Assembly: GCA_045636385.1 (NCBI GenBank)
Contig: JAZTXK010000044.1
Location: 23,523-87,522, forward strand
Reading direction: 5' to 3'
From: Eubacteriales bacterium
GTDB lineage: Bacteria; Bacillota; Clostridia; Oscillospirales; CAG-272
Length of the DNA: 64,000 nt
A program made the translations under genes and the position numbers. This document shows positions 1 through 64,000 of the stretch, piece after piece (position 1 is the stretch's first letter; every line of letters starts with the position of its first letter). The notes under the pieces were generated by a model that saw only the letters and a program-made list of their open reading frames with translations, made no database searches and had not been told where the DNA came from.

Positions 1-2
1 TT

Positions 3-983
3 ATGACCGAATATTTTGCCGGCAAGATCACAGATGCAGAACTTGAAAAGCTTTGCCGCTATTGGGTGGCAAGATACAGCGCATATCCTGTTATGTGGGC
101 GACCACGCAGGAGGGTGACAACGACTATTACGGCGTTGACCGCGGCGACTGCGCTGCAACACCCGAAACGAATCCGTGGTTCTACGTAATGGATTGGGTT
201 GCAAAATATGATCCCTACGATCATCCGTCCACCTGTCATCAGGAAAATGCGATCTATACACGTGTTAAAAATTCACGCTTTGATGATTCGGAAAATCACT
301 CTTGGTATGCGGCGCAGTATAACTATGCCTTCAACGGAATAAATTGGGAGTGGGCAAAGGAGTATTACGGCAATGCAGGCAGTAAGCCCGTTGTAAACTA
401 CGAGGGTCCGTATGACCATTGGGATGAAAGCGGCGGCAGCAGCTACGGTGTCCGTGTTCAGGCTTGGGGAGCGTATATGAACGGTCAGTTCGGCTACGGC
501 TACGGTGTTCAGCCCATCTGGAGTATTTTCTGGGCTCAGAACGGATATCCCGACTACGAAAGCAGAACGGTGACCGACGCATACGGCGAGACCTTTGATA
601 AAGGACTGAACTGGATAGAGGGACTGTATCTTGAGTCCGGTGAGCAGGTAACTTATATCAAAGATTATCTTCAGAAATATGAATGGTGGCGCCTTGTGCC
701 CTGCTTCAATAAATCCTATTTCTATCAGCCGGGTTCTTGCAAGTATTCGGTGTCGCACATCGGAAATGAGATCTATATCGGCTATTTTTATGGCAAGACA
801 CACAATGATAAGCTTGGAAAGCTGACAGCTATGGCAAACGGCGAGTACGAGGTACAGTGGTTCAACTGCATCACGGGCGAATACGGAGAAGCCTTCACCG
901 TGACCGTAACAGACGGAACCTATCAGTTACCCGAAAAGCCGGATGCCGGAGATTGGGTAATTTCTGTTAAGATTAAAAAATAA
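3..983 (+). CDS. C-terminal part of a DUF4038/GH140-like glycoside hydrolase with a collagen-binding-like beta-sandwich tail (5' end lies outside the window)
   Basis: The ORF is open to the window edge (326 aa). It is aromatic-rich and TIM-barrel-like (YWVARYSAYPVMWATTQEGDN), followed by a beta-rich tail (EYEVQWFNCITGEYGEAFTVTVTDGTYQLP). A strong hairpin follows the stop. The family was assigned from memory and not searched. Confidence 0.55.
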   Translation: MTEYFAGKITDAELEKLCRYWVARYSAYPVMWATTQEGDNDYYGVDRGDCAATPETNPWFYVMDWVAKYDPYDHPSTCHQENAIYTRVKNSRFDDSENHSWYAAQYNYAFNGINWEWAKEYYGNAGSKPVVNYEGPYDHWDESGGSSYGVRVQAWGAYMNGQFGYGYGVQPIWSIFWAQNGYPDYESRTVTDAYGETFDKGLNWIEGLYLESGEQVTYIKDYLQKYEWWRLVPCFNKSYFYQPGSCKYSVSHIGNEIYIGYFYGKTHNDKLGKLTAMANGEYEVQWFNCITGEYGEAFTVTVTDGTYQLPEKPDAGDWVISVKIKK

Positions 984-986
984 CAT

Positions 987-1020
987 AAAAACGGATACAG
1001 CCGCGGCTGTATCCGTTTTT
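987..1020. terminator. Bidirectional intrinsic terminator between convergent genes
   Basis: Perfect hairpin acggatacagc/gctgtatccgt, flanked by an A-run upstream and a T-run downstream. Confidence 0.8.
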
Positions 1021-1023
1021 ATG

Positions 1024-2112
1024 TTATTCAAACTCCTCAATTCTCCATTTTACCCCGAGAATCGATGTGAATTTATCGTCCTTGTATCTTTCATAGTAGA
1101 CGGTGACGAGCGAGCCGTCCTCGAGCTCGGCGGTTGCGGGGTAGCCGAGGTCGTTGCAGTAGGCTTCGGTGAGAATATGCTCCTCTCCCCAGGTTTTTCC
1201 GCCGTCGCGGCTGATCATTATGCGCTCGCCGAAGGGAGCTTCGCGTCGACCGTATGTGAGAATGAGTGCGCCCGACGAATGGAGCAGGAAGTGAGGGGGA
1301 GAACCGCTGATTCCGAGGCATTCGGGAGCGGTGAAGCTCTTTCCGCCGTCGGTCGAGCGGCAGGTGAAGATCGAAAATCCGTGCGGTACGCCTTCGCCCT
1401 GCGCACGAATGGAGGCAAGTATCGTTCCGTCGGGAAGCTCAACTGCGTGCGGCTCGTGCATATTCTTCTTGTCAAGTCCCTCGGGGAAGTCGATTCCGCA
1501 AAGCTTTTGCCAGCTCTTGCCGTCATCCGAGCTTTCGTAGACGTAGATCGCGCCCTGATCGAGGTCTTCATCCTTCGAATGAAATTCCTTGCCGACGTAA
1601 AGGAGCTTGCCGCTCTTGAGGAGAATGGGGCCGTGAGGTGCCGTGACGGGAACCTTGACAGCCTCATCCCAAGTGTTTCCGTAATCGCGGGAGAGGCGGA
1701 CGAATGAGCCGTATTTGTTGCGCTCTTCGGGCATATTTGCGTAGCCGTCAAGCATGCCGTGAGCCATCGCGCGGGTCACGCCGTTTGTGTAGCCGTCAAC
1801 CCACTGTCTGCGCTCGGCATAAAACTGCCAAGGGTGACAGAAGTACGTCATAAGCATCTTGCCGCCGCCGAGGTACGTGATGCCCGCGTCGCGGTCGTCG
1901 AGATAGGTGTCGTTGATAATTGCGGGCGGAGTCCAAGTTTCGCCTCCGTCAAAGCTCTTGTAAAGGAAGTTTTTGCCGAAAATGCAAAGGTGTCCGAGTC
2001 GGTTACCCGAACAGACGGTATAAAGCACGCCCTGCTCGTCGATGCAAACGGTCGGCCAACCCTGATAGCGGTAAAATCCGTTTTCTGCGCGTCCGATGAT
2101 GAAGTGTTTCAT
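1024..2112 (-). CDS. BNR/Asp-box repeat protein, sialidase (GH33)-like beta-propeller, with no signal peptide
   Basis: Four Asp-box motifs are present: SFDGGETW, SSDDGKSW, STDGGKSF and SRDGGKTW. The start overlaps the upstream stop (TAATG). Confidence 0.75.
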   Translation of the reverse strand: MKHFIIGRAENGFYRYQGWPTVCIDEQGVLYTVCSGNRLGHLCIFGKNFLYKSFDGGETWTPPAIINDTYLDDRDAGITYLGGGKMLMTYFCHPWQFYAERRQWVDGYTNGVTRAMAHGMLDGYANMPEERNKYGSFVRLSRDYGNTWDEAVKVPVTAPHGPILLKSGKLLYVGKEFHSKDEDLDQGAIYVYESSDDGKSWQKLCGIDFPEGLDKKNMHEPHAVELPDGTILASIRAQGEGVPHGFSIFTCRSTDGGKSFTAPECLGISGSPPHFLLHSSGALILTYGRREAPFGERIMISRDGGKTWGEEHILTEAYCNDLGYPATAELEDGSLVTVYYERYKDDKFTSILGVKWRIEEFE

Positions 2113-4073
2113 TATCCTATTTCCTCCGTGATAATTCTGTTTTTGCCGGGATATAAGCTGCGCTTGAGCGCGGAGTATGCGAGATGGTGGTCAAAATAGC
2201 GTTCGATCTCAAATTCGTGTGCGCCGAAGGAGTCAAAGTGGGAGTTGAAGGCATCGAAAGCCTCGTCAGCCTTGCCTTCGGCTGTCAAAATCATAGATTC
2301 GGCAAGTCCCGTGCAATACTCGGCGTGAAGCTCGAGAATACGAAGCGAAAGGCTGAAAATCCTCTTTTGGGGGACTTTTCTCCAAGCGCGGAGCTTTTTG
2401 GTCATTTCTCCGCAAAGTCCTGCGATCTGCTTCAGCGACTCGGCACGCTCCTGCGACACAAGTTTACGTTCCGCTGACGCGCGGTGAGCGACCTCGAGGT
2501 AATTTACGTCGAAAATATCTGATATCTTCTCAAGATGCTCCGAGATCTCGCGCCAGTTCTCGCCGTATGCGTGAGAAAAATATTTTTCGCGTAGATCGTC
2601 AAAGCTTAAGTCCTTATCGTACATAGCGCGCGCGTAGACGTAGAATGGGAATCCGTTCGGGAAGAAGGAGCGCTGTGAGCCGTCCTGAATGATGCCGAAG
2701 AATCCCGAATCGCGGTAGGCGCGGACGTCCTTGTAGAGACGCTCGGCAAGACGGATGCCTCCGAAATCGTAGTACTGATGTACCCAAAAATGGTATTCGT
2801 AACAGAATTTTGGAGTGTAGCAGGTGTCCTGCCATCCTTCGGAATACTGAATGTAGTCTCCGAGGTCGGTGGGGAAGACGTTCTTGTTGAGATCAAATTT
2901 CGGAAGCTCACGCTTTCGCGCCGACATATCGGGCGTTTCGGTGTAACTTCTCGTGATCGCCGCGAGCAAAAGCGCGAACCTGTCGGGATTGCGCAGTTTT
3001 TCGGTCACGGGCGGGAAGGCGGTGTCGTAATACGCGATATATGCGATGCGGGTTGCCAGTCCACGTTCGGTCAGGCACTCGTCAATCTCGTTGAGGAGCA
3101 TAACGTACCAATCCGAAACCGTCTTTTTGCGGCACTCGTCGCATTCGCAATGGTTGTTTCTGTTGTCCGCCATCCAGATGTGCAGATAGTTTACCTGAGG
3201 ACTCTTTTCGGCGTAGTCCGCAACCGCGTTTGCAACGATTGAGCGTGCTTTGGGATTTGACATGCAGAAGTTAGTGTTCAGCGCAACGCCGTGATAGAGC
3301 GAGCGCGAGCCCTCGCAAAGAGCTACGAAATCGCGGCTTTCCTCGGGGATGGGATTTTCCGCGTCCTTTGCCCAGCCCTCGGTGGTGTCGATTCCGAAGG
3401 GCTCGGCGGTCCAGCCGTGTCCCATGTCCTGAAAGATGAGAGAGCGTTTCGCAATCTCCGCCTCGCATGCGCGCTTCCATTGAAGCACCTGCTCGGGCGT
3501 TATAGGCTCGGGGGAACGGTTGGCGCGGTTGTTTCGGTGATCGTAGTAATAGTTGTAATATGCCTTTGGGATGTCAAACTCAAGCATATAGGAGTTGAGT
3601 CCGATCTTGGGCGTGAAATCAATGGTTTCGATCATCGAAGCCTGATATTCCGCGCCCTCGTTGCATTGCGCGCGGACGCGCATATCGGCGGTCTTTTGGT
3701 AAGAAACCGTCTTCGGCGCATCGATAACGGGAATAAACTCACCGTCAACACCCGGATAGAGCCATTCGCATCCGTTCTGACGGAGATATTCGTAGACCGC
3801 GATAAGAAGCGCGCGCGGATTGCTACCCGCGATGATGCCTCCGCGCTCGTTGGTATTTATAACAACGACGTCATCGAGCTCGGCATCGCACCCGTCGGGA
3901 ATGGCGATCCCAATGTCGGAGCAGAGAGCGAGGACGAATCCGTCGCTGTCGCGCTCGTCGGAGCAAACGGTGATCTCACCGCAACGCGGCATCATCATAC
4001 GAAGATACTTTTTCAGCTCTTCAGCGGCGAAGTCAACGGTGGGATGATTGGAATATTTGAAAATCTTATACAT
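2112..4073 (-). CDS. DUF4838-like putative glycoside hydrolase (GH20b-like N-terminal module plus TIM-barrel-like body)
   Basis: 653 aa. It has an N-terminal alpha/beta module (TVDFAAEELKKYLRMM...GGIIAGSNPRALLIAVYEYL) and a Cys motif HCECDECRK. It overlaps the upstream gene by 8 nt. The family was assigned from memory. Confidence 0.55.
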   Translation of the reverse strand: MYKIFKYSNHPTVDFAAEELKKYLRMMMPRCGEITVCSDERDSDGFVLALCSDIGIAIPDGCDAELDDVVVINTNERGGIIAGSNPRALLIAVYEYLRQNGCEWLYPGVDGEFIPVIDAPKTVSYQKTADMRVRAQCNEGAEYQASMIETIDFTPKIGLNSYMLEFDIPKAYYNYYYDHRNNRANRSPEPITPEQVLQWKRACEAEIAKRSLIFQDMGHGWTAEPFGIDTTEGWAKDAENPIPEESRDFVALCEGSRSLYHGVALNTNFCMSNPKARSIVANAVADYAEKSPQVNYLHIWMADNRNNHCECDECRKKTVSDWYVMLLNEIDECLTERGLATRIAYIAYYDTAFPPVTEKLRNPDRFALLLAAITRSYTETPDMSARKRELPKFDLNKNVFPTDLGDYIQYSEGWQDTCYTPKFCYEYHFWVHQYYDFGGIRLAERLYKDVRAYRDSGFFGIIQDGSQRSFFPNGFPFYVYARAMYDKDLSFDDLREKYFSHAYGENWREISEHLEKISDIFDVNYLEVAHRASAERKLVSQERAESLKQIAGLCGEMTKKLRAWRKVPQKRIFSLSLRILELHAEYCTGLAESMILTAEGKADEAFDAFNSHFDSFGAHEFEIERYFDHHLAYSALKRSLYPGKNRIITEEIG

Positions 4074-5391
4074 TTTTCAGTTCCTCAAGCTGCTTCAGTG
4101 TGGCTTCGACGATGCGATCCGCGCTGTCCTTTGCCGTGCAGGCGTTGTATTTGCTGATCTTTGCTTCATAAGCGGTGCTTTCCTGAATGATTTGGGTCGA
4201 AATATATCCGTGTGTGCCGTTTGCAAGCTCGAAGATGACGGTGTTTTCGAAGGGCGAAGCCGTCTTGATGCGTCGTCCGACGTCGGTGAAGATCTCGGAG
4301 GGCAGACCGACGATCGCCCAATCGCCGAGACGGATGGTGTGGATCTCGAAGGGAATTTCGGGGCTTACGTCATCGTCGTTCTCGAGATACTCGGTTGCAA
4401 ACGCTCTGTCCATTGCGTTGTGCGAGTCCATATCCTTCGCGATCTCCTGCGCCCAAGCGTAGTCGGCTTCGGTTTTGTAACGGCGCTTGAGGACGATGTT
4501 TTTGGAGATAGCGGCAATTTCGGGCGCGGAATTATCAGCTTTGATATCGGCGTTTATCTGCACGACGGTCGAGGTCAGACCCGCGCCGATAGCCTCGGGC
4601 GCATTTTTCGTGCCGCCGTAGTAGGAGTCCGATGTGGACTTCATCCAGTCGATGCAGTTGATGTCGCCGCAGGTGCCGTTGAAGAAGAGAACGAAGACGT
4701 CCTCACCGTAGACTCGCTTGAGACCGCGTCGTAGCGCGGCGGGAAAATCTCCGCTGAAGCTCTTTTTGTTTTTCTGGTGGCAGTCGGGGTGGTTCGCGTA
4801 GTTGACGATGAAGCCGCGAACAGCGCCCTCTGCGGAGTCGATGCGCATAACGTTGACCGAATAGTCGGGCGTGTCGATCGGAGCGACCATAAGCTCGGGA
4901 TGCGCGCGGTTGGGGTTCATCTTGATAGAGCCATCGACAAGACGGATGTCGCGGCAGAAGCTGTAACGCTTTTCCTCACCGAGTCCCGTGCCGATTTGGG
5001 CGTCCGCAAGGTTCTTGTGAGCATCTATGGCGGCGCTTACAATTCCTTTTTCGGTCAGCGACGCAACTTCGAGGTCAGGCGGACAGAGCCAAAGCTGATA
5101 GTCGCAGGCACCGCCCGTGTGGGTGTGGGTCGCGCCGACAAGAATGCGGTCAAAGGGTACGCCGGTAGCATCGGAGATCGTGTTTCTGATGCGGTCGGCT
5201 GTGCTGATCTGGAGCGAGAGGGTGTCGGCGGAAACGAGGATCAGCGGGTTTCCGTCAACGTCGAATGCCGCGGCGGTGACAAGGAGTTTGCCGCGCGCGG
5301 GTTCGCTTGTAAGGCAAGGGGTGAAGCCGCCGGGGATGAGCTTGCCCACGGGCGGGGTTATATCAAATTCCGAAAATCCAATTCTTAACAT
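4066..5391 (-). CDS. Neutral/alkaline ceramidase-superfamily-like hydrolase, cytoplasmic
   Basis: 441 aa. The N-terminus MLRIGFSEFDITPPVGKLIPGG is typical of bacterial ceramidase-N-domain proteins. RBS AGGAAGG lies upstream of the ATG. Confidence 0.55.
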   Translation of the reverse strand: MLRIGFSEFDITPPVGKLIPGGFTPCLTSEPARGKLLVTAAAFDVDGNPLILVSADTLSLQISTADRIRNTISDATGVPFDRILVGATHTHTGGACDYQLWLCPPDLEVASLTEKGIVSAAIDAHKNLADAQIGTGLGEEKRYSFCRDIRLVDGSIKMNPNRAHPELMVAPIDTPDYSVNVMRIDSAEGAVRGFIVNYANHPDCHQKNKKSFSGDFPAALRRGLKRVYGEDVFVLFFNGTCGDINCIDWMKSTSDSYYGGTKNAPEAIGAGLTSTVVQINADIKADNSAPEIAAISKNIVLKRRYKTEADYAWAQEIAKDMDSHNAMDRAFATEYLENDDDVSPEIPFEIHTIRLGDWAIVGLPSEIFTDVGRRIKTASPFENTVIFELANGTHGYISTQIIQESTAYEAKISKYNACTAKDSADRIVEATLKQLEELKNV

Positions 5392-5407
5392 ATCGGTTTA
5401 CCTTCCT

Positions 5408-6433
5408 TTAACTGAAATAGTGGGGTTTGACAGGGAGTCCTTTTTCTGCCGATTCAACTGCAGCGAGGCAGACGGCAACCGTGTTTGAGCCTTCGATAAC
5501 GTCGATCTCGAGATCCTTTTTGCCGAGAATAATGTCGCACATATCCGCGATCTCAGCCGCCATATTGTGATGATTGATGTCAATGAAAATTTGTTCTTCC
5601 TTGAAGCTGTGCTTGCCTTTTTCGTCGATGCAGGGTGTGAAAAGCGTGATGTAGGGCGATTTGTTGTCGCCGAGGATGGTGCCCTTCGATCCGAAAAGCT
5701 GTGTGCGCATCGTGTAGGGGCGCTTGCATCCGATCGAGGTTAAGACCTTTCCGATGATGCCGTTCGGATATTTCAAAACAGATATCGTGCAATCGTCGAC
5801 GGGCCAATCGGGGAGCATTTTGTGGTTAGCGTAGGCAAAGACCTCGGTCGGGTCACCCGCGATCCAACGGAGAAGATCCATCGCGTGGCAACCACCGCCG
5901 ACAACGGGATGACGGATGTAGGAGGGATCCTTGCGCCATTCGCCGCGTCCGAGGATCGAGTAGTCGTGCGCGTATTCGGATTCAACGTAGAAAAGCTCGC
6001 CGATGTCGCCGCGATCGACCATTTCCTTCATCAGCGCGAAGGCGGGAGTTTTGCGGCAGACCTGACCGACCATGAATTTCTTGCCCGAAGCGCGTGCGGC
6101 GGCAATGATCGCCTCGCATTCGTCAAGACGCATGGCAAGCGGCTTTTCGCAGAGAACGTGATAACCCGCGGCGAGCGAATCGACGCATTGATCCTTGTGG
6201 AAGGAGTCGGGAGAGCAGACGACAACGCAGTCAAATCCCCCGGCACGGAGCATATCCTTGTAATCGGTGTAATATGTATTAAGACCGTGTTTTTCGGCGC
6301 GTGCGCGAACACCCGCCTCGTCAACGTCGCAAAGCGCGGCAAGCTCGGCATTTTCGGTAGCTAAAATACCGTCAATGTGACTGCGACCGATCCCCTCGGT
6401 ACCGATGACGGCAAAACGAACCTGTGTTTCCAT
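5408..6433 (-). CDS. Gfo/Idh/MocA family NAD(P)-dependent oxidoreductase
   Basis: Rossmann N-terminus VRFAVIGTEGIGRSH. The start was moved to the internal ATG at 6433, which is preceded by GGAGG. The track ORF extends to 6496 with no RBS. Confidence 0.8.
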   Translation of the reverse strand: METQVRFAVIGTEGIGRSHIDGILATENAELAALCDVDEAGVRARAEKHGLNTYYTDYKDMLRAGGFDCVVVCSPDSFHKDQCVDSLAAGYHVLCEKPLAMRLDECEAIIAAARASGKKFMVGQVCRKTPAFALMKEMVDRGDIGELFYVESEYAHDYSILGRGEWRKDPSYIRHPVVGGGCHAMDLLRWIAGDPTEVFAYANHKMLPDWPVDDCTISVLKYPNGIIGKVLTSIGCKRPYTMRTQLFGSKGTILGDNKSPYITLFTPCIDEKGKHSFKEEQIFIDINHHNMAAEIADMCDIILGKKDLEIDVIEGSNTVAVCLAAVESAEKGLPVKPHYFS

Positions 6434-6467
6434 GAAGACCTCCGATGATGAAATTTTTGTTAACATA

Positions 6468-6496
6468 ATTTTACCACGCGGGGCGAGTGTTGTCAA
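6468..6496 (-). promoter_or_regulatory. Sigma-A-type promoter for the 6433..1024 operon
   Basis: On the minus strand: TTGACA, a 17-nt spacer ending in TGG, then TAAAAT. Confidence 0.5.
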
Positions 6497-6518
6497 GAAG
6501 TTTTATAAAAGAGTGAAA

Positions 6519-6800
6519 GCTTTTGAAGATTTTTAAGAAACTTTTCTCGAAAAGTTTCTAAAACGGAGCAGGAGGCGGACCCTCAAACTAATGCGAAAGC
6601 GAAGCTTTCGCCACCGTGCTTCAAAAATACGAAGCTCTGCTTCGGATTTTTGGACAGAGTCAATACTTCCCGAATGTAGGGAAGTGCATCTCTGGCGGTT
6701 TTCCGAAGGAAAATGGAGGCGTGAGCCGACAAGACAGAGTTGCAACTTGCCGAAGGCAAGTATTTGCGCTCTGTCACCCCGCGCCGTCCGCAGACGGCGC
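6519..6800 (+). repeat. Mosaic multi-hairpin intergenic repeat, copy A (carries a nested insertion of about 85 bp)
   Basis: It shares ordered modules with copies at 8050-8262, 11579-11760 and 14984-15100. The modules are: GAAGATT-TTAAGAAACTTTT..AAAAGTTTC hairpin; GCGAA..TTCGC hairpin; CACCGYGCTTCAAAA-hairpin-TTTTGGA; and GACAGAGTCAATACTTCCC..GGGAAGTATTG..CTCTGTC long hairpin. Confidence 0.8.
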
Positions 6801-6991
6801 TTTTATAAAAGGAAAAAATCCGCCGCAGCGGATTTTCACATTTTTATTATATTTCGCCTTGAATTTTCCTTGGGTGCGCAAAATCCCGCGCGGTGCTGAC
6901 TGCCCACCCCAACCCCTCCCGCAAGCGGGAGGGGGGGATCTGTCAATAGAAAAATTCTACGCCAAGTAGAATCAAGTCTATGTTGCGGTTA

Positions 6992-7020
6992 TTGATTTGT
7001 GCCGAAAAATCTGTTATAAT
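6992..7020 (+). promoter_or_regulatory. Sigma-A-type promoter for the XRE regulator gene
   Basis: TTGATT, a 17-nt spacer, then TATAAT. It lies about 40 nt upstream of the ATG. Confidence 0.5.
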
Positions 7021-7061
7021 ATGTTCAGACGCGTCGAAAATAAATAACTTGGAGGTTCGTT

Positions 7062-7847
7062 ATGGAACTGATGATCGGTGAAAAACTGAAAAAACTTCGC
7101 AGAAACAAGGATTTGACACAAGAAGAGGTTGCGGCACATCTCGGAATTTCTTTCCAAGCTATTAGCAAATGGGAGCGCGGCGAGGGATATCCCGATATTA
7201 CGATGCTTCCGATTTTGGCTAATTACTACCAAGTTACGGTCGATGATTTGATTGGAATGGATGAAATAACGTCTGCGAAAAAGCTTGATGAGATCAATCG
7301 CATCTGGGAAGAAAACAGGCAGGCGCGAAAGCATAAGGAAAACGTTACGTTGATGAGAGAAGCTCTGAAATCGTACCCGAATAACGCATTACTTCTCATT
7401 CAGTTGTCGGCATCTCTCGAACGCCTTGACGGTACCATGTCCGAAAAAATAGAGTATTTGAAGGAATCCATCGCGGTTCAGGAGCAGATTTTGAGATACT
7501 GCGATGATTCCGATGTCAGAGGTGCGGCTCTTTTCAATATTGCCGATGCGTATTACAGATACGGAGATTATGAAAAAGCGCTTGAATATGCAAACAAATT
7601 GCCGAATCTCTTCAAGACGAGAGAAACAGCTCTGGTACGCATCCTGCAGGATAATAACGGGAAGAATAAAGCCGCAAGATCGGCAATCGAACCGCTTGCG
7701 TGGTTGCTTTCATATCATCTTAACGCCATTTCCGAGACCGAAAATGACGTTGGATACAGAGAAAAAGCCGTAAAAATATTGGATATCTTGTTCGAGCAAA
7801 ATGAAAGCGAGCTTATAAAAGGTATCAGGGCAAAGATGACAAAATAA
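7062..7847 (+). CDS. XRE-family HTH transcriptional regulator with a TPR-like C-terminal domain
   Basis: N-terminal HTH_3 signature: LKKLRRNKDLTQEEVAAHLGISFQAISKWERGEGYPDITMLPILANYYQVTVDDL. The C-terminal part is about 190 aa and helical. RBS GGAGG is present. GC is visibly lower than in the neighbours. Confidence 0.8.
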   Translation: MELMIGEKLKKLRRNKDLTQEEVAAHLGISFQAISKWERGEGYPDITMLPILANYYQVTVDDLIGMDEITSAKKLDEINRIWEENRQARKHKENVTLMREALKSYPNNALLLIQLSASLERLDGTMSEKIEYLKESIAVQEQILRYCDDSDVRGAALFNIADAYYRYGDYEKALEYANKLPNLFKTRETALVRILQDNNGKNKAARSAIEPLAWLLSYHLNAISETENDVGYREKAVKILDILFEQNESELIKGIRAKMTK

Positions 7848-8049
7848 GCATCATACCCGGCGTAGTTTTTCGTAGGAGAGTGTTTAAACTACGTGCCTTT
7901 ATAAGCCTTTACTTCACTCTTCCGGTTTACGGAAGGGGGAGCGAGGCGGGGGCCGATTTGCCTGAACAAAATTATGAGGATATCGGGAAAATCTCTGTGT
8001 AGGCGCGAAGTTTTTAGCTCGTACCCGCAGGAGATAAAAATTCTCTATC

Positions 8050-8262
8050 GTCATTGCGCGCTCTGCGAGTGCGCGAGGTGACAGAGCGCAATACTTCCCT
8101 ACATTCGGGAAGTATTGACTCTGTCCAAAATCGAGAAGCGGAGCTTCACGATTTTGAAGCGCGGTGGCGAAGGCTGAAGCCTTCGCATTAGTCCGAGGCT
8201 CTGCCTCGTGCTCCGCGAACTTTTGAAAAAGTTCGATCAAAACTTCAAATTTTTCAATCAAA
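8050..8262 (-). repeat. Mosaic multi-hairpin intergenic repeat, copy B (inverted relative to copy A)
   Basis: The reverse complement aligns module by module with copy A, including the ACTAATGCGAA..hairpin..CACCGCGCTTCAAAA..TTTTGGACAGAGTCAATACTTCCCGAATGTAGGGAAGTATTGCGCTCTGTCAC stretch. Confidence 0.8.
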
Positions 8263-8265
8263 TCG

Positions 8266-8295
8266 AAAAATTCCGCCCAACGGGCGGAATTTTTA
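8266..8295 (-). terminator. Intrinsic terminator downstream of the SCIFF maturase gene
   Basis: Hairpin attccgccc/gggcggaat, followed by a T-run on the minus strand. Confidence 0.7.
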
Positions 8296-8337
8296 CCTTT
8301 AACTAGCAACTAATAACTAGTAACTGGCAACTTATTA

Positions 8338-9717
8338 TTATTCTTCGCTCTCGCACGCTTCTGCCACCTTGAGCATAATCGCGCACTCGATTCGCTTCTT
8401 GAACAGCTTACAGCCGTACTCGTAGACGCCGTTTACGCTGCCCGTTGCGTGGTAGGAGTTTGCGGCGCAGCCGCCGGAGCAATAGAGTCTTGCCCAACAA
8501 TCGCGGCATTCTTCTCTCGAATATGCCGAGCAGGAGCGGAATTCGTCGCGGATTGCTTCGTTTTTCACGCCGTCAAAAATGTTACCGAGCAGATATTTCT
8601 CGTCGCCGACGAACTGGTGGCAAGGGTAAAGGTCGCCCCAGGGGGTGACAGCCATATACTCGGTTCCCGAGCCGCAGCCCGAAATTCTCTTATAGATGCA
8701 GGGGCCGCCCTCAAGGTCGAGCATATAGTGATAGAACGTGATCGGCTTGCCGCGCTTCTTGCGGTCGATCATTTCAAGCGCGAGCTTTTCGTACTGCTCG
8801 TAAAGCACGGGCAGATCCTCGTCGCCGAGCGCGTAGGGGTCGCCGGGAGGGCAGACTACGGGCTCCATCGAAAGCTCGGTGAAGCCTTCGTCAGCCATAT
8901 GTATGATGTCCTTGCAGAAATCGGTGTTGAACTTGGTGAACGTGCCACGCATATAGTAGCCCTTGTCGCCGCGGCGGCTGACGAACTCCTTGAACTTGGG
9001 AAGGATCAGGTCGTAAGAGCCCTGACCGCTTACGGTCTTGCGGAGGTTGTCGTGTACGTGGCGTCTGCCGTCGAGCGAGAGAACGACGTTGTCCATCTCT
9101 TTGTTGGCAAATTCGATTACGTCGTCGTCAACAAGCACGCCGTTTGTCGTCAGCGTGAAGCGGAAATGCTTGCCTGCCGCCTCTTCGATAGAGCGCGCGT
9201 AGGCAACGAGATCCTTGACGACCTGCCAGTTCATCAGCGGCTCGCCGCCGAAGAAGTCGACCTCGAGATTGTGGCGTGTGCCCGAGTTTTCAACAAGGAA
9301 ATCGAGTGCGCGTTTGCCGACCTCGAAGGACATCAGCGCGCGTTCGCCGTGGAATCTGCCCTGAGCCGCGAAGCAATATTCGCAGTTGAGGTTACAGGTG
9401 TGCGCAACGTGCAGGCAGAGTGCCTTTACGGTGTTCGAATTGTTCTTGAGCTTGCCGACGAGGGGCGCGTAGATATCCTCGGCGTAGAGCTTGCCGTCGG
9501 CTTTGAGCTCCTCGACGTCGGAGATCGTGTCGCGGATATCACCCTCGGTGATGTCCTCTGCGGCGAACTTTTCAAGGCAGATCGAAACGATCTCGTCTGC
9601 CGACTTAGTTTCGTAAAGATTGATTACATCGTAAGCCAGATCATCGACCGCGTGAACCGCGCCCGAGCCGACGTCAAGGACTATGTTGTAACCGTTGAGT
9701 TTATAGGAATGGATCAT
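8338..9717 (-). CDS. Radical SAM/SPASM thioether-forming SCIFF peptide maturase
   Basis: 459 aa. It has the CNLNCEYC radical SAM cluster motif, a Cys-rich SPASM tail (CGSG...CHQF...CRDCWARLYCSGGCAA), and the N-terminus MIHSYKLNGYNIVLD typical of SCIFF maturases. It lies directly downstream of a SCIFF precursor ORF. Confidence 0.9.
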   Translation of the reverse strand: MIHSYKLNGYNIVLDVGSGAVHAVDDLAYDVINLYETKSADEIVSICLEKFAAEDITEGDIRDTISDVEELKADGKLYAEDIYAPLVGKLKNNSNTVKALCLHVAHTCNLNCEYCFAAQGRFHGERALMSFEVGKRALDFLVENSGTRHNLEVDFFGGEPLMNWQVVKDLVAYARSIEEAAGKHFRFTLTTNGVLVDDDVIEFANKEMDNVVLSLDGRRHVHDNLRKTVSGQGSYDLILPKFKEFVSRRGDKGYYMRGTFTKFNTDFCKDIIHMADEGFTELSMEPVVCPPGDPYALGDEDLPVLYEQYEKLALEMIDRKKRGKPITFYHYMLDLEGGPCIYKRISGCGSGTEYMAVTPWGDLYPCHQFVGDEKYLLGNIFDGVKNEAIRDEFRSCSAYSREECRDCWARLYCSGGCAANSYHATGSVNGVYEYGCKLFKKRIECAIMLKVAEACESEE

Positions 9718-9737
9718 TTTTTACCTCACCAGATTTA

Positions 9738-9768
9738 AAAAGCCGCCGCTGTCGCGGCTGCTTTTTTA
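9738..9768 (-). terminator. Candidate partial terminator/attenuator between the SCIFF precursor and maturase genes
   Basis: A 6-bp GC-rich stem (AGCCGC/GCGGCT) is followed by TTTT on the minus strand. The stem is short, so readthrough is likely. Confidence 0.4.
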
Positions 9769-9771
9769 CAA

Positions 9772-9918
9772 TTACTTAGACTTCTTTTCGCAAGCCTGGT
9801 TAGCAACGCCGCAAGAGGTCTTGCAAGCGGACTGGCAGGAAGTCTGGCACTCGCCGCATCCGCCGTTCTTAACGGAAGCCTTGAGGTCACGGGTATTGAT
9901 AGTACGAATTCTCTTCAT
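9772..9918 (-). CDS. SCIFF (six cysteines in forty-five residues) ribosomal peptide precursor, 48 aa; absent from the ORF track
   Basis: Manual translation gives MKRIRTINTRDLKASVKNGGCGECQTSCQSACKTSCGVANQACEKKSK. This contains the canonical GGCGECQTSCQSACKTSC core. RBS GGTGGA lies 8 nt upstream. Confidence 0.9.
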   Translation of the reverse strand: MKRIRTINTRDLKASVKNGGCGECQTSCQSACKTSCGVANQACEKKSK

Positions 9919-9959
9919 TGTAAAAATCCACCTTTCGGATATAATTTAATTCACCATAT

Positions 9960-9988
9960 AGTATATATGATTTTTGCCGATTTGTCAA
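9960..9988 (-). promoter_or_regulatory. Sigma-A-type promoter for the SCIFF operon
   Basis: On the minus strand: TTGACA, a 17-nt spacer, then TATACT. The -35 element overlaps the 3' end of the upstream decarboxylase gene. Confidence 0.5.
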
Positions 9989-11319
9989 GAGGTTTTGATG
10001 ATTTTTGGCGAAATCCCCGAATTTTTCAGCATTTCGAGGTGATTTTTTATCTCGTCGGTGACTACCTCGCCGGGCAGAAGCAGGGGGATGCCGGGGGGAT
10101 AGACCCAAAGATAGGCGTTCGAGATATCTTCGCCATCGGGTAGATCGAGCCAGACCGCGTCACAAAGCGGAATTGCGACGGGCGGAAGTGAGGTGATGAA
10201 CGAGGGATAAGTTCTGTTTTCCGAATACTCGGCTTCCGCATCGAGTGCCATTATCGCACGCGAGAGGGCGGTGAGGTTTTCGCGCGTGTCGCAGACAGAT
10301 GTCATACAGAGAAGGTAGTCGGAGTGAACCATTTCGGGCTCGATATGAAAACGCGAGCGCAGAGTGTCGGCAAGTGAGGAACCCGTAAAGTTCGTATTTC
10401 TCGTCGAGATCGAGATCTTTCCGATATCGTCGGTTTTGATCAGCTTTAGCTTTTCGGGGGTAGTCGATGCGTAAAATTCGTCGAGCATCGCGCGGTAATT
10501 ATCGAAAAGCTTTTCCGAGTCGGACAAAATATCCGCGCATTTTGCGATCGAGTTCATTAATATATATGAAGGACTGCTTGTTTCGAAGATGCCGAGATTG
10601 CGGGCAAAGCGTGAGGAATATTTCTCATTGAAAACAAGACCGAGCGCGGTCTGTGTCAGCGCGGGGAGGGTTTTGTGCAGACTTGTGACAGCAATATCCG
10701 CGACTCGCGGGAAATCGGGGAAATGCTCGGAAAAACCGAGGTGCGCACCGTGAGCGGCGTCGACGAAAAGCGCGGCGCCGTGTTTTTTGCAGACCTCCGC
10801 AATAGCCGCAATATCCGATATCACGCCTTCGTAAGTCGGCGAGGTCAGAATGACCGCAGATGCTTCGGGGGCGCGTGAGAAGGCTTCCTCGACCGCCGTC
10901 GGTGTGATAGCACCGCAGATGCCGTATTCCGGGGTGATGGGCGGAAGGATGCAAGTGGGTGTCAGACGGCAGATCTCGATCGCGTGCCAAACCGACTTAT
11001 GACAGTTGCGCGCGACGATGACGGAGTCACCCGGCTTTGTCAGCGTTCGGATGCCCGCGAGAATACCGCAGGTCGAGCCGCCAATGAGTGGATACGCCGA
11101 CTTGGCTTTGTATAAACTCGCGTACTTTTCGCAGAGCGAGCCGATAATGCCGCCCTCTTCGGGATCGTGGAGATCGTCCGCGCCGTCGATCTCGGTGACG
11201 TCGACGGAGTAGGGAAGATCGGTGCCGAGTAGAGCCGTATTCCTCTTATGCCCCGGCATATGCATCGGGATCGCAGAGGATGTTATTTCTTCAATCTTTT
11301 TTTGAAAGTTTGTTTTCAT
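9985..11319 (-). CDS. Orn/Lys/Arg decarboxylase-family PLP-dependent enzyme
   Basis: 444 aa. The N-terminal motif PMHMPGHKRN and the SLHKTLP Lys-PLP motif are typical of this family. Confidence 0.75.
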   Translation of the reverse strand: MKTNFQKKIEEITSSAIPMHMPGHKRNTALLGTDLPYSVDVTEIDGADDLHDPEEGGIIGSLCEKYASLYKAKSAYPLIGGSTCGILAGIRTLTKPGDSVIVARNCHKSVWHAIEICRLTPTCILPPITPEYGICGAITPTAVEEAFSRAPEASAVILTSPTYEGVISDIAAIAEVCKKHGAALFVDAAHGAHLGFSEHFPDFPRVADIAVTSLHKTLPALTQTALGLVFNEKYSSRFARNLGIFETSSPSYILMNSIAKCADILSDSEKLFDNYRAMLDEFYASTTPEKLKLIKTDDIGKISISTRNTNFTGSSLADTLRSRFHIEPEMVHSDYLLCMTSVCDTRENLTALSRAIMALDAEAEYSENRTYPSFITSLPPVAIPLCDAVWLDLPDGEDISNAYLWVYPPGIPLLLPGEVVTDEIKNHLEMLKNSGISPKIIKTS

Positions 11320-11530
11320 TTTTCTTTTTAATTATGCGGTAGCATACGTAAACGGCGACGCAAACGAGTCCCGCGATATATGTAGGCCAATATATGAAGG
11401 AGTAAAGGACGAGCCAATCGAATAAATTCCACGACTCGATGCTCATTCTGTATATACCTAAAATAAAGGGAAGAACAAAAGGAATTATTCCGATTATTAA
11501 TAGAATGTTCCAGATAAAGGATTTTTTCAT
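11291..11530 (-). CDS. Small membrane protein (2-3 TM segments), unknown function
   Basis: Hydrophobic segments are IWNILLIIGIIPFVLPFILGIY and WLVLYSFIYWPTYIAGLVCVAVYV. The start was set at the ATG preceded by AAGGAGA; the track ORF starts 24 nt further upstream. Confidence 0.5.
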   Translation of the reverse strand: MKKSFIWNILLIIGIIPFVLPFILGIYRMSIESWNLFDWLVLYSFIYWPTYIAGLVCVAVYVCYRIIKKKNENKLSKKD

Positions 11531-11578
11531 TTTTCTCCTTTTGTCTATAATCATAGATTTTCTTTATTTGTCAAAGGG

Positions 11579-11760
11579 GGGACATAGTCAATACTTCCCT
11601 ACATTCGGGAAGTATTGACTATGTCCAAAATGGCGAAGCAGAGCTTCGCCATTTTGAAGCGCGGTGGGGCGAGCTTAAGCTCGCGCATTAAATCGAGACG
11701 CTGTCTCGAGCTCTGCTAAAGAAACTTTTTGAAAAAAGTTTCTTTAGAATCTTCCAAAAC
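11579..11760 (-). repeat. Mosaic multi-hairpin intergenic repeat, copy C
   Basis: It contains the perfect palindrome GGACATAGTCAATACTTCCCTACATTCGGGAAGTATTGACTATGTCC, the TTTTGAAGCGCGGTG module and the AAGAAACTTTTTGAAAAAAGTTTCTT hairpin, in the same order as copy B. Confidence 0.8.
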
Positions 11761-11763
11761 TTT

Positions 11764-12594
11764 TTAATTTGTGTTTGCGTAAGCATCGAGTGCTGCGGGG
11801 ACGTCGCCGTATTCTTTAAGCAGACGTTCGGCGGTCTCTCTGTCTGCGTCCGAAAGTTGCATTATGATTCGTGTTGCACGCTCAACGAGCTTTTCGTTTG
11901 TCGGGCGGACGTTTACCATAAGGTTCGAGCGCACCTTGCCCGTTTTTATCATCGCGCAGGTGGAGAACATATTAAGTATCAGCTTCTGCGCCGTGCCGGC
12001 TTTGAGTCTGGTCGAGCCCGAAATGACCTCGGGGCCGACGTAGACCGAAACGGCGACATCACAGTGATTTTCCATAAGCGAGCCGGGGTTGCAGGTGACG
12101 GATATCGTCTTGCAGCCGAGTTCGCGTGCCTTTTTGAGTGCGCCGATGACGAAAGGTGCGCGTCCCGATGCCGAAAGTCCCACAACGACGTCGCCCGGCT
12201 TCGCACCGTCGGCTTCGATTGCGGTAATACCCTTTTCCTCACTGTCCTCGGCATTTTCGGTCGCGCGGAAAACGGCTTCCTTGCCGCCCGCGATAACTCC
12301 GCGGAAAAGCTCGTAATCAACACCGAATGTGGGCGGGCATTCGGATGCGTCAACGATGCCGAGTCTGCCCGAGGTGCCGCAGCCGACGTAGATAATGTGA
12401 CCGCCGTGTTCTATGGCTTCGCTTATCATATCGATCGCCGATGCAATCTCGGGGAGTGCTTCGTCAATTCCGTCCTCGACGGCGCGGTTTTCCTGATTGA
12501 TCAGGCGCACCATTTCGAGCGAGGAGAGCTTATCAATGTCCATTGTGCGAGGATTTCTGCCCTCGGTCTTCAGAATGTCGTAATTATCTCTCAT
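11764..12594 (-). CDS. murQ: N-acetylmuramic acid 6-phosphate etherase
   Basis: The N-terminus LKTEGRNPRTMDIDKLSSLEMVRLINQENRAV and SIS domain motifs (GCGTSGRLG, SASGRAPF) match MurQ. The start was set at 12594, 1 nt after the upstream stop; the longer track ORF would overlap the upstream gene. Confidence 0.85.
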   Translation of the reverse strand: MRDNYDILKTEGRNPRTMDIDKLSSLEMVRLINQENRAVEDGIDEALPEIASAIDMISEAIEHGGHIIYVGCGTSGRLGIVDASECPPTFGVDYELFRGVIAGGKEAVFRATENAEDSEEKGITAIEADGAKPGDVVVGLSASGRAPFVIGALKKARELGCKTISVTCNPGSLMENHCDVAVSVYVGPEVISGSTRLKAGTAQKLILNMFSTCAMIKTGKVRSNLMVNVRPTNEKLVERATRIIMQLSDADRETAERLLKEYGDVPAALDAYANTN

Positions 12595-12595
12595 A

Positions 12596-13408
12596 TCAAT
12601 ATCTCTTGGGTTCGAAGCCTTCAAATACGGGGATGTCGCCCTTGGCTTTGGCTTCACCGTAAAGCTCGGGGGTGTTGACGGTCCAGGTGAACGTCATTAC
12701 GTTATAAAGCTTCTTGCAGATAACGAGGGGCAGAAGCTTGGGGTGCTTGCAGTCGTAGGAGATGTAGTCGGGCTTTGCGAGGCAGTTGAGAACCATTGTT
12801 GTCGCGAGGAATCGGGTGAAGATATTGCCCTTATGACCCTTTGCAAGGAAATTGGAAACGAGCACGCCGCGCACCACGCGGGGGCGGTTGACGCGGTACC
12901 AATTGATAAGCATCGGGTTGAAGGATTTGACCGAATAAAATCTGTCTTCCTTATCGAGAAGCTTTGCAAGCTCAACGCAAAGGCGGGTGTCGTTGCCCTT
13001 GAGCTCGATGCAGAGGGGAGTGGTGGGGTCGATGCCCGCGAGGACGTCCTCGAAAAGAGGGATCTTTTCGTAAGTGCCCTTGATCTCGACCCAGGAAAGC
13101 TCGGATGCCGTCTTCGAATCGACGCGCTCGGTGCGGTCGCACATACGCTGAAGTGTGTCGTCGTGGAAAACGACGACCTGATTGTCCTTCGAGAGGCGGA
13201 CGTCAAGCTCGATGCCGTAGCCCTCGCGCTCGGCGGCGTAGAACGCCTGCATCGTGTTTTCTACGGCGAAGTCGCCGTGGAGTCCGCGGTGAGCGTAGTC
13301 TACCTTAAGGGGCTCGACCGAGGTCTTGGGCTCGGGACGGGGACGGAGCAAGAAAACGTAGAGCGCGGAGAGTGCGATAAGAGCGAGAAGAATATAAACG
13401 ATAATCAT
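12596..13408 (-). CDS. Membrane-anchored glycerophosphodiester phosphodiesterase family protein
   Basis: An N-terminal TM segment (IIVYILLALIALSALYVFLL) is followed by the GDPD signature YAHRGLHG...ENTMQAF...GIELDVRLSKDNQVVVFHDDTL. Confidence 0.8.
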   Translation of the reverse strand: MIIVYILLALIALSALYVFLLRPRPEPKTSVEPLKVDYAHRGLHGDFAVENTMQAFYAAEREGYGIELDVRLSKDNQVVVFHDDTLQRMCDRTERVDSKTASELSWVEIKGTYEKIPLFEDVLAGIDPTTPLCIELKGNDTRLCVELAKLLDKEDRFYSVKSFNPMLINWYRVNRPRVVRGVLVSNFLAKGHKGNIFTRFLATTMVLNCLAKPDYISYDCKHPKLLPLVICKKLYNVMTFTWTVNTPELYGEAKAKGDIPVFEGFEPKRY

Positions 13409-13419
13409 TTTAATTTACC

Positions 13420-14931
13420 TCATTTCGTGGGTTTGGAGTCGCCGTGGCGAACGAAGATCATTGTGATGAATGCGCCGGCTGCGAAGATCGCGGCGTAGGG
13501 GAATAGGGTCTTCATACCAAAGCTGTCCATGATATAACCCGAAAGCAGGGGAGTGAGTGTCTGCGCCGCCATACTTGCGGTGTAGTAGAAGCCGGTGTAC
13601 TTACCGACGTTGCCGCCGCGCGCAAGCTCGACGACCATGGGGAAGGAGTTGACGTTGATGGTCGCCCATCCGATACCCGCGATGGCAAAGAGGATCATCA
13701 TAACGGGCAGGGGTGTTCCCGCGTCAAGGAAGGAGGCGGTGAGGAACGCTCCGCTGAGCATAACGACGCCCGCGAGAATGGTCTTCTTTCTGCCGACCTT
13801 GGTCGCGATCATACCGACGGGGAGATATGCGATCAGCGCGGCGATGTTTGCCACGAGAAGGGTGGAGTTGTAGTCAAGCTGAAGGACGCGTCCCGCATAG
13901 ACCGAGTACTTGCTCGTCACGGCGTTGTAGCCGAAGAACCAGAGAACGACCGAGGCAAGCAGGAGGATGAGGGATGCCATTTCCGCCTTTGAAAGCTTGC
14001 GGCTTCCCGACGCTTCGTCCTCGTCGTTGCCCTCCTTGATATTTTCCGCGCGGCTGATCTCCTCCATTTCGGCAACGAACTTGCGCTCGCGGACGGTCGA
14101 AATGAAGATGATGAGGCTGACGAGCATTATGCCCGCAACGATGCAGAAATAGCCGGTGTAGGGCATATAGGTGTTTTTGGTAGATCCCGTGGAGAGTACC
14201 ATACCGAGTCCGAGGATAAGGCTTCCGCCTATCGTGCCCATCAGGTTGATGACGGCGTTAGCCTTGGAACGCAGGGGACGCGGGGTGACGTCGGGCATCA
14301 GCGCGACTGCGGGAGTGCGGAAGGTCGCCATCGAGAGAAGAAGGATGAAGAGTACGGCGATGAAGGTTATCAGCACCGAGGGGTCCTTGCCGACGATCTC
14401 CTGCGCGATATAAGCCGAACGCGCGGGGACGACGTAATTGGTGTAGTCGGGGTTTGCCTTGCCGTTCTCAAGCTCCGCGGGGATCTTCATAAAGTTCTCG
14501 CGGGTGAATTCCGCAAGATCGTATTGGGCGCCGTCGGGAGTTGCGAGGGGCGCGTCGTAGTCGTAATCGTAAAGAACGGCGCGTGCTTCCTCGGAGTTGA
14601 TGTCAGCGATATTGCCGAGACGGTCAAGCTGCATCGAATCTACGAAGGAGAGCGAGATGAGGGCTGCCGCCGCGATCAGAGTGCCGGCGATGATGAAGGG
14701 TGTGCGGCGTCCGAGCTTGGATTTTGTTTTGTCCGAGAGGATGCCGAAGAGGGGGAGAAGGAAGAGCGCGAGGATATTGTCGATCGCCATGATCGCGCCC
14801 GAGGTGAATTGTGACATACCGAAGCGGTCGGTGAGGATTTTCGGAACAATGGTGTCATATGCCTGCCAGAAGGCACAGATCAGGAAAAATGCGAATCCCA
14901 CGCAAAGCGTGCGCTTGTAATTGAGTTTCAT
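13420..14931 (-). CDS. MFS transporter (SLC45/GPH-like)
   Basis: 503 aa with about 12 hydrophobic segments. The motif GILSDKTKSKLGRRTPFI is typical of SLC45-type/GPH MFS carriers. RBS AAGGAG is present. Confidence 0.75.
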   Translation of the reverse strand: MKLNYKRTLCVGFAFFLICAFWQAYDTIVPKILTDRFGMSQFTSGAIMAIDNILALFLLPLFGILSDKTKSKLGRRTPFIIAGTLIAAAALISLSFVDSMQLDRLGNIADINSEEARAVLYDYDYDAPLATPDGAQYDLAEFTRENFMKIPAELENGKANPDYTNYVVPARSAYIAQEIVGKDPSVLITFIAVLFILLLSMATFRTPAVALMPDVTPRPLRSKANAVINLMGTIGGSLILGLGMVLSTGSTKNTYMPYTGYFCIVAGIMLVSLIIFISTVRERKFVAEMEEISRAENIKEGNDEDEASGSRKLSKAEMASLILLLASVVLWFFGYNAVTSKYSVYAGRVLQLDYNSTLLVANIAALIAYLPVGMIATKVGRKKTILAGVVMLSGAFLTASFLDAGTPLPVMMILFAIAGIGWATINVNSFPMVVELARGGNVGKYTGFYYTASMAAQTLTPLLSGYIMDSFGMKTLFPYAAIFAAGAFITMIFVRHGDSKPTK

Positions 14932-14983
14932 TTTTGGACTCCTTATATCATTTTAATAAAAACTAAAGACAACAGCAGCGGAA

Positions 14984-15100
14984 AGTTTTTTGAAGATTCT
15001 TAAGAAACTTTTTTCAAAAAAGTTTCTTAAGTCGACCTCCGCAGAGGTCGAAACTCTCTCCGTGCTTCAAAATGACGGCGCCCCGCCGGCATTTTGGAAG
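14984..15100 (+). repeat. Mosaic multi-hairpin intergenic repeat, copy D (short form)
   Basis: GTTTTTTGAAGATTCTTAAGAAACTTTTTTCAAAAAAGTTTCTTAAG, a GTCGACCTC..GAGGTCGA hairpin, then CCGTGCTTCAAAATG-hairpin-CATTTTGGA. The module order matches copy A. Confidence 0.7.
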
Positions 15101-15111
15101 GAGTAAAATCT

Positions 15112-15131
15112 CCCCTCGGGGAGATTTTTGC
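15112..15131 (-). terminator. Intrinsic terminator downstream of the NUDIX gene
   Basis: Hairpin atctcccc/ggggagat with a T-run on the minus strand. Confidence 0.6.
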
Positions 15132-15149
15132 TCCTTCATTCCCTTAAAT

Positions 15150-15704
15150 TTACTTTCTTCTATCAATAATGTACTGCGCCTTCAACACCGCCGCGATCGT
15201 CTTGCCGTCCGCAATCTCGCCCGAAACGCACATTTCGGCGAGAGTGTCAAGCGGGATAGCTTCAACGTCGATGAATTCATCGTCATCGGGATCGGTGTCG
15301 CCCATCGAAAGTCCCTCTGCGATATACATCGAAATCACCTCGCCGAGAATCGCGGGAGAGGGGATAAAGTCGCCGATGTAGGTCAGAGTTTCGCACCGAG
15401 CACCCGTTTCCTCGCGCAGCTCACGCAGAGCCGCCGCGGGTCGGTCGGTCTCGCCGGGCTCGAGCTTGCCCGCGGGGATCTCAAGAAATACGCGCCCGTG
15501 CGTGTAGCGGTATTGGCGCACACAGAGCACCTCGCCCTTTTCATTTATCGGCACGACGCATACCGCGCCGGGATGTCCGACGTATTCGCGCGTCGCTTCT
15601 TTGCCATCGGGGAGAGAAACGCGGTCAACCATAACGTGCAGTATTTTGCCCGAATAGACCTCGCGCCCGTCAATGCGGCGTTCGGTCATATCAATATTTT
15701 GCAT
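15150..15704 (-). CDS. NUDIX hydrolase (ADP-ribose pyrophosphatase-like)
   Basis: Nudix box GKLEPGETDRPAAALRELREETG. RBS GAGGTG is present. Confidence 0.85.
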   Translation of the reverse strand: MQNIDMTERRIDGREVYSGKILHVMVDRVSLPDGKEATREYVGHPGAVCVVPINEKGEVLCVRQYRYTHGRVFLEIPAGKLEPGETDRPAAALRELREETGARCETLTYIGDFIPSPAILGEVISMYIAEGLSMGDTDPDDDEFIDVEAIPLDTLAEMCVSGEIADGKTIAAVLKAQYIIDRRK

Positions 15705-15815
15705 TATAAGTCACCTCTAAAATATTATTTTATATTTATACAGAATAATTATACACTATTTTTTTCCTCTTGTAAAGATTTTTTTGCAGATTGCCGCGCT
15801 CTTTTGAATTTTCTA

Positions 15816-15844
15816 TTGCATATTTGTGTGAATTGTGATAGAAT
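15816..15844 (+). promoter_or_regulatory. Sigma-A-type promoter for tcdA
   Basis: TTGCAT, a 17-nt spacer, then TAGAAT. Confidence 0.45.
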
Positions 15845-15873
15845 TATATCAATTAATCAATCGAGGTGACAAA

Positions 15874-16578
15874 ATGCAACTTGACGATACACGCACTCGG
15901 GCTTTGCTTGGCGAGGACGGTGTAGGTAGGCTCGCGGCGGCGCACGTTGCGGTCTTTGGACTTGGCGGAGTCGGCGGACATCTTTGCGAGGCGCTTGCGC
16001 GCGCGGGAGTCGGCGAGCTGACCGTAATCGACGGTGATACCGTATCGACCTCAAACGTAAACCGACAGATAATCGCGACGCAGGAAACAGTCGGCAGACC
16101 GAAAGCCGACGTTATGGCGGAGCGAATCCTCTCGATCAATCCCGAATGCAAGGTGCACGCGGTCAACCTCTTTTATCTGCCCGAAAATGCCGACGAGATC
16201 GACCTTTCGCAGTTCGATTTTATTGCCGACGCGGTCGATACCGTTGCGGCAAAGGTCGAGCTTATCTGCCGCGCCGATGCGGCGGGAATTCCCGTTATAG
16301 CCTCGATGGGCGCGGGAAACAAGCTTTATCCCGAACGCTTCCGCATATCCGATATCAGCAAGACGAGCGTTTGCCCGCTTGCAAAGATCATGCGCAAGAA
16401 GATGAAAGAGAAGGGAATCAAAAAGCTCGACGTAGTCTGGTCGGATGAAGAACCGATGAAGGCGCAAGGGCTCGGTGCGGAAAACGGCAGAAATATCCCG
16501 GGAAGCCTGTCCTTTGTGCCGGGAGCAGTGGGACTGATAATGGCGGGACATATTATCAGAAAGATAGTGCAGAGTTAA
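15874..16578 (+). CDS. tcdA: tRNA threonylcarbamoyladenosine dehydratase (ThiF/E1-like)
   Basis: VAVFGLGGVGGHLCEALARAGVGELTVIDGDTVSTSNVNRQ. The start was set at the ATG preceded by GAGGTGA. The last three codons and the stop lie inside a heptamer repeat array. Confidence 0.8.
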   Translation: MQLDDTRTRALLGEDGVGRLAAAHVAVFGLGGVGGHLCEALARAGVGELTVIDGDTVSTSNVNRQIIATQETVGRPKADVMAERILSINPECKVHAVNLFYLPENADEIDLSQFDFIADAVDTVAAKVELICRADAAGIPVIASMGAGNKLYPERFRISDISKTSVCPLAKIMRKKMKEKGIKKLDVVWSDEEPMKAQGLGAENGRNIPGSLSFVPGAVGLIMAGHIIRKIVQS

Positions 16579-16630
16579 GAGTGCAGAGTGCAGAGTTAAG
16601 GTGAATTTTCGCCGAGGCGAAAATTTTCGA
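16567..16630 (+). repeat. Heptamer-array element, half copy (one arm plus hairpin)
   Basis: Tandem heptamers GTGCAGA GTTAAGA GTGCAGA GTGCAGA GTTAAGG are followed by the hairpin GAATTTTCGCC-GAG-GCGAAAATTTTC. Confidence 0.75.
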
Positions 16631-16671
16631 TTTTAATAATATTTCACTTTTCTAAAAGAAAGGAACATAAA

Positions 16672-17715
16672 ATGAAATTCGACAGAGAAAAATATTTATC
16701 TTATTGCTTTGACACAGTCAAGCGTCTTATGGACGTTCCCTCGCCGAGCGGATACTCGCGCGAGATCGCTTCGCTGCTCGCTGATATGGCGCAGGAGCAG
16801 GAGCTCGGCTTTGAGGCTACCAAGAAGAGCTGTTTTCTAATGACTTATGAGGGCAAGAGCCACGAAAGCTCGCTCGGAGTTGCCGCGCATTGCGATACTC
16901 TCGGCGCGATGGTTCGTTCGATCGACGGAAACGGTAATCTTAATTTCGCGCCCGTCGGCGGAGTTCTTTGTAACTCGCTTGACGGCGAATACTGCTTCGT
17001 TATCACCCGCGAGGGCAAGAGATACACGGGAACTATCATCTCCCGTTCCCCCTCGGTTCACGTTTATTCGGATGCGAGAAGCCGCGCGCGCGATGCGGAC
17101 AATATGTATGTCCGCCTCGACGAGAACGTAAAGAGTGCGGCTGACACTCGCGCGCTCGGCATTGAAAACGGCGACTACATATGCTTCGATCCCAAGACCG
17201 TCGTTACCGAAAGCGGATACCTCAAATCCCGCTTCATCGACGACAAGGCAAGCGTTGCTTGCATTCTCACCGCCTTCAAGATCATGAAGGACGCGGGCAT
17301 CGTTCCCGAAAAGGATATCAAATTCCTCATTTCGATGTATGAGGAGGTCGGTCACGGCGCGGCATTCGTTCCCGCGGGACTCGAATCGATGCTTGCCGTC
17401 GATATGGGATGCATCGGCAAGGATCTCAAGTGCGATGAGCACACCCTTTCGATCTGCGCCAAGGATGCGGGCGGCCCCTATGACTATGAATTGACTTCGA
17501 AGCTGATCGATATGGCAAAGGCGGCGGAGCTTAACTACTGCGTCGATCTCTACCCCTATTACGGCTCCGACGTCGGAGCTATGTGGCGCGCGGGTCACGA
17601 CGTTCCCGGTGCGCTGATCGGTCCCGGTGTTCACGCTTCCCACGGAATGGAGCGCACCCACGCCGACGCCCTCGTTGCAACGGTTGAACTCATTTTAATG
17701 TATTTGGGAGTATAA
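16672..17715 (+). CDS. M42 family metallopeptidase (aminopeptidase/cellulase-like)
   Basis: N-terminal SPSGYSREIA, then AHCDTLGAMVRSIDGNGNLNFAPVGG and the metal-site EEVGHGAA motif. Confidence 0.8.
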   Translation: MKFDREKYLSYCFDTVKRLMDVPSPSGYSREIASLLADMAQEQELGFEATKKSCFLMTYEGKSHESSLGVAAHCDTLGAMVRSIDGNGNLNFAPVGGVLCNSLDGEYCFVITREGKRYTGTIISRSPSVHVYSDARSRARDADNMYVRLDENVKSAADTRALGIENGDYICFDPKTVVTESGYLKSRFIDDKASVACILTAFKIMKDAGIVPEKDIKFLISMYEEVGHGAAFVPAGLESMLAVDMGCIGKDLKCDEHTLSICAKDAGGPYDYELTSKLIDMAKAAELNYCVDLYPYYGSDVGAMWRAGHDVPGALIGPGVHASHGMERTHADALVATVELILMYLGV

Positions 17716-17719
17716 AGCT

Positions 17720-18937
17720 ATGGAGAAGATCAAGGTTGGTATAATCGGTCTCGGTTGCCGAGGCAATACGATGGGAATGCTTGTTGCCGAGCACGAAAAC
17801 TGCGCGGTCACCGCTATTTGCGACGAATATCAGGACAGATGCGACGCGATGAAGGAAAAGGTCGCGCCACTCGGACACGATCCCAAAATCTTCTTGAACT
17901 ATGAGGAGCTTATCGCCTCGCCCGACGTTGAGATGGTCTTCGTCTTCTCGGCTTGGGAAAACCACGTCCCTGCGGCGGTCGCGGCTATGAGAGCCAAGAA
18001 GCCCGTTGCATTCGAGGTCGGCGGTGCTTACACCATCGACGAGTGCATCCAGCTTTGCGAGGCGCATCGCGAGACCGGCACTCCCGCGATGATGCTTGAA
18101 AACTGCTGTTACGGCAGAGTGGAGCAGACTCTTTACTCTATGAACGCTGACGGATTCTTCGGTGAGCTCGTTCAGCTTTGCGGCGGATATTGTCACGATC
18201 TTCGCGAGGAGATTTCGATGGGACTTGTGAACCGTCATTACCGCCACCGCAACTACCGCAGCCGCAACTGTGAAAACTACCCCACCCACGAGCTCGGCCC
18301 GCTCAACGTCCTGCTCGGCATCGGTCACGGCAACAAGTTCACAAGTCTTTCGTCTTTTTCGTCCAAAGCGGCGGGACTTGATACGTATATTAAAAATCGC
18401 CCCGACCGCGACCAGACCTACGCTGACGGCAAGTGGGCGCAGGGCGACATCATCACCACCATTCTTACCACCGAATTCGGACAGATTGTTCGTCTGACTC
18501 TTGATACAACTCTCCCTCGTCCCTATTCGCGCGGACTTGAGATCCACGGCACCAAGGGCTGGTTCTCGCAGGACAATATGTCGGTTTACAGCGACGCCGA
18601 TCACAAGGAAAGTGACCACTTCAAGTGGAAGAATTTCTGGGGTAACTATGAGGAATACGAAAAGAAATATATGCCCAAGCTCTGGCGCGACTACCTCGAT
18701 GCAGGTATCAAGAAGGGACACGGCGGAATGGACTTCCTCGTTATCGACTCCTTCATTCAGGCGGTCAGAGAAGGCGCACCTATGCCGATCGATATCTACG
18801 ACTCCGCAATTATGATGGCAATTACTCCTCTCTCCGAGCAGTCGATCAAGCAGGGCGGAGCACCCGTCGAGTTCCCCGACTTCACCAAGGGAATAGAGAA
18901 GAGAGCGGTTGCGGGAGGAAAGTACAAGCTGTTTTAA
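17720..18937 (+). CDS. Gfo/Idh/MocA family oxidoreductase (GH109-like architecture)
   Basis: Rossmann N-terminus KVGIIGLGCRGN with a long C-terminal alpha/beta domain. RBS GGGAG is present. Confidence 0.75.
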   Translation: MEKIKVGIIGLGCRGNTMGMLVAEHENCAVTAICDEYQDRCDAMKEKVAPLGHDPKIFLNYEELIASPDVEMVFVFSAWENHVPAAVAAMRAKKPVAFEVGGAYTIDECIQLCEAHRETGTPAMMLENCCYGRVEQTLYSMNADGFFGELVQLCGGYCHDLREEISMGLVNRHYRHRNYRSRNCENYPTHELGPLNVLLGIGHGNKFTSLSSFSSKAAGLDTYIKNRPDRDQTYADGKWAQGDIITTILTTEFGQIVRLTLDTTLPRPYSRGLEIHGTKGWFSQDNMSVYSDADHKESDHFKWKNFWGNYEEYEKKYMPKLWRDYLDAGIKKGHGGMDFLVIDSFIQAVREGAPMPIDIYDSAIMMAITPLSEQSIKQGGAPVEFPDFTKGIEKRAVAGGKYKLF

Positions 18938-19253
18938 GGGCAGAGGTAAGAGGGCAGAGGGCAGAGGGAAGGTGGATTTCCTCGCTTTGCTCGAAAATCA
19001 GCTATTGTGATAATTTAATTCGGCATTAATGAGCCTTTGCTTAGCGGTATAATTTAATGCCTAAATAAAAAATCTCGGATATTGAGAAGCGTTGCTTCAA
19101 AATATCCGAGAATTTTTATTTGAACATTTTAGATTTTCACCCAATTAAATATTGTTAGCACAGCACAAAATTATTGATGTAAGATTTTTGCTTGCAAAAA
19201 TCTACCTTACCTCTGCCCTCTGCCCTCTGCCCTCTGCCCTCTACCCTCTGCCT
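18938..19253. repeat. Heptamer-array terminal-inverted-repeat element, full copy, filling the entire gap between two convergent stop codons
   Basis: The left arm is GGGCAGA GGTAAGA GGGCAGA GGGCAGA GGGAAGG plus a hairpin. The right arm is the reverse complement of GGCAGA GGGTAGA GGGCAGA x4 GGTAAGG plus a hairpin. The AT-rich core of about 200 bp contains a GCTTCAAAA-hairpin module. Confidence 0.8.
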
Positions 19254-20747
19254 TCATTCAAGTCCTCCGCTTTTGACGTATTCCGCCAGCAGATCTCTCG
19301 CAAAGAGGTCATCCGCAAGCGAATCAACTACCGTCAGGCGGTTCGGTGCGTAAGATGAGGTGTAGGAATCGACTACTATATAATAGGTGGCGTTGTCGTC
19401 AATGCTGAAGCGCACGGACTGTCCGTAGTCGCCGTAATAAACGAAATAATTCGAGTTTGAGGTGTTGATGAACTTGGATTTCAGATCCTTTCCCTTGACC
19501 GTACAGAGGTCGAGGCGGTTGTCGAAGGGGAAGAGCGATTGCAGATCGGAATATTTGACCTCGCCCGAGGAAAGGGTGTACGGCGCGCGGACGGAAATAT
19601 ATCCGCCGCCGAGGACGATGTCGTATTTCTCGCCCCAAGCCTTGAAGCCCTCCTCAAAGTAGAGCCGCGCGACGAGAGAACGGAGCCAGTCGCTGTTTCT
19701 GTAGACCTCGTTACGTCCTAGCACCTCATCAGCCTTCGCAACCTCGTCGGCGTATTTTTTCATAAGTGAATCGACGAGGGCGTCGGAGGGATATTCCGAA
19801 TAAACGCGCGCCGATATGATCTCCGCGGTAGTGACGGTGCTGTCACCGGTCACAAAATTGATCACAGCCTCCGCGTGCGTGATTCCGTCATTGTCGCCGC
19901 CGCCCTGAAGATGGTAAACTCCGTTTGCATCGGGCTTGACGTAGCTTTTGTGCGTGTGACCTTCAAATACGAGGTCGATCTCCTCATCCGTAAGGCTGAC
20001 GTCTGCCGAGCCGTCGTGGATCGAGAGGATGACGAAGTCCGCGCCCTCTGCGCGAAGACGCTCGGATTCCTCGCGGATGAGGGATGTGAGCTCCGAGCCC
20101 GTTTTGAAATAAATATTTTCTACCTTATCGCCCGAAATTGATGAATAACAGTTTCCGATCGCGCCTATAATAGCAATGGTAGCGCCGCCGCATTCAACGG
20201 TGACCGAGGGCGTGCAGTAGGGAACGCGGGTGTCGGTCGCGCGATCGTATACGTTGATGGCGAGGAAGGGAAAGTCGGCGAGTGCGAGATTTTCCTCAAT
20301 AGCACTCTCACCCCAATCGAATTCGTGGTTGCCGATAGTCATCGAGACGAACCCGAGCGAGTTCATCCAATCGGTGATGATCCTGCCGCGTGTGAGATTT
20401 GATTCCGACGTGCCCTGCCACATATCGCCCGACGAGAGAAAAATCGCGTGATCGTCGCTCGAGCGAACGGTCTTGAGGTAGGATGTCAGCTCGTCGATGC
20501 CGGGCTGAGAATCGTTGTCGAGCAGCTTGCCGTGAAGGTCGTTGAGAGCATAAAGGTCGAGCGTGACCGTGACGGAGAATGCGCAAAGATCGCAAAAGCC
20601 GTTGGCATCAGCATCGGCGTGCGAGCAGTCGGGGGGCGGTGCTTCGGTGTTTTCAGCCGTAGACGTAACGTCGGGCAGAGCCTCGGTACAGCCGATGGAG
20701 AAGAGTATAAGTAGAGCCAGAGAGATGGCAAAAATTCGTTTTTTCAA
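19254..20747 (-). CDS. Lipoprotein, bifunctional metallophosphatase/5'-nucleotidase-like
   Basis: Motifs LNDLHG, GDMWQGT and GNHEFDWG are present, with a C-terminal 5'-nucleotidase-like domain. The start was set at the TTG preceded by GGAGGA, which yields the lipoprotein signal LKKRIFAISLALLILFSIGC. Confidence 0.75.
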   Translation of the reverse strand: MKKRIFAISLALLILFSIGCTEALPDVTSTAENTEAPPPDCSHADADANGFCDLCAFSVTVTLDLYALNDLHGKLLDNDSQPGIDELTSYLKTVRSSDDHAIFLSSGDMWQGTSESNLTRGRIITDWMNSLGFVSMTIGNHEFDWGESAIEENLALADFPFLAINVYDRATDTRVPYCTPSVTVECGGATIAIIGAIGNCYSSISGDKVENIYFKTGSELTSLIREESERLRAEGADFVILSIHDGSADVSLTDEEIDLVFEGHTHKSYVKPDANGVYHLQGGGDNDGITHAEAVINFVTGDSTVTTAEIISARVYSEYPSDALVDSLMKKYADEVAKADEVLGRNEVYRNSDWLRSLVARLYFEEGFKAWGEKYDIVLGGGYISVRAPYTLSSGEVKYSDLQSLFPFDNRLDLCTVKGKDLKSKFINTSNSNYFVYYGDYGQSVRFSIDDNATYYIVVDSYTSSYAPNRLTVVDSLADDLFARDLLAEYVKSGGLE

Positions 20748-20864
20748 GAGTGATCCTCCGAGCGTGAGATAAGTAATTATACCATAACGGGGTAAAAAAG
20801 TCAACAAAAACGAAAAACGTCGAAAGATTTATAGAGAAAAACGAAATAAAATTTCAAAAAGGTA

Positions 20865-20893
20865 TTGACATAAGAGATTTTGTATGTTATAAT
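20865..20893 (+). promoter_or_regulatory. Consensus sigma-A promoter for the tRNA pair
   Basis: Perfect TTGACA, a 17-nt spacer, then perfect TATAAT, about 28 nt upstream of tRNA-Leu. Confidence 0.7.
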
Positions 20894-20921
20894 ATATAAG
20901 CACTATGAGTGCACTGTTTTA

Positions 20922-21010
20922 GCCGGTGTGGCGGAACAGGCAGACGCCGCGGACTTAAAATCCGCTGATACGAGAGTATCGTACCGGTTCAAATCCGGTC
21001 ACCGGCACCA
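20922..21010 (+). tRNA. tRNA-Leu (anticodon TAA), class II with a long variable arm, CCA encoded
   Basis: Acceptor GCCGGTG/CACCGGC, anticodon loop CTTAAAA, variable arm TGATACGAGAGTATCGT, and T-arm ACCGGTTCAAATCCGGT. Confidence 0.9.
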
Positions 21011-21045
21011 TGCAGTGCCGAAGGAAGAACCGGCAAATTCAATAT

Positions 21046-21122
<77 letters not shown>

Positions 21123-21127
21123 AAAAT

Positions 21128-21161
21128 AAAAGGAATGACTTTGGTCATTCCTTTTATTTTT
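21128..21161 (+). terminator. Intrinsic terminator after the tRNA pair
   Basis: Hairpin aaaggaatgac-tttg-gtcattccttt followed by a T-run. Confidence 0.8.
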
Positions 21162-21271
21162 CGTCTTCCGAAACGACGCCGAACCTCCTTGTCATTCGCA
21201 AAGCGAATGACAATAATTTGCGCGCGGCCGCCAAATTGAATTATCAGCTCAAATAAAGCGCGCAAATGCGT

Positions 21272-21296
21272 GGTTACAAGTCCCCTCCCCGCAACC
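21272..21296 (+). pseudogene. Orphan 3' fragment of tRNA-fMet (T-loop/acceptor/CCA)
   Basis: GGTTACAAGTCCCCTCCCCGCAACCA versus the genuine GGTTCAAGTCCCCTCTCCGCAACCA at 21097-21122 (1 indel, 1 substitution). It is also followed by an AAAA-hairpin-TTTTT terminator-like structure (21297-21335). Confidence 0.7.
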
Positions 21297-21648
21297 AAAA
21301 AGAAAACGGAACGCATAGCGTTCCGTTTTCTTTTTGGTTGCGATCCAAGCCGCAGACTTGTCATATCATCCGCCTTACGGCGGATTCCATACACGCCTTT
21401 GGCGTGATTTGGATGCGAAAGTTGCAAGTTGTGCTTTTCCTCCCCGGCTCGAAAGCGGTCGGTGAGGGCATTTAACGGCAGTGTTTATTCATCCTCGGTG
21501 ACTGTTGCAGAGGCGTTGAGCGTTAGGGGGGCACTTTCTTGGATAAAGAGAAAAACAGAAGTTGATTTTCGCACTAATATTGCTTTACAAGTGCCGCATA
21601 ATAGAGCTTCTGCCAGTGGCTTTTGTTTTCGCAATTTTATATTTTCGG

Positions 21649-21677
21649 TTGAAAAGCATCGGTATTTATGCTATAAT
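21649..21677 (+). promoter_or_regulatory. Sigma-A-type promoter for the GH78 gene
   Basis: TTGAAA, a 17-nt spacer, then TATAAT. Confidence 0.55.
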
Positions 21678-21710
21678 TAATATAACGACATATAAAACGG
21701 GAGATGCTGT

Positions 21711-23921
21711 ATGGACAGATCTTATTTTTTCAAAAACGCGGCTTGGGTGGGGTTGGCTGACAGGACGCCGAAGACTTTTTCGGTTCTTCGCGGGCGCTTT
21801 GACGTTGATTCTTTCACAAAAGTCACCCTCAACGTTCTTGGACTTGGCTTTTTTAAGTGTTACATTAACGGTAAATGTATTAATCCCGATACCTTTTTGC
21901 CGCTTTCTTCTGATTTTGAGGCTTCCGCAGATCCTAAGGGCGAGGTGCTTGCGGGGCACAGGGTGTATGTTCCGAGCTTTGATATAACCCCCTTCACCGC
22001 CCCCGGTGAGAACGTCATCGCGATCCACTTCGGCGGCGGTTGGTATACGCACCGCTCGCGTGTTTTCGGGCTTCCGAAGGCGATCTATTGCATCGTTGCC
22101 GAGGGCGTCGATGGCGCGGAGAAGTGCTTCGTTTCGGACTCTTCCTGCCGTATTTCGGAAAGCTACGTTTCGGACTATGATTTCGTAAGATATGAAAATC
22201 ACGATTATTCCGCTTCGACCGAGCTGTTCGGCGCAGAGGTTGACGATAGCTCTTGGGCAAACGCGACGCTGACCGAGGATCTTGATACTGATTATTTATC
22301 GACCGATTGCCCCGCCGACAAGCTTATCTGCGAGCTGCCCGTGAAGGTTGTCGGAAAGAGCGAGCGGGTCGTCATCTACGATTGCGGCGAAAACACGACG
22401 GGCTATCCGTTGTTCGATCTGCACGCGAAGCCCGGCGAGACGGTTACGGTGCGCTTTGCGGAGGATCTGCTCGCGGAGGGAGGTCTTGACCCGAGACATA
22501 TCCACAACCAGAGCTTTAAGGTGGTGTCGGACGGCTCGGATCGCGCCGTTCAGCCCGATTTCACTTGGTTCTGCTTCCGCTATTTTGAGGTTGAGGGCGA
22601 CGCCGTGCCGAGGTGCGTGAAGGTGATCTATGCGGATGTGCCTCCGTCGTCGACCTTTGAGTGCGACAATGAAACGCTGAATTGGACATATAATACCTTT
22701 ATCCACACGATGCTTTGCAATATGCACACGGGTCACCCCTCAGATTGTCCGCATCTTGAACGCCGCGGATACACCGGCGACGGTCAGCTGACCTGTCACG
22801 CCGCGCTTTCCGTGCTCGATGCGAGAAGCTTTTACGAAAAATGGCTTTGCGATATCGGTGACTGTCAGGATACGCTGAGCGGTCATATTCAGTACACCGC
22901 GCCATATATCAGAAGCGGCGGAGGTCCGGGCGGTTGGGGCTGCGCTATCGTCGAGGTGCCGTATCAGCTATACAAGCATTACGGCGACGCGGACGTGCTT
23001 CGCAAATATTACGGCAATATGCGTCGCTATATCGACTATCTGGAGGATCATTCCGAGTTCGGACTTGTCACGAGCGACAAGGCGGGCGAATGGTGCCTTG
23101 GTGATTGGTGCGGTCCGAATATACTTTATCCCGACCGTGATATCACCTCCCATAATCAGCAGGTCATTATTCCCGCGCCGTTCGTTAACACCTACTTTAT
23201 GGTGAAATCGCTTGAAACGATGCGCGAGATCGCTATGATAATCGGCAAGGAGGGCGACATCGCGGAATACGATGAGAAGATCGCAACCCGAAAGAGGGCT
23301 ATTCAAGCCGCGTATTTCAATACCTTTGACGGTAATTTCGTTATGAACGTTCAGGGCGCAAATTCCTTTGCCGTGGATCTCGGTCTCGGAAATGCGACTA
23401 CTTATGCCAATATGGTATCCTACTATAAAAAGCTTGGGTATTTTGACACGGGAATCTTTGCGACCGACGTGCTTATCCGCACGATGTTTGAGCGTGGCGA
23501 CGCCGAGCTTGCGGTGGATATCCTCACAAACAATGGCTCTCAGGGCTACGAGCATTGGCGGCAGAACGGAGCAACTACCTTCCATGAATATTGGGACAGC
23601 AACCGAAGCCGCTCGCATTGCCATCCTATGTTCGGTGCGCCCGTGGCGTACTTCTTTGAATATCTTCTCGGTATAAAGCAGACGAAGGAGTCGGCGGGAT
23701 ATAAGGAAATGATCATCAGCCCCGTTGCGATCTCGAAATTCGGCAGAATGTCGGGAAGTATGCAAACTCCGAACGGCAAGGTCGCGGTCGCTTACGAAAG
23801 GGAAGAGGGCGGCGTGAGATTCATCATCACGATCCCGCGCGGTTCGTCGGCTATACTGCGCGTGTTTGGTAACGACTATGCGCTTGCCGAGGGCGAGCAA
23901 GAGATTTTGATCGCCGAGTGA
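21711..23921 (+). CDS. Alpha-L-rhamnosidase family (GH78) glycoside hydrolase
   Basis: 736 aa. The motif HPSDCPHLERRGYTGDGQ matches the GH78 (alpha/alpha)6 catalytic-domain signature DCPxRERxGWxGD. It has an N-terminal beta-sandwich and C-terminal beta domain. Confidence 0.8.
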   Translation: MDRSYFFKNAAWVGLADRTPKTFSVLRGRFDVDSFTKVTLNVLGLGFFKCYINGKCINPDTFLPLSSDFEASADPKGEVLAGHRVYVPSFDITPFTAPGENVIAIHFGGGWYTHRSRVFGLPKAIYCIVAEGVDGAEKCFVSDSSCRISESYVSDYDFVRYENHDYSASTELFGAEVDDSSWANATLTEDLDTDYLSTDCPADKLICELPVKVVGKSERVVIYDCGENTTGYPLFDLHAKPGETVTVRFAEDLLAEGGLDPRHIHNQSFKVVSDGSDRAVQPDFTWFCFRYFEVEGDAVPRCVKVIYADVPPSSTFECDNETLNWTYNTFIHTMLCNMHTGHPSDCPHLERRGYTGDGQLTCHAALSVLDARSFYEKWLCDIGDCQDTLSGHIQYTAPYIRSGGGPGGWGCAIVEVPYQLYKHYGDADVLRKYYGNMRRYIDYLEDHSEFGLVTSDKAGEWCLGDWCGPNILYPDRDITSHNQQVIIPAPFVNTYFMVKSLETMREIAMIIGKEGDIAEYDEKIATRKRAIQAAYFNTFDGNFVMNVQGANSFAVDLGLGNATTYANMVSYYKKLGYFDTGIFATDVLIRTMFERGDAELAVDILTNNGSQGYEHWRQNGATTFHEYWDSNRSRSHCHPMFGAPVAYFFEYLLGIKQTKESAGYKEMIISPVAISKFGRMSGSMQTPNGKVAVAYEREEGGVRFIITIPRGSSAILRVFGNDYALAEGEQEILIAE

Positions 23922-23929
23922 TAAATATC

Positions 23930-23958
23930 TTGACAATCGGCACTATCTGTTATATAAT
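23930..23958 (+). promoter_or_regulatory. Consensus sigma-A promoter for gldA
   Basis: TTGACA, a 17-nt spacer, then TATAAT. Confidence 0.6.
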
Positions 23959-23997
23959 TAACGTAGTAAATCTAAAAATCAATAAGGAGAAATCAAA

Positions 23998-25098
23998 ATG
24001 GCAAAAATTCTTATTTGCCCTAACAAATACGTTCAGGGCGCAGGCGAAATGGGCAAGATCGCCGATTACGCGCGAGTCTACGGCAAAAAGGCTCTCGTAG
24101 TTATCACTTCTTCCGGTTACAAGAGAATCGGAGCAACTCTCGAAGCAAGCTTCGGCGCGGGCGAGGTTGGCGTGGTTTACGACTACTTCAACGGCGAGTG
24201 CTCCTGGAACGAGATCAACAGACTTATCGAGGTTATGAAGACCAACGAATGCGATATGGTTATCGGTATCGGCGGCGGTAAGATCCTCGACACCTCCAAG
24301 GCTGTTGCGCACGCGTGCAAGACCCCCGTTATTATCTGCCCCACCATCGCATCTACCGATGCACCTTGCTCGGCTCTTTCTGTCGTTTACACCGACGAGG
24401 GCGTTTTTGAGGAGTATCATTGGCTTCCCGCTAACCCCAATATGGTTCTTATGGACACCTCCATTATCGCCGCTTCTCCCGCTCGTCTTACCGTTGCGGG
24501 TATCGGCGACGCTCTCGCTACCTACTATGAGGCAAGAGCGACAAAGGCGAAGGATGCAGGCACCTGCGCGGGCGGCAAGGTTACTTGCGCGGCTATGGCT
24601 CTTGCGGAGCTCTGCCTTAACACTCTGCTTGAAGAGGGCGTAAAGGCTAAGCTCGCTCTTGAATCCGGCGCTTGCACCGAGGCGGTTGAGAAGGTTATCG
24701 AGGCGAACACCCTCCTTTCGGGTATTGGCTTTGAGTCGGGTGGACTTGCAGCGGCTCACGCTATCCACAACGGTCTTACCGTTCTCCCCGAGTGCCATCA
24801 TATGTACCACGGCGAGAAGGTTGCTTTCGGCGTTCTCACCCAGCTTATGCTTGAAAACGTTCCCACCGAGGAGCTTGATGAGATCGTAAACTTCTGCATC
24901 GAGGTAGGACTTCCCGTGACCCTCGGCGAGCTCGGCGTTACCGAGGTTACCGACGAGAAGCTTCTCGCGGTTGCAAAGGCTGCAACCGCCCCGGGTGAAA
25001 CCATCCACAATATGCCCTTCGAGGTTACCGCGGAGAAGGTCGTTGCCGCAATGAAGGCAGCCGATGCTTACGGAAGATATCTTCTTTACGTTGTATAA
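23998..25098 (+). CDS. gldA: Glycerol dehydrogenase (iron-containing alcohol dehydrogenase family)
   Basis: 366 aa. Typical GldA motifs are present: GIGGGKILDTSKA, ASTDAPCS and HAIHNGLT. RBS AAGGAGA is present. Confidence 0.85.
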   Translation: MAKILICPNKYVQGAGEMGKIADYARVYGKKALVVITSSGYKRIGATLEASFGAGEVGVVYDYFNGECSWNEINRLIEVMKTNECDMVIGIGGGKILDTSKAVAHACKTPVIICPTIASTDAPCSALSVVYTDEGVFEEYHWLPANPNMVLMDTSIIAASPARLTVAGIGDALATYYEARATKAKDAGTCAGGKVTCAAMALAELCLNTLLEEGVKAKLALESGACTEAVEKVIEANTLLSGIGFESGGLAAAHAIHNGLTVLPECHHMYHGEKVAFGVLTQLMLENVPTEELDEIVNFCIEVGLPVTLGELGVTEVTDEKLLAVAKAATAPGETIHNMPFEVTAEKVVAAMKAADAYGRYLLYVV

Positions 25099-25112
25099 TT
25101 TATATTGATAAA

Positions 25113-25146
25113 ACAAGGAGCGACTGCGTGTCACTCCTTGTTTTTG
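25113..25146 (+). terminator. Intrinsic terminator after gldA
   Basis: Hairpin caaggagcgac/gtcactccttg followed by TTTTT. Confidence 0.7.
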
Positions 25147-25158
25147 CTTCTAAAAGCA

Positions 25159-25187
25159 TTGACTATGGAGCAAAATTGTGGTATAAT
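25159..25187 (+). promoter_or_regulatory. Sigma-A-type promoter (extended -10) for the 25214..32150 gene string
   Basis: TTGACT, a 17-nt spacer ending in TGG, then TATAAT. Confidence 0.55.
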
Positions 25188-25213
25188 CATACCGTAAAGT
25201 GAGGTAAACCGAT

Positions 25214-25909
25214 ATGAATGACTACAAATATAAATACGAAATGCACGTCCACACCTGCCCTTGCAGCGGCGGCGGTAACGACATCCGCGAGCATATTGAC
25301 GATCTGATCGCGAAGGGGTACACCGGAATGGTGGTGACCAACCATTTTTACGCGGGCGATAACCGAATCGACAGAAAATTACCGTGGGAGGAGTTCGTTG
25401 ACGCATACCGTCAGGATTATCTCTACGGTCTTGAATACGCTCAAACGGTTGATTTCGACCTGCTTTTCGGACTTGAGGAGAACGTCGGATACGGACGGGA
25501 GATACTTCTTTACGGAATCACTCCCGAGCTTATAGAGTCGCACCCCGAGCTTAAGAGGGCGTCGGCGGAAAAATATGCCGAGGTCGTTCACGCGGCGGGA
25601 GGTCTTGTCTATCAGGCGCACCCGTACCGCGCCAGAGATTATATCAGAAACCCCTTCCCACTCGAATGTCTTGATCTGCTTGACGGAATTGAGGTATACA
25701 ACGCGGGCAACGAGCCCGAATGGAACGAGAGCGCGCGGATCTTTGCCGAGGAAAAGGGACTTGCCTGCATCGCGGGCTCGGACGGACACGAGATCGGCAC
25801 GGCGGGTCGCGCGGGAATTGCGACGAGGGAGCGCATCAAAAGCAACGATGACATCGTCCGCGTGCTGAAAAATAAGGAATACGAAATCTTCATAAACGGA
25901 GCAGAATAA
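25214..25909 (+). CDS. PHP (polymerase/histidinol phosphatase) domain metal-dependent phosphoesterase
   Basis: N-terminal YEMHVHTCPCS...GYTGMVVTNHF and C-terminal GSDGHE motifs. Confidence 0.65.
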   Translation: MNDYKYKYEMHVHTCPCSGGGNDIREHIDDLIAKGYTGMVVTNHFYAGDNRIDRKLPWEEFVDAYRQDYLYGLEYAQTVDFDLLFGLEENVGYGREILLYGITPELIESHPELKRASAEKYAEVVHAAGGLVYQAHPYRARDYIRNPFPLECLDLLDGIEVYNAGNEPEWNESARIFAEEKGLACIAGSDGHEIGTAGRAGIATRERIKSNDDIVRVLKNKEYEIFINGAE

Positions 25910-26916
25910 TGGAATACAGAGTTTTAGGAAAAACAGGACTTGAAATCTCCCGCCTCGGCTTTGGCGGTATCCCGATCCAGAAGATCGACGCAGAGGGCAC
26001 GAAGGCTCTGATCGGTGATATGATCAAGGAAGGCATCAACTTCATCGACACCGCGCGCGGCTATACCGTCAGCGAGGAATACCTCGGCTACGCGCTCGAG
26101 GGAGTGCGCGACAAGTTCGTGCTTGCGACCAAGAGCATGGCGCGCACCAAGGATGCGATGGCGAATGACATTGACGTCAGCCTTAAGAACCTCCGAACCG
26201 ATTATATCGACCTTTATCAGGTACACAATCCCGGCGCGGCGGATCTTGAAAAGGTAATGGCTGAGGGCGGCGCGCTTGAGGCACTTCTTGAGGCTAAGGC
26301 GGCGGGAAAGATCGGACATATCGGAATCACGCTCCATTCGGTCGAGCTTTTCCGCGAGGCGATCGAATTCGATTGGGTCGAAACGGTTATGTTCCCCTAC
26401 AACATCGTCGAAACTCAGGGCGAGGAGCTGATCGCGAAGTGCGCGGAGAAGAATATCGGATTTATCTGTATGAAGCCTCTCGCGGGCGGTGCGATCGAGG
26501 ACGCGACCGTTGCTCTGCGCTTTATCGTGAGCAATCACGCTGTAACCGTGGTCATCCCCGGAATGGCGGATTCCGCAGAGATTGCGCAGAACGTATCGGC
26601 GACGGCTGATACATCTCCCCTGAGTGCGGATGAGCAGAAAAAGATCGCAAAGATCAAGGATGATCTCGGCACAAATTTCTGCCGCAGATGCAATTACTGT
26701 CAGCCTTGTACTGCGGGGATCAATATCTCGGGTGTTTTCCTCTTTGAGGGATATTACAGCCGCTACGATCTTAAGGATTGGGCGCTCAGCCGCTATTCAA
26801 GTATGCCGAAGACCGCATCCGACTGCATTGATTGCGGCGTTTGCGAAACCCGCTGTCCTTATAATCTCCCCATCCGTCAGATGCTTAAGAGAGCCGCAGA
26901 GGTAATGGGCAAATAA
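25909..26916 (+). CDS. Aldo/keto reductase with a C-terminal 4Fe-4S cluster-binding extension
   Basis: AKR N-terminus LGKTGLEISRLGFGGIPIQ...INFIDTARGY...DLYQVHNP. The C-terminal Cys motifs are CRRCNYCQPC and CIDCGVCETRCP. Confidence 0.85.
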   Translation: MEYRVLGKTGLEISRLGFGGIPIQKIDAEGTKALIGDMIKEGINFIDTARGYTVSEEYLGYALEGVRDKFVLATKSMARTKDAMANDIDVSLKNLRTDYIDLYQVHNPGAADLEKVMAEGGALEALLEAKAAGKIGHIGITLHSVELFREAIEFDWVETVMFPYNIVETQGEELIAKCAEKNIGFICMKPLAGGAIEDATVALRFIVSNHAVTVVIPGMADSAEIAQNVSATADTSPLSADEQKKIAKIKDDLGTNFCRRCNYCQPCTAGINISGVFLFEGYYSRYDLKDWALSRYSSMPKTASDCIDCGVCETRCPYNLPIRQMLKRAAEVMGK

Positions 26917-26927
26917 GGAGACTGATC

Positions 26928-27716
26928 ATGATACTTGTTACGGGCGCGAGCGGATTTGTCGGTAGTAAGATCATGCAGATATGCCGTGACGTTGTTGCGT
27001 GCCCCTCTCTGCGGGGGGCGTCCGAGGACGATATCAAGCGTATCGTTGCCGAAAGCGGCGCGGATACGATCGTGCATACCGCCGCAATTTCGGATATCTC
27101 TGCCTGTCGGAAGGATCCCGAGGCATCATATATTGCAAACGTACAGATTCCCGTTTTTTTGGCGCGCGCGTCGACGGGCATAAAGCTCGTATGCTTCAGC
27201 TCGGATCAGGTTTACAGCGGAATGGATGAGGACGGACCTTACTTTGAAGACCGTGTGAAGCCGGGCAATCTTTATGCCGAGCATAAACTCGAAATGGAGG
27301 AGCGCGTGCTTCATATCGATCCCGATGCCGTTATGCTCCGCGCGGAGTGGATGTACGATTATTATTTGAAAAAATCCAATTATTTTATGAATATCATTAA
27401 CGCCGAGAAATCGGTCTGTTTCAGCTCACGGCAGTACAGAGGCGTCACATATGTCAAAGAGGTTGCCGAGAATATGCCGAGCGTCATTCGCCTCCCCGGC
27501 GGTTCGTATAACTTCGGAAGCGAAACGGCGAAATCTATGTATGCGATAACCGAGGGTTTTCTGTCGGCTATCGGCAAAAGCTTGACCGTCGAGGATCAGC
27601 CTCCGAGGCACAATTTGTGGATGAATTGCGATAAGGCGCGCAAGGGCGGCGTGATATTCAGCAGCGTCGAGGACGGACTGAAGCGTTGCGCGGCTGATTA
27701 CGGCTTCTTGAAATGA
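26928..27716 (+). CDS. NAD-dependent epimerase/reductase, RmlD-like (sugar nucleotide-binding SDR)
   Basis: N-terminal ILVTGASGFVGSKI and the YAEHK catalytic YxxxK motif. Confidence 0.6.
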   Translation: MILVTGASGFVGSKIMQICRDVVACPSLRGASEDDIKRIVAESGADTIVHTAAISDISACRKDPEASYIANVQIPVFLARASTGIKLVCFSSDQVYSGMDEDGPYFEDRVKPGNLYAEHKLEMEERVLHIDPDAVMLRAEWMYDYYLKKSNYFMNIINAEKSVCFSSRQYRGVTYVKEVAENMPSVIRLPGGSYNFGSETAKSMYAITEGFLSAIGKSLTVEDQPPRHNLWMNCDKARKGGVIFSSVEDGLKRCAADYGFLK

Positions 27717-27734
27717 TAGAATTCGCAGAAACCG

Positions 27735-27763
27735 TTGAAATTCGTATATTTTTATGATATAAT
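27735..27763 (+). promoter_or_regulatory. Sigma-A-type promoter
   Basis: TTGAAA, a 17-nt spacer, then TATAAT. Confidence 0.5.
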
Positions 27764-27793
27764 TTTTATATAACACCGAAAGGCGGCGAGCAA

Positions 27794-28348
27794 ATGACTA
27801 ATATTCAAAAAATGAAATCATACCTCGCCAAATATGTCTTTCCGAAACTTTACGAAAAAGGCTTTACGGGTAAATGGCCGCATTTTCGCAGGGAACTTGG
27901 TGATTGTGTAGAGCTTATAAGCTTCTATACCAACAAATGGGGCGGGGCGTTTAGCGTTTACGTTTCTGCCATTTTTCCAAATTCAGAAAATAAGAATTAT
28001 ACGATACATAAGTGGATGGACATAACCGAAGACCTGCTTTCGGCAGGCGATGCCAACAGAGGTTACCGTCTGAAAGGTATGTATGACGGAGAGTTCCATT
28101 ATCGCGATCTGTATAGGAAGCTTATGATAGGTCTCGGAATGGTTTATCTCCACGCCCCTGAAAATAAGGGAGAGTCATTTGTTCCACCTAAAGGCTACAA
28201 GTTCGTCCGAAAATTCGACGACGAAGCGGCGCTTGCGGTCTGCGAAGAGGTCAATAAACAATTTGAAAAAGCTTATAAATGGCTTGACAAATTTGAGAAA
28301 AAACATCAAAAGAAATATAATAAGTCGAAAGGCGGTACACAGAAATGA
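27794..28348 (+). CDS. Hypothetical protein (DUF4304-like), in a lower-GC insertion
   Basis: 184 aa. The N-terminus YVFPKLYEKGFTGKWPHFRRELGDCVELISF resembles DUF4304-type proteins (from memory, weak). GC is visibly lower than in the flanking genes. Confidence 0.4.
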   Translation: MTNIQKMKSYLAKYVFPKLYEKGFTGKWPHFRRELGDCVELISFYTNKWGGAFSVYVSAIFPNSENKNYTIHKWMDITEDLLSAGDANRGYRLKGMYDGEFHYRDLYRKLMIGLGMVYLHAPENKGESFVPPKGYKFVRKFDDEAALAVCEEVNKQFEKAYKWLDKFEKKHQKKYNKSKGGTQK

Positions 28349-29181
28349 TCATTAAATCCGACTGGCATATTCACAGCGAATATTCATACGACGCGGAAAA
28401 TCCGCTTGAGCTGATCGCGGAGAGAGCGACGGCGCAGGGGCTTTGCCGCATTGGTATTACCGACCACGCAAACTTTAACGATACAAAATTTATAGGCGAC
28501 CTTCATGCTTCCGTCGCGGGAGTCCGGGAGATGCAGAAAAAGTATCCCTTTATGATACTCGGCGTTGAGCTGACACCTATCGAGAAGCCCGAGTTCGATC
28601 ATATCGCCATCACCGGTACGCGTGAAGGCTACGAGCCGCCTATCTCCGACAAGCCTTACGATATCGAGCTTGCTTGCAGTAAGGAAGAGCTCGTAAAACT
28701 CGGCGTGCGCTACGCCATCGGCGCGTCGCATTGGAGAGTTGATTCCCCGAACGCGAAAAAGCTTGATCCCGATCTTGATGCCTGCATCAAGGAGTGGTAC
28801 CGTCAGCAGATGTTCCTTGCCGCCGACGAGAGAGTTACCATCCTCGGTCACCCCTGGTATATGGGCAAGGCGATCTGGTACGAGGATTTCGACGTCATTC
28901 CGCGCTCGATGAAGCTCGATATCGCAAACGAGCTCAAGAAGAACGGAAAGTACGTTGAATGCAATTCCCACTTCTTCCTCACTCCCAAGGCAAGCGAGAA
29001 GTTCCGCCGTCAGTATGCGGAATATCTCAGAGAAATGTTTGAGATGGGAATCCCCGTGACCTACGGCTCGGATTCGCACAAGAACTATCCCGACGCGCGC
29101 GAGGCGGTTGAAGCCTATCTGCGCGAGGCGGGATTCGTCGAGGGCGATTTCTCCGAGATCGCGGAAAAGGATCTTTGGTAA
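28345..29181 (+). CDS. PHP domain metal-dependent phosphoesterase
   Basis: DWHIHSEYSYDAENP...GITDHANF...GSDSH. The ATGA start overlaps the upstream stop. Confidence 0.7.
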   Translation: MIIKSDWHIHSEYSYDAENPLELIAERATAQGLCRIGITDHANFNDTKFIGDLHASVAGVREMQKKYPFMILGVELTPIEKPEFDHIAITGTREGYEPPISDKPYDIELACSKEELVKLGVRYAIGASHWRVDSPNAKKLDPDLDACIKEWYRQQMFLAADERVTILGHPWYMGKAIWYEDFDVIPRSMKLDIANELKKNGKYVECNSHFFLTPKASEKFRRQYAEYLREMFEMGIPVTYGSDSHKNYPDAREAVEAYLREAGFVEGDFSEIAEKDLW

Positions 29182-29236
29182 TATATTTCGGCCTGCTCAA
29201 ATCGGAAATTTGGGCAGACCGATTTTTTATTTTCTA

Positions 29237-29265
29237 TTGAAATCAAGACGGAAAAATGATATAAT
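29237..29265 (+). promoter_or_regulatory. Sigma-A-type promoter
   Basis: TTGAAA, a 17-nt spacer, then TATAAT. Confidence 0.5.
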
Positions 29266-29298
29266 AAAATCAATAAAATACTCCCTTGGAGGTACATT

Positions 29299-30198
29299 AT
29301 GAAACTTGCAACGACAACAGGCGATTTTTACGGTTACACTCATTCGCAGACAAAGGCTCTTGAGCATATCCGCGCGGCGGGATTCAAGTATGCGGACTAT
29401 AACTTCGGCGGCGATTACCGCGACCGCGCGGGTGTTTATTCAGACGATTATAAGCACTATTTCGGTGAGGTCAATGAGGCTGCGGAGAAGATCGGCATCA
29501 AGCTCGTTCAGGCGCATTCGCCGATGGGCAAGCCTCTCATTGATGATGGCGGCGTGTTTATCGCCGACACTATCCGATGCGTTGAGGCGTGCGGAGCTTG
29601 GGGAATTCCCAATCTCGTCGTCCATTCGGGCTACGTTCACGGTCTGACACCCGAGGAGACCTTTGAGCAGAATAAGCTCTTCTTTATGCCCATTTTGCGC
29701 GAGGCAGAGAAGTGGGGCGTCAATATCCTCGTCGAAAATTTCAACAAGATGCACCACGAGGGACTTTATTGGATCGACAACGCGACCGACCTCCTCCGTC
29801 AGATCGAGGTCGTTGACCATCCGCTTTTCCACGCCGTATGGGATGCGGGACACGCGAATATGCAGGATATGCCGCAGGACGAGGAGCTTCGTCTGCTCGG
29901 CAGCCACGTTCGCGCGCTCCATATTCAGGACAATATGCAGGAGTCGGATACCCACCTCGTCCCCTTCCTCGGCACGATGAATCTCGACGCCGTAATGAAC
30001 GGACTTCTCGACATCGGCTACGACGGATATTTCACCTTCGAGGTCGGCGGATTCTTCACACCCGCATCAAAGCGACGTAAATACGAGCGCGAAACCCGCC
30101 TCGCGGGCGCACCGATTGCGCTCAAGGATGCCTTCGAGCGTTATCTCTACGATCTTGGCAGAGTAGTCCTTGAATCCTACGGGGTTTACGAGGAATGA
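29299..30198 (+). CDS. Sugar phosphate isomerase/epimerase (xylose isomerase-like TIM barrel)
   Basis: 299 aa with the pattern HSGY...LVENF...WDAGHANM...LHIQDN...FEV typical of AP endonuclease 2/xylose-isomerase-like TIM barrels. Confidence 0.75.
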   Translation: MKLATTTGDFYGYTHSQTKALEHIRAAGFKYADYNFGGDYRDRAGVYSDDYKHYFGEVNEAAEKIGIKLVQAHSPMGKPLIDDGGVFIADTIRCVEACGAWGIPNLVVHSGYVHGLTPEETFEQNKLFFMPILREAEKWGVNILVENFNKMHHEGLYWIDNATDLLRQIEVVDHPLFHAVWDAGHANMQDMPQDEELRLLGSHVRALHIQDNMQESDTHLVPFLGTMNLDAVMNGLLDIGYDGYFTFEVGGFFTPASKRRKYERETRLAGAPIALKDAFERYLYDLGRVVLESYGVYEE

Positions 30199-30830
30199 GA
30201 ATACTTTTTATAGGCAACAGCGCGACCTACGTTCACGATATCCCCGAAAATCTTGCCCGTCTTGCCACGGCGGCGGGGTATCCGACCGAGTGCGTGCGCA
30301 TCGTCAAGGGCGGATGGAAGCTCTCGCAGCACGCCGAAGCGGGAAGCCGCGCACTTGCGGAGATCGAAAAGGGATACGACATTGTCGTTCTTCAGGACAA
30401 CGGCAACTGCATTGAAAATGACGAACGCCGCGCGGCATCGGTTGCCGCATCCGAAATTCTCGGCAAAGCCGCGCGAGACAGCGGAGCGAAGGTGTATTAT
30501 TACGTCCGTCCGCCGTATGGATACGAGGCTTTCGGCCGCTCGCCCGTGGAGCAATGCCGTGAATTTGACCGCTTTTTTACCGAAATAGCCGATCGCGAGG
30601 GCGCGGTCTGCGCATACGTTAACCGCGCGTTTGAGTACGCGATCGAAAACAGCGATATCCGCCTCTGGGGCGACGATAACGCCCACACGAGCGACGAGGG
30701 CGCGTACCTTGCCGTTTGCGTGATATTCGCTACAATTTTCCGCGCCTCGGCAACTTTGCTCGACGGCGACGGGATCGAAAATGCGAAAGTATTGCAGGAG
30801 ATAGCCGATAAAATAGTTTTTGGAGGTTAA
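30195..30830 (+). CDS. SGNH/GDSL-type hydrolase-like protein
   Basis: N-terminal ILFIGNSATY block I motif. The ATGA start overlaps the upstream stop. Confidence 0.55.
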   Translation: MRILFIGNSATYVHDIPENLARLATAAGYPTECVRIVKGGWKLSQHAEAGSRALAEIEKGYDIVVLQDNGNCIENDERRAASVAASEILGKAARDSGAKVYYYVRPPYGYEAFGRSPVEQCREFDRFFTEIADREGAVCAYVNRAFEYAIENSDIRLWGDDNAHTSDEGAYLAVCVIFATIFRASATLLDGDGIENAKVLQEIADKIVFGG

Positions 30831-30833
30831 TAT

Positions 30834-32150
30834 ATGGACAAAGCCGTACAGGTTTATAAAAAATACAAATCGCAAGTTCAGGTCACTTGTTTTATTGCAT
30901 TCTTTCTTTATATTGTTATATCCGCAATTCTCAATTTCATAGGTCTGTTCCCGCTTGTAATACCCGCGGCTGTGATCGTGACGTTGAGTTCCCGAAAAAG
31001 AGTTCTGTCTCTTGTCCGTAAGCACATTATGGGAATCATGCTTGACGATCTTGATGCCCACCTCTACCGCGAGGTCATCACAACGTCGGGAATCGGCGCG
31101 AAAAACATCTTTCATATTATGGAAAGTGAATTTTACGTCGGAAATGTTCGCGGCGCAATAGCGATCGGCGAAGCCGTTTATACCAACAGTTCGATATCGG
31201 AAAAGTACAGGTATTCGACACTTGCTTTTCTTGCGCAGTATTATTATTGTCTTGGCGACGATGAAGGATTGGCTTCCGTGTGCCGACGTTTCCGCGAATT
31301 CAAGCTTCCGAAGCGCGGCGCACGTATTCGGGATACGGAAAAGATCATCGGAAAATACGAAAAGTTTCTTGCGGGCGACTACGATGCCTTCGTCCGTCCG
31401 ATAAATCCGAAGCTCAAGGGAACTTTATATCCGCTCGTGACTTCCTTCAATGAGGCGCGTGCTGCGCTGAAAAAGGGAGATGCTCGATCTGCGAGGGCGA
31501 TCTTTTCCTCGCTTTCCGTGTCGGCTGAAAATACCGTTTTGGGTATACTTTCGCGCCGCGCGGTCGAGGCAATCGACGGCGGCATAGACTACTCCGAAGC
31601 GGTAGCGCAGAGCGCGGGCGATCAGGTTGACGCCGAAGCGACGGTTAAAAAATTCATTGAAGAAGACAAAAAATTCAAAAAGGGCAGAAGGCTCTTGCTG
31701 ATATTCATAGCCGTGATTTTGGCTATTGCGCTTCCGAACTCTATCCGCAGTTGGATTCGCGAGGTGGACGAGAAGATCACGCTTCGATTGCTTGACGAGC
31801 ACTACGACAATATCGAGATCGTCGATATGTTTTGGTTCCGTGTGGACGGAAAGAGAAACGAGCTGACGTTTATTGCCGAGGGCGACGGAGTTTTGTACCT
31901 CGGCGGCAGATATCGGGATGAAAACGGCGACTTTACAGCGAGCATTTACTCGATCTGCAGGCTTTCCGAGCTTGATGAAAACGGCAAATTTGTGCAAGCC
32001 TTTTCCAATCACGATAACGTCGCGCTACTGTATTTCCACGTCAACAGCGAATTTTTCTACGTCGACGAAGACGAGGTGCTCTTATACGGCAGATACTATG
32101 TCGGAGAAAAATTTGTTACGGTTATCATTGATGACGAAGTAATTGAATAA
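30834..32150 (+). CDS. Hypothetical membrane protein with a TPR-like central region
   Basis: 438 aa, with two N-terminal TM segments and one central TM segment (LLLIFIAVILAIAL). No family was recognised. RBS GGAGG is present. Confidence 0.5.
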   Translation: MDKAVQVYKKYKSQVQVTCFIAFFLYIVISAILNFIGLFPLVIPAAVIVTLSSRKRVLSLVRKHIMGIMLDDLDAHLYREVITTSGIGAKNIFHIMESEFYVGNVRGAIAIGEAVYTNSSISEKYRYSTLAFLAQYYYCLGDDEGLASVCRRFREFKLPKRGARIRDTEKIIGKYEKFLAGDYDAFVRPINPKLKGTLYPLVTSFNEARAALKKGDARSARAIFSSLSVSAENTVLGILSRRAVEAIDGGIDYSEAVAQSAGDQVDAEATVKKFIEEDKKFKKGRRLLLIFIAVILAIALPNSIRSWIREVDEKITLRLLDEHYDNIEIVDMFWFRVDGKRNELTFIAEGDGVLYLGGRYRDENGDFTASIYSICRLSELDENGKFVQAFSNHDNVALLYFHVNSEFFYVDEDEVLLYGRYYVGEKFVTVIIDDEVIE

Positions 32151-32190
32151 AAAATAAGGACAGAGAATGCAAATTCTCTGTCCTTTAAAT
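32150..32190. terminator. Bidirectional intrinsic terminator between convergent genes
   Basis: Hairpin aaggacagagaat-gcaa-attctctgtcctt flanked by A- and T-rich runs. Confidence 0.8.
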
Positions 32191-32196
32191 TTAGGT

Positions 32197-33255
32197 TTAT
32201 GCAAACAAAGTTGCTACTGTAAGTGCTACCAGCACCGCCGCGCCTGCGATAGTGCCGACGTTGAGAATCGCCGCGCGGCTCTTTTCGGCGGCGGTCAGCT
32301 TGGGGCAGTTGTTCTCAATCTTCGATTTTTTGAAGTTGATGAGAAGGATTATTCCGCCCGCGATATTGATCGCGCCTATGACGAGCGCGTAAAGGAGATA
32401 GGCGGCAACGGGCAGACCGTATTCGGTGAGAAGCGCGAATATCTCGTCGATCTGTATCTCGGCGGTGGTTTGGTTGATCTTATTGAGAAATTCAAGAACC
32501 TTGGGCAAGAGAAGTCCTGGGATAACGCCCATTACCGTGTTGAATACCATATGCATCAGCGTTACGGTGAGGTAGCTTCCCGTTTTGCAGTAAACGTAGC
32601 CGAAGATGACACCGAGCCCGAAGGCGTAGAAGAACTGGCTGAAATTCTGATGGAAAAGCCCGAAGAATGCGGCGGAGATGAGGATAGCAGTAAGCTCGCC
32701 GTATTTATGCGTGCGATCGATGAGCACCTTGCGGAAGAAGAATTCCTCAAGTATCGGCGCGAGAATGCCCGTGCAGATGAACATCTGGAGGGGCTCGGTT
32801 TCAAGGATGATGCCCGTAAGTTGATTAACGACCTGATTGCCAGTTATCGTATTCCATACGAGAAGTCCGACGGCGCCGATCATATTTCCAACCCAGCCGG
32901 TAGCGAAGCAGATGCACATCAGCTTCATAAATTTGCCCGCACCGATGCGCTCCCCCGTGGGCGCACTTTTTTTCGTGCCAATAAGAGTGCAAAGACCTAC
33001 CGCAAGCGAGAGTGCGATCAGGACCTCGTTGAAGTAAAGAAGGTATTTGTTGTATATTTCCTTGACTGCCGCGTCGGCGTCTTTGAGAAATACTCCGAGC
33101 GCAAGCGACAAAAGAACCATAAACAGAGATATTCCGAAGAGCGCCCAGCCGCACCGCGAATATGCGCGGCGCATGCCGTTCAATTTTGCCTCTTTTTCCT
33201 CGGGAAATACGAAAGCAAGTTCATTTTGGGGTGTCTGAATGATTTCCTCTGACAT
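32197..33255 (-). CDS. CPBP family intramembrane glutamic endopeptidase (CAAX protease/Abi-like)
   Basis: Motifs ILEEFFFRKVL and FGLFH...HMVFN in a polytopic membrane protein. The start was set at the ATG preceded by AAGGAGA. Confidence 0.8.
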   Translation of the reverse strand: MSEEIIQTPQNELAFVFPEEKEAKLNGMRRAYSRCGWALFGISLFMVLLSLALGVFLKDADAAVKEIYNKYLLYFNEVLIALSLAVGLCTLIGTKKSAPTGERIGAGKFMKLMCICFATGWVGNMIGAVGLLVWNTITGNQVVNQLTGIILETEPLQMFICTGILAPILEEFFFRKVLIDRTHKYGELTAILISAAFFGLFHQNFSQFFYAFGLGVIFGYVYCKTGSYLTVTLMHMVFNTVMGVIPGLLLPKVLEFLNKINQTTAEIQIDEIFALLTEYGLPVAAYLLYALVIGAINIAGGIILLINFKKSKIENNCPKLTAAEKSRAAILNVGTIAGAAVLVALTVATLFA

Positions 33256-33269
33256 GATTTTCTCCTTAC

Positions 33270-34661
33270 TTATGCTGTTTTTCCTATTGTTTTGTATACG
33301 TTCAGCCACTTGCCGCTGAAATAACGCCAAGCGAAGAGGATGGTTCTGAATACCCAGTCGACGGTCATTGCAACCCAGACTCCGAGCGGACCCATACCGA
33401 ATCCCGCGATGGTGAGGCCGAAGATCTCAACTGCCTCAAGCGAGAAGACATAGCAGAGTCCAACGCGGAAGGTCCACATCGAGATCATCGAAATGACGAG
33501 CGGGAATTTTACGTCGCTTGCCGCGCGGAAGGCTGAGGGAAGCGTAAACGCCGCGGGCCAGATGACCGCCGCGCAGATTGCGTGGTAGATGATGAGCTGA
33601 TACGCGATATCCGCGCCCTCGGCGGAAAGCTCGTAGAATCCGATGACGGGCTTTGCGATAAAGAAGGTCAGGATGACGACCGCCCAAAGGCAGACGTAGG
33701 TCGCGCTGATAAGTATGTTCGAGTAACGCTTCGCCTGCTCCTTTTCCTCCGCGCCGACACAGCGTCCGACGACGGTTACCATCGTGTTCGAGAACGCCGT
33801 TCCCGGCATATACTGATAGTTCGCAAGCGTTGCGGCAACGGCGTTTGCCGCGATGGCGGCGGTGCCCATCGAGGAAATAAGGCTCTGGGTTATCAGCTTA
33901 CCGAACTGGAACATACTGCTCTCGATTCCGTTCGGCACGCCGATGCGGAGAATTTCCTTGATGATCGGAAAATCGGGGCGGTAGTCGAGGTAGCGATCGA
34001 CGTAGACCGTGTTTTTACGGTTGCGCAAGAGGTAGAGCGTGATAATCGTACCGATTATACGCGATACGAGCGTCGAAATTGCCGCGCCCATCGCGCCCAT
34101 GCCGTAGCCGTAGATAAGAATAGCATTTCCGCAGACGTTGATGATATTCATACCGAGCGAGATGAGCATCGACATCGTCGAGTTACCCATAACGCGGTAG
34201 AGCGCGCCGCCCGCGTTGTTGATCGCGAGGAAGGGGAATGAGAGCGCGACGAAGACGAAGTAATCCTTTGCCGCGCGCATAACGTCGGGTTCAACGTCGC
34301 CGAAAAGTAGTCCCATAAGGAAATCCTCGAGGATTATGACGGCGATCGAGATAAAGAGCGCAACTGCCGTTGTGGCGTAGGTGAGCTGCTTTGCCGCCGA
34401 GAGCGCGCCCTCGCGGTTCTTCTGTCCGAGGAACTGCGCTACGACGACCGAGCCACCCGAAACAAGCGCGCCGAACGCGATGACGAGCATCGTGTCGAGC
34501 GAGTTGACGAGCGAAACGCCCGAAACCGCGGCTTCGCCCGCCTTTGCCACCATCAGCGTGTCGACCATACCGATCGTGACGGCAAGGATCTGCTGAATTA
34601 TCAGCGGGAGCGCGATTTTAATGAGATCGCTCCTTGAAAAGAGCGGTTTTTTGTTGTCCAT
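33270..34661 (-). CDS. MATE family efflux transporter
   Basis: 463 aa with 12 TM segments. The N-terminus IALPLIIQQILAVTIGMVDTLMV is typical of MATE/NorM-like proteins. Confidence 0.85.
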   Translation of the reverse strand: MDNKKPLFSRSDLIKIALPLIIQQILAVTIGMVDTLMVAKAGEAAVSGVSLVNSLDTMLVIAFGALVSGGSVVVAQFLGQKNREGALSAAKQLTYATTAVALFISIAVIILEDFLMGLLFGDVEPDVMRAAKDYFVFVALSFPFLAINNAGGALYRVMGNSTMSMLISLGMNIINVCGNAILIYGYGMGAMGAAISTLVSRIIGTIITLYLLRNRKNTVYVDRYLDYRPDFPIIKEILRIGVPNGIESSMFQFGKLITQSLISSMGTAAIAANAVAATLANYQYMPGTAFSNTMVTVVGRCVGAEEKEQAKRYSNILISATYVCLWAVVILTFFIAKPVIGFYELSAEGADIAYQLIIYHAICAAVIWPAAFTLPSAFRAASDVKFPLVISMISMWTFRVGLCYVFSLEAVEIFGLTIAGFGMGPLGVWVAMTVDWVFRTILFAWRYFSGKWLNVYKTIGKTA

Positions 34662-34676
34662 AGATTTTTCTTTCTG

Positions 34677-36116
34677 TTAATTAAACTTCAGATCCGCCAT
34701 AACGGGGTAGTGATCGCTCGCGTCGTCGCTTATCTTGTTGACGACGACCTTAAACGCGAGGGCGTTTAATTCCTTCGTATACCATACGAAATCCTCGGAA
34801 ATACGGTTGGTCTCCCTTGTTCCGATCTTATGGAAGGTGCCGTGGGATTTGTTTTGATTTCCGTTGAGCTGTGCGTTTTGCTGAGAGTCGATATAGCCGT
34901 TTGCAACGAGGTGCTTATACGCGCTGTCCGGAGAGGATTGCGTGCGTCCGGTATACAGGTCGCCCGTGAGAATAACGGGGAGCGGGGATGAAAATGCAGA
35001 CTGTGCATCCGCAATGGCGGCAAGCTGCTCCTTCGCCCACTGGCTTGATGAACGGCTGTCGGCGTAGTGTGCGGTCGAGAGGATGAAATTTCGTCCCTTA
35101 TAGGAGAATACCGCCGTATGCGAGCCGTGGTAGTAGATAAATCCCTTGGGATTTGCCGAGGTGGTGTTGGTCTTCTGCGTTGAATAACGCCAAGCGGACG
35201 AGATGACCTCAAGGCCGATATCCTTGCGGTAGATGATGTTGGAATTTATCGTTTTGCCCTTTATTGCATCCGCACCCTCCTCGGGCTTGCCCTTGTCGTA
35301 GGGCGAATCGAGGCAAACGTAGTATTCGCCGAGTTCGCCCATAACGGCATCGAAAAAGACGGTATTTCCGTTGTGGCTGGCGTAAAACTCGTTGGTCGTG
35401 ATGATATCGGGCAGGAATTGCAGTATCATATCCGCAATATCCTCGCCGCGCGTGACGTTGTCGGTATAAACTACGGGAGGCGTTGTGACGTTGGGATCAA
35501 GATAGGGCGCCGCCATATTCCAATGGAATACGCGGAGATCGGTGCCCTCGGCGCGCTCCCACATACTGTTTTTGTTCTTATTGACCGTGTCGAGAATGTC
35601 GCCGCTTATGACGGTTCCTTCAAGTGCGGTCGGCGCGGGTGCGAGGGAGGAGATGTATGCGGTCAGCTCCTCGGTGAGCTTTTCAAGAGTGGCTCTGCCC
35701 TCGCCCATAACGACGAGCTTTTCGCCGATAACGCGGACTTCGTAGTACACGTTCGGGCGGGAGAATGCTCCCCTGACCTCGGCACTTTCGTCGCGGTTGG
35801 TCTTACCGACGAGGATCTCGCGCTCGCCTTCCTTTGCCGTGTGGCTTTTCACGGGAAGACGGCATCCGACAGCTTCGTTGATCGCCATTTTCAGCTCGTT
35901 TGCACAAGCCAAAGAGGCTTTCGAGCCGTTGTGGATTATTGTGTATTCCGAAATATCCGCGCCCGCGATCGATATCGAGAGCACTTCGGGGATCGCTTCG
36001 GTGGTTTCGGCGGGGAGAGTGGTTTCGGGCAACGTGGTTTCTGCCGGAATCTCCGCGGGGGCGCAGGAGAGAAGGATGAGGGGCAGAAGCGCAAGTATTA
36101 AAATAAATCTTTTCAT
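34677..36116 (-). CDS. Lipoprotein: shared N-terminal module plus endonuclease/exonuclease/phosphatase (EEP) family domain
   Basis: Signal peptide with lipobox LLSC and a T/E/P/A linker. The N-module is YTIIHNGSKASLACANELKMAINEAVG...EILVGKTN...VIGEKLVVMG. The C-terminal EEP end motif is SDHYPVMADLKF. Confidence 0.65.
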   Translation of the reverse strand: MKRFILILALLPLILLSCAPAEIPAETTLPETTLPAETTEAIPEVLSISIAGADISEYTIIHNGSKASLACANELKMAINEAVGCRLPVKSHTAKEGEREILVGKTNRDESAEVRGAFSRPNVYYEVRVIGEKLVVMGEGRATLEKLTEELTAYISSLAPAPTALEGTVISGDILDTVNKNKNSMWERAEGTDLRVFHWNMAAPYLDPNVTTPPVVYTDNVTRGEDIADMILQFLPDIITTNEFYASHNGNTVFFDAVMGELGEYYVCLDSPYDKGKPEEGADAIKGKTINSNIIYRKDIGLEVISSAWRYSTQKTNTTSANPKGFIYYHGSHTAVFSYKGRNFILSTAHYADSRSSSQWAKEQLAAIADAQSAFSSPLPVILTGDLYTGRTQSSPDSAYKHLVANGYIDSQQNAQLNGNQNKSHGTFHKIGTRETNRISEDFVWYTKELNALAFKVVVNKISDDASDHYPVMADLKFN

Positions 36117-37921
36117 ATTATTGGCATTTCGGTCATACGGAGCTTGGCACAGCCGTAGGGATAGAGCTCGATCTCCGCTTCATCAGAGATGGGCGTGCGC
36201 GATTCGGGCACCTTGGCGCAGACGTTTTCGTGTCGCTCGGCAAGTCCCCAAGGGATCTGCTTCATCTTTGCCGTCAGCGTTACGGGCGGATGCTCGGAGG
36301 AGAAGGGAATATCGGAGAGGGATTTTTTATTGAGCTTCAATTCAAGCGAGGAGAATGCGTAGTTCCAATCCGACTTCGGGATGTATTCGTAGTCGCAGTA
36401 GGGGAACTTGCGCTCGACGCCGTTTCTCTCGTATTCGTACATCTTCTTTTCGTACTTGATGGGGAGCGAGAAGACGAGCGAGCCGCAACGGACGCTGGCA
36501 AGATTATGCGGACGGTTGAAAAATTCGGGATTTGTGGTAAATTCGATGTTAAAGATCTTCTTTTCGCCCGCCTTGACGGAGAGAACGAGCATAGAGCCGT
36601 AGGCGCAGTTTCCGTTTACCTTGACATCCTTCGCGAAGGAGGGGACGCGGACGAGAAGCTTGAAGTCTTCCTTTGCCTCGAGTGTATATTCAAAAGAGTT
36701 TTCAAAGGGATAATTCGTCTTCAGCTCGACCGAATAAGCGTCGGTTTTGACAGAGGACGGTACGGGAACGACCGAAATGACCTCGTCTTCCGCGTGCATA
36801 AACGCGGAGAGCGCGAATTTAGGCCAAGCCTGACCGAAGTTTGCGGTGCAGCAGCCGTACTCGGGCTCGAGTCCGAAAAGATGCGCCTCGCGCTTGTTCG
36901 TGCCGAAGATGGGCTTGCCGGGGAAACGGATGCAGGCGATCTGGTTGCTCTGCTGATCGTACTGATGCGTCCACATATCGTCGCTGATCGTCGCGGGGAG
37001 GGCGTTAAACGCAAGTACTTCGAGGCGTTCCGCCCACTTGAAGTCGCCCGTTGCGGCGAAAAGATGCTCGTAGGAGTACATCTGCTCGGCAACGGCGCAG
37101 AGCTCCGTTCCCTGGATGGGAGAAAGTCCCGAGAGGCATTCGTCGCCCGTGAAAAGTCCGACGGGCGTGCCATTGTAGTTTTTAAGTACCTCGGAGAGCT
37201 TTTCCGCAACGTCGGAGTATTCCTCGCCGAGAAGATCGTGGCTGACCGCCTCGTATTTCAGCATCATTCCGAGGTTGACGATGTGCGTTTCGTAGGTCCA
37301 CTTGTCAAGCGGACGCTTCCAAAGGTGAGTCAGACTCGGATAATCCGTGCCCTGATCCTTTAAAATGCGGGCGAGGTCGGAGAGCCATTCCTCGTTATAG
37401 CGTTTTTTGAGGAAGTCTATTGCGATAAATGCCTCGAACCAACGGGCACGTCCCCACTTAAAGAGCGAGATCGTGCCCGAGGAGAGCAGATCGTGGTAGT
37501 TTTTCATCACGCGGTAAAGTACCTCGGGGATGCGCTCGTCGCGCGAGCATTCGTAATATACGACAAGGACCTTCGATATAAGCTGTACCGCCCAGCTGTC
37601 GTATGTAGGGATCTCTTCCTCGGCGCAGGGGCATATCCATCCGCTTTCCTTCTGATAGGAAAGAATTGCATCTATATATTTCTTCGCGCGAGCGATCATA
37701 TCCTCGTTTTCGAGGAGGTATGCAAGTGGGATGAATCCGTCGAGCCAATAGGGAACGCGCTCCCAACCCTCGGCGTCGCCTCCGATCCACGCGCTGTCGC
37801 GAACGTCGCGCCAGACCTTATCAAGATTACCCGCAAGTGACTCCGCCTGAATCAGGAGCTGACGGCGAAGCCATCCCTCGGGCTTTATTTCATTTGATGT
37901 GTAAAAATTCCATTTTTTCAC
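36113..37921 (-). CDS. GH127/DUF1680-family (beta-L-arabinofuranosidase-like) glycoside hydrolase
   Basis: 602 aa. It has the Cys-rich motif EYGCCTANFGQAWPKF (compare GCACCPANIARL of HypBA1) and an (alpha/alpha)6-like N-terminal half. The GTG start is preceded by GGAGGA. Confidence 0.65.
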   Translation of the reverse strand: MKKWNFYTSNEIKPEGWLRRQLLIQAESLAGNLDKVWRDVRDSAWIGGDAEGWERVPYWLDGFIPLAYLLENEDMIARAKKYIDAILSYQKESGWICPCAEEEIPTYDSWAVQLISKVLVVYYECSRDERIPEVLYRVMKNYHDLLSSGTISLFKWGRARWFEAFIAIDFLKKRYNEEWLSDLARILKDQGTDYPSLTHLWKRPLDKWTYETHIVNLGMMLKYEAVSHDLLGEEYSDVAEKLSEVLKNYNGTPVGLFTGDECLSGLSPIQGTELCAVAEQMYSYEHLFAATGDFKWAERLEVLAFNALPATISDDMWTHQYDQQSNQIACIRFPGKPIFGTNKREAHLFGLEPEYGCCTANFGQAWPKFALSAFMHAEDEVISVVPVPSSVKTDAYSVELKTNYPFENSFEYTLEAKEDFKLLVRVPSFAKDVKVNGNCAYGSMLVLSVKAGEKKIFNIEFTTNPEFFNRPHNLASVRCGSLVFSLPIKYEKKMYEYERNGVERKFPYCDYEYIPKSDWNYAFSSLELKLNKKSLSDIPFSSEHPPVTLTAKMKQIPWGLAERHENVCAKVPESRTPISDEAEIELYPYGCAKLRMTEMPII

Positions 37922-37971
37922 GGCAGTTTCCTCCGTTTATTTTATTTGAGTTAATTATAGCACAGATGGGG

Positions 37972-38000
37972 TTGAAAATCAATCTTTTTTATGATATAAT
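37972..38000 (+). promoter_or_regulatory. Sigma-A-type promoter
   Basis: TTGAAA, a 17-nt spacer, then TATAAT. Confidence 0.55.
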
Positions 38001-38029
38001 GGAAACGAAAATATGAAAGGAGCAACATA

Positions 38030-38521
38030 ATGATCGTTTTCTTGATTTGCTGTGTCTGCGAATTGGCGTGGGTATTTGGATATGGATTATTGCTGAATTC
38101 GTTTTTACCTATGGAATTCTTCTTTTTTGTAGCTTTGGGAATTCCTTTTTGCGTATATATGATATTTTGTAAAAAACTTTCATTTAACAATAAGGTGAAC
38201 AAGATGATTTTTGTAGCGATTTGTTCTCTTATCTTGGCTGTGTTGTCGATCTTTCTGTACGATGGACTTAATCGGTTTTCGAGCGAATTGATTACAGAAT
38301 ACGAGGTTGAGGTTGAAGAAACATCTGCCCGAATAGATAAATATGCATATTTTACAGATCCTGCCGGGCGTTATGTGAAAGTTGCGCTTAATGATTATCG
38401 TCCGATTTTAACAGACGAATATATTGCTGAAGGCGACGTAATCAAGGTGCGTGAATACGTTGGGTTATTTGGAGATGCTTTTTATGTTTTTGTGGAAAAA
38501 GTTATATTACCGAAAGATTAG
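38030..38521 (+). CDS. Hypothetical small membrane protein, low GC
   Basis: 163 aa with three N-terminal TM segments. RBS AAAGGAG is present. GC was about 42% on one sampled line versus about 55% for a neighbouring gene. Confidence 0.5.
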   Translation: MIVFLICCVCELAWVFGYGLLLNSFLPMEFFFFVALGIPFCVYMIFCKKLSFNNKVNKMIFVAICSLILAVLSIFLYDGLNRFSSELITEYEVEVEETSARIDKYAYFTDPAGRYVKVALNDYRPILTDEYIAEGDVIKVREYVGLFGDAFYVFVEKVILPKD

Positions 38522-38597
38522 ATATGTGAAGGGAAAATATTTTTTCCACTAAAGCGAAGTTTAAAGATTAAATAAGCAAGCAAATACGATTGTCATG

Positions 38598-38940
38598 TAT
38601 GCAGTACAGACTTCGATCTCCTCATCCACCACTGCCGTGGTCCCCCTTCCCCGCTGGGGAAGGCTGAGTGGTTTCTGCTATAATTTTGTTTCATACATCG
38701 AATATCAATCAAACTTATAATTTTCATATAAAAAGGAATATTTTATTGAAAAGGTTTGCAAAAACTCTATCTTGAGTGCAAATTGATTTAAATAAAATAT
38801 TCCTAATTGCTTTTTATGGGGTAAGTTAATACGATATTTGCTGAATGTCCGATGAAGTTCGATTTCACTATTAGCCTTCCCCAGCGGGGAAGGGAGACCA
38901 CGGCAGTGGTGGATGAGGAGATCGAAGTCTGTACTGCATA
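38598..38940. repeat. 70-bp near-perfect inverted repeat (38598-38667 / 38871-38940) flanking a 203-bp AT-rich core
   Basis: The reverse complement of the right arm equals the left arm except for 2 mismatches. The arm is TATGCAGTACAGACTTCGATCTCCTCATCCACCACTGCCGTGGTC(C/T)CCCTTCCCCGCTGGGGAAGGCT(G/A)A. Each arm also contains its own small palindrome, CCTTCCCCGCTGGGGAAGG. Confidence 0.85.
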
Positions 38941-39025
38941 ATACTTAAGCGCACTTATTATTTTAATAAAATTGAAAATTTTCGCTCTGCGAAAATTCAC
39001 AGTGTTTGCTTCCACACTAATAATT

Positions 39026-39066
39026 TGGGCTGAGAACGCTGTAAACAGCGACTCAGCCCATTTTTA
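39026..39066. terminator. Intrinsic terminator (T-run on the plus strand) adjacent to the stop of the minus-strand GDPD lipoprotein gene
   Basis: Hairpin tgggctgag...ctcagccca followed by TTTTTA on the plus strand. Confidence 0.65.
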
Positions 39067-39072
39067 TTTGAA

Positions 39073-40599
39073 TTATTTAGTATACTCAGTCGCCGAGAAA
39101 TTCTCCGCGATGTATTTGCACATCATATATCCGTAGTTTACGAGCTGGATGTTGATTCCCACGTCGTAGAGCTCACCGTAGAATGCGGTGGATTCGCAGT
39201 TTTCGGGGTAGGCGGGGTTGGTGTTGTGAACGTCGGCGTAGATTCTGATCTTGCCCTTGAAGCCCTCGAATCTCGTCTTGTTCTCCGCGAGGAAGTCCTT
39301 GTAGCTGTACTCGGAGAAGTTGCAGGTCAGACGCATCATATAAGAGAGATCGTAGCTCTTGATAGAGCGAGCGAGAAGGTCAGCCTTCGCCTCGTTCTTC
39401 ATAAAGTTGAGGATGGGTCTGCCGCAGAGAGCGGTGGTTCTTTCGCGGAGCTCACGGGTGAATGCGTATCCGCTGCTGACGAACGCGGAGTGCCATGTGC
39501 AGATAACGGTGGTGTAAGCCTTATACTTTTCAAGCAGAGGCCAGATGTCGCGGTCGAATTCCCAGAAGATAACGCCGTTTGCGTCTTCCTTTACGTCAAG
39601 ACGGATAAAGATGCGGTTCGCACAAACCTTGATCGCCTCGTCGAGAGTGGGAATCTTGTAGGGAGTTACAGCCGCGCCGTCACCGCCCTGACCCATCTTA
39701 AGATTGAGCTGCATAAGCTGCTCGTAGGTCCAATCGGTAAGCTCTGCGGAGTTGGGGAGTCCGTTTTTACCCATCTTATCCGCAACGTCGGTGGTTCTCC
39801 GGAGGTTTGCGTCGTGAAGAAGGACGAAAACGCCGTCCTTGGTCACGCGGGGGTCGATCTCGACCATATCGCCGCCGAGCATTATTGCGCTGATAAGACC
39901 CTCGATCGAGTTTTCGGGGTAGTAGACCATCTCGCCGCGGTGCAGGCAGGACATAAGTCTGCCGTCAACGTCATTGTATGCCGCGTATTTTTCATCGAAA
40001 TCGAGCATCCATTCGGGAGTTTCGTGGTAGAATTCCCAATGGAGCGCGAGCTTCGAGAAATCGTTTATGTATTCCTGACGGTCGGGGAGGGTGTAGGAGA
40101 TCGCTACGTCGGAATACTCATACTTATACTTGTCGGGAGTGAAGAGCTTTGCAAGTCTTGCGCAAGCTGTGTCGGTAGCGTAAGTGCTTCCGCCTGCGAT
40201 GGTGAGCGAGGTGCCGTTCAGAACGATCTTGAAATCGTCCATTCCGAGACCGTCGGCAGATGCGCCGCGGGCGAAGACTGCGATCTCGTAGTCGGTTGCC
40301 GCTTCGGATTCGCTCTTGACGGCGATAGTAGAGCCGCAGATAGCGCCAAGTCTTGCCGCAAGCTCTTTGGCGGTTGCCTCGTAGCCCTCGCCGTAAACGA
40401 CGGTGTACTCGGAAAGGGGTGTTTCACCGATTCTGACGGTTGTATCGGGCTCGGTTTCGGGTTCTGTTGCGGCATCGGTTGCGGGAGCGGTGGTGAGCGC
40501 CTCTTGTGCTGTGGTTTCTGCGGGTTCAACGGTGTTGCAGGATGCAAGTGCGCCCGTAAGCATAATGAGCGCGAGGATGAGAGATGCGATTCTTTTCAT
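39073..40599 (-). CDS. Lipoprotein: shared N-terminal module plus glycerophosphodiester phosphodiesterase (GDPD) domain
   Basis: Lipobox LASC and a T/A/E/P linker. The module is YTVVYGEGYEATAKELAARLGAICG...YEIAVFARG...LNGTSLTIAGG. The GDPD core is HRGEMVYYPENSIEGLISAIMLGGDMVEIDPRVTKDGVFVLLHD. An ATG at 40599 has better RBS spacing than the ATG at 40605. Confidence 0.75.
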   Translation of the reverse strand: MKRIASLILALIMLTGALASCNTVEPAETTAQEALTTAPATDAATEPETEPDTTVRIGETPLSEYTVVYGEGYEATAKELAARLGAICGSTIAVKSESEAATDYEIAVFARGASADGLGMDDFKIVLNGTSLTIAGGSTYATDTACARLAKLFTPDKYKYEYSDVAISYTLPDRQEYINDFSKLALHWEFYHETPEWMLDFDEKYAAYNDVDGRLMSCLHRGEMVYYPENSIEGLISAIMLGGDMVEIDPRVTKDGVFVLLHDANLRRTTDVADKMGKNGLPNSAELTDWTYEQLMQLNLKMGQGGDGAAVTPYKIPTLDEAIKVCANRIFIRLDVKEDANGVIFWEFDRDIWPLLEKYKAYTTVICTWHSAFVSSGYAFTRELRERTTALCGRPILNFMKNEAKADLLARSIKSYDLSYMMRLTCNFSEYSYKDFLAENKTRFEGFKGKIRIYADVHNTNPAYPENCESTAFYGELYDVGINIQLVNYGYMMCKYIAENFSATEYTK

Positions 40600-40610
40600 T
40601 GCCATATTCC

Positions 40611-42515
40611 TTATTTAGTGTATTCTGTTGCCTCAAAATTTGCGGCTATGTACTGGCAGAGCGAAAGTGCCTTGTTTACGAGCTGATAATTGATGCCTGC
40701 TTCGTAGAGCTCGGCGTAGAACGCGTGGGATTCGTTGTTGCCGTTATGAACGTCGGTGTAGGTGCGGAGCTTGCCCTTGTAGGAGTCGAGCTTCGTTTTG
40801 TTGTTTTTAAGATATTCCTTGTAATCAACGTCGCCGAAGTTGACGAAAAGGCGGATTCCGGGGTTGAAATCGTGACCCTTGATGACCTTGTTGTTTGCGG
40901 AGAGGGTATTGGCGTCACCCATGAAGACGATGCCGGGCTTGCCCGAAAGCTCCTGCGACTTCGCGCGATAGGTGTCGGTCAGGCTGTAGCTGTTTGCCTT
41001 AAACCAGCTGTGCCAAGTGTAGATGACGTTGGAATAGCTCTCATACTTCTGCATAAGAGGCCAGATGTCCTTTTCAAAATCCCAGTAGGGAGTATCATCG
41101 GTCGGGCCCTTTACGTCGAGACGGATGAAGATGCGGTTCGCGCAGACCTTGAAAGCCTCGTCGAGGGTGGGGATCTTGTAGGGCGTCAGCTTTGCGCTCG
41201 CGCCGCCGGTGCCTGTCTTGAGGTTGAGCTGCATAAGCTGCTCGTAGGTCCATTCGGATACGTTAGCCGACTTGGGAAGACCGTTCTTGCCCGCCATTTC
41301 CTCAAAGTTGGTGGTGCGGGTGAGGGTAGCATCGTGAAGGAGAACGAAAACGCCGTCCTTGGTGAGACGCGGGTCGATCTCGACCATATCGCAGCCCATC
41401 ATGATCGCGCTGATGATGCCCTCGATCGAGTTTTCGGGGTAGTAGACCATATCGCCGCGGTGGGCGCAGGACATAAGTCTGCCCGCGGGATCCATACTTG
41501 CGGCGTATTTTTCATCGTAATCAAGCATCCACTCGGGAGTCTGGAATGCAAGCTCCCAATGGAGGGGGAGGGATTCGATATCGTTTACGTAATCGCGCGA
41601 TGCGGGGAGCTCGTAGTGAAGGGTGAGATCGGAGATCGCGTATTCGGTCTTATCGCCGTCCGCGATCATCTTGCAAAGACGCGCGCAAGCCATTTCGACC
41701 GCGGTTTTGTTACCTGCGCTGATGTAGAGGTGCGCGCCCGCACCGCCGTCGGTGATATAGAAATCGTCGATGCGCTCGGTGGAGATCTTCGAGATGAAGC
41801 GGGAAGCAGCACCGATCGCGATTTCGTGTGCGGCGGGCTCATCCTTTTCGGTCTGTGTGCGAATGACTGCACCGGTCAGAACGCCGAGTCTGTTGGCGAC
41901 CTCTGCCGCAGCGTCCTTGTAGCTTGAGCCGTAAACGATGACGTAATCGGTCAGCGGAACGCCACCGACGGTAACGCCGGGCTTTTCGTATTCTGCCGCC
42001 TCAACCACGCGGAGCGTGGAGTTTACGGTAAGCTCGCCCTCGGTGAGGTATTTTTCGATAAAGAGATCAACGGCGCGGACGACAGCCTCGTCGCTGTGTC
42101 CCGTGATCATAAGGCGGTTGCCGATGAAGGCGATGACGGCATCGTTGTATCCAACGCCCTCGAGAGCCTGCGCGGATTCCTCGCGGTTTACCGTGCCTAC
42201 GGCGATCTCGTAAGGATGCGCCTCCTTGTTCGGCATAATGAAGTCGTCGCTGACATCGATCTTTACGCCGTATTTGTCGCTGAAAACGTTTCGCAGACGG
42301 ACGAAGGCATCGGTTACGGTGCTCGAAGCCTTCTCGGAGCGGATGAGCTTATATTCGGTCGTGCCACCTGAGGTGATGGCAACGGGAGGCGCGTCGGGAG
42401 TGGTGGTTTCGACTACCTCCGGGGTAGTGGTAACGTCGCTTTCACCGCCGTCGCAGGATGAGAGGATCATCAGCACGGCAAGCAGAAGCGAGAGAAGAAT
42501 GATTGATTTTTTCAT
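40611..42515 (-). CDS. Lipoprotein: two copies of the shared N-terminal module plus GDPD domain (tandem paralog)
   Basis: Lipobox LSSC. The first module is YKLIRSEKASSTVTDAFVRLRNVF...YEIAVGTVN...FIGNRLMITGH. The second is YVIVYGSSYKDAAAEVANRLGVL...HEIAIGAAS...HLYISAGN. The GDPD core is HRGDMVYYPENSIEGIISAIMMGCDMVEIDPRLTKDGVFVLLHD. The start was set at the ATG preceded by GAGGAAA. Confidence 0.75.
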   Translation of the reverse strand: MKKSIILLSLLLAVLMILSSCDGGESDVTTTPEVVETTTPDAPPVAITSGGTTEYKLIRSEKASSTVTDAFVRLRNVFSDKYGVKIDVSDDFIMPNKEAHPYEIAVGTVNREESAQALEGVGYNDAVIAFIGNRLMITGHSDEAVVRAVDLFIEKYLTEGELTVNSTLRVVEAAEYEKPGVTVGGVPLTDYVIVYGSSYKDAAAEVANRLGVLTGAVIRTQTEKDEPAAHEIAIGAASRFISKISTERIDDFYITDGGAGAHLYISAGNKTAVEMACARLCKMIADGDKTEYAISDLTLHYELPASRDYVNDIESLPLHWELAFQTPEWMLDYDEKYAASMDPAGRLMSCAHRGDMVYYPENSIEGIISAIMMGCDMVEIDPRLTKDGVFVLLHDATLTRTTNFEEMAGKNGLPKSANVSEWTYEQLMQLNLKTGTGGASAKLTPYKIPTLDEAFKVCANRIFIRLDVKGPTDDTPYWDFEKDIWPLMQKYESYSNVIYTWHSWFKANSYSLTDTYRAKSQELSGKPGIVFMGDANTLSANNKVIKGHDFNPGIRLFVNFGDVDYKEYLKNNKTKLDSYKGKLRTYTDVHNGNNESHAFYAELYEAGINYQLVNKALSLCQYIAANFEATEYTK

Positions 42516-42595
42516 AAATATTTCCTCGCGAAAAGATAATTTCTTATATAGTAGCATAAAAGACGAAAAAAATCAATCTTTGTTTGTAAATTTTA

Positions 42596-42634
42596 ATAAA
42601 AAACTGCCCCTCGGCGCGGTACGCCGAGGGGCAG
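42596..42634 (-). terminator. Strong intrinsic terminator after the sigma/partner gene pair
   Basis: A 13-bp GC-rich stem, ctgcccctcggcg/cgccgaggggcag, is followed by a T-run on the minus strand. Confidence 0.8.
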
Positions 42635-42642
42635 TGGAGCGA

Positions 42643-44196
42643 TCAAGACTTGGTTTGATCCCATATAATAGAGCCTATGAACTCCTCGTCAACGATTCCG
42701 AGCGAGTACGCTTCTTCCAAGCGGTAAAAAGCTCCGTCTTTATAGATATACATCACCTGACTGTCGGAAAAAGTGAAGGTATATCCCGCAACACTTTCGG
42801 TACGAACCATCTGTGCATACATAAACGGACCGCCGACCATAACGGCATACGTTGAATAGCGTGCGGCATAGCACCGAACACTCCATGAAGCTTCCAAAGG
42901 ATTTTTTACCTCTTTTAGCTGTATATAATCCCAAACTACCCTGCGTATTTCATCTTCGGGGAGAACAATGGGAGATGGCTTATAAGTAGGAGTGTGAATA
43001 ATCAGCTTGTCGCGCAGAGAATCGTCGGCTTTTATTTTCAGATCATCCAGATAATCATTGTACGCAAGATGCCTTTGATATACAAGCGCAACGTCATCGG
43101 CTGTGAGCATTCCGCGCTCGTAAGCCTCCGCGAAATCGGTAAATTCGCCGTCCGCATATACAACGAAATCCTTTATAAGCGTTGTGAAAAGCAATTTCTG
43201 TCCCGCCATGTTCAGCGTTGTCAAAAATTCTCTTTCGTCCGTGACAAAAAGAACGTATTTGTTTCCGAATTTGCCGTAGTAACGGTATTCGTCAAGATAT
43301 TTTTCTCGGAAAAATCTGTGAGGATCACATCCTATACTTGCGCGCACTTGTTTTTCCGCTTCTTTTTCGGGATTTATCGCAGTGTTCTTTACCGCCGCTT
43401 TTTTGAATTCCTCGAGAAGTCCGGGATATAACAAGTCAAATTTCCAAGTGTCATACGCCTTATTTATATTCCGCATTTCAGCCTCCGAAAGGAGCTCGAT
43501 ACCTTCGGTGAATTCGGGACAAATATGAGGATCGTAAGCGAACGGTACATAATAGTCAACATACAGCCCATAGAAATAATCTATCTCATCGGAGGTGAGA
43601 AGATCCGCTTCTTCAATTTCCGATTGTTTATAAAGCACACCATTATTGAAAAAGAGCATCGTTCCCGTATAGAAATCAAACGAATATCCGCCAAGCTCAA
43701 AGCAGCAAAGTCCGTCTATGCTGACAGAGTTCCACAAAACGATCGTATCGCCGTATTTTCCAAAGTAATAGTTGCGGTATTTTTCTTTTCGCATCGCGCT
43801 TTCAACCGAATCGAATAATTTATAAGTTGCGGGCAGATCAATTTCTTTTCGGTATGCCTCGTTGATCTGCGCGAGGTCTTTCTCGGTCAGAACGTAACTG
43901 TCATACGGCTCGGTCTCGGCTTCGGTGATTTCCACTGTCGTTCCCGACGAAGCATAGGAATTGATCACCTCTGCGATATAGCCGAAGACAGGAAAAGCCA
44001 TTGAAAGCAGAAGCACGCAGGCAACGAGGGCGGCGTACTGTTTCCAGTACTTGAAGGGGGAGGGCTTAGTATAAGTTGCGCTCTGCGGCTCGGCAACCGA
44101 CCGCAGTTTAAGGCTCTCGCCGACCTCGGCGATGTATTTCGGGTCGATATAGTCAAAGGCTTCGATCAGCCTTAAATCCTTGAAATTGCCGTTCAT
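42643..44196 (-). CDS. Single-pass membrane protein, putative anti-sigma factor, with three internal extracytoplasmic repeats of about 100 aa
   Basis: The start was set at MNGNFKDL, where the ATG overlaps the sigma gene stop (ATGA) and is preceded by GGAGGGG. The TM segment is YAALVACVLLLSMAFPVFGYI. Three repeats are visible, each with a YxGKYG..VL...GY.F.F......Y.DG.FY..EAY..G-like pattern. GC is low. Confidence 0.6.
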   Translation of the reverse strand: MNGNFKDLRLIEAFDYIDPKYIAEVGESLKLRSVAEPQSATYTKPSPFKYWKQYAALVACVLLLSMAFPVFGYIAEVINSYASSGTTVEITEAETEPYDSYVLTEKDLAQINEAYRKEIDLPATYKLFDSVESAMRKEKYRNYYFGKYGDTIVLWNSVSIDGLCCFELGGYSFDFYTGTMLFFNNGVLYKQSEIEEADLLTSDEIDYFYGLYVDYYVPFAYDPHICPEFTEGIELLSEAEMRNINKAYDTWKFDLLYPGLLEEFKKAAVKNTAINPEKEAEKQVRASIGCDPHRFFREKYLDEYRYYGKFGNKYVLFVTDEREFLTTLNMAGQKLLFTTLIKDFVVYADGEFTDFAEAYERGMLTADDVALVYQRHLAYNDYLDDLKIKADDSLRDKLIIHTPTYKPSPIVLPEDEIRRVVWDYIQLKEVKNPLEASWSVRCYAARYSTYAVMVGGPFMYAQMVRTESVAGYTFTFSDSQVMYIYKDGAFYRLEEAYSLGIVDEEFIGSIIWDQTKS

Positions 44197-44750
44197 ACTA
44201 TGATCCCCTCCTTTTCGAGTTCTTTTGCCAGCCGCGCGCGCAGGCGGGCTAGCATTGATTTGATCTTGCTCTGCGAAAATCCAGTTTCCTCCATTATGCT
44301 TTTGTCGCTCGCGCGGTACCAATAGCGCAGGACGAAGACCTTTCGCTCGCTTTTGCTCAGCTTTTCAATAAAATCGTTGATCACCTTGCCCGCAAGACGC
44401 GATTCGTAATATTCGGATAGCGTCTGACCGTCGGAGAGCAGTGAGAGTATCTCGTCGCTGACGGTCTGCACGTTGCCTCCGCGCTTCCACGCGTTGTTTG
44501 CCCGCGACTTGCTGATCGCGATATTTTTCGTCCGCGCCGATATGTATGCCGAAAGCGGCTCGGGCTCGTCGGGCGGTATCGAATTCCAGAGTGCGAGCCA
44601 CGTATCGTTGACGCACTCCTCCGCATCCTCGCGCGAGGATAGGAAATTTTGCGCTATATAGCGGCAGAGCTTGCCGTATTTCTTTTCCGTTTCCTTTATA
44701 GCTTCTTCGTCGCGCGCGAAGAAAAGCTCAATTATCTTTCTGTCGTTCAT
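44193..44750 (-). CDS. ECF-type sigma-70 family RNA polymerase sigma factor
   Basis: Region 2 (YGKLCRYIAQNFLSSREDAEECVNDTWLALWNSIPP) and region 4 HTH (VFVLRYWYRASDKSIMEETGFSQSKIKSMLARLR). The ATG is preceded by GGAGG with an 8-nt spacer. Confidence 0.8.
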   Translation of the reverse strand: MNDRKIIELFFARDEEAIKETEKKYGKLCRYIAQNFLSSREDAEECVNDTWLALWNSIPPDEPEPLSAYISARTKNIAISKSRANNAWKRGGNVQTVSDEILSLLSDGQTLSEYYESRLAGKVINDFIEKLSKSERKVFVLRYWYRASDKSIMEETGFSQSKIKSMLARLRARLAKELEKEGIIV

Positions 44751-44968
44751 AGGCAAGACCTCCTTTCACCCTATATATCGCAAAATGCACCCGATCGGTC
44801 GCGTCGGAACGTAAAATTTTTCAATATTTTGTGCGGTACAAACTCCGCATTTTATCAAGTGAATTTACTTTTCATTATAATAATACCATTTCAAAGCCCT
44901 TTTGTCAACCAAAAAGCGATCTGTATTGCCATTTTGCTAAAAAATATTGCACTCAACTCAAAAAGATA

Positions 44969-44997
44969 TTGCATTTCGCACAAATTTGTGGTATAAT
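44969..44997 (+). promoter_or_regulatory. Sigma-A-type promoter (extended -10) for the MoxR operon
   Basis: TTGCAT, a 17-nt spacer ending in TGG, then TATAAT, about 110 nt upstream of the ATG. Confidence 0.55.
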
Positions 44998-45109
44998 AGA
45001 CTCGAAAAGGTATATTTTGAGGTCATTTGCCGCAAAAAATGCGTGGAAATGACTCTTTTCGCCGTATCTTGAAACTATTTTATTCCAATACAGAGAAAGG
45101 AACACAAAA

Positions 45110-46117
45110 ATGAACTCTGAAAAAGTAACCGAGATGAACACTGAAGTCTCCGCTCCCTCCTTCGACGTTAAGGAAAATCACGCAAAGGTGCAGGCTATTA
45201 TGACCGAGATCGAAAAGGTCATAGTCGGCAAGCGCTCCGAGATCGTGCTTCTTCTTACCGCGATGCTCTCGGGCTCCCACATCCTTATCGAGGACGTTCC
45301 CGGAACGGGTAAGACCACCCTCGCCGCTACCCTTGCGAAGGTAACGGGTCTTGACTTCAAGCGCGCACAGTTCACCCCCGACATTATGGCATCCGACATC
45401 ACCGGCTTCAATATCTATAACCGCCGTACCGAGGAATTCGAGTTCCGTCAGGGTCTCGTTATGTGTAACCTTCTCCTTGCCGACGAAATCAACCGAGCCT
45501 CCCCGAAGACTCAGTCCGCGCTTCTTGAGGCGATGGAAGAATCCAAGGTCACCGTTGACGGCACGACCTACGCCGTTCCCGATCCCTTCACCGTAATCGC
45601 TACCCAGAACCCCACGGGTTACGTCGGAACCTATCCGCTTCCCGAGGCACAGCTCGACCGTTTCGCGCTCAAGATCCGTATGGGTTATCCCTCTCCCGAG
45701 GAAGAGCTCAACATCCTTCTCGCGCGCCGCGGCAAGAACCCGCTCGATCAGGTCAACGCCGTCATCACCCGTGACGAGCTCCGCGAGCTCCGCGCAGGCG
45801 TTTCCACCATTACCATTGATGAGGAAATTTACCGCTACATAGTAATGCTTATCGGCGCTACCCGCCGCCACTCCGCTCTCGCACTCGGCGCATCTCCCCG
45901 TGCATCCGTTGCTCTTATGCGTCTTGCACAGGCTTACGCGTTCGTCCGCGGCAGAGATTACGTTCTCCCCGACGATATCGCGGCAGTTTTCCGTCCCGCT
46001 ATCGGACACAGACTTATGCTCCGTCAGGACGCGAAGCTCAAGGGAACCTCGCCCGACGAGATCCTCGGCGAGATCCTCCGTACCACCCCCGTTCCCTACA
46101 AGGGAAAGAGAAAATAA
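45110..46117 (+). CDS. MoxR-family AAA+ ATPase
   Basis: Walker A GTGKT in HILIEDVPGTGKTTLA, Walker B LLADEINRASPKTQSALLEAMEE, and the typical MoxR C-terminus. Confidence 0.9.
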   Translation: MNSEKVTEMNTEVSAPSFDVKENHAKVQAIMTEIEKVIVGKRSEIVLLLTAMLSGSHILIEDVPGTGKTTLAATLAKVTGLDFKRAQFTPDIMASDITGFNIYNRRTEEFEFRQGLVMCNLLLADEINRASPKTQSALLEAMEESKVTVDGTTYAVPDPFTVIATQNPTGYVGTYPLPEAQLDRFALKIRMGYPSPEEELNILLARRGKNPLDQVNAVITRDELRELRAGVSTITIDEEIYRYIVMLIGATRRHSALALGASPRASVALMRLAQAYAFVRGRDYVLPDDIAAVFRPAIGHRLMLRQDAKLKGTSPDEILGEILRTTPVPYKGKRK

Positions 46118-46138
46118 TCACCCCCACCTTTGCCCCAA

Positions 46139-47731
46139 ATGTCTAAAGTCAAGAACAAAAAGGCAAAGCAGGTTGAGAATACACACGAAAAAGACCGTTT
46201 TCCGATATCCTTCACCTTCCGATTCTGGATCTGGTGCGGAATTTGGATCGCCAGCCTGATCTTCACGCAGGCTCTCCGCGCACCCGCGTCGGCGATCGTC
46301 TTCGGATTCGTTTCGATCGCGCCCTGGGCATCTATGATCTACGCGCTTATCGCAAGAAACTCGCTGAAGATCTATATGCTCTCCGACACGACCGTTACCG
46401 AGAAAAACAAGCCCTTTTCGTATGAATTCCGACTTATCAATGAGGCTTTTCTGCCCTATCCCTTCATTGACGCCTATATCAAGCTCCCCCGCCGCAGCAG
46501 TGTCCGCACCACCGAACGCTGCGTGCGCATCGGCATGCCCCCTATGTCGAACTACACCGTTAAGGGAACGGTGCAATTCCGCTTCCGCGGAACCTACGAG
46601 ATCGGTGTGACGTCCTTCTACGTTTACGATTTCTTCCGCATCTTCCGCGTGCGCTCGCCGATCAACACCTTTACCACCGTTTACGTTCTTCCCCGTAAGC
46701 TCACCCTCGACGCAGGCGACGCGTTCTCGGTATCCGACTCCGCGCAGCGCACCGTCAAGGCTCCCTACGCATTCGACAAGCTCGAGGTCTCGGATATCCG
46801 CGACTATCAGCCCGGCGACTCGCTTAAGAGCATACATTGGAAGCTTTCCTCTAAATCCGAGGAATTCATCGTCAACGATTATAACACCGGCTCTGCCGAT
46901 ATTTCCTATATCTTCTGCGATATGTCGGCTCATTTCCCCGAGTACGCGCCCGACAAGCCCTTCGTCAATCCCTTTGAGGTAAAGGATGAGGCTGCAGAGG
47001 CGACTCCCGAGGTTGAAAAAGCCGAGGAGGCAGAAGCTCCCGCCGAGGAAGCTCCCGTTGAGGAGATCGCTGCCGAGGAAGCTCCCGCTGAGGAGACCGA
47101 GCCCAAAAAGCAGAAAAAGGAAAAGAAGAAAAAGAAGAAGAACGAAGCAGAGGCACTCAAGCCCGATATCCACGCCCTTATCAATGACGAGGCTTACGAG
47201 GATATGAACGAGTATTGCGCGGACGGCGCAGTCGAGCTCACCATCGCGGTAATTCTCCGCGAGCTCCGCGCGGGACGCGACGTTACCCTTATGTGGTACG
47301 ATACCCGCTCCGAGATCGGCGCATTCTGCTACGATATTCATTCAATGGACGATTTCGACGTGGTTTACAGACTCTTCTCGTCCGCGCCGACCGTGCCCTC
47401 GGATAAAAAGATATCCCGTCTCGCCGCAACCGCGGGCGACACTCAGGATGCGAAGGTGATGGTCGTTCTCCCCGTACTCGACGACAACATCATCGACGAC
47501 GTTGCCGAGATCCCGAGAATCACCGAGGTCATCGCTTACTCCGCAGAGGAGCGTTACCTCTATCCCGAGCTTCGTCGCGCATTCATTGATCAATGCCGCG
47601 AGCAGTTCAATGCAAGAGGCATCAAGCTGATCGACGGTAAGCTCGATGAAAAATCGATACTCTCTTCCGAAAGTGCCCTCAAGGACGGCGAGGAAGAGGT
47701 CGGCGGCAGCGTCGGACTCGGAAATATTTAA
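46139..47731 (+). CDS. DUF58 domain protein with an inserted E/A/P/K-rich low-complexity segment
   Basis: Two N-terminal TM segments. DUF58 signature DIRDYQPGDSLKSIHWKLSSKSEEFIVNDY. The insert is AEEAPVEEIAAEEAPAEETEPKKQKKEKKKKKKNE. The ATG at 46139 was chosen (the track uses a TTG at 46130). No clear SD was found. Confidence 0.75.
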   Translation: MSKVKNKKAKQVENTHEKDRFPISFTFRFWIWCGIWIASLIFTQALRAPASAIVFGFVSIAPWASMIYALIARNSLKIYMLSDTTVTEKNKPFSYEFRLINEAFLPYPFIDAYIKLPRRSSVRTTERCVRIGMPPMSNYTVKGTVQFRFRGTYEIGVTSFYVYDFFRIFRVRSPINTFTTVYVLPRKLTLDAGDAFSVSDSAQRTVKAPYAFDKLEVSDIRDYQPGDSLKSIHWKLSSKSEEFIVNDYNTGSADISYIFCDMSAHFPEYAPDKPFVNPFEVKDEAAEATPEVEKAEEAEAPAEEAPVEEIAAEEAPAEETEPKKQKKEKKKKKKNEAEALKPDIHALINDEAYEDMNEYCADGAVELTIAVILRELRAGRDVTLMWYDTRSEIGAFCYDIHSMDDFDVVYRLFSSAPTVPSDKKISRLAATAGDTQDAKVMVVLPVLDDNIIDDVAEIPRITEVIAYSAEERYLYPELRRAFIDQCREQFNARGIKLIDGKLDEKSILSSESALKDGEEEVGGSVGLGNI

Positions 47732-47743
47732 GGAGGTATTGTT

Positions 47744-50700
47744 ATGACCGAAGAAAAGAAAAAAGAACAGACCTCCGCGAAGACCGACGTTACTATCGCA
47801 GAGAAAAAAGCCGCAAAAAAGGCGGCAAAGAAACGTAAAAAGTTCGAAAAAAAGGAGCTGAAGCGCCTCAAGAAGGAGTACGAGCGTCGTGCCGCCATCT
47901 TGCCCGCCGCAAAGCGTCCGATAATCTGTCCTCCCGATTGCTCGGATTCGTCAAACAAGCACGTCATAATCGGTATGATACTGCGTGTATTCGTGCTGTT
48001 TATCGCAGTTGTAGGTTTGACAATGTTCGTCACCGAAGCCTTTGGCTTTGATATGACTCCCGAGTACCTTGCTTCGAAGGAAGTAAAGGAATACGCGGGC
48101 GTTGCCGCAGGCGCGGATTTCGGCTACGTTGCGCTGTGGTCAGCCGTCTTCGTTACACTTTTTGCGCTGATGTCACTGTGGAAATACGGAGCTCTTGTCT
48201 CCATTCCCGCGATATGCGCAATCGCAGTTGTATCAACGCTGCCCAATCCCGTACAGTACCTTTATGAAACCGCGCTGACCGTCTATAACGGCGCGCTCGG
48301 ACATATGAAATTTATGGGCTTCTACGCGATGGATCTCAAGCAGGTGTCCGTGTCGCAGACCATGGGAACGCCCACCGAGCTCGTCCGCACCGCGGTTATG
48401 CTCTTCGCGCTTATCACGGCGGCTGTATTCGTTCCCACCTTCATCAAGCGCGCGCGTATAGTCCTGCCCGCTGTATATTCTGCGGGAATTATGATCTTCC
48501 TTTTCGTATATAACCTTTCGCGTTCAAACTGGGCACTCGCTTTCATCATTATGGGCTTCTGCTCGCTTATCGTTATGTACGTTTACGATCGCGTCTTCAT
48601 CGCCGCTCCGAAGCCTGATGAGACCGATGAAACGGGCAACATTTTCGGTGAGACCGGCGCCCCCGAGCTTCCCGAGCGACTTCTGAAAAAGGCAGAGCTC
48701 AAGCAATCTGCAAAGGACAGAAAGCTCGCGAAGAAAGCCGAGCGCAAGGCTCGCAAGAATGGCAAGAGGATCACGGTCGATCAGGAGATCAGCGAATATT
48801 TCGCAGACTCCGATCAGAAGCCGAAAAAGGAAAAGGTTCACCTCACTCCCGCCGAAAAGCGAGAGGCTAAGAAGGCTAAAAAGGAAGCCAAAGAACAGAA
48901 AAAGGCAGAGCGCCGCGAGGACCGCGCCGCTTATGCCAAGGTTCGTAAGTTCCACGACAACATTCTCATCCGCCGCGCCGCTATCGGCGGCTTTGCGGGA
49001 GCCGGAATGCTCGTGCTCGCTCTGATAGTCGTTGCGCTCCCCGCGCTTGCGACCAAGGGCAGCTTCGAAACGATCCCCGCCATTGATGAAAAGCTCGAAT
49101 ACTACCGCGAATACGTCACCGCATACCTTATGGGCGACGATCCCGCGCTCGATATTCTCGCTTTTGAGGGCGATGCAAATAATTTCTCGCCCCACAACAC
49201 AATGGCAACCCCCCGCTACTACACCCACGAGATCCTTATGGACGTCGAATCGAACTACACCTCGAATATCTATCTCCGAGGTTGGATCGGAACAGACTAT
49301 GAGGACGGCTTGTGGATGACAGCAAAGCCGAACAGCGATCTGCTTGAGCGTTACCGCTCGCTCTATGCGATCAACGACGACTCAACCGAATCTATCTACT
49401 ACAACTTCTTCAAGGTAATGACCGACGACGGCTACTTTGCGCCCGACCGCGACGTTACCGAAAGCATCAAGCGTCTTGACAAGTATGGCTACACTATCGC
49501 GCAGGTCAATATGAAGCGTACCGAGGAATTTGACGATAACATCCTCTATATGCCCTCATTCCATATCCGCGCATATTCGCCGAGCGGAGTCAGCTCGACG
49601 GGTAACGCGACCAACTTCCTGCGTAAGTACGGCTCGTCCGAGGCGAGTGAGATAAGCTACGCAAACTACTTCGACGGTCTTTACACCAGCTATCGCGCCG
49701 CGCAGAACGGCACCGAGGGCTATGCTGCCGTTTCGATGATAACCAATATGCGCAGCGATTCCTTCCACTACAACCTCGCCACCCTCATAACCGAGTTCAA
49801 CCAGACACGTCTTGCGATCAACAACGGTAAAAACAAGGTTCTGGTCAATACCGAAGACGAGCGTCTCGGAACATTCTCGCTGACTCTCCACGACGGCAGC
49901 GTATTTGAATACACCGTTCTGTCGATCGCGGAGGACGGCACCAAGGTCATCAGCGTGGCACAGCCCAAGGGAACGGCGATCTACACTATCGCGCCCAACG
50001 GCGAGGTAGCGCGTGAAATGATCGACGTGCCGCTTGAGTACGACGAATACGGCGAGGTGATCGAATACTACGCGCCGAAGCTCATCAAGGCAGTTCTCTA
50101 CTTTGAGTATATGGACGCGACCGCGCAGTGGCAGTTCCGCCGTCAGGGCGAGCTTCTTGACAAGTACACTCCCTTCGTCTACGAGACCTATACGAAGAAA
50201 TCGGGCTCGAAGATCATCAGCGACCTCTATAAGCAGATCGTCAGCGAAGCTGTTGTGAAGGAGGACTATCAGGAGCCCGTTCCCGCAGATTTCTCGCTTG
50301 CGGCTGAACAGTCGGTTTATAAGTACAACAAGAATAAGGAAACCTACACTCTCACCTCGCTTGTAACCGACAGAAACGTTTACATTCAGCGTCACGAGCT
50401 CGTTATGGAGATCGTCAACTATCTCTGCAAGGATGAGAGATATAAGTACACCCTCTATCCTCAGGTCCTCGGAGAGGAAAACACGCTTGACGGCGTTGAG
50501 ACCTTCCTCACCAAGACCAAGGAAGGCTACTGTGTTCAGTTTGCATCCTCCCTCGCTCTCCTTCTCCGTGAGGCGGGCATCCCCGCGAGATACGTTGAGG
50601 GTTATATCGCGACAGGCTTCTACAACCACAGAGGTGACGACGCGGTAAGCCGTTATAAGACCTCCGTCCGCGATTCGAGCGCACACGCTTGGGTCGAGGT

Positions 50701-51442
50701 TTGGTACGACGGAATCGGCTGGGTACAGTACGAGGCAACCCCCGAGTACTACGAGGCTATGTACGTTTCCTCCCGTCCTTCCACAGGCGTCACCCGTCCC
50801 AGCGACTCGACAGAGGAGCCCGAGGAAGAGGAGCCCTACGAGGGACTCACCGAATATGAGATCCAGCAGATGCTCGAGGAGCAGAGACGCGAGGAGATCC
50901 GTCAGCTCATCATCAAGATCTCGATCATCGCGGCTTCGGTACTTGCTTTCGCCGCAATCGTTATCATATTCTTCGCAATCGTCATCAAGCGCGCTAACAA
51001 GAGAGCGGAAATTCGCGAGAAGCGTCTTGAATCTCTCTTTACCGCCGACGAGGAAACGGGATCTGTTCCCGAGCGCGAGGACGTCCGCCTTGTAGGCGAG
51101 ATGATAATGAGTATGCTCCGCGAATGCGGATTCGTTCCCGCCGACGGCGAGTTCAGCGCAGAGTTTGCAAGCCGTATCGCATCCGAATGTGAGCGCGAGC
51201 TTTGCGTCGCCGCACCCGAGGAGGGAATGAGCGAATTTGAAGCGCACCGCCATCCCATCCGCGAGGCAGAGGCTATCAGGATCTTTGAGGCGATCGCCGC
51301 CGAGGAATTCGGCAACGGCGCGCCCGTCCGCGATATGCCCTCGATGTCGAAGCTCTATTACAGACTGCGCGTGACCGTATATAAGAGAAAGGTATCTATC
51401 TACCGTCGCGCCGTGATCTATCTTTTTAAGAAAGATAACTAA
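47744..51442 (+). CDS. Large polytopic transglutaminase-like domain protein (TgpA-like)
   Basis: 1232 aa with a basic K-rich N-terminus, several TM segments and a second K/E-rich segment. The transglutaminase core is EGYCVQFASSLALLLREAGIPARYVEGY...SAHAWVEVWYDGIGWVQYEATP, followed by a C-terminal TM segment and cytoplasmic tail. RBS AAGGAGG is present. Confidence 0.8.
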   Translation: MTEEKKKEQTSAKTDVTIAEKKAAKKAAKKRKKFEKKELKRLKKEYERRAAILPAAKRPIICPPDCSDSSNKHVIIGMILRVFVLFIAVVGLTMFVTEAFGFDMTPEYLASKEVKEYAGVAAGADFGYVALWSAVFVTLFALMSLWKYGALVSIPAICAIAVVSTLPNPVQYLYETALTVYNGALGHMKFMGFYAMDLKQVSVSQTMGTPTELVRTAVMLFALITAAVFVPTFIKRARIVLPAVYSAGIMIFLFVYNLSRSNWALAFIIMGFCSLIVMYVYDRVFIAAPKPDETDETGNIFGETGAPELPERLLKKAELKQSAKDRKLAKKAERKARKNGKRITVDQEISEYFADSDQKPKKEKVHLTPAEKREAKKAKKEAKEQKKAERREDRAAYAKVRKFHDNILIRRAAIGGFAGAGMLVLALIVVALPALATKGSFETIPAIDEKLEYYREYVTAYLMGDDPALDILAFEGDANNFSPHNTMATPRYYTHEILMDVESNYTSNIYLRGWIGTDYEDGLWMTAKPNSDLLERYRSLYAINDDSTESIYYNFFKVMTDDGYFAPDRDVTESIKRLDKYGYTIAQVNMKRTEEFDDNILYMPSFHIRAYSPSGVSSTGNATNFLRKYGSSEASEISYANYFDGLYTSYRAAQNGTEGYAAVSMITNMRSDSFHYNLATLITEFNQTRLAINNGKNKVLVNTEDERLGTFSLTLHDGSVFEYTVLSIAEDGTKVISVAQPKGTAIYTIAPNGEVAREMIDVPLEYDEYGEVIEYYAPKLIKAVLYFEYMDATAQWQFRRQGELLDKYTPFVYETYTKKSGSKIISDLYKQIVSEAVVKEDYQEPVPADFSLAAEQSVYKYNKNKETYTLTSLVTDRNVYIQRHELVMEIVNYLCKDERYKYTLYPQVLGEENTLDGVETFLTKTKEGYCVQFASSLALLLREAGIPARYVEGYIATGFYNHRGDDAVSRYKTSVRDSSAHAWVEVWYDGIGWVQYEATPEYYEAMYVSSRPSTGVTRPSDSTEEPEEEEPYEGLTEYEIQQMLEEQRREEIRQLIIKISIIAASVLAFAAIVIIFFAIVIKRANKRAEIREKRLESLFTADEETGSVPEREDVRLVGEMIMSMLRECGFVPADGEFSAEFASRIASECERELCVAAPEEGMSEFEAHRHPIREAEAIRIFEAIAAEEFGNGAPVRDMPSMSKLYYRLRVTVYKRKVSIYRRAVIYLFKKDN

Positions 51443-51449
51443 ATAAAAC

Positions 51450-51478
51450 CGACAGCACCCCCTCGGGGGTGCTGTCGA
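51450..51478 (+). terminator. Intrinsic terminator after the transglutaminase gene
   Basis: Hairpin cgacagcaccccc-tcg-ggggtgctgtcg. The downstream T-run is weak. Confidence 0.6.
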
Positions 51479-51562
51479 TGCCTTTTGAGATAGATTTTGA
51501 TGCGATTTTTGAGCAAAGTCGGAATTCGTTTATAAACTTTTCGTTAAAATCTTTATAACCTA

Positions 51563-51591
51563 TTGCATTTTTGAATGAAATTTGATATAAT
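51563..51591 (+). promoter_or_regulatory. Sigma-A-type promoter for the SRP RNA
   Basis: TTGCAT, a 17-nt spacer, then TATAAT. Confidence 0.65.
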
Positions 51592-51598
51592 AGTAAGG

Positions 51599-51925
51599 TA
51601 AATTGATTATTTTACGGCGTTGGCTGTGAAATAAGGCCATACCAGCCGGGGAGTTAGCGGTGTCCTGTACCCGAAATCCGCTATAGCGGGGGTTCATTCC
51701 CCTTTTGAGGGCGGATCCGATGCGGTCTGCGACTCTTTTTCTGTGTTGAAGGGTGGGTCTTGCGCAATCGTGCGCTGTGAACCATGTCAGGTGGGGAACC
51801 AAGCAGCATTAAGCGGTTAGCTCGATGTGCCGCGAGGTCGCCTGCCCCGAGCAGAGAAAGGGACTAACGCGCAAAAGTGAAGTTCGATTTAGGGGTGTAT
51901 GGTCTTATTTTGCAGCCAATTTTTT
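51599..51925 (+). ncRNA. ffs: Signal recognition particle RNA, Bacillus-type large form (scRNA)
   Basis: The conserved domain IV motif GTCAGGTGGGGAACCAAGCAGC matches E. coli GUCAGGUCCGGAAGGAAGCAGC. A 21-bp closing helix pairs 51620-51640 with 51899-51919, and its three differences are all G-U compatible. A T-run follows. The classical position directly upstream of dnaX-ybaB-recR also fits. The exact ends are uncertain. Confidence 0.85.
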
Positions 51926-52076
51926 CTTGATCGGCATAAATTGTGCAATACTTCGTTGCTCCTCGACTCATCCCTCGACTATCGTAAAGATAGCCTTCGG
52001 GAATCGTCTGCGGTGCGCCTCGTCTTGCGCAATTTCTGCTCGATCAAAGGTTGAAAATCGGCTGCAAAATAAGAAG

Positions 52077-52213
52077 TTAAGAGTTAAGAGTGCAGAGTTA
52101 AGAGTGAAGGAAACTTTTCTCGCTGCGCTCGAAAAGTATTTTTAATAAAATGATTTCCGAACGAAGTGAGGAAATTTTCCATAACTCTGCACTCTGCATT
52201 CTGCACTCTGCAC
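52077..52213. repeat. Heptamer-array terminal-inverted-repeat element, compact full copy, between the SRP RNA and dnaX
   Basis: The left arm is GTTAAGA GTTAAGA GTGCAGA GTTAAGA GTGAAGG plus a hairpin GAAACTTTTCTCG..CGAAAAGT. The right arm is a hairpin plus the reverse complement of GTGCAGA GTGCAGA ATGCAGA GTGCAGA GTTATGG. It ends 18 nt before the dnaX ATG. Confidence 0.8.
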
Positions 52214-52231
52214 TTATGAAAGGATAAGCGT

Positions 52232-54007
52232 ATGCATCAAGCTCTATATAGAAAATGGCGACCGGTGGACTTCGATTCCGTCTGCGGTCAGGAGCATATT
52301 ACCGATATTCTCAAATACGAGACCGAGCGCGGTCTTTTTTGCCATGCCTATCTTTTCTGCGGTTCGCGCGGAACGGGTAAGACGACCTGCGCGAAGATAC
52401 TTTCGCGTGCGGTGAACTGCGAAAGTCCGCGAAACGGCAACCCTTGCGGTGAGTGCGCATCCTGCCGTGCCATCCTCGACGGTACGACGACAGACGTTCT
52501 CGAGATGGACGCGGCGTCGAACAACAAGGTCGACGATATCCGAAATATCCTCGACGAGGTCGTTTACAGCCCCTCGAACGTCAAAAAGAGAGTTTACATC
52601 ATCGACGAGGTTCACATGCTCACGACCTCGGCGTTCAATGCGCTCCTCAAAACTCTTGAAGAGCCGCCCGAGCACGTTGTTTTCATCCTGGCAACTACCG
52701 AGATGCAGAAGCTCCCCGCGACCGTTATCTCGCGCTGTCAGCGATTTGATTTCAGAAGAATCGCCACACCAGTTCTCGTTTCGAGACTTAAATATATAGC
52801 TGAAGAAGAAAATATCACCCTCACCGACGATGCCGCGCTGATGCTTGCGCGACTTGCGACGGGAGGAATGCGCGACGCGATCAGCCTTTTCGAGCTTTGC
52901 GCCGCCGCGGGACGCGAGGTTACCGCCGCAACCGTCAGCGAGACCATCGGTGTTCGCGGACGCGAGGCGATGAGCGAGACCGTCCGCGCCATTACGCAGA
53001 AGAACTGCGCCCGCCTCTTTGAGATCATCGCGGAGATAGATGCCTCGGCATCCGACCTCGGTGTTTTCTGGCAGGAGCTTATCGAGTATTACCGCGATAT
53101 GCTCGTTATGAAGACTGCTCGCGCGTCTGCGTCTAAATATCTTGACCTTACCGACAGCGAAAGCGAGCGCCTTGCCGCAGATTCGGCGGCGTTTACCCGC
53201 GAGATGCTTTCATATCATTGCCGTCTGCTTGACGACGCGTATTCCGCTATGCAGCGCCCCGGCGCATCGAGAAGAACGGTTGCAGAGCTCGCGCTCGTCC
53301 GTCTTTCGGATGAAAAGCTCGGAGCAACCCCCGAGGCACTTCTTGCGAGAATTGCGGCACTCGAGGCGAAGATCGCGATGGGAATTCCCGCCGCGCCCGC
53401 GCCCGCGCCGACACCCGCACCGACCCCCGCGCCGCAGAACGACACGCCCGCATTCGACGATTTCGGCGAGCCGCCTCCATTTGACGAATACGACATTCCC
53501 CCCGCGGACGATGATTTCGTTCCCTACGTTCCCGCGGATGCCGCGCCTGTCAGAAAGAGCGAACCGAAGAAGCCCGCTCCGAAGCCGACGCCCGCGCCCG
53601 CTCCTGCGCCCGTGAAGCGTGAAGAGCCGAAGCCGGCTCCCGCACCGACACCCGCGCCCGCGCCCGCGACAAAGTCGCGCACGCTGCGACCGATCCGTCA
53701 ATGGGCGGAGATTCTCGAAGCCTATGAATCGACCGCACCGATGATCTCGGCACTTCTTCAGACCGAAAACGCATACCTCGACGAGGAGGGCAGAATAATC
53801 ATCTGCTATTCGCAGTCGCTGACCAAGACTATGCTATCCCTGCCCGATAAATTCCGCGCGTTCTGTATGGCGGCGTCATCCGCGCTCGACAGACCGATTG
53901 AGGAAAAGAGCATCATCTTTGAGCTCGTCAAGAAGGGCGAGGCTCCGAGCGATGCAAAAATACTTGCCGACGAGCTCAATGAGCTTGCCGGAGGCAATAA
54001 CGATTAA
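52232..54007 (+). CDS. dnaX: DNA polymerase III subunit gamma/tau
   Basis: LYRKWRPVDFDSVCGQEHI, Walker A GSRGTGKTT, the zinc module CGECASC, and IIDEVHMLT. The C-terminal half includes a proline/alanine-rich linker. Confidence 0.95.
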   Translation: MHQALYRKWRPVDFDSVCGQEHITDILKYETERGLFCHAYLFCGSRGTGKTTCAKILSRAVNCESPRNGNPCGECASCRAILDGTTTDVLEMDAASNNKVDDIRNILDEVVYSPSNVKKRVYIIDEVHMLTTSAFNALLKTLEEPPEHVVFILATTEMQKLPATVISRCQRFDFRRIATPVLVSRLKYIAEEENITLTDDAALMLARLATGGMRDAISLFELCAAAGREVTAATVSETIGVRGREAMSETVRAITQKNCARLFEIIAEIDASASDLGVFWQELIEYYRDMLVMKTARASASKYLDLTDSESERLAADSAAFTREMLSYHCRLLDDAYSAMQRPGASRRTVAELALVRLSDEKLGATPEALLARIAALEAKIAMGIPAAPAPAPTPAPTPAPQNDTPAFDDFGEPPPFDEYDIPPADDDFVPYVPADAAPVRKSEPKKPAPKPTPAPAPAPVKREEPKPAPAPTPAPAPATKSRTLRPIRQWAEILEAYESTAPMISALLQTENAYLDEEGRIIICYSQSLTKTMLSLPDKFRAFCMAASSALDRPIEEKSIIFELVKKGEAPSDAKILADELNELAGGNND

Positions 54008-54040
54008 GACATATTATTTATTAAGGAAGGTAAATATACA

Positions 54041-54391
54041 ATGAAAGTCAGACTTCCCAAGGGAGTAGGGGGCGGACCCCAGAATATGGACGCTATGATG
54101 CGCCAGGTACAGAAGTTCCAGGAGGAGAGAGAGGCTCTCGCGGCTGACCTCGAATCCCGCGAATACGACGTTGCTGCAGGCGGCGGCGCGGTCAATCTCA
54201 AGATCGACGGCACCCTCCGCGTAACCGAGATCAAGATCGAGCCCGAAATCATCGATCCCGACGATCCCGAGACTCTCGAGGATATCATCGTTGCGGCTGT
54301 CAACGAGGGTATTCAGAGAGTTCAGGATGCATCCGCAGCAGAGATGTCGGCACTTGCCGCTAAATTCGGCATTCCCGACGGAGCGTTCTGA
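54041..54391 (+). CDS. ybaB: YbaB/EbfC family nucleoid-associated protein
   Basis: 116 aa, with MMRQVQKFQEE...GGGAVNLKIDGTLRVTEIKIEPEIID and a conserved position between dnaX and recR. Confidence 0.9.
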   Translation: MKVRLPKGVGGGPQNMDAMMRQVQKFQEEREALAADLESREYDVAAGGGAVNLKIDGTLRVTEIKIEPEIIDPDDPETLEDIIVAAVNEGIQRVQDASAAEMSALAAKFGIPDGAF

Positions 54392-54393
54392 TC

Positions 54394-54993
54394 ATGTCCG
54401 AAAGTATAAAGTCGCTCGAGCTTCTTGCCGAACAGTTCGGCAAGCTCGGCGGTGTCGGCAAGCGCACGGCGATGCGTCTTGCCTTTTCGGTCGTTGATAT
54501 GACCGAGGCGGAGGCGGAGAGATTTGCCGAGGCGATACTTGAAGCCAAGCGCAATATCCATTGCTGTCCCGTCTGTCAGAATCTGACCGACCTCGAGGTC
54601 TGCCCGATCTGCTCCGACCTTTCGCGCGACCGCACCACCGTTTGCGTGGTTGCCGACACGCGTTCGCTTATGGCGATCGAGAAGGTGCGCGAGTACAGCG
54701 GCGTTTATCACGTGCTTCACGGAATGCTCTCGCCGATGCAGAACATCACGCCCGACGATATCAAGCTCCGCGAGCTTATCGAGCGCGTTGCAAGCGAGGA
54801 TGTCCGCGAGGTCATCATAGCCACCAACCCGACCACCGAGGGCGAGGCGACCGCGATGTATATCTCGCGCCTTCTCAAGCCCGCGGGAATCAAGGTGACG
54901 AGGATCGCGAACGGTATCCCCGTCGGCGGCGAGCTGGAGTTTGCGGATGCGCATACGCTTGCTTGTGCGTTTGATGGACGGAAAGAGTATTGA
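54394..54993 (+). CDS. recR: Recombination protein RecR
   Basis: HhH motif LGGVGKRTAMRLAF, zinc finger CPVCQNLTDLEVCPIC, and Toprim CVVADTRSLMAIE. Confidence 0.95.
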   Translation: MSESIKSLELLAEQFGKLGGVGKRTAMRLAFSVVDMTEAEAERFAEAILEAKRNIHCCPVCQNLTDLEVCPICSDLSRDRTTVCVVADTRSLMAIEKVREYSGVYHVLHGMLSPMQNITPDDIKLRELIERVASEDVREVIIATNPTTEGEATAMYISRLLKPAGIKVTRIANGIPVGGELEFADAHTLACAFDGRKEY

Positions 54994-55006
54994 TCAGAAA
55001 AAATCC

Positions 55007-55026
55007 GCGCTTTGGCGCGGATTTTT
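55007..55026 (+). terminator. Intrinsic terminator after recR
   Basis: Hairpin atccgcgc-tttg-gcgcggat followed by TTTTT. Confidence 0.75.
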
Positions 55027-55044
55027 ACGATTAAAAACAAATAT

Positions 55045-55090
55045 CTCGGGATTTGAAGAAGATTGGTCTTCTTCAAATCCCGAGTTTTTT
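55045..55090. terminator. Second long hairpin terminator between convergent genes
   Basis: An 18-bp stem, ctcgggatttgaagaaga/tcttcttcaaatcccgag, followed by TTTTTT. Confidence 0.75.
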
Positions 55091-55095
55091 GTTAG

Positions 55096-56067
55096 TTAAT
55101 CAAGTGTTATCAGCTCTTTGACGTTTGCGATGTCGCTCTGTTTGACGCTTATTGAAAAACTTTGGTATTTCATATCTGCAGTTCCGCCGCCTCCGGGCTC
55201 TACTGTTTTTACAACAACGTAAGCCTTATCTCCCGAGGTATATACGTTATTGACGCTCAGTTTTATTGATCCTGAGCCGCGTGTGATTATCCTTGTGACG
55301 ATCAGTGCATTCTCGGCAAAGAAGGCGTTGTCATAGAGATCTCTTTGTTTTTCAAGCAATTCCAAGTGATAATCGGTGTTATAACTGCTCTTCATCCGGT
55401 CAATATACCGATCGTATTCTTCCTTTGATCTGAATATAAGATCTGTGCTGTCCTGGGAAACGAGGATGGGCGAGAGCGCGGTGTATTCTATTGTCGCGGC
55501 ATCCTTGCAATGATATTCGATATTCGGGATATAAGCGAGGTTAAAGCCGCCCTCTACGCCTACGCTCAGCGTTTCAATCAAAGGATCTGCGTTTTTGATC
55601 TCTTCCATTTTATCGTAGAGTCCTTGCGTAAAATCCTCCATAGCAAACTTGAGCATTATCATTTTGATGGAGCTCAGCGGATTGATAACAGCATGAGGGA
55701 AGAGATTTTTCATATTGTGTTTTGCTATGAGGGAATCTGCGATATTTTTCTCTTTCAATGTGTAATAGCAGACGACAAATGGCTCGTCATCCGGTTCGTT
55801 AAAAAACAGTTTGTCGGGGTACTCCTTCCTTTTTTGATCGAGATAATTCTCTATTGATTTTTCCCAATCGAGGATAAACTGAGCAACGTCGATAGGTTCG
55901 TTATCTGTTTGTTGTGCGGTGTCGGGGATAAACTGAGTAGTTTCGGGAGTTTCATGGCGTGTTGGCTCATCGGTATGCTCCGCGGTTTCATCCGCGGTGC
56001 TGTCGTTGCAAGAAATGCAAGATAAGACGGTGAATATACACAAAAATAATAAAAACAGCCTTTTCAT
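55096..56067 (-). CDS. Hypothetical lipoprotein, low GC
   Basis: Signal peptide MKRLFLLFLCIFTVLSCISC. RBS GGAGGT is present. No family was recognised. GC is visibly lower than in the neighbours. Confidence 0.55.
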   Translation of the reverse strand: MKRLFLLFLCIFTVLSCISCNDSTADETAEHTDEPTRHETPETTQFIPDTAQQTDNEPIDVAQFILDWEKSIENYLDQKRKEYPDKLFFNEPDDEPFVVCYYTLKEKNIADSLIAKHNMKNLFPHAVINPLSSIKMIMLKFAMEDFTQGLYDKMEEIKNADPLIETLSVGVEGGFNLAYIPNIEYHCKDAATIEYTALSPILVSQDSTDLIFRSKEEYDRYIDRMKSSYNTDYHLELLEKQRDLYDNAFFAENALIVTRIITRGSGSIKLSVNNVYTSGDKAYVVVKTVEPGGGGTADMKYQSFSISVKQSDIANVKELITLD

Positions 56068-56111
56068 ATTTACCTCCGATTTTTGATGATTGATGTTGTT
56101 GTTCGCTGTAA

Positions 56112-57971
56112 TTACGGCTCAACGATATTATTGGTGATCGCCGTGCCAAGCGTATAGGGCAGCGGGAGCGTTACCGTATTGCCCTGCCAGCCGGCTACGT
56201 AGAGCTCGGCGTAGTTGGGGTTCTTGCCCTCGAGGAGGACGTGGTTGTATGTGTTGGCTTTAACGGTGGGGAAATAGTTTGCTCCGACGGGCCAGAGGAT
56301 TACCGAGGGCTTCATCAGCGAGTATGCGGACTGTGTTCCGCTGTTCGAGCCGCCTGTGCCGCCGCCGTGGTGCGCTACCTGAAGGATGTCGCACTTGAGC
56401 TCGGTCTTATACAAATTGTTGCAGATGTTGAAAGCGTGGCCTGTTGCGTCGCCCGTGATGATCGCGGTGGTCGATTTGCCCGACGCATCGGTAGTTATCG
56501 AGCGGAAGACGATCGAGGAGGTGTTGAATGCGTTTGCAACTGTGGGAAGGTAAGCGTCGAGGGTGTAGAGGATCTCGAACGCGGTGTCGCCGAACCACCA
56601 GACCTGTCCGATGTGGGGAACGACGTAGTCAACGCCGATTTCGCGCGCAACGCTTACGGTCTTGTTATAATTGACATATTTGCCGGTTGCGAAGCTCGAG
56701 GTAGTATTCTGCGCGGTATTGAATGCCGCTTCGGGCCAGAAGTTGCACATAATGCGCTCGAAATTGAATTTCGTGAACTGTCTGTACTCGTTCATCAGCG
56801 TGCCGAAGTGGTCGGTGTGGGGGTGCGAGATGATCCAAGCCGCGATGGTGATGTCTTTGTCGGTCTTGGCGTAGTCCTTCGACTGCTCGCGGAGTGCTTT
56901 GATTATATTGTTAGCGTAGATGCCGGAATTTCCGTGGTGTCCGCCGTCAACGATGACGAAGCTTCCGTCCGAGAGGCGGTAGATGATGCACATACCGTTC
57001 TGCTGATATTCGCCGCTGTAAATGCCCTCGACGCCGATCATAGATATCTGCGAGGTGGTTACGGGCGCGGCATCGCTCTTCTTGGTGGGGAGAGTTTTCT
57101 CCGCGAAGGGCTCGATGATAACTCGTACTTCCTTGAGGCTGTTGTAGTAGCCTGCGTTAACGGTGTATTTTTCGGTGTAGAGAACGGCAAACTGGCTGCC
57201 GACTATTTCGTTTGTGGAATACGTCTGATAGCCGATATCCGCAAGCTTTTTAAGGTAAGTGCTGTATTCATCGGGGGTCGTGTCCTTGATGATAACGCCG
57301 TAAGTGCCGTCGCCCATATCGGTGACGGAGGAGAACTTACCGCCCTCGTATGTGGGCAAGCTTGCCGTCATAGCATCGTTCTGCTTGACGAAATCGAGCT
57401 CCTCTGCGGGGATGGCAAGTGTCTTGGTGCCGTCAGCCTCGTCGGTAACCGACTTGCGGATAATTGCGATAAGATCGTTCATCGCCTTGGTGTAGCCCAT
57501 ATCGGTGTAGGAGAAGACTACGATTTTGTTGCCGACCGCCTTGACGGTGTATTCACCGTAGGTGAGATCCTTTGTAGCCTCAGCGGTTTCGGGATAATTG
57601 GTGTTGCCGAAAAGGATCTCGAGGGTCGAGCTATCGTGGCTTGCGCCGTCCTTTATCCAGTCGTCGCCGAGCTCGGGGGAAACGCCCGTGACGTTGTTTA
57701 TGATCTTTCTGATCTCGATAGCAGTCTTGACGGGCATATCGTCGGTCTTGAGGTTCGAGGGACGGACGATCTTTACGTTTGCAACTCCGCCCGAGACGAG
57801 AGTGTAAGTTGTCGGTGCAGAGGGAACGGACTCGGTTTCGGGTGCTTCGATTCCGTCAATGACCGCGGCGGTCGTTTCGTCCGCGTTTTCGTCGGGAGTG
57901 CATCCCACGAAGACGGAGAGGGTAAGCACAAGCGCAAAGAGGAGCGCAAGAAGCTTCAGATTGAATTTCAT
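56112..57971 (-). CDS. Lipoprotein: shared N-terminal module plus central domain plus ComEC-type MBL-fold metallo-hydrolase domain (paralog 3 of 3)
   Basis: Lipobox FVGC and a T/E/P/A linker. The module is YTLVSGGVANVKIVRP...AIEIRKIINNVTG...LEILFGNTNYPETAEA...AVGNKIVVFSY. The MBL motifs are ISHPHTDHFGT and VAHHGGGTGG. The start was set at the ATG preceded by AAGGA. Confidence 0.75.
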   Translation of the reverse strand: MKFNLKLLALLFALVLTLSVFVGCTPDENADETTAAVIDGIEAPETESVPSAPTTYTLVSGGVANVKIVRPSNLKTDDMPVKTAIEIRKIINNVTGVSPELGDDWIKDGASHDSSTLEILFGNTNYPETAEATKDLTYGEYTVKAVGNKIVVFSYTDMGYTKAMNDLIAIIRKSVTDEADGTKTLAIPAEELDFVKQNDAMTASLPTYEGGKFSSVTDMGDGTYGVIIKDTTPDEYSTYLKKLADIGYQTYSTNEIVGSQFAVLYTEKYTVNAGYYNSLKEVRVIIEPFAEKTLPTKKSDAAPVTTSQISMIGVEGIYSGEYQQNGMCIIYRLSDGSFVIVDGGHHGNSGIYANNIIKALREQSKDYAKTDKDITIAAWIISHPHTDHFGTLMNEYRQFTKFNFERIMCNFWPEAAFNTAQNTTSSFATGKYVNYNKTVSVAREIGVDYVVPHIGQVWWFGDTAFEILYTLDAYLPTVANAFNTSSIVFRSITTDASGKSTTAIITGDATGHAFNICNNLYKTELKCDILQVAHHGGGTGGSNSGTQSAYSLMKPSVILWPVGANYFPTVKANTYNHVLLEGKNPNYAELYVAGWQGNTVTLPLPYTLGTAITNNIVEP

Positions 57972-58003
57972 ATTATTTTTCCTTTCTGAAAATGGATTTT
58001 TGA

Positions 58004-59857
58004 TCAAGGTTCAAGAACGACCTTTTTCTCCGCCGTTCCGAGTGTGTAGGGGAGCGAGATCGTTACGCTGTTGCCCTGCCAGCCCGCAACGTAGAGCTCG
58101 GCGAAGTTGGGGTTTCTTGAGTCGTAGAGAACGTCGTTGTAGGTGTAGGTCTTGACCGTCGAGAAATGCTTATCTCCGACAGGCCAGAAGAGGACGGAGG
58201 GACTCATAAGCTCGTATGCCTTCTGTGTACCGCCGCTGTTACCGCTTGTTATCGAGCCGTGGTGCGCGAGCTGAACGACGTCGGATTTGAGTGCCTTGCC
58301 GAAGGTGTCGGCTATGATCTGCATCGTGTAGCCCGTCGCGTCGCCCGTGACCATAACGGTGTAATCCTTACCCGCGGCGTCGGTGGTTACGGTTCGGAAA
58401 ATGAGGGACGAGGTATTGAAGGTCGGGGTAGTGCGGGGAAGGAAGGATTCGAGCGTGTAAAGGAATTCAAACCTCGTTCCGCCGATCCACCAGACCTGAC
58501 CGACGTGGGGAACTATGTATTCCGCACCGAGCTTTTCGGCAATCGTGGGCGTTTGCGAATAGGTGGTGTATTTGCCGGGAGCGAACGTGTCCTTCGCGGC
58601 CTTGAAGGATTCAAAGGTTGCCTCGTCCCAGAAGTTAGCGAATACGCGCTCGACCTTGAACTTGGTAAACTGAGTATATGCCTTGACGAACGTGCCGAAG
58701 TGGTCGCTGTGCGGGTGAGTGATTATCCACGCGGCGATGCGGATATCTGCGTCGGATTTCGCGTAGTTCTTCGACTGCTCGCGCAGGGTGTTTATAATGT
58801 CGGTCGCCGATACAGTCGCGTCCTCCGAATGACCGCCGTCGACGATGACGAAGCTTCCGTCCGCGAGGCGGTAGATGAGGCAGAGGCCGTTGTTCTGATA
58901 CTCCGCGCCGATGAGGTTGTCAAGACCGATCATCGTAAGCAGGGGCGTGGTTACAGCTTTAACGTCGGTTTTCGCGAGAGGCAGAGTGTTTTCGCTGAAG
59001 GGCTCGATGACGATACGCACCTCTTCCTCGTTCTTATAAAATCCCGCGTTGACCGTGTATTTGTCGGTGTAAAGAGTGGAGAAAAGATTTCCCGCGAGTT
59101 CATTTGAACAATGAGTTTTGTAGCCGCCGTCCGCAAGCGCGGTAAGGTAGGACTTGTATTCGCTCTCGGCAGTTTCGCCGATGACGATGCAGTAGCATCC
59201 GTCACCCGCGTTTGAAACGGTGATGATCTTTCCGCCCGCGTAGAGAGGGAGAGAAGCAGTCATTTTCTCGACGGTGCCGACGATATTGAGCTTTTCGGCT
59301 TCGAGCGTGAGCGATTTCTGACCGCCCTCGTCAGTGATACTGCCGCGGAGCAGAGAAGTGAACTTTGCCAGCGCTTCCGCATATCCGACGTCGGTATAGG
59401 AGAATACGACGATCTTGTTTCCGACCGCGCGGATGGCGTAGTCGCCGTAGCCGATCGAAGCCATTACCTCGTGGCTTTCGGGGTGAGTGGTCGGACCGAC
59501 GAGGATCTCGAAGGTTTCCGCATTATGCTCCGCGCCCGCTGCGATCCAGTCGTCGCCGAGCTTGAGGGAGACGTCGGTGCGCTCCTTGATGAACTTTCTG
59601 ATCTCGACCGCTGTGGTGACCGCGATATGAGTCGAATCAAACTCCTCGGGACGGACTATCGAGAAAAGTCCTTCCTTGCCCGAGACGATATTGTACTCGC
59701 TCGGTGCGGGGGCTTCAGTCTCGGGTGTGGTTTCGGGAACCGTTTCGATGACCTCGGGCGCTGTTGTTTCGGCCTCGCCGCCACAGCTCATCAAATAGCA
59801 TGACAAGGTCAGCATCAGCGACAAGAATATCAGAATAATCTTTATATTGCTTTTCAT
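58004..59857 (-). CDS. Lipoprotein: shared N-terminal module plus central domain plus ComEC-type MBL-fold domain (paralog 2 of 3)
   Basis: Lipobox LMSC. The module is YNIVSGKEGLFSIVRP...AVEIRKFIKERTD...FEILVGPTTHPES...AVGNKIVVFSY. The MBL motifs are ITHPHSDHFGT and LAHHGS. The start was set at the ATG preceded by AAGGAGA. Confidence 0.75.
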   Translation of the reverse strand: MKSNIKIILIFLSLMLTLSCYLMSCGGEAETTAPEVIETVPETTPETEAPAPSEYNIVSGKEGLFSIVRPEEFDSTHIAVTTAVEIRKFIKERTDVSLKLGDDWIAAGAEHNAETFEILVGPTTHPESHEVMASIGYGDYAIRAVGNKIVVFSYTDVGYAEALAKFTSLLRGSITDEGGQKSLTLEAEKLNIVGTVEKMTASLPLYAGGKIITVSNAGDGCYCIVIGETAESEYKSYLTALADGGYKTHCSNELAGNLFSTLYTDKYTVNAGFYKNEEEVRIVIEPFSENTLPLAKTDVKAVTTPLLTMIGLDNLIGAEYQNNGLCLIYRLADGSFVIVDGGHSEDATVSATDIINTLREQSKNYAKSDADIRIAAWIITHPHSDHFGTFVKAYTQFTKFKVERVFANFWDEATFESFKAAKDTFAPGKYTTYSQTPTIAEKLGAEYIVPHVGQVWWIGGTRFEFLYTLESFLPRTTPTFNTSSLIFRTVTTDAAGKDYTVMVTGDATGYTMQIIADTFGKALKSDVVQLAHHGSITSGNSGGTQKAYELMSPSVLFWPVGDKHFSTVKTYTYNDVLYDSRNPNFAELYVAGWQGNSVTISLPYTLGTAEKKVVLEP

Positions 59858-59921
59858 CTTATTCTCCTTGAATAAAAGCATACACATATTTATTTTACCA
59901 CAAAAATGAAAAAAGGTCAAT

Positions 59922-59962
59922 AAAAAAGTTCTTCTTCGGGGTGCTGAAGAAGAACTTTTTTA
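59922..59962. terminator. Intrinsic terminator between MBL paralogs 1 and 2
   Basis: Hairpin aagttcttcttc/gaagaagaactt flanked by A6 and T6 runs. Two further small hairpins (aaatttgc/gcaaattt and cttcgcc/ggcgaa) lie at 59968-60020. Confidence 0.75.
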
Positions 59963-60041
59963 TTTTTATTGAAATTTGCCCGCAGCAAATTTCTTCCTTA
60001 ACTTCGCCGCAGGCGAAATGTCACTGCGAGAGCAGGGTGCC

Positions 60042-61907
60042 TCAGGGCTCAAGAACCTCGTTAAGTATTGCGGTGCCGAGAGTGTAGGGAAGCGGAAGTG
60101 TTACCGCGTTGCCCTGCCAGCCCGAAATGTAGAGCTCCTCGTAGTTGGGATTTCTATGGCTCGTAAGTACCTGATTGTATGCCTTTTTTGCTTTGTCGGC
60201 GTAATTGTGAGTGCCCGCCGGCCAAAGGATAACGTAGGGCCTCATATTGGCATAGGCTGTGGAGGTATGTGTGTCGGCGCCGCCGGTTCCCGCGCCGTGA
60301 TGCGCGACCTGAACGACGTCGGATGCCATTGACTTGCCGTACATTTTGTTGCAGATCTCAAATGCGTGTGCGGTTGCGTCGCCGGTGACCATTACCGTGG
60401 TCGACTTGCCCGAAGCATCGGTCGTAGTCGTGCGGATGACGAGCGAGCAGGTGTTGAAGCCGGTAGCGACGTTCGGCAGATAGCTTTCGATGGTGTAGAG
60501 GATCTCAAATGCTGTGTCGCCGTACCAGAATACCTGACCGACGTGGGGATTGATGAAGTCGGCGCCGATCTCCGCCGCTATGTCGCGGGATTTGAGGTAT
60601 CCTTTCCAGGTGCCCGAGGCAAAGCTCGCGCTTGCGTTTTTAGACTCCATAAAGTCTTCCTCGGTCCAGAAGCTGCACATAATGCTGTCAAAGGTAAAGG
60701 AGGTAAACTTCTTGTATTCCTTGAGGAACATTCCGTGGTGGTCGGTATGAGGATGAGTTATGATCCAGCAGGCGATGCGGATATCCTTGTCGGTCTTGGC
60801 GTAATCCTTTGACTGTTCGCGGAGCTCCTTGACGATCTGCGCGGCGTAGATGGCGGAGTTTTCGGCGTGGCCGCCGTCGATGACGATGAAGCTGCCGTCC
60901 GAGAGACGGTAGATTAAGCTCATTCCGTTATTCTGATAACTGCCGTTATATATTCCGTCAACGCCGAGCATGGTGATCTGTGACGTTGTGATGGGTGCGG
61001 CATCGGATTTCAGCGGTGCGAGGGTATCGTCCTCGTAGGGCTCTATGATGATGCGAGCCTCGCCGAGATTGTTGTAGTAGCCCGCATTTACCGTGAATTC
61101 CTCGGTGTAAACGGTGGCGAACAGCGAACCCGCGATATCGTTTGTCGCGTGGGTCTTGTAACCTTCCTCGGTAAGAGCGGTAAGATAATTCTTGTATTCC
61201 TCGGGTGTCGTATCCTTGATTATGATACCGAAGCATCCTTCGCTCATATCAAGTGCGGTAAATTCGGAGCCGCCGTCGTATACGGGAACGGCAGATGCCA
61301 GCTTCTCGAAGGTGAAAACGCTGTTCAGGTGCTCCGAGCTGACGGTGATATTGCTCGTACCGTCCGCGTTTTCGGCAACCGCGCTGTAAAGGAGCGACAC
61401 GAAGCGGTTGACGGCGTTCGTGTAACCCTCGTCGGCGTAGGAAAGAATGACTATCTTATTGCCAACGGCGATGATTCCGTAGTCGCCGTATCCGATATCC
61501 CCTGCCGCCTCGGCGGTTTCGGGATAAGCGGTCTGACCGATGAGTATTTCAAGGCTTTCGCTGTTGTAGCTCTCGCCGTCCTTGATGAAGTCGTCTCCGA
61601 CCTCAGCGGGGGATGTCATGAAGCGTTCGAGCCCCTTTCTGATATTGAGAGCAGCTTTTACCTCGGCGGAATCCGCGGGAAGATCTGCGGGGTAGACGAT
61701 TTTAAATAGCGCGTTACCGCCGATTACGAAATCGTATAATTTGGGTGCGGGAGCTTCGGTTTCGGGAGCTTCGGTGACGATCTGCTCTGTGGTATCGGGG
61801 GAAGCCGTGGTTTCTGCGGGAAGATCCTCCGCACAGCCATAGGCGAGGAGGGAGAGGATGCAGATAACCGAAAGCAGGATCAAAAGCTTTCTGATAGTTT
61901 TGTTCAT
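60042..61907 (-). CDS. Lipoprotein: shared N-terminal module plus central domain plus ComEC-type MBL-fold domain (paralog 1 of 3)
   Basis: Lipobox AYGC. The module is YDFVIGGNALFKIVYP...ALNIRKGLERFMT...LEILIGQTAYPETAEA...AVGNKIVILSY. The MBL motifs are ITHPHTDHHGM and VAHHGAGTGG. RBS AAGGAAG is present. Confidence 0.75.
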   Translation of the reverse strand: MNKTIRKLLILLSVICILSLLAYGCAEDLPAETTASPDTTEQIVTEAPETEAPAPKLYDFVIGGNALFKIVYPADLPADSAEVKAALNIRKGLERFMTSPAEVGDDFIKDGESYNSESLEILIGQTAYPETAEAAGDIGYGDYGIIAVGNKIVILSYADEGYTNAVNRFVSLLYSAVAENADGTSNITVSSEHLNSVFTFEKLASAVPVYDGGSEFTALDMSEGCFGIIIKDTTPEEYKNYLTALTEEGYKTHATNDIAGSLFATVYTEEFTVNAGYYNNLGEARIIIEPYEDDTLAPLKSDAAPITTSQITMLGVDGIYNGSYQNNGMSLIYRLSDGSFIVIDGGHAENSAIYAAQIVKELREQSKDYAKTDKDIRIACWIITHPHTDHHGMFLKEYKKFTSFTFDSIMCSFWTEEDFMESKNASASFASGTWKGYLKSRDIAAEIGADFINPHVGQVFWYGDTAFEILYTIESYLPNVATGFNTCSLVIRTTTTDASGKSTTVMVTGDATAHAFEICNKMYGKSMASDVVQVAHHGAGTGGADTHTSTAYANMRPYVILWPAGTHNYADKAKKAYNQVLTSHRNPNYEELYISGWQGNAVTLPLPYTLGTAILNEVLEP

Positions 61908-62064
61908 AATAAACTTCCTTCTTGAATTGATACCGATATTTTATCACATTTGCAATTTAAAGTCAACGAATAATTAAATTTTTTTCAAAAAAGTGGTGAC
62001 AAGCGGAGGATTTTGTGATAAAATATAGGCAGAACAAAAATCCTAACAAAAGGAGAAATAAAAA

Positions 62065-62916
62065 ATGGCATTCAATCTTATGAAAGACGCTTCCGAGCGC
62101 ATTATCGTTGCCGCACACCGCGGCGAGTGCGGAGGTAACATCCCCTGCAACACTATGGCTGCATACGAGATCGCAGTTCGCCACGGCGCGGATATGATCG
62201 AGGTCGACCTCAACAAGTCCGCTGACGGCACTCTCTGGATCCTCCACCCCAAGATGGAGTATCGCCATCTCAACTACCTCGGCACCGAGGGTAAGGTATC
62301 CCTTCCCCAACTTACCGACGAGGAGATCCGCAAGCTCCGCTACGTTAACTACGACCGCGACTACACCCAGTTCGGTCTTTGCACCTTTGACGAGGTTCTC
62401 GACACCTTCAAGGACAGATGCTACATAAACGTCGACAAGTTCTGGGAGCATCCCAAGGAGATCTCCGACGCTATCCGCGCGCACGGAATGCTCGATCAGA
62501 TCGTCGTTAAGTCCTCCCCCAAGACCGAGATCCTCGATATCGTTGAGGAATACGCTCCCGAGGTTTACTACCTCCCGATCGTAAAGAAGGACGAGGGCAT
62601 CCACGAGGAAATGATGCGCCGCAATATCAACTACGTTGGTTGTGAGGTCGTATTCACCGATGAAAACGAGGGCGTTGGCTCTACCGCATTTATCGACAAG
62701 CTCCACGCTGATAACAAGCTCGTTTGGGCGAACGCTATCATTTATAACTACAAGGCACAGCTTGCGGCAGGTCACTCTGATGATTCCTCCTTCACCGTCT
62801 CTCCCGATTACGGATGGGGCTGGCTTGCTGACCGCGGTTACGATATCATCCAGACCGACTGGACTCTCGCTATGTGCACCTACCTCAACGAGACCGGCAA
62901 GAGATTCAAGAAGTAA
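62065..62916 (+). CDS. Cytoplasmic glycerophosphodiester phosphodiesterase family protein
   Basis: AAHRGECGGNIPCNTMAAYEIAVRHGADMIEVDLNKSADGTLWILHP. RBS AAAGGAGA is present and there is no signal peptide. Confidence 0.8.
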   Translation: MAFNLMKDASERIIVAAHRGECGGNIPCNTMAAYEIAVRHGADMIEVDLNKSADGTLWILHPKMEYRHLNYLGTEGKVSLPQLTDEEIRKLRYVNYDRDYTQFGLCTFDEVLDTFKDRCYINVDKFWEHPKEISDAIRAHGMLDQIVVKSSPKTEILDIVEEYAPEVYYLPIVKKDEGIHEEMMRRNINYVGCEVVFTDENEGVGSTAFIDKLHADNKLVWANAIIYNYKAQLAAGHSDDSSFTVSPDYGWGWLADRGYDIIQTDWTLAMCTYLNETGKRFKK

Positions 62917-63122
62917 TGCCCGCAAAGATTCAGCTTAATCCCGATGCGGAGATGGTAAAGATCGTCCGCGAGGGACTTAAACAGAGGGGCGGCTACTGCC
63001 CCTGCCGCCGTGAGCAGAGTGAGGATACCAAATGTATCTGCCGCGAGTTCCGCGAGCAGATGGAGGATCCTGAATTCGAGGGCTTCTGCCACTGTATGCT
63101 CTATTACAAGCCGAAAGGATAA
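62916..63122 (+). CDS. Ferredoxin-thioredoxin reductase catalytic-subunit-like small Cys-rich protein
   Basis: 68 aa with the CPC...CxC...CHC cysteine pattern (GGYCPCRREQSEDTKCICREF...FCHCMLYY). The start is the ATG in a TAATG overlap with the upstream stop. Confidence 0.6.
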   Translation: MPAKIQLNPDAEMVKIVREGLKQRGGYCPCRREQSEDTKCICREFREQMEDPEFEGFCHCMLYYKPKG

Positions 63123-63152
63123 AAACAAAATACAGGAAAGGAATCATCCGAA

Positions 63153-64000
63153 ATGACAAACAAAAAAATTCTATTATTCTTTTTGATATTTGCCTTTATG
63201 GTCGCTATGGTCTCATGCACCGTGGGTAATTCGGATGATTCCGAGCCTTACGGTAAAACTTCGGATGTGACCGAAAAGCCGGACGCTCTTCCTGAAGCAC
63301 TCGAGCTTCTTGATCAAGCGGAACGCCTTTCAAAGGATTACGAATCATTCGTTCAAACCACCGAGACCACAAGCTCATATGACGGTAATGTCATCAGTTC
63401 TCTCCGTAGCGTAATGAAAAAGAGCGGAGAGAGCTACAGCTTCAGCCAACTCACAGAGGCTTTTAATGAACACGGGCATCTTACCGCCGACAGCCTGATC
63501 GAGATGATGTACGATGGGGTCGGTATTACCTATTATGACGATTCCATCAAACCCGTCAATCGCTCGTTTGGCGCGATCGCCATTCTCAAGGCGACAGAGG
63601 AGGAGTATCTTTCGATGCTTCTCAGTGCGGACAGCGGTATGCTCGGTCTCAGAGAACCCGAATATTTCAAGAGCGGAAGCATAACCGAGAAAGACGGTTT
63701 CCGCGAGATCGTTCTTCAGTATTCCGATGCCGGAGAGAGCGCGATATTCGAGGCATTCGGTATGCCGCTCGGCGAGGAAATTGAGGTTATAAGGCTCGGT
63801 TTCACCGCCGTTATAGACAGCGAGGGCAACGCCGTCAATACTTCCGCAGAGATAAGAATGGCTCTGTCGGTCGGAGATACAGAGGTGAAGATCACGGCAC
63901 TTACCACCTCCGAGTACACCGATATCAATTCGAACAGCTCGGTCGATAGCGTATGTACCTCTGAGGTCAGCCTGCAATTCGAGGATTTTTACGAATTCTC
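63153..64000 (+). CDS. Hypothetical lipoprotein (3' end lies outside the window); not in the ORF track
   Basis: Manual translation is open from the ATG at 63153 to the window edge. The N-terminus MTNKKILLFFLIFAFMVAMVSCTVGNSDDS is a lipoprotein signal with a lipobox Cys. The opposite-strand track ORF 63375..63977 is a shadow of it. Confidence 0.6.
   Translation, partial: MTNKKILLFFLIFAFMVAMVSCTVGNSDDSEPYGKTSDVTEKPDALPEALELLDQAERLSKDYESFVQTTETTSSYDGNVISSLRSVMKKSGESYSFSQLTEAFNEHGHLTADSLIEMMYDGVGITYYDDSIKPVNRSFGAIAILKATEEEYLSMLLSADSGMLGLREPEYFKSGSITEKDGFREIVLQYSDAGESAIFEAFGMPLGEEIEVIRLGFTAVIDSEGNAVNTSAEIRMALSVGDTEVKITALTTSEYTDINSNSSVDSVCTSEVSLQFEDFYEF

Follow-up and report, generated by a model that had tools for sequence, protein, structure and literature searches.

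Six genes in one 64,000-nucleotide stretch of DNA from a Eubacteriales bacterium (the window, here always that whole stretch) encode predicted lipoproteins in which a similar N-terminal module precedes three different catalytic folds. What is this module, and does it direct the enzymes to a common extracellular phosphodiester polymer as parts of one harvesting system, as the original prediction proposed? The reading favored here, with a probability of about one half, is that the six proteins are extracellular phospho(di)esterases with a GH20b-type accessory domain, which would form an arm of glycan and wall-polymer foraging and act on predicted substrates.

One homologous module before three catalytic folds

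All six lipoprotein ORFs claimed in the original prediction are present on the minus strand (proteins A–F, Table 1), and the start codons assumed for them give canonical signal peptides. Signal peptide, lipobox Cys and a T/E/P/A-rich linker are followed by a module of about 130 aa, which is duplicated in protein C (C1, C2), giving seven modules. Behind the module lies an EEP domain in one protein, a GDPD domain in two, including the one with two modules, and a ComEC-type MBL domain in three. Pattern matching finds lipobox-like motifs LLSC, LASC, LSSC, FVGC, and TLSC/LMSC in A–E and an atypical AYGC in F; export of all six, as was claimed, is thus predicted from the sequence.

Pairwise BLAST links the D, E, and F modules at 1e-39 to 1e-48, B with C2 at 1e-21, C1 with E at 2e-12, A with D at 1e-5 and B with C1 at 3e-5, and this chain connects all seven copies. 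Profiles built solely from non-window modules fused to EEP, MBL, or GDPD score the seven at 25–131 bits, against a top score of 9.4 bits among 1400 shuffles. The N-terminal segments of A–F are thus significantly similar in profile comparison, and three catalytic folds share one genuinely homologous module. The motif described earlier (YxIV, EIxVG, GNK[LI]V[IV]) is visible in the alignment.

A module HMM search of the window found no further copy. It did not match the N-terminus of the DUF4838 protein (2112-4073), for which a similar module had been proposed; hhalign gives this segment a probability of 0.4% against a 7-module profile and 21% (E 1.1e-3) against a 75-module profile, and the resemblance is borderline by this method alone. 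The 5'-nucleotidase-like lipoprotein (19254-20747) and two PHP proteins noted earlier are confirmed, and none carries the module in this search.

Table 1. Positions of the module-bearing genes, their domains and neighboring features in the window.
Feature	Position (nt)	Strand	Basis or remarks
Protein A, lipoprotein, 479 aa	34677..36116	-	one module + EEP; lipobox LLSC
Protein A module	about 35583-35993	-	module HMM match, aa 42-178
Protein A EEP domain	about 34680-35543	-	Foldseek, catalytic residues
GH127-like gene, 602 aa, no signal peptide	36113..37921	-	Pfam GH127 catalytic + middle domains
Promoter-like site of GH127-like gene	37982-37954	-	
Terminator-like hairpin after B	38998-38976	-	
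Protein B, lipoprotein, 508 aa	39073..40599	-	one module + GDPD
Protein B module	about 40075-40452	-	module HMM
Protein C, lipoprotein, 634 aa	40611..42515	-	two tandem modules + GDPD
Protein C modules	about 41976-42392 and 41595-41984	-	module HMM
Terminator-like hairpin before C	42635-42603	-	
Terminator-like hairpin after 55096..56067 gene	55084-55045	-	
Lipoprotein, 323 aa	55096..56067	-	no module, no Pfam match; lipobox VLSC
Protein D, lipoprotein, 619 aa	56112..57971	-	one module, unassigned alpha/beta region of ~125 aa, ComEC-type MBL
Protein D module	about 57387-57818	-	module HMM
Protein E, 617 aa	58004..59857	-	paralogue of D; module about nt 59279-59707
Promoter-like site of E	59920-59892	-	
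Strong terminator-like hairpin of F	59964-59919	-	
Protein F, 621 aa	60042..61907	-	paralogue of D and E; module about nt 61317-61748
Promoter-like site of F	61966-61938	-	
GDPD + DUF4996 gene, cytoplasmic	62065..62916	+	Pfam; divergent from MBL array

Module fold and the wider family

The AlphaFold2 model of the module from protein D (pLDDT 94.3) matches in Foldseek the N-domains of GH20 (8pxu, 4h04, 3sur), GH84 (CpOGA), GH67 (1mqq), and GH115 (4zmh, 7pxq). The E-values run from 4e-5 to 1e-2, the probability is 0.96–1.0 and TM is 0.45–0.63 (TMq 0.38–0.63). As modeled, the module has the known alpha/beta fold of the N-terminal domain of these enzymes and no new fold. It is a distinct, unannotated, divergent branch of the GH20b/GH67N-like accessory domain. 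In a Pfam search no window module passes the gathering threshold of PF02838, PF03648, or PF12971, the sole match being B (15.4 bits, cut-off 26.1). One relative, P0046, passes for GH67N (44.9 bits, cut-off 24.3), and Glyco_hydro_20b, Glyco_hydro_67N, and NAGLU_N, the names of these families, are matched at E<=1e-3 by 14, 9, and 2 of 146 relatives, respectively.

A profile search (E<=1e-3) places 4993 clusters at 50% identity in the module family, apparently all lipoproteins of uncultured Clostridia. Most have two modules in tandem (two copies in 118 of 162 proteins), and a lipobox-like motif occurs in 146 of 156 relatives. About 72% of the 146 best matches carry a phosphoesterase fold (EEP 47, MBL 32, GDPD 16, alkaline phosphatase 5, calcineurin-like Metallophos 5), a share possibly inflated because the query profile came from phosphoesterase-linked modules and the census covers the best 150 of 4993 matches; alkaline phosphatase and calcineurin-like partners are absent from the window. 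Roughly 11% carry a glycosidase or esterase; the partners outside the phosphoesterases include DUF4838 (6), GH16 (2), GH5 (1), GH43 (1), GH141-like (2), and GDSL/CE2 (2). The expectation that the module co-occurs mainly with phosphoester-cleaving folds is thus borne out among these matches. The opposite case considered at the outset, a generic GH20b-like domain with no such enrichment, holds for the fold, which weakens the original interpretation. In the window the module does not stand directly before a glycoside-hydrolase (beta/alpha)8 domain, its partners being EEP, GDPD, and MBL; GDPD is a TIM barrel, yet a phosphodiesterase.

The module appears to have moved between partners as a cassette. 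In GDPD, EEP, alkaline-phosphatase, and GH141-like proteins the first modules share 41–43% identity (E about 1e-28 to 1e-31), and tandem position is kept (first-to-first 87, first-to-second 7). Modules on different partners are more similar (66 bits) than two copies within one protein (40 bits). Glycosidase/esterase-linked modules score a median of 59 bits against phosphoesterase-linked ones, which makes them as close as phosphoesterase-linked modules of different folds are among themselves (66 bits); in this comparison no phosphoesterase-specific clade was seen. Relatives have arrays of 3 to 8 paralogous genes, and in one 3270-aa protein seven EEP domains are interspersed with eight module copies, which suggests diversified specificities. 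No description of this architecture was found; relatives are named "hypothetical" or after the catalytic domain alone.

Catalytic domains and gene neighborhoods

Protein A scores 21.1 bits with Pfam Exo_endo_phos, below the cut-off of 24.5, and its membership of the EEP superfamily is confirmed by fold and by the Asn, Glu, His, Asp, Asp, Asp-His set. In Foldseek its EEP domain matches 3g6s, 3mpr, and 4c1r (E 5e-16 to 3e-14); Bacteroides EEP proteins, BT3783 among them, come closest, by a small margin over nucleases (5e-16 vs. about 2e-14 for Nocturnin). Residues N200, E243, H350, D386, D442, and D468-H469 are invariant in 55 homologues. The GH127-like gene and A overlap by 4 bp, the stop of the former running into the start of the latter. 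The same overlap occurs at the relative locus L083, where the EEP orthologue is 68% identical to A. The linkage is absent at a 60% identical orthologue, whose neighbors, a PHP protein and a dCMP/cytidine deaminase, hint at nucleotide salvage instead.

Proteins B and C score 82 and 78 bits with GDPD PF03009 (cut-off 23.6), with only profile positions 1–97 of 244 aligned, and the HR...E...ExD...HD motifs are readable in both. PDB relatives of B include 3i10 (E 8e-14), 3mz2 (E 4e-13), and Bacillus subtilis GlpQ (5t91, E 1e-6). C lies 11 bp upstream of B, and the two are probably co-transcribed.

Lactamase_B is passed by D (24.2 bits) and E (26.1) at a cut-off of 22.7, F (18.7) falling below it. 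The MBL ligands H383, H385, D387, H388, H453, D508, and H534-H535 are invariant, and HxHxDH is kept in D, E, and F. NCBIfam ComEC_Rec2 (TIGR00361) matches the three weakly (E 1e-5 to 1e-6); assignment as ComEC/Rec2 equivalogs was rejected at 21.7–26.6 bits against a cut-off of 190 and with no membrane domain, the MBL domain alone being related. No solved structure was detectable for the three by sequence search.

The GDPD/DUF4996 gene adjoins the MBL array in L001–L011 and L014 with 91–99% amino acid identity, whereas the array proteins are 68–85% identical among relatives. In the distant L021 its homologue (49% identity) precedes a seven-gene module-MBL array by 34 bp and shares its strand. 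The 323-aa lipoprotein gene is the last of the E-D unit; L001, L002, and L009 also have it downstream of the array. Transcription units, read from promoter-like sites and terminator-like hairpins, number four for the six genes, in three loci with housekeeping genes between, which argues against the proposed single harvesting system.

Conserved GH127-like and cytoplasmic GDPD/DUF4996 neighbors connect the enzymes with the salvage of glycans and glycerophosphodiesters. The link to glycans is drawn from the nearness of the EEP domain to BT3783, the GH127-like overlap here and at L083, and the richness of the window in glycan-salvage genes; that to glycerophosphodiesters from GDPD/DUF4996 beside module-MBL arrays in close and distant relatives.

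Proposed role, alternatives, and known systems

In the favored reading, an uncultured ruminant-gut bacterium of the Clostridia/Eubacteriales would use A–F as extracellular phospho(di)esterases tethered to its membrane, and the module would belong to a divergent branch of the GH20b/GH67N-type alpha/beta accessory domain that has expanded in this lineage. There, one to three copies may have been recombined as a cassette with many extracellular hydrolase folds, mostly metal-dependent phosphoesterases (EEP, then MBL, then GDPD, then alkaline phosphatase and calcineurin-like), and then inherited together with each partner. The module would have a built-in structural or positioning role, perhaps by enlarging a surface for glycan recognition, rather than act as a free unit that binds polyanions. 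The enzymes may serve as the phosphoester-cleaving arm of glycan and cell-wall-polymer foraging on glycopolymers that bear phosphate (teichoic-acid-like polymers, phosphoglycans), whose products the linked GDPD/DUF4996 and GH127-like enzymes would process to completion within the cell.

A substrate-agnostic stalk, spacer, or folding aid is a rather unlikely alternative, in which the catalytic domains scavenge phosphate from unrelated simple substrates (DNA, nucleotides, phospholipid head groups, glycerophosphodiesters) and the apparent enrichment reflects large paralogue expansions and query bias. The module always follows lipobox and linker, in 1 to 8 copies and with any partner fold tolerated; nearest-neighbor modules mostly share the partner type (EEP 109/125), as expected for vertical families; and the PHP and deaminase genes flanking one EEP orthologue fit this view, as do the 5'-nucleotidase-like lipoprotein and PHP proteins of the window. 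With a neutral module, however, five phosphoesterase folds against few others would hardly arise by chance, and two other window lipoproteins (19254-20747, 55096-56067) lack it. Uniform substrates like DNA would not lead one to expect arrays of 3 to 8 diverged paralogues or poly-EEP fusions, and the GH127-like and GDPD/DUF4996 linkages are conserved.

A dedicated targeting or substrate-binding role of the module, directed at an extracellular phosphodiester polymer (teichoic acid, eDNA, or phosphoglycan) and uniting three catalytic types in one harvesting system, is improbable. It would agree with the predominance of five phosphoesterase folds, with the polar motif EILVGxTNRxES conserved across the wider family and with the linkage of GDPD/DUF4996 to MBL arrays. 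The modules, however, are strongly acidic (median pI 4.66, net charge -6, only 2.6% basic), which speaks against their binding DNA, teichoic acid, or similar polyanions directly, and the alignment shows that TNR is not retained in B, C2, D, E, and F. The one full-length AlphaFold2 model of A (pLDDT 90.3) has a pTM of 0.86 despite 45 disordered residues (1–45), from which we infer that the module packs as a rigid body on the EEP domain and is not tethered. It also occurs, without a separate clade, on GH163/185-like, GH5, GH16, GH43, GH141-like, and GDSL/CE2 enzymes, and the genes form separate transcription units. Acidity, predicted rigid packing, and the lack of a phosphoesterase-specific clade are read as marks of a built-in accessory domain, and the targeting role originally assigned to the module is not upheld.

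Least credible is remodeling of the cell's own envelope by trimming of wall teichoic or lipoteichoic acid, as by WhyD in Streptococcus pneumoniae, with no foreign harvesting: the predicted lipobox anchors would tether the proteins at the cell surface and GlpQ-type GDPDs are proven wall-teichoic-acid hydrolases, WhyD being membrane-anchored (PMC9208761), but arrays reach eight paralogues that diverge faster than the neighboring GDPD, which looks more like diversified foraging than housekeeping, and the genomic context is one of glycan salvage.

Tentatively, and with rather low confidence, the module may mark an unrecognized class of surface-tethered phosphoglycan/teichoic-acid utilization lipoproteins in gut Firmicutes, in which a GH20b-derived glycan-recognition surface serves five phosphodiesterase/phosphatase folds and diverged arrays match gut glycopolymer diversity. 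If so, it would be a Gram-positive counterpart of polysaccharide-utilization loci for phosphate-bridged polymers. Gut ecosystems abound in phosphodiester-linked glycopolymers, among them teichoic acids, capsules, and the phosphoglycans of yeasts and protozoa. The family, of which the window is one sample, is large (~5000 clusters), expanded in arrays, and unstudied; A–F and the linked GDPD/DUF4996 and GH127-like genes are concrete candidates for biochemistry. A GH20b-type domain not restricted to glycosidases bears on domain annotation and on the function of this long-unexplained domain.

Among known systems, few solved structures come closer to the EEP domain of A than BT3783 and BT2630 of the Bacteroides thetaiotaomicron yeast-mannan loci (PDB 3MPR, 4C1R; E 5e-15 to 3e-14, TM 0.69–0.72). 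Both depend on Mg, work outside the cytoplasm, and act on phosphorylated glycans in a glycan-foraging locus, BT3783 being a mannose-6-phosphatase (Cuskin et al. 2015, PMC4978465). Sequence identity is just 17–19%, and the substrate of A is predicted only; unlike A, BT3783 has no N-terminal module and is a periplasmic or surface enzyme of Bacteroidota.

GlpQ-type teichoicases (GlpQ of B. subtilis and S. aureus, WhyD) have the GDPD fold and N-terminal catalytic motifs of B and C, and are extracellular or membrane-anchored, as B and C are predicted to be by their lipobox signals. They hydrolyze glycerol-phosphate polymers for phosphate scavenging or wall remodeling (PMC9208761). Unlike B and C they lack the module, and the closest solved relatives of B and C are the uncharacterized structural-genomics GDPDs 3i10 and 3mz2 rather than GlpQ. 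The C-terminal MBL domain of ComEC/Rec2 shares the HxHxDH, H, D, HH metal ligands with D–F, which differ as lipoproteins with the module, an extra domain of ~125 aa and no membrane channel domain. The resemblance to ComEC, whose MBL domain is a putative nuclease, speaks against the favored reading. Phosphodiester-cleaving MBL enzymes include pneumococcal phosphorylcholine esterase Pce and NAPE-PLD.

The GH20b/GH67N/NAGLU_N-type domain of GH20, GH84, GH67, GH89, GH115, and DUF4838 (GH163/GH185) glycosidases, which normally precedes a GH20-like glycosidase barrel, has the same alpha/beta fold as the module; the module likewise lies N-terminal to the catalytic domain and is predicted to pack onto it. 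Six relatives carry the module followed by a true GH67N-like domain and DUF4838. The module differs in that the window copies fall under every Pfam cut-off, in its tandem copies behind lipobox and linker and in its mostly non-glycosidase, non-TIM partners (EEP, MBL, alkaline phosphatase, calcineurin-like), and it forms a large branch of its own, so far seen only in Clostridia.

The shared module and its catalytic partners

The open reading frames of lipoproteins A–F are all present, and at each N-terminus a positively charged n-region and a hydrophobic core lead up to a lipobox-like motif with a terminal Cys (LLSC, LASC, LSSC, FVGC, TLSC/LMSC, and an atypical AYGC in F), followed by a T/E/P/A-rich stretch of 20–35 residues. 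Export as lipoproteins is thus predicted for all six, as originally proposed. The EEP, GDPD and ComEC-type MBL assignments are likewise upheld by Pfam and NCBIfam matches and by intact catalytic residues. B and C score 82 and 78 bits with GDPD (Pfam), in alignments that reach no further than the N-terminal ~100 of the 244 positions of the profile, and HR...EN and ExD...HD motifs are readable in both. D, E and F score 24.2, 26.1 and 18.7 bits with Lactamase_B (Pfam; cut-off 22.7 bits), match ComEC_Rec2 (NCBIfam) at E 1e-5 to 1e-6, far under the equivalog cut-off, and keep the metal ligands (HxHxDH and downstream His, Asp and His-His). A falls slightly under the Exo_endo_phos (Pfam) threshold; its catalytic residues N200, E243, H350, D386, D442 and D468-H469 are invariant in 55 homologues. 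An alpha/beta region of ~125 aa (aa ~196–320) separates module and MBL domain in D, E and F; it is found also in two-module MBL relatives and has no Pfam or PDB match.

Features of the window and of related genome loci
Feature	Source	Coordinates	Strand	Content
DUF4838 protein	window	2112-4073		cytoplasmic
Radical SAM/SPASM protein	window	8338-9717	-	N-terminal PqqD-like domain
Apparent operon	window	11764-14931	-	next three genes
SIS/GKRP-type protein	window	11764-12657	-	MurQ-etherase-like
GDPD	window	12596-13408	-	cytoplasmic
MFS transporter	window	13420-14931	-	
A	window	34677-36116	-	one module, EEP
B	window	39073-40599	-	one module, GDPD
C	window	40611-42515	-	two tandem modules (C1, C2), GDPD
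Terminator-like hairpin	window	42635-42603		strong
559-aa protein	window	42643-44322		no Pfam match
Sigma factor	window	44193-44756	-	ECF-type
323-aa lipoprotein	window	55096-56067	-	no Pfam match
D	window	56112-57971	-	one module, ComEC-type MBL
E	window	58004-59857	-	one module, ComEC-type MBL
F	window	60042-61907	-	one module, ComEC-type MBL
GDPD+DUF4996	window	62065-62916	+	cytoplasmic
Further canonical GDPD	L006	3248-3976		
GDPD+DUF4996	L006	5111-5962		
GDPD+DUF4996	L021	668-1507		49% identity
Tandem array	L021	1541-14730		seven module-MBL genes
Tandem array	L023	1872-19021		eight module-MBL genes
Locus with orthologue of A	L078	6965-9980		60% identical
Tandem array	L084	511-10348		five module-EEP genes

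The claim that these lipoproteins carry one homologous module holds. Pairwise BLAST of the modules gave E-values of 1e-39 to 1e-48 among D, E and F, 2e-12 for C1-E, 1e-9 for C1-F, 1e-21 for B-C2, 3e-5 for B-C1 and 1e-5 for A-D, and the predicted motif is seen in the alignment, with E-I and the G of GNK invariant. In a stricter test, profiles were built from non-window modules only, one partner type each (124 EEP-linked, 81 MBL-linked and 32 GDPD-linked modules); every window module scores 25–131 bits with each of them, against a best score of 9.4 bits for shuffled controls (n=1400). By these sequence comparisons the shared module is real, and the whole window has exactly seven copies, all in the six proteins.

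A further copy had been proposed on the cytoplasmic DUF4838 protein. Its N-terminus is not detected by the module HMM, and hhalign gives only a borderline signal (probability 0.4% with 7 modules; E 1.1e-3 and probability 21% with 75). DUF4838 enzymes (GH163/GH185) are distant homologues of GH20 (PMC10570127), which makes a fold-level kinship of this N-terminus with the module plausible.

Fold, family and history of the module

The module of D, modelled with AlphaFold (pLDDT 94.3, pTM 0.88), has a beta-beta-alpha-beta-beta-alpha-beta-beta-alpha core. Foldseek against the PDB matched it, with probability ~1.0, to the N-terminal alpha/beta domains of GH20 (8pxu; 4h04/5bxp, lacto-N-biosidase; 3sur/3gh7; 7dva), GH84 (Clostridium perfringens NagJ/OGA, CpGH84A/D), GH115 (4zmh, 7pxq) and GH67 (1mqq, 1k9e). 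Sequence searches of the PDB (module profile, A, D, D/E/F profile) gave nothing useful, with a weak match to 9fsa, an 'S-layer protein' (E 0.067). The only Pfam signal of the window modules is a sub-threshold Glyco_hydro_20b match in B; copies in relatives are matched directly by Glyco_hydro_20b, Glyco_hydro_67N and NAGLU_N. These structural and Pfam matches place the module, as a divergent member, within the superfamily of GH20b/GH67N-type accessory domains.

With the 7-module profile, 1.84 billion representative proteins were searched exhaustively (HMMER), yielding 4993 clusters at a threshold of E<=1e-3 and 2417 when it was tightened to E<=1e-10. The same profile in a word-indexed homologue search found only 9 close relatives, fragmentary, and one with a 75-module alignment, meant as a deeper, unbiased census, returned nothing at E<=1e-5, so the census was confined to the best 150 of the 4993 matches; with six further fragments and the six window proteins, 162 proteins were analysed. 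Two tandem copies occur in 118 of these and three in 22, and the N-terminus is lipobox-like in 146 of the 156 proteins from outside the window. Named relatives all come from uncultured Clostridia, Clostridiales, Lachnospiraceae or Ruminococcaceae and are annotated as 'hypothetical protein' or by the catalytic domain only. Among Lachnospiraceae, proteins of 3270–3306 aa (P0010 and P0284, from two independent assemblies) have seven EEP domains between eight module copies.

Partners were counted with Pfam across 146 of these proteins. Phosphoesterases of five folds account for 105 (72%): Exo_endo_phos (47), Lactamase_B (32), GDPD (16), Alk_phosphatase (5) and Metallophos (5), in a sample that is the top 3% of matches to a profile seeded with phosphoesterase-linked modules. 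The query set contained no example of two of these folds, which independently indicates that the link to phosphoester hydrolysis is genuine. Carbohydrate-active or esterase partners make up about 11%: DUF4838 (6), GH16 (2), beta-helix/GH141-like (2), GDSL/CE2 (2), GH5/apiosidase-like (1), GH43 (1) and WbsX (1). The module-swapped set is real and markedly biased to phosphoesterases, as predicted; specificity for them is absent, and the module belongs to a known accessory-domain superfamily. A generic GH20b-like domain had been named as a case against the prediction, and it is to this kind of domain that the module belongs. Literature searches returned nothing on the module-phosphoesterase architecture, and the set appears undescribed so far.

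Partner labels for evolutionary comparison were jackhmmer-based, single-linkage BLAST clustering having merged EEP and GDPD regions. The nearest-neighbour module is on the same partner type in 109/125 EEP, 68/84 MBL and 27/35 GDPD cases, which argues that most fusions are old and vertically inherited. Among GDPD, EEP, alkaline-phosphatase and GH141-like proteins, the first modules share 41–43% identity (E 1e-28 to 1e-31). Tandem position is kept (87 first-to-first against 7 first-to-second matches), and similarity across partners (median 66 bits) exceeds that between two copies of a single protein (40 bits); it follows that the tandem cassette is older than its spread among catalytic folds. 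Comparison with carbohydrate-active-enzyme modules revealed no phosphoesterase-specific clade: these score a median 59 bits (36% identity) with phosphoesterase-linked modules, which score 66 bits (35.5%) across different folds.

Gene organisation and substrate clues

Four transcription units are indicated by gene spacing and by sites resembling promoters and terminators: F alone; E, D and the 323-aa lipoprotein; C and B; and a GH127-like gene, A and probably a MATE gene. A stretch of 13.6 kb with unrelated genes (sigma factor, MoxR, DUF58, transglutaminase, dnaX, recR) lies between the B/C and D/E/F loci. A–F thus represent a multigene family spread over three loci rather than the single harvesting system that had been proposed; a single operon was rejected in view of the terminator/promoter scans and the intervening housekeeping genes. 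The 323-aa lipoprotein, predicted to be co-transcribed downstream of D, keeps its position in L001, L002 and L009. Directly upstream of the C-B unit, beyond the hairpin, the sigma factor overlaps the 559-aa protein, which is likewise on the minus strand and may be an anti-sigma factor. The radical SAM/SPASM protein, unrelated to the module, resembles a RiPP maturase.

By Foldseek, the structures nearest to the EEP domain of A are EEP proteins of Bacteroides, 3g6s (E 5e-16) and 3mpr/4c1r (BT3783), with Nocturnin, CNOT6L and TDP2 close behind. BT3783 is a Mg-dependent sugar phosphatase of a yeast-mannan utilisation locus (PMC4978465). The cytoplasmic GH127-like gene and A overlap by 4 bp and are translationally coupled, an arrangement also present in L083 (68% identical orthologue). 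The L078 orthologue has no GH127-like neighbour; a PHP phosphoesterase lies upstream and a dCMP/cytidine deaminase downstream, which hints at nucleotide salvage, in conflict with a glycan reading.

Four GDPD genes occur in 64 kb, two of them cytoplasmic in addition to B and C. One adjoins the module-MBL array as GDPD+DUF4996 in all close relatives (91–99% aa identity), and in L021, a distant Oscillospiraceae MAG, it lies 34 bp upstream, on the same strand, of the seven-gene array; these loci were found by full-length MBL alignment, the module alignment being too little conserved, and are biased toward MBL proteins. Close relatives have a further canonical GDPD ~1 kb away, just past the window end. 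Teichoic-acid hydrolysis is proven for GlpQ-type GDPDs (PMC9208761). The other cytoplasmic GDPD is in the apparent MFS transporter operon, through which glycerophospho-sugar or cell-wall fragments could be taken up.

Diverged paralogues form arrays of 3, 5, 7 and 8 genes, and those of L021, L023 and L084, from other Clostridia MAGs, are strong lineage-specific expansions. Array proteins are 68–85% identical among relatives, against 91–99% for the adjoining GDPD. The arrays and their faster divergence suggest that specificities are diversifying, which suits chemically varied glycopolymers better than DNA. Glycan-salvage genes are abundant in the rest of the window (apiosidase-like, BNR, DUF4838, ceramidase-like, GH109-like, rhamnosidase, GH127-like). 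Bacteroidota MBL homologues, short stand-alone lipoproteins in housekeeping contexts, were uninformative as to substrate. From these indirect clues we infer glycopolymer-type substrates for A–F. The source is an uncultured Eubacteriales/Clostridia bacterium; the genomes nearest to it, at up to 85% identity, are MAGs, and several of these came from cattle, goat and yak gut. The module family, extensive and so far unstudied, suggests that gut Firmicutes degrade phosphate-bridged glycopolymers.

Role of the module

The module had been proposed as a targeting or substrate-binding unit for an extracellular phosphodiester polymer such as teichoic acid, eDNA or a phosphoglycan. With a median pI of 4.66, a net charge of -6 and 2.6% basic residues, the modules are acidic, which fits poorly with direct binding of teichoic acid or DNA. 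The motif EILVGxTNRxES, widely conserved in the family, is only loosely kept in B, C2, D, E and F and is thus not a universal ligand site. Conserved positions in A include E100, T106, R108 and S111. Full-length A, modelled with AlphaFold from a 55-sequence alignment, has pLDDT 90.3 and pTM 0.86, with residues 1–45 disordered; since the EEP domain is only ~60% of the chain, the predicted module-to-EEP orientation appears confidently fixed. The predicted fixed orientation, the acidity and the degenerate motif argue against the targeting role; a domain built into the enzyme as an accessory or for positioning fits better than a tethered targeting module, so that an integral accessory domain is the more likely reading. 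In GH20 enzymes GH20b packs on the GH20 barrel, and the predicted packing of module on EEP domain in A resembles that arrangement.
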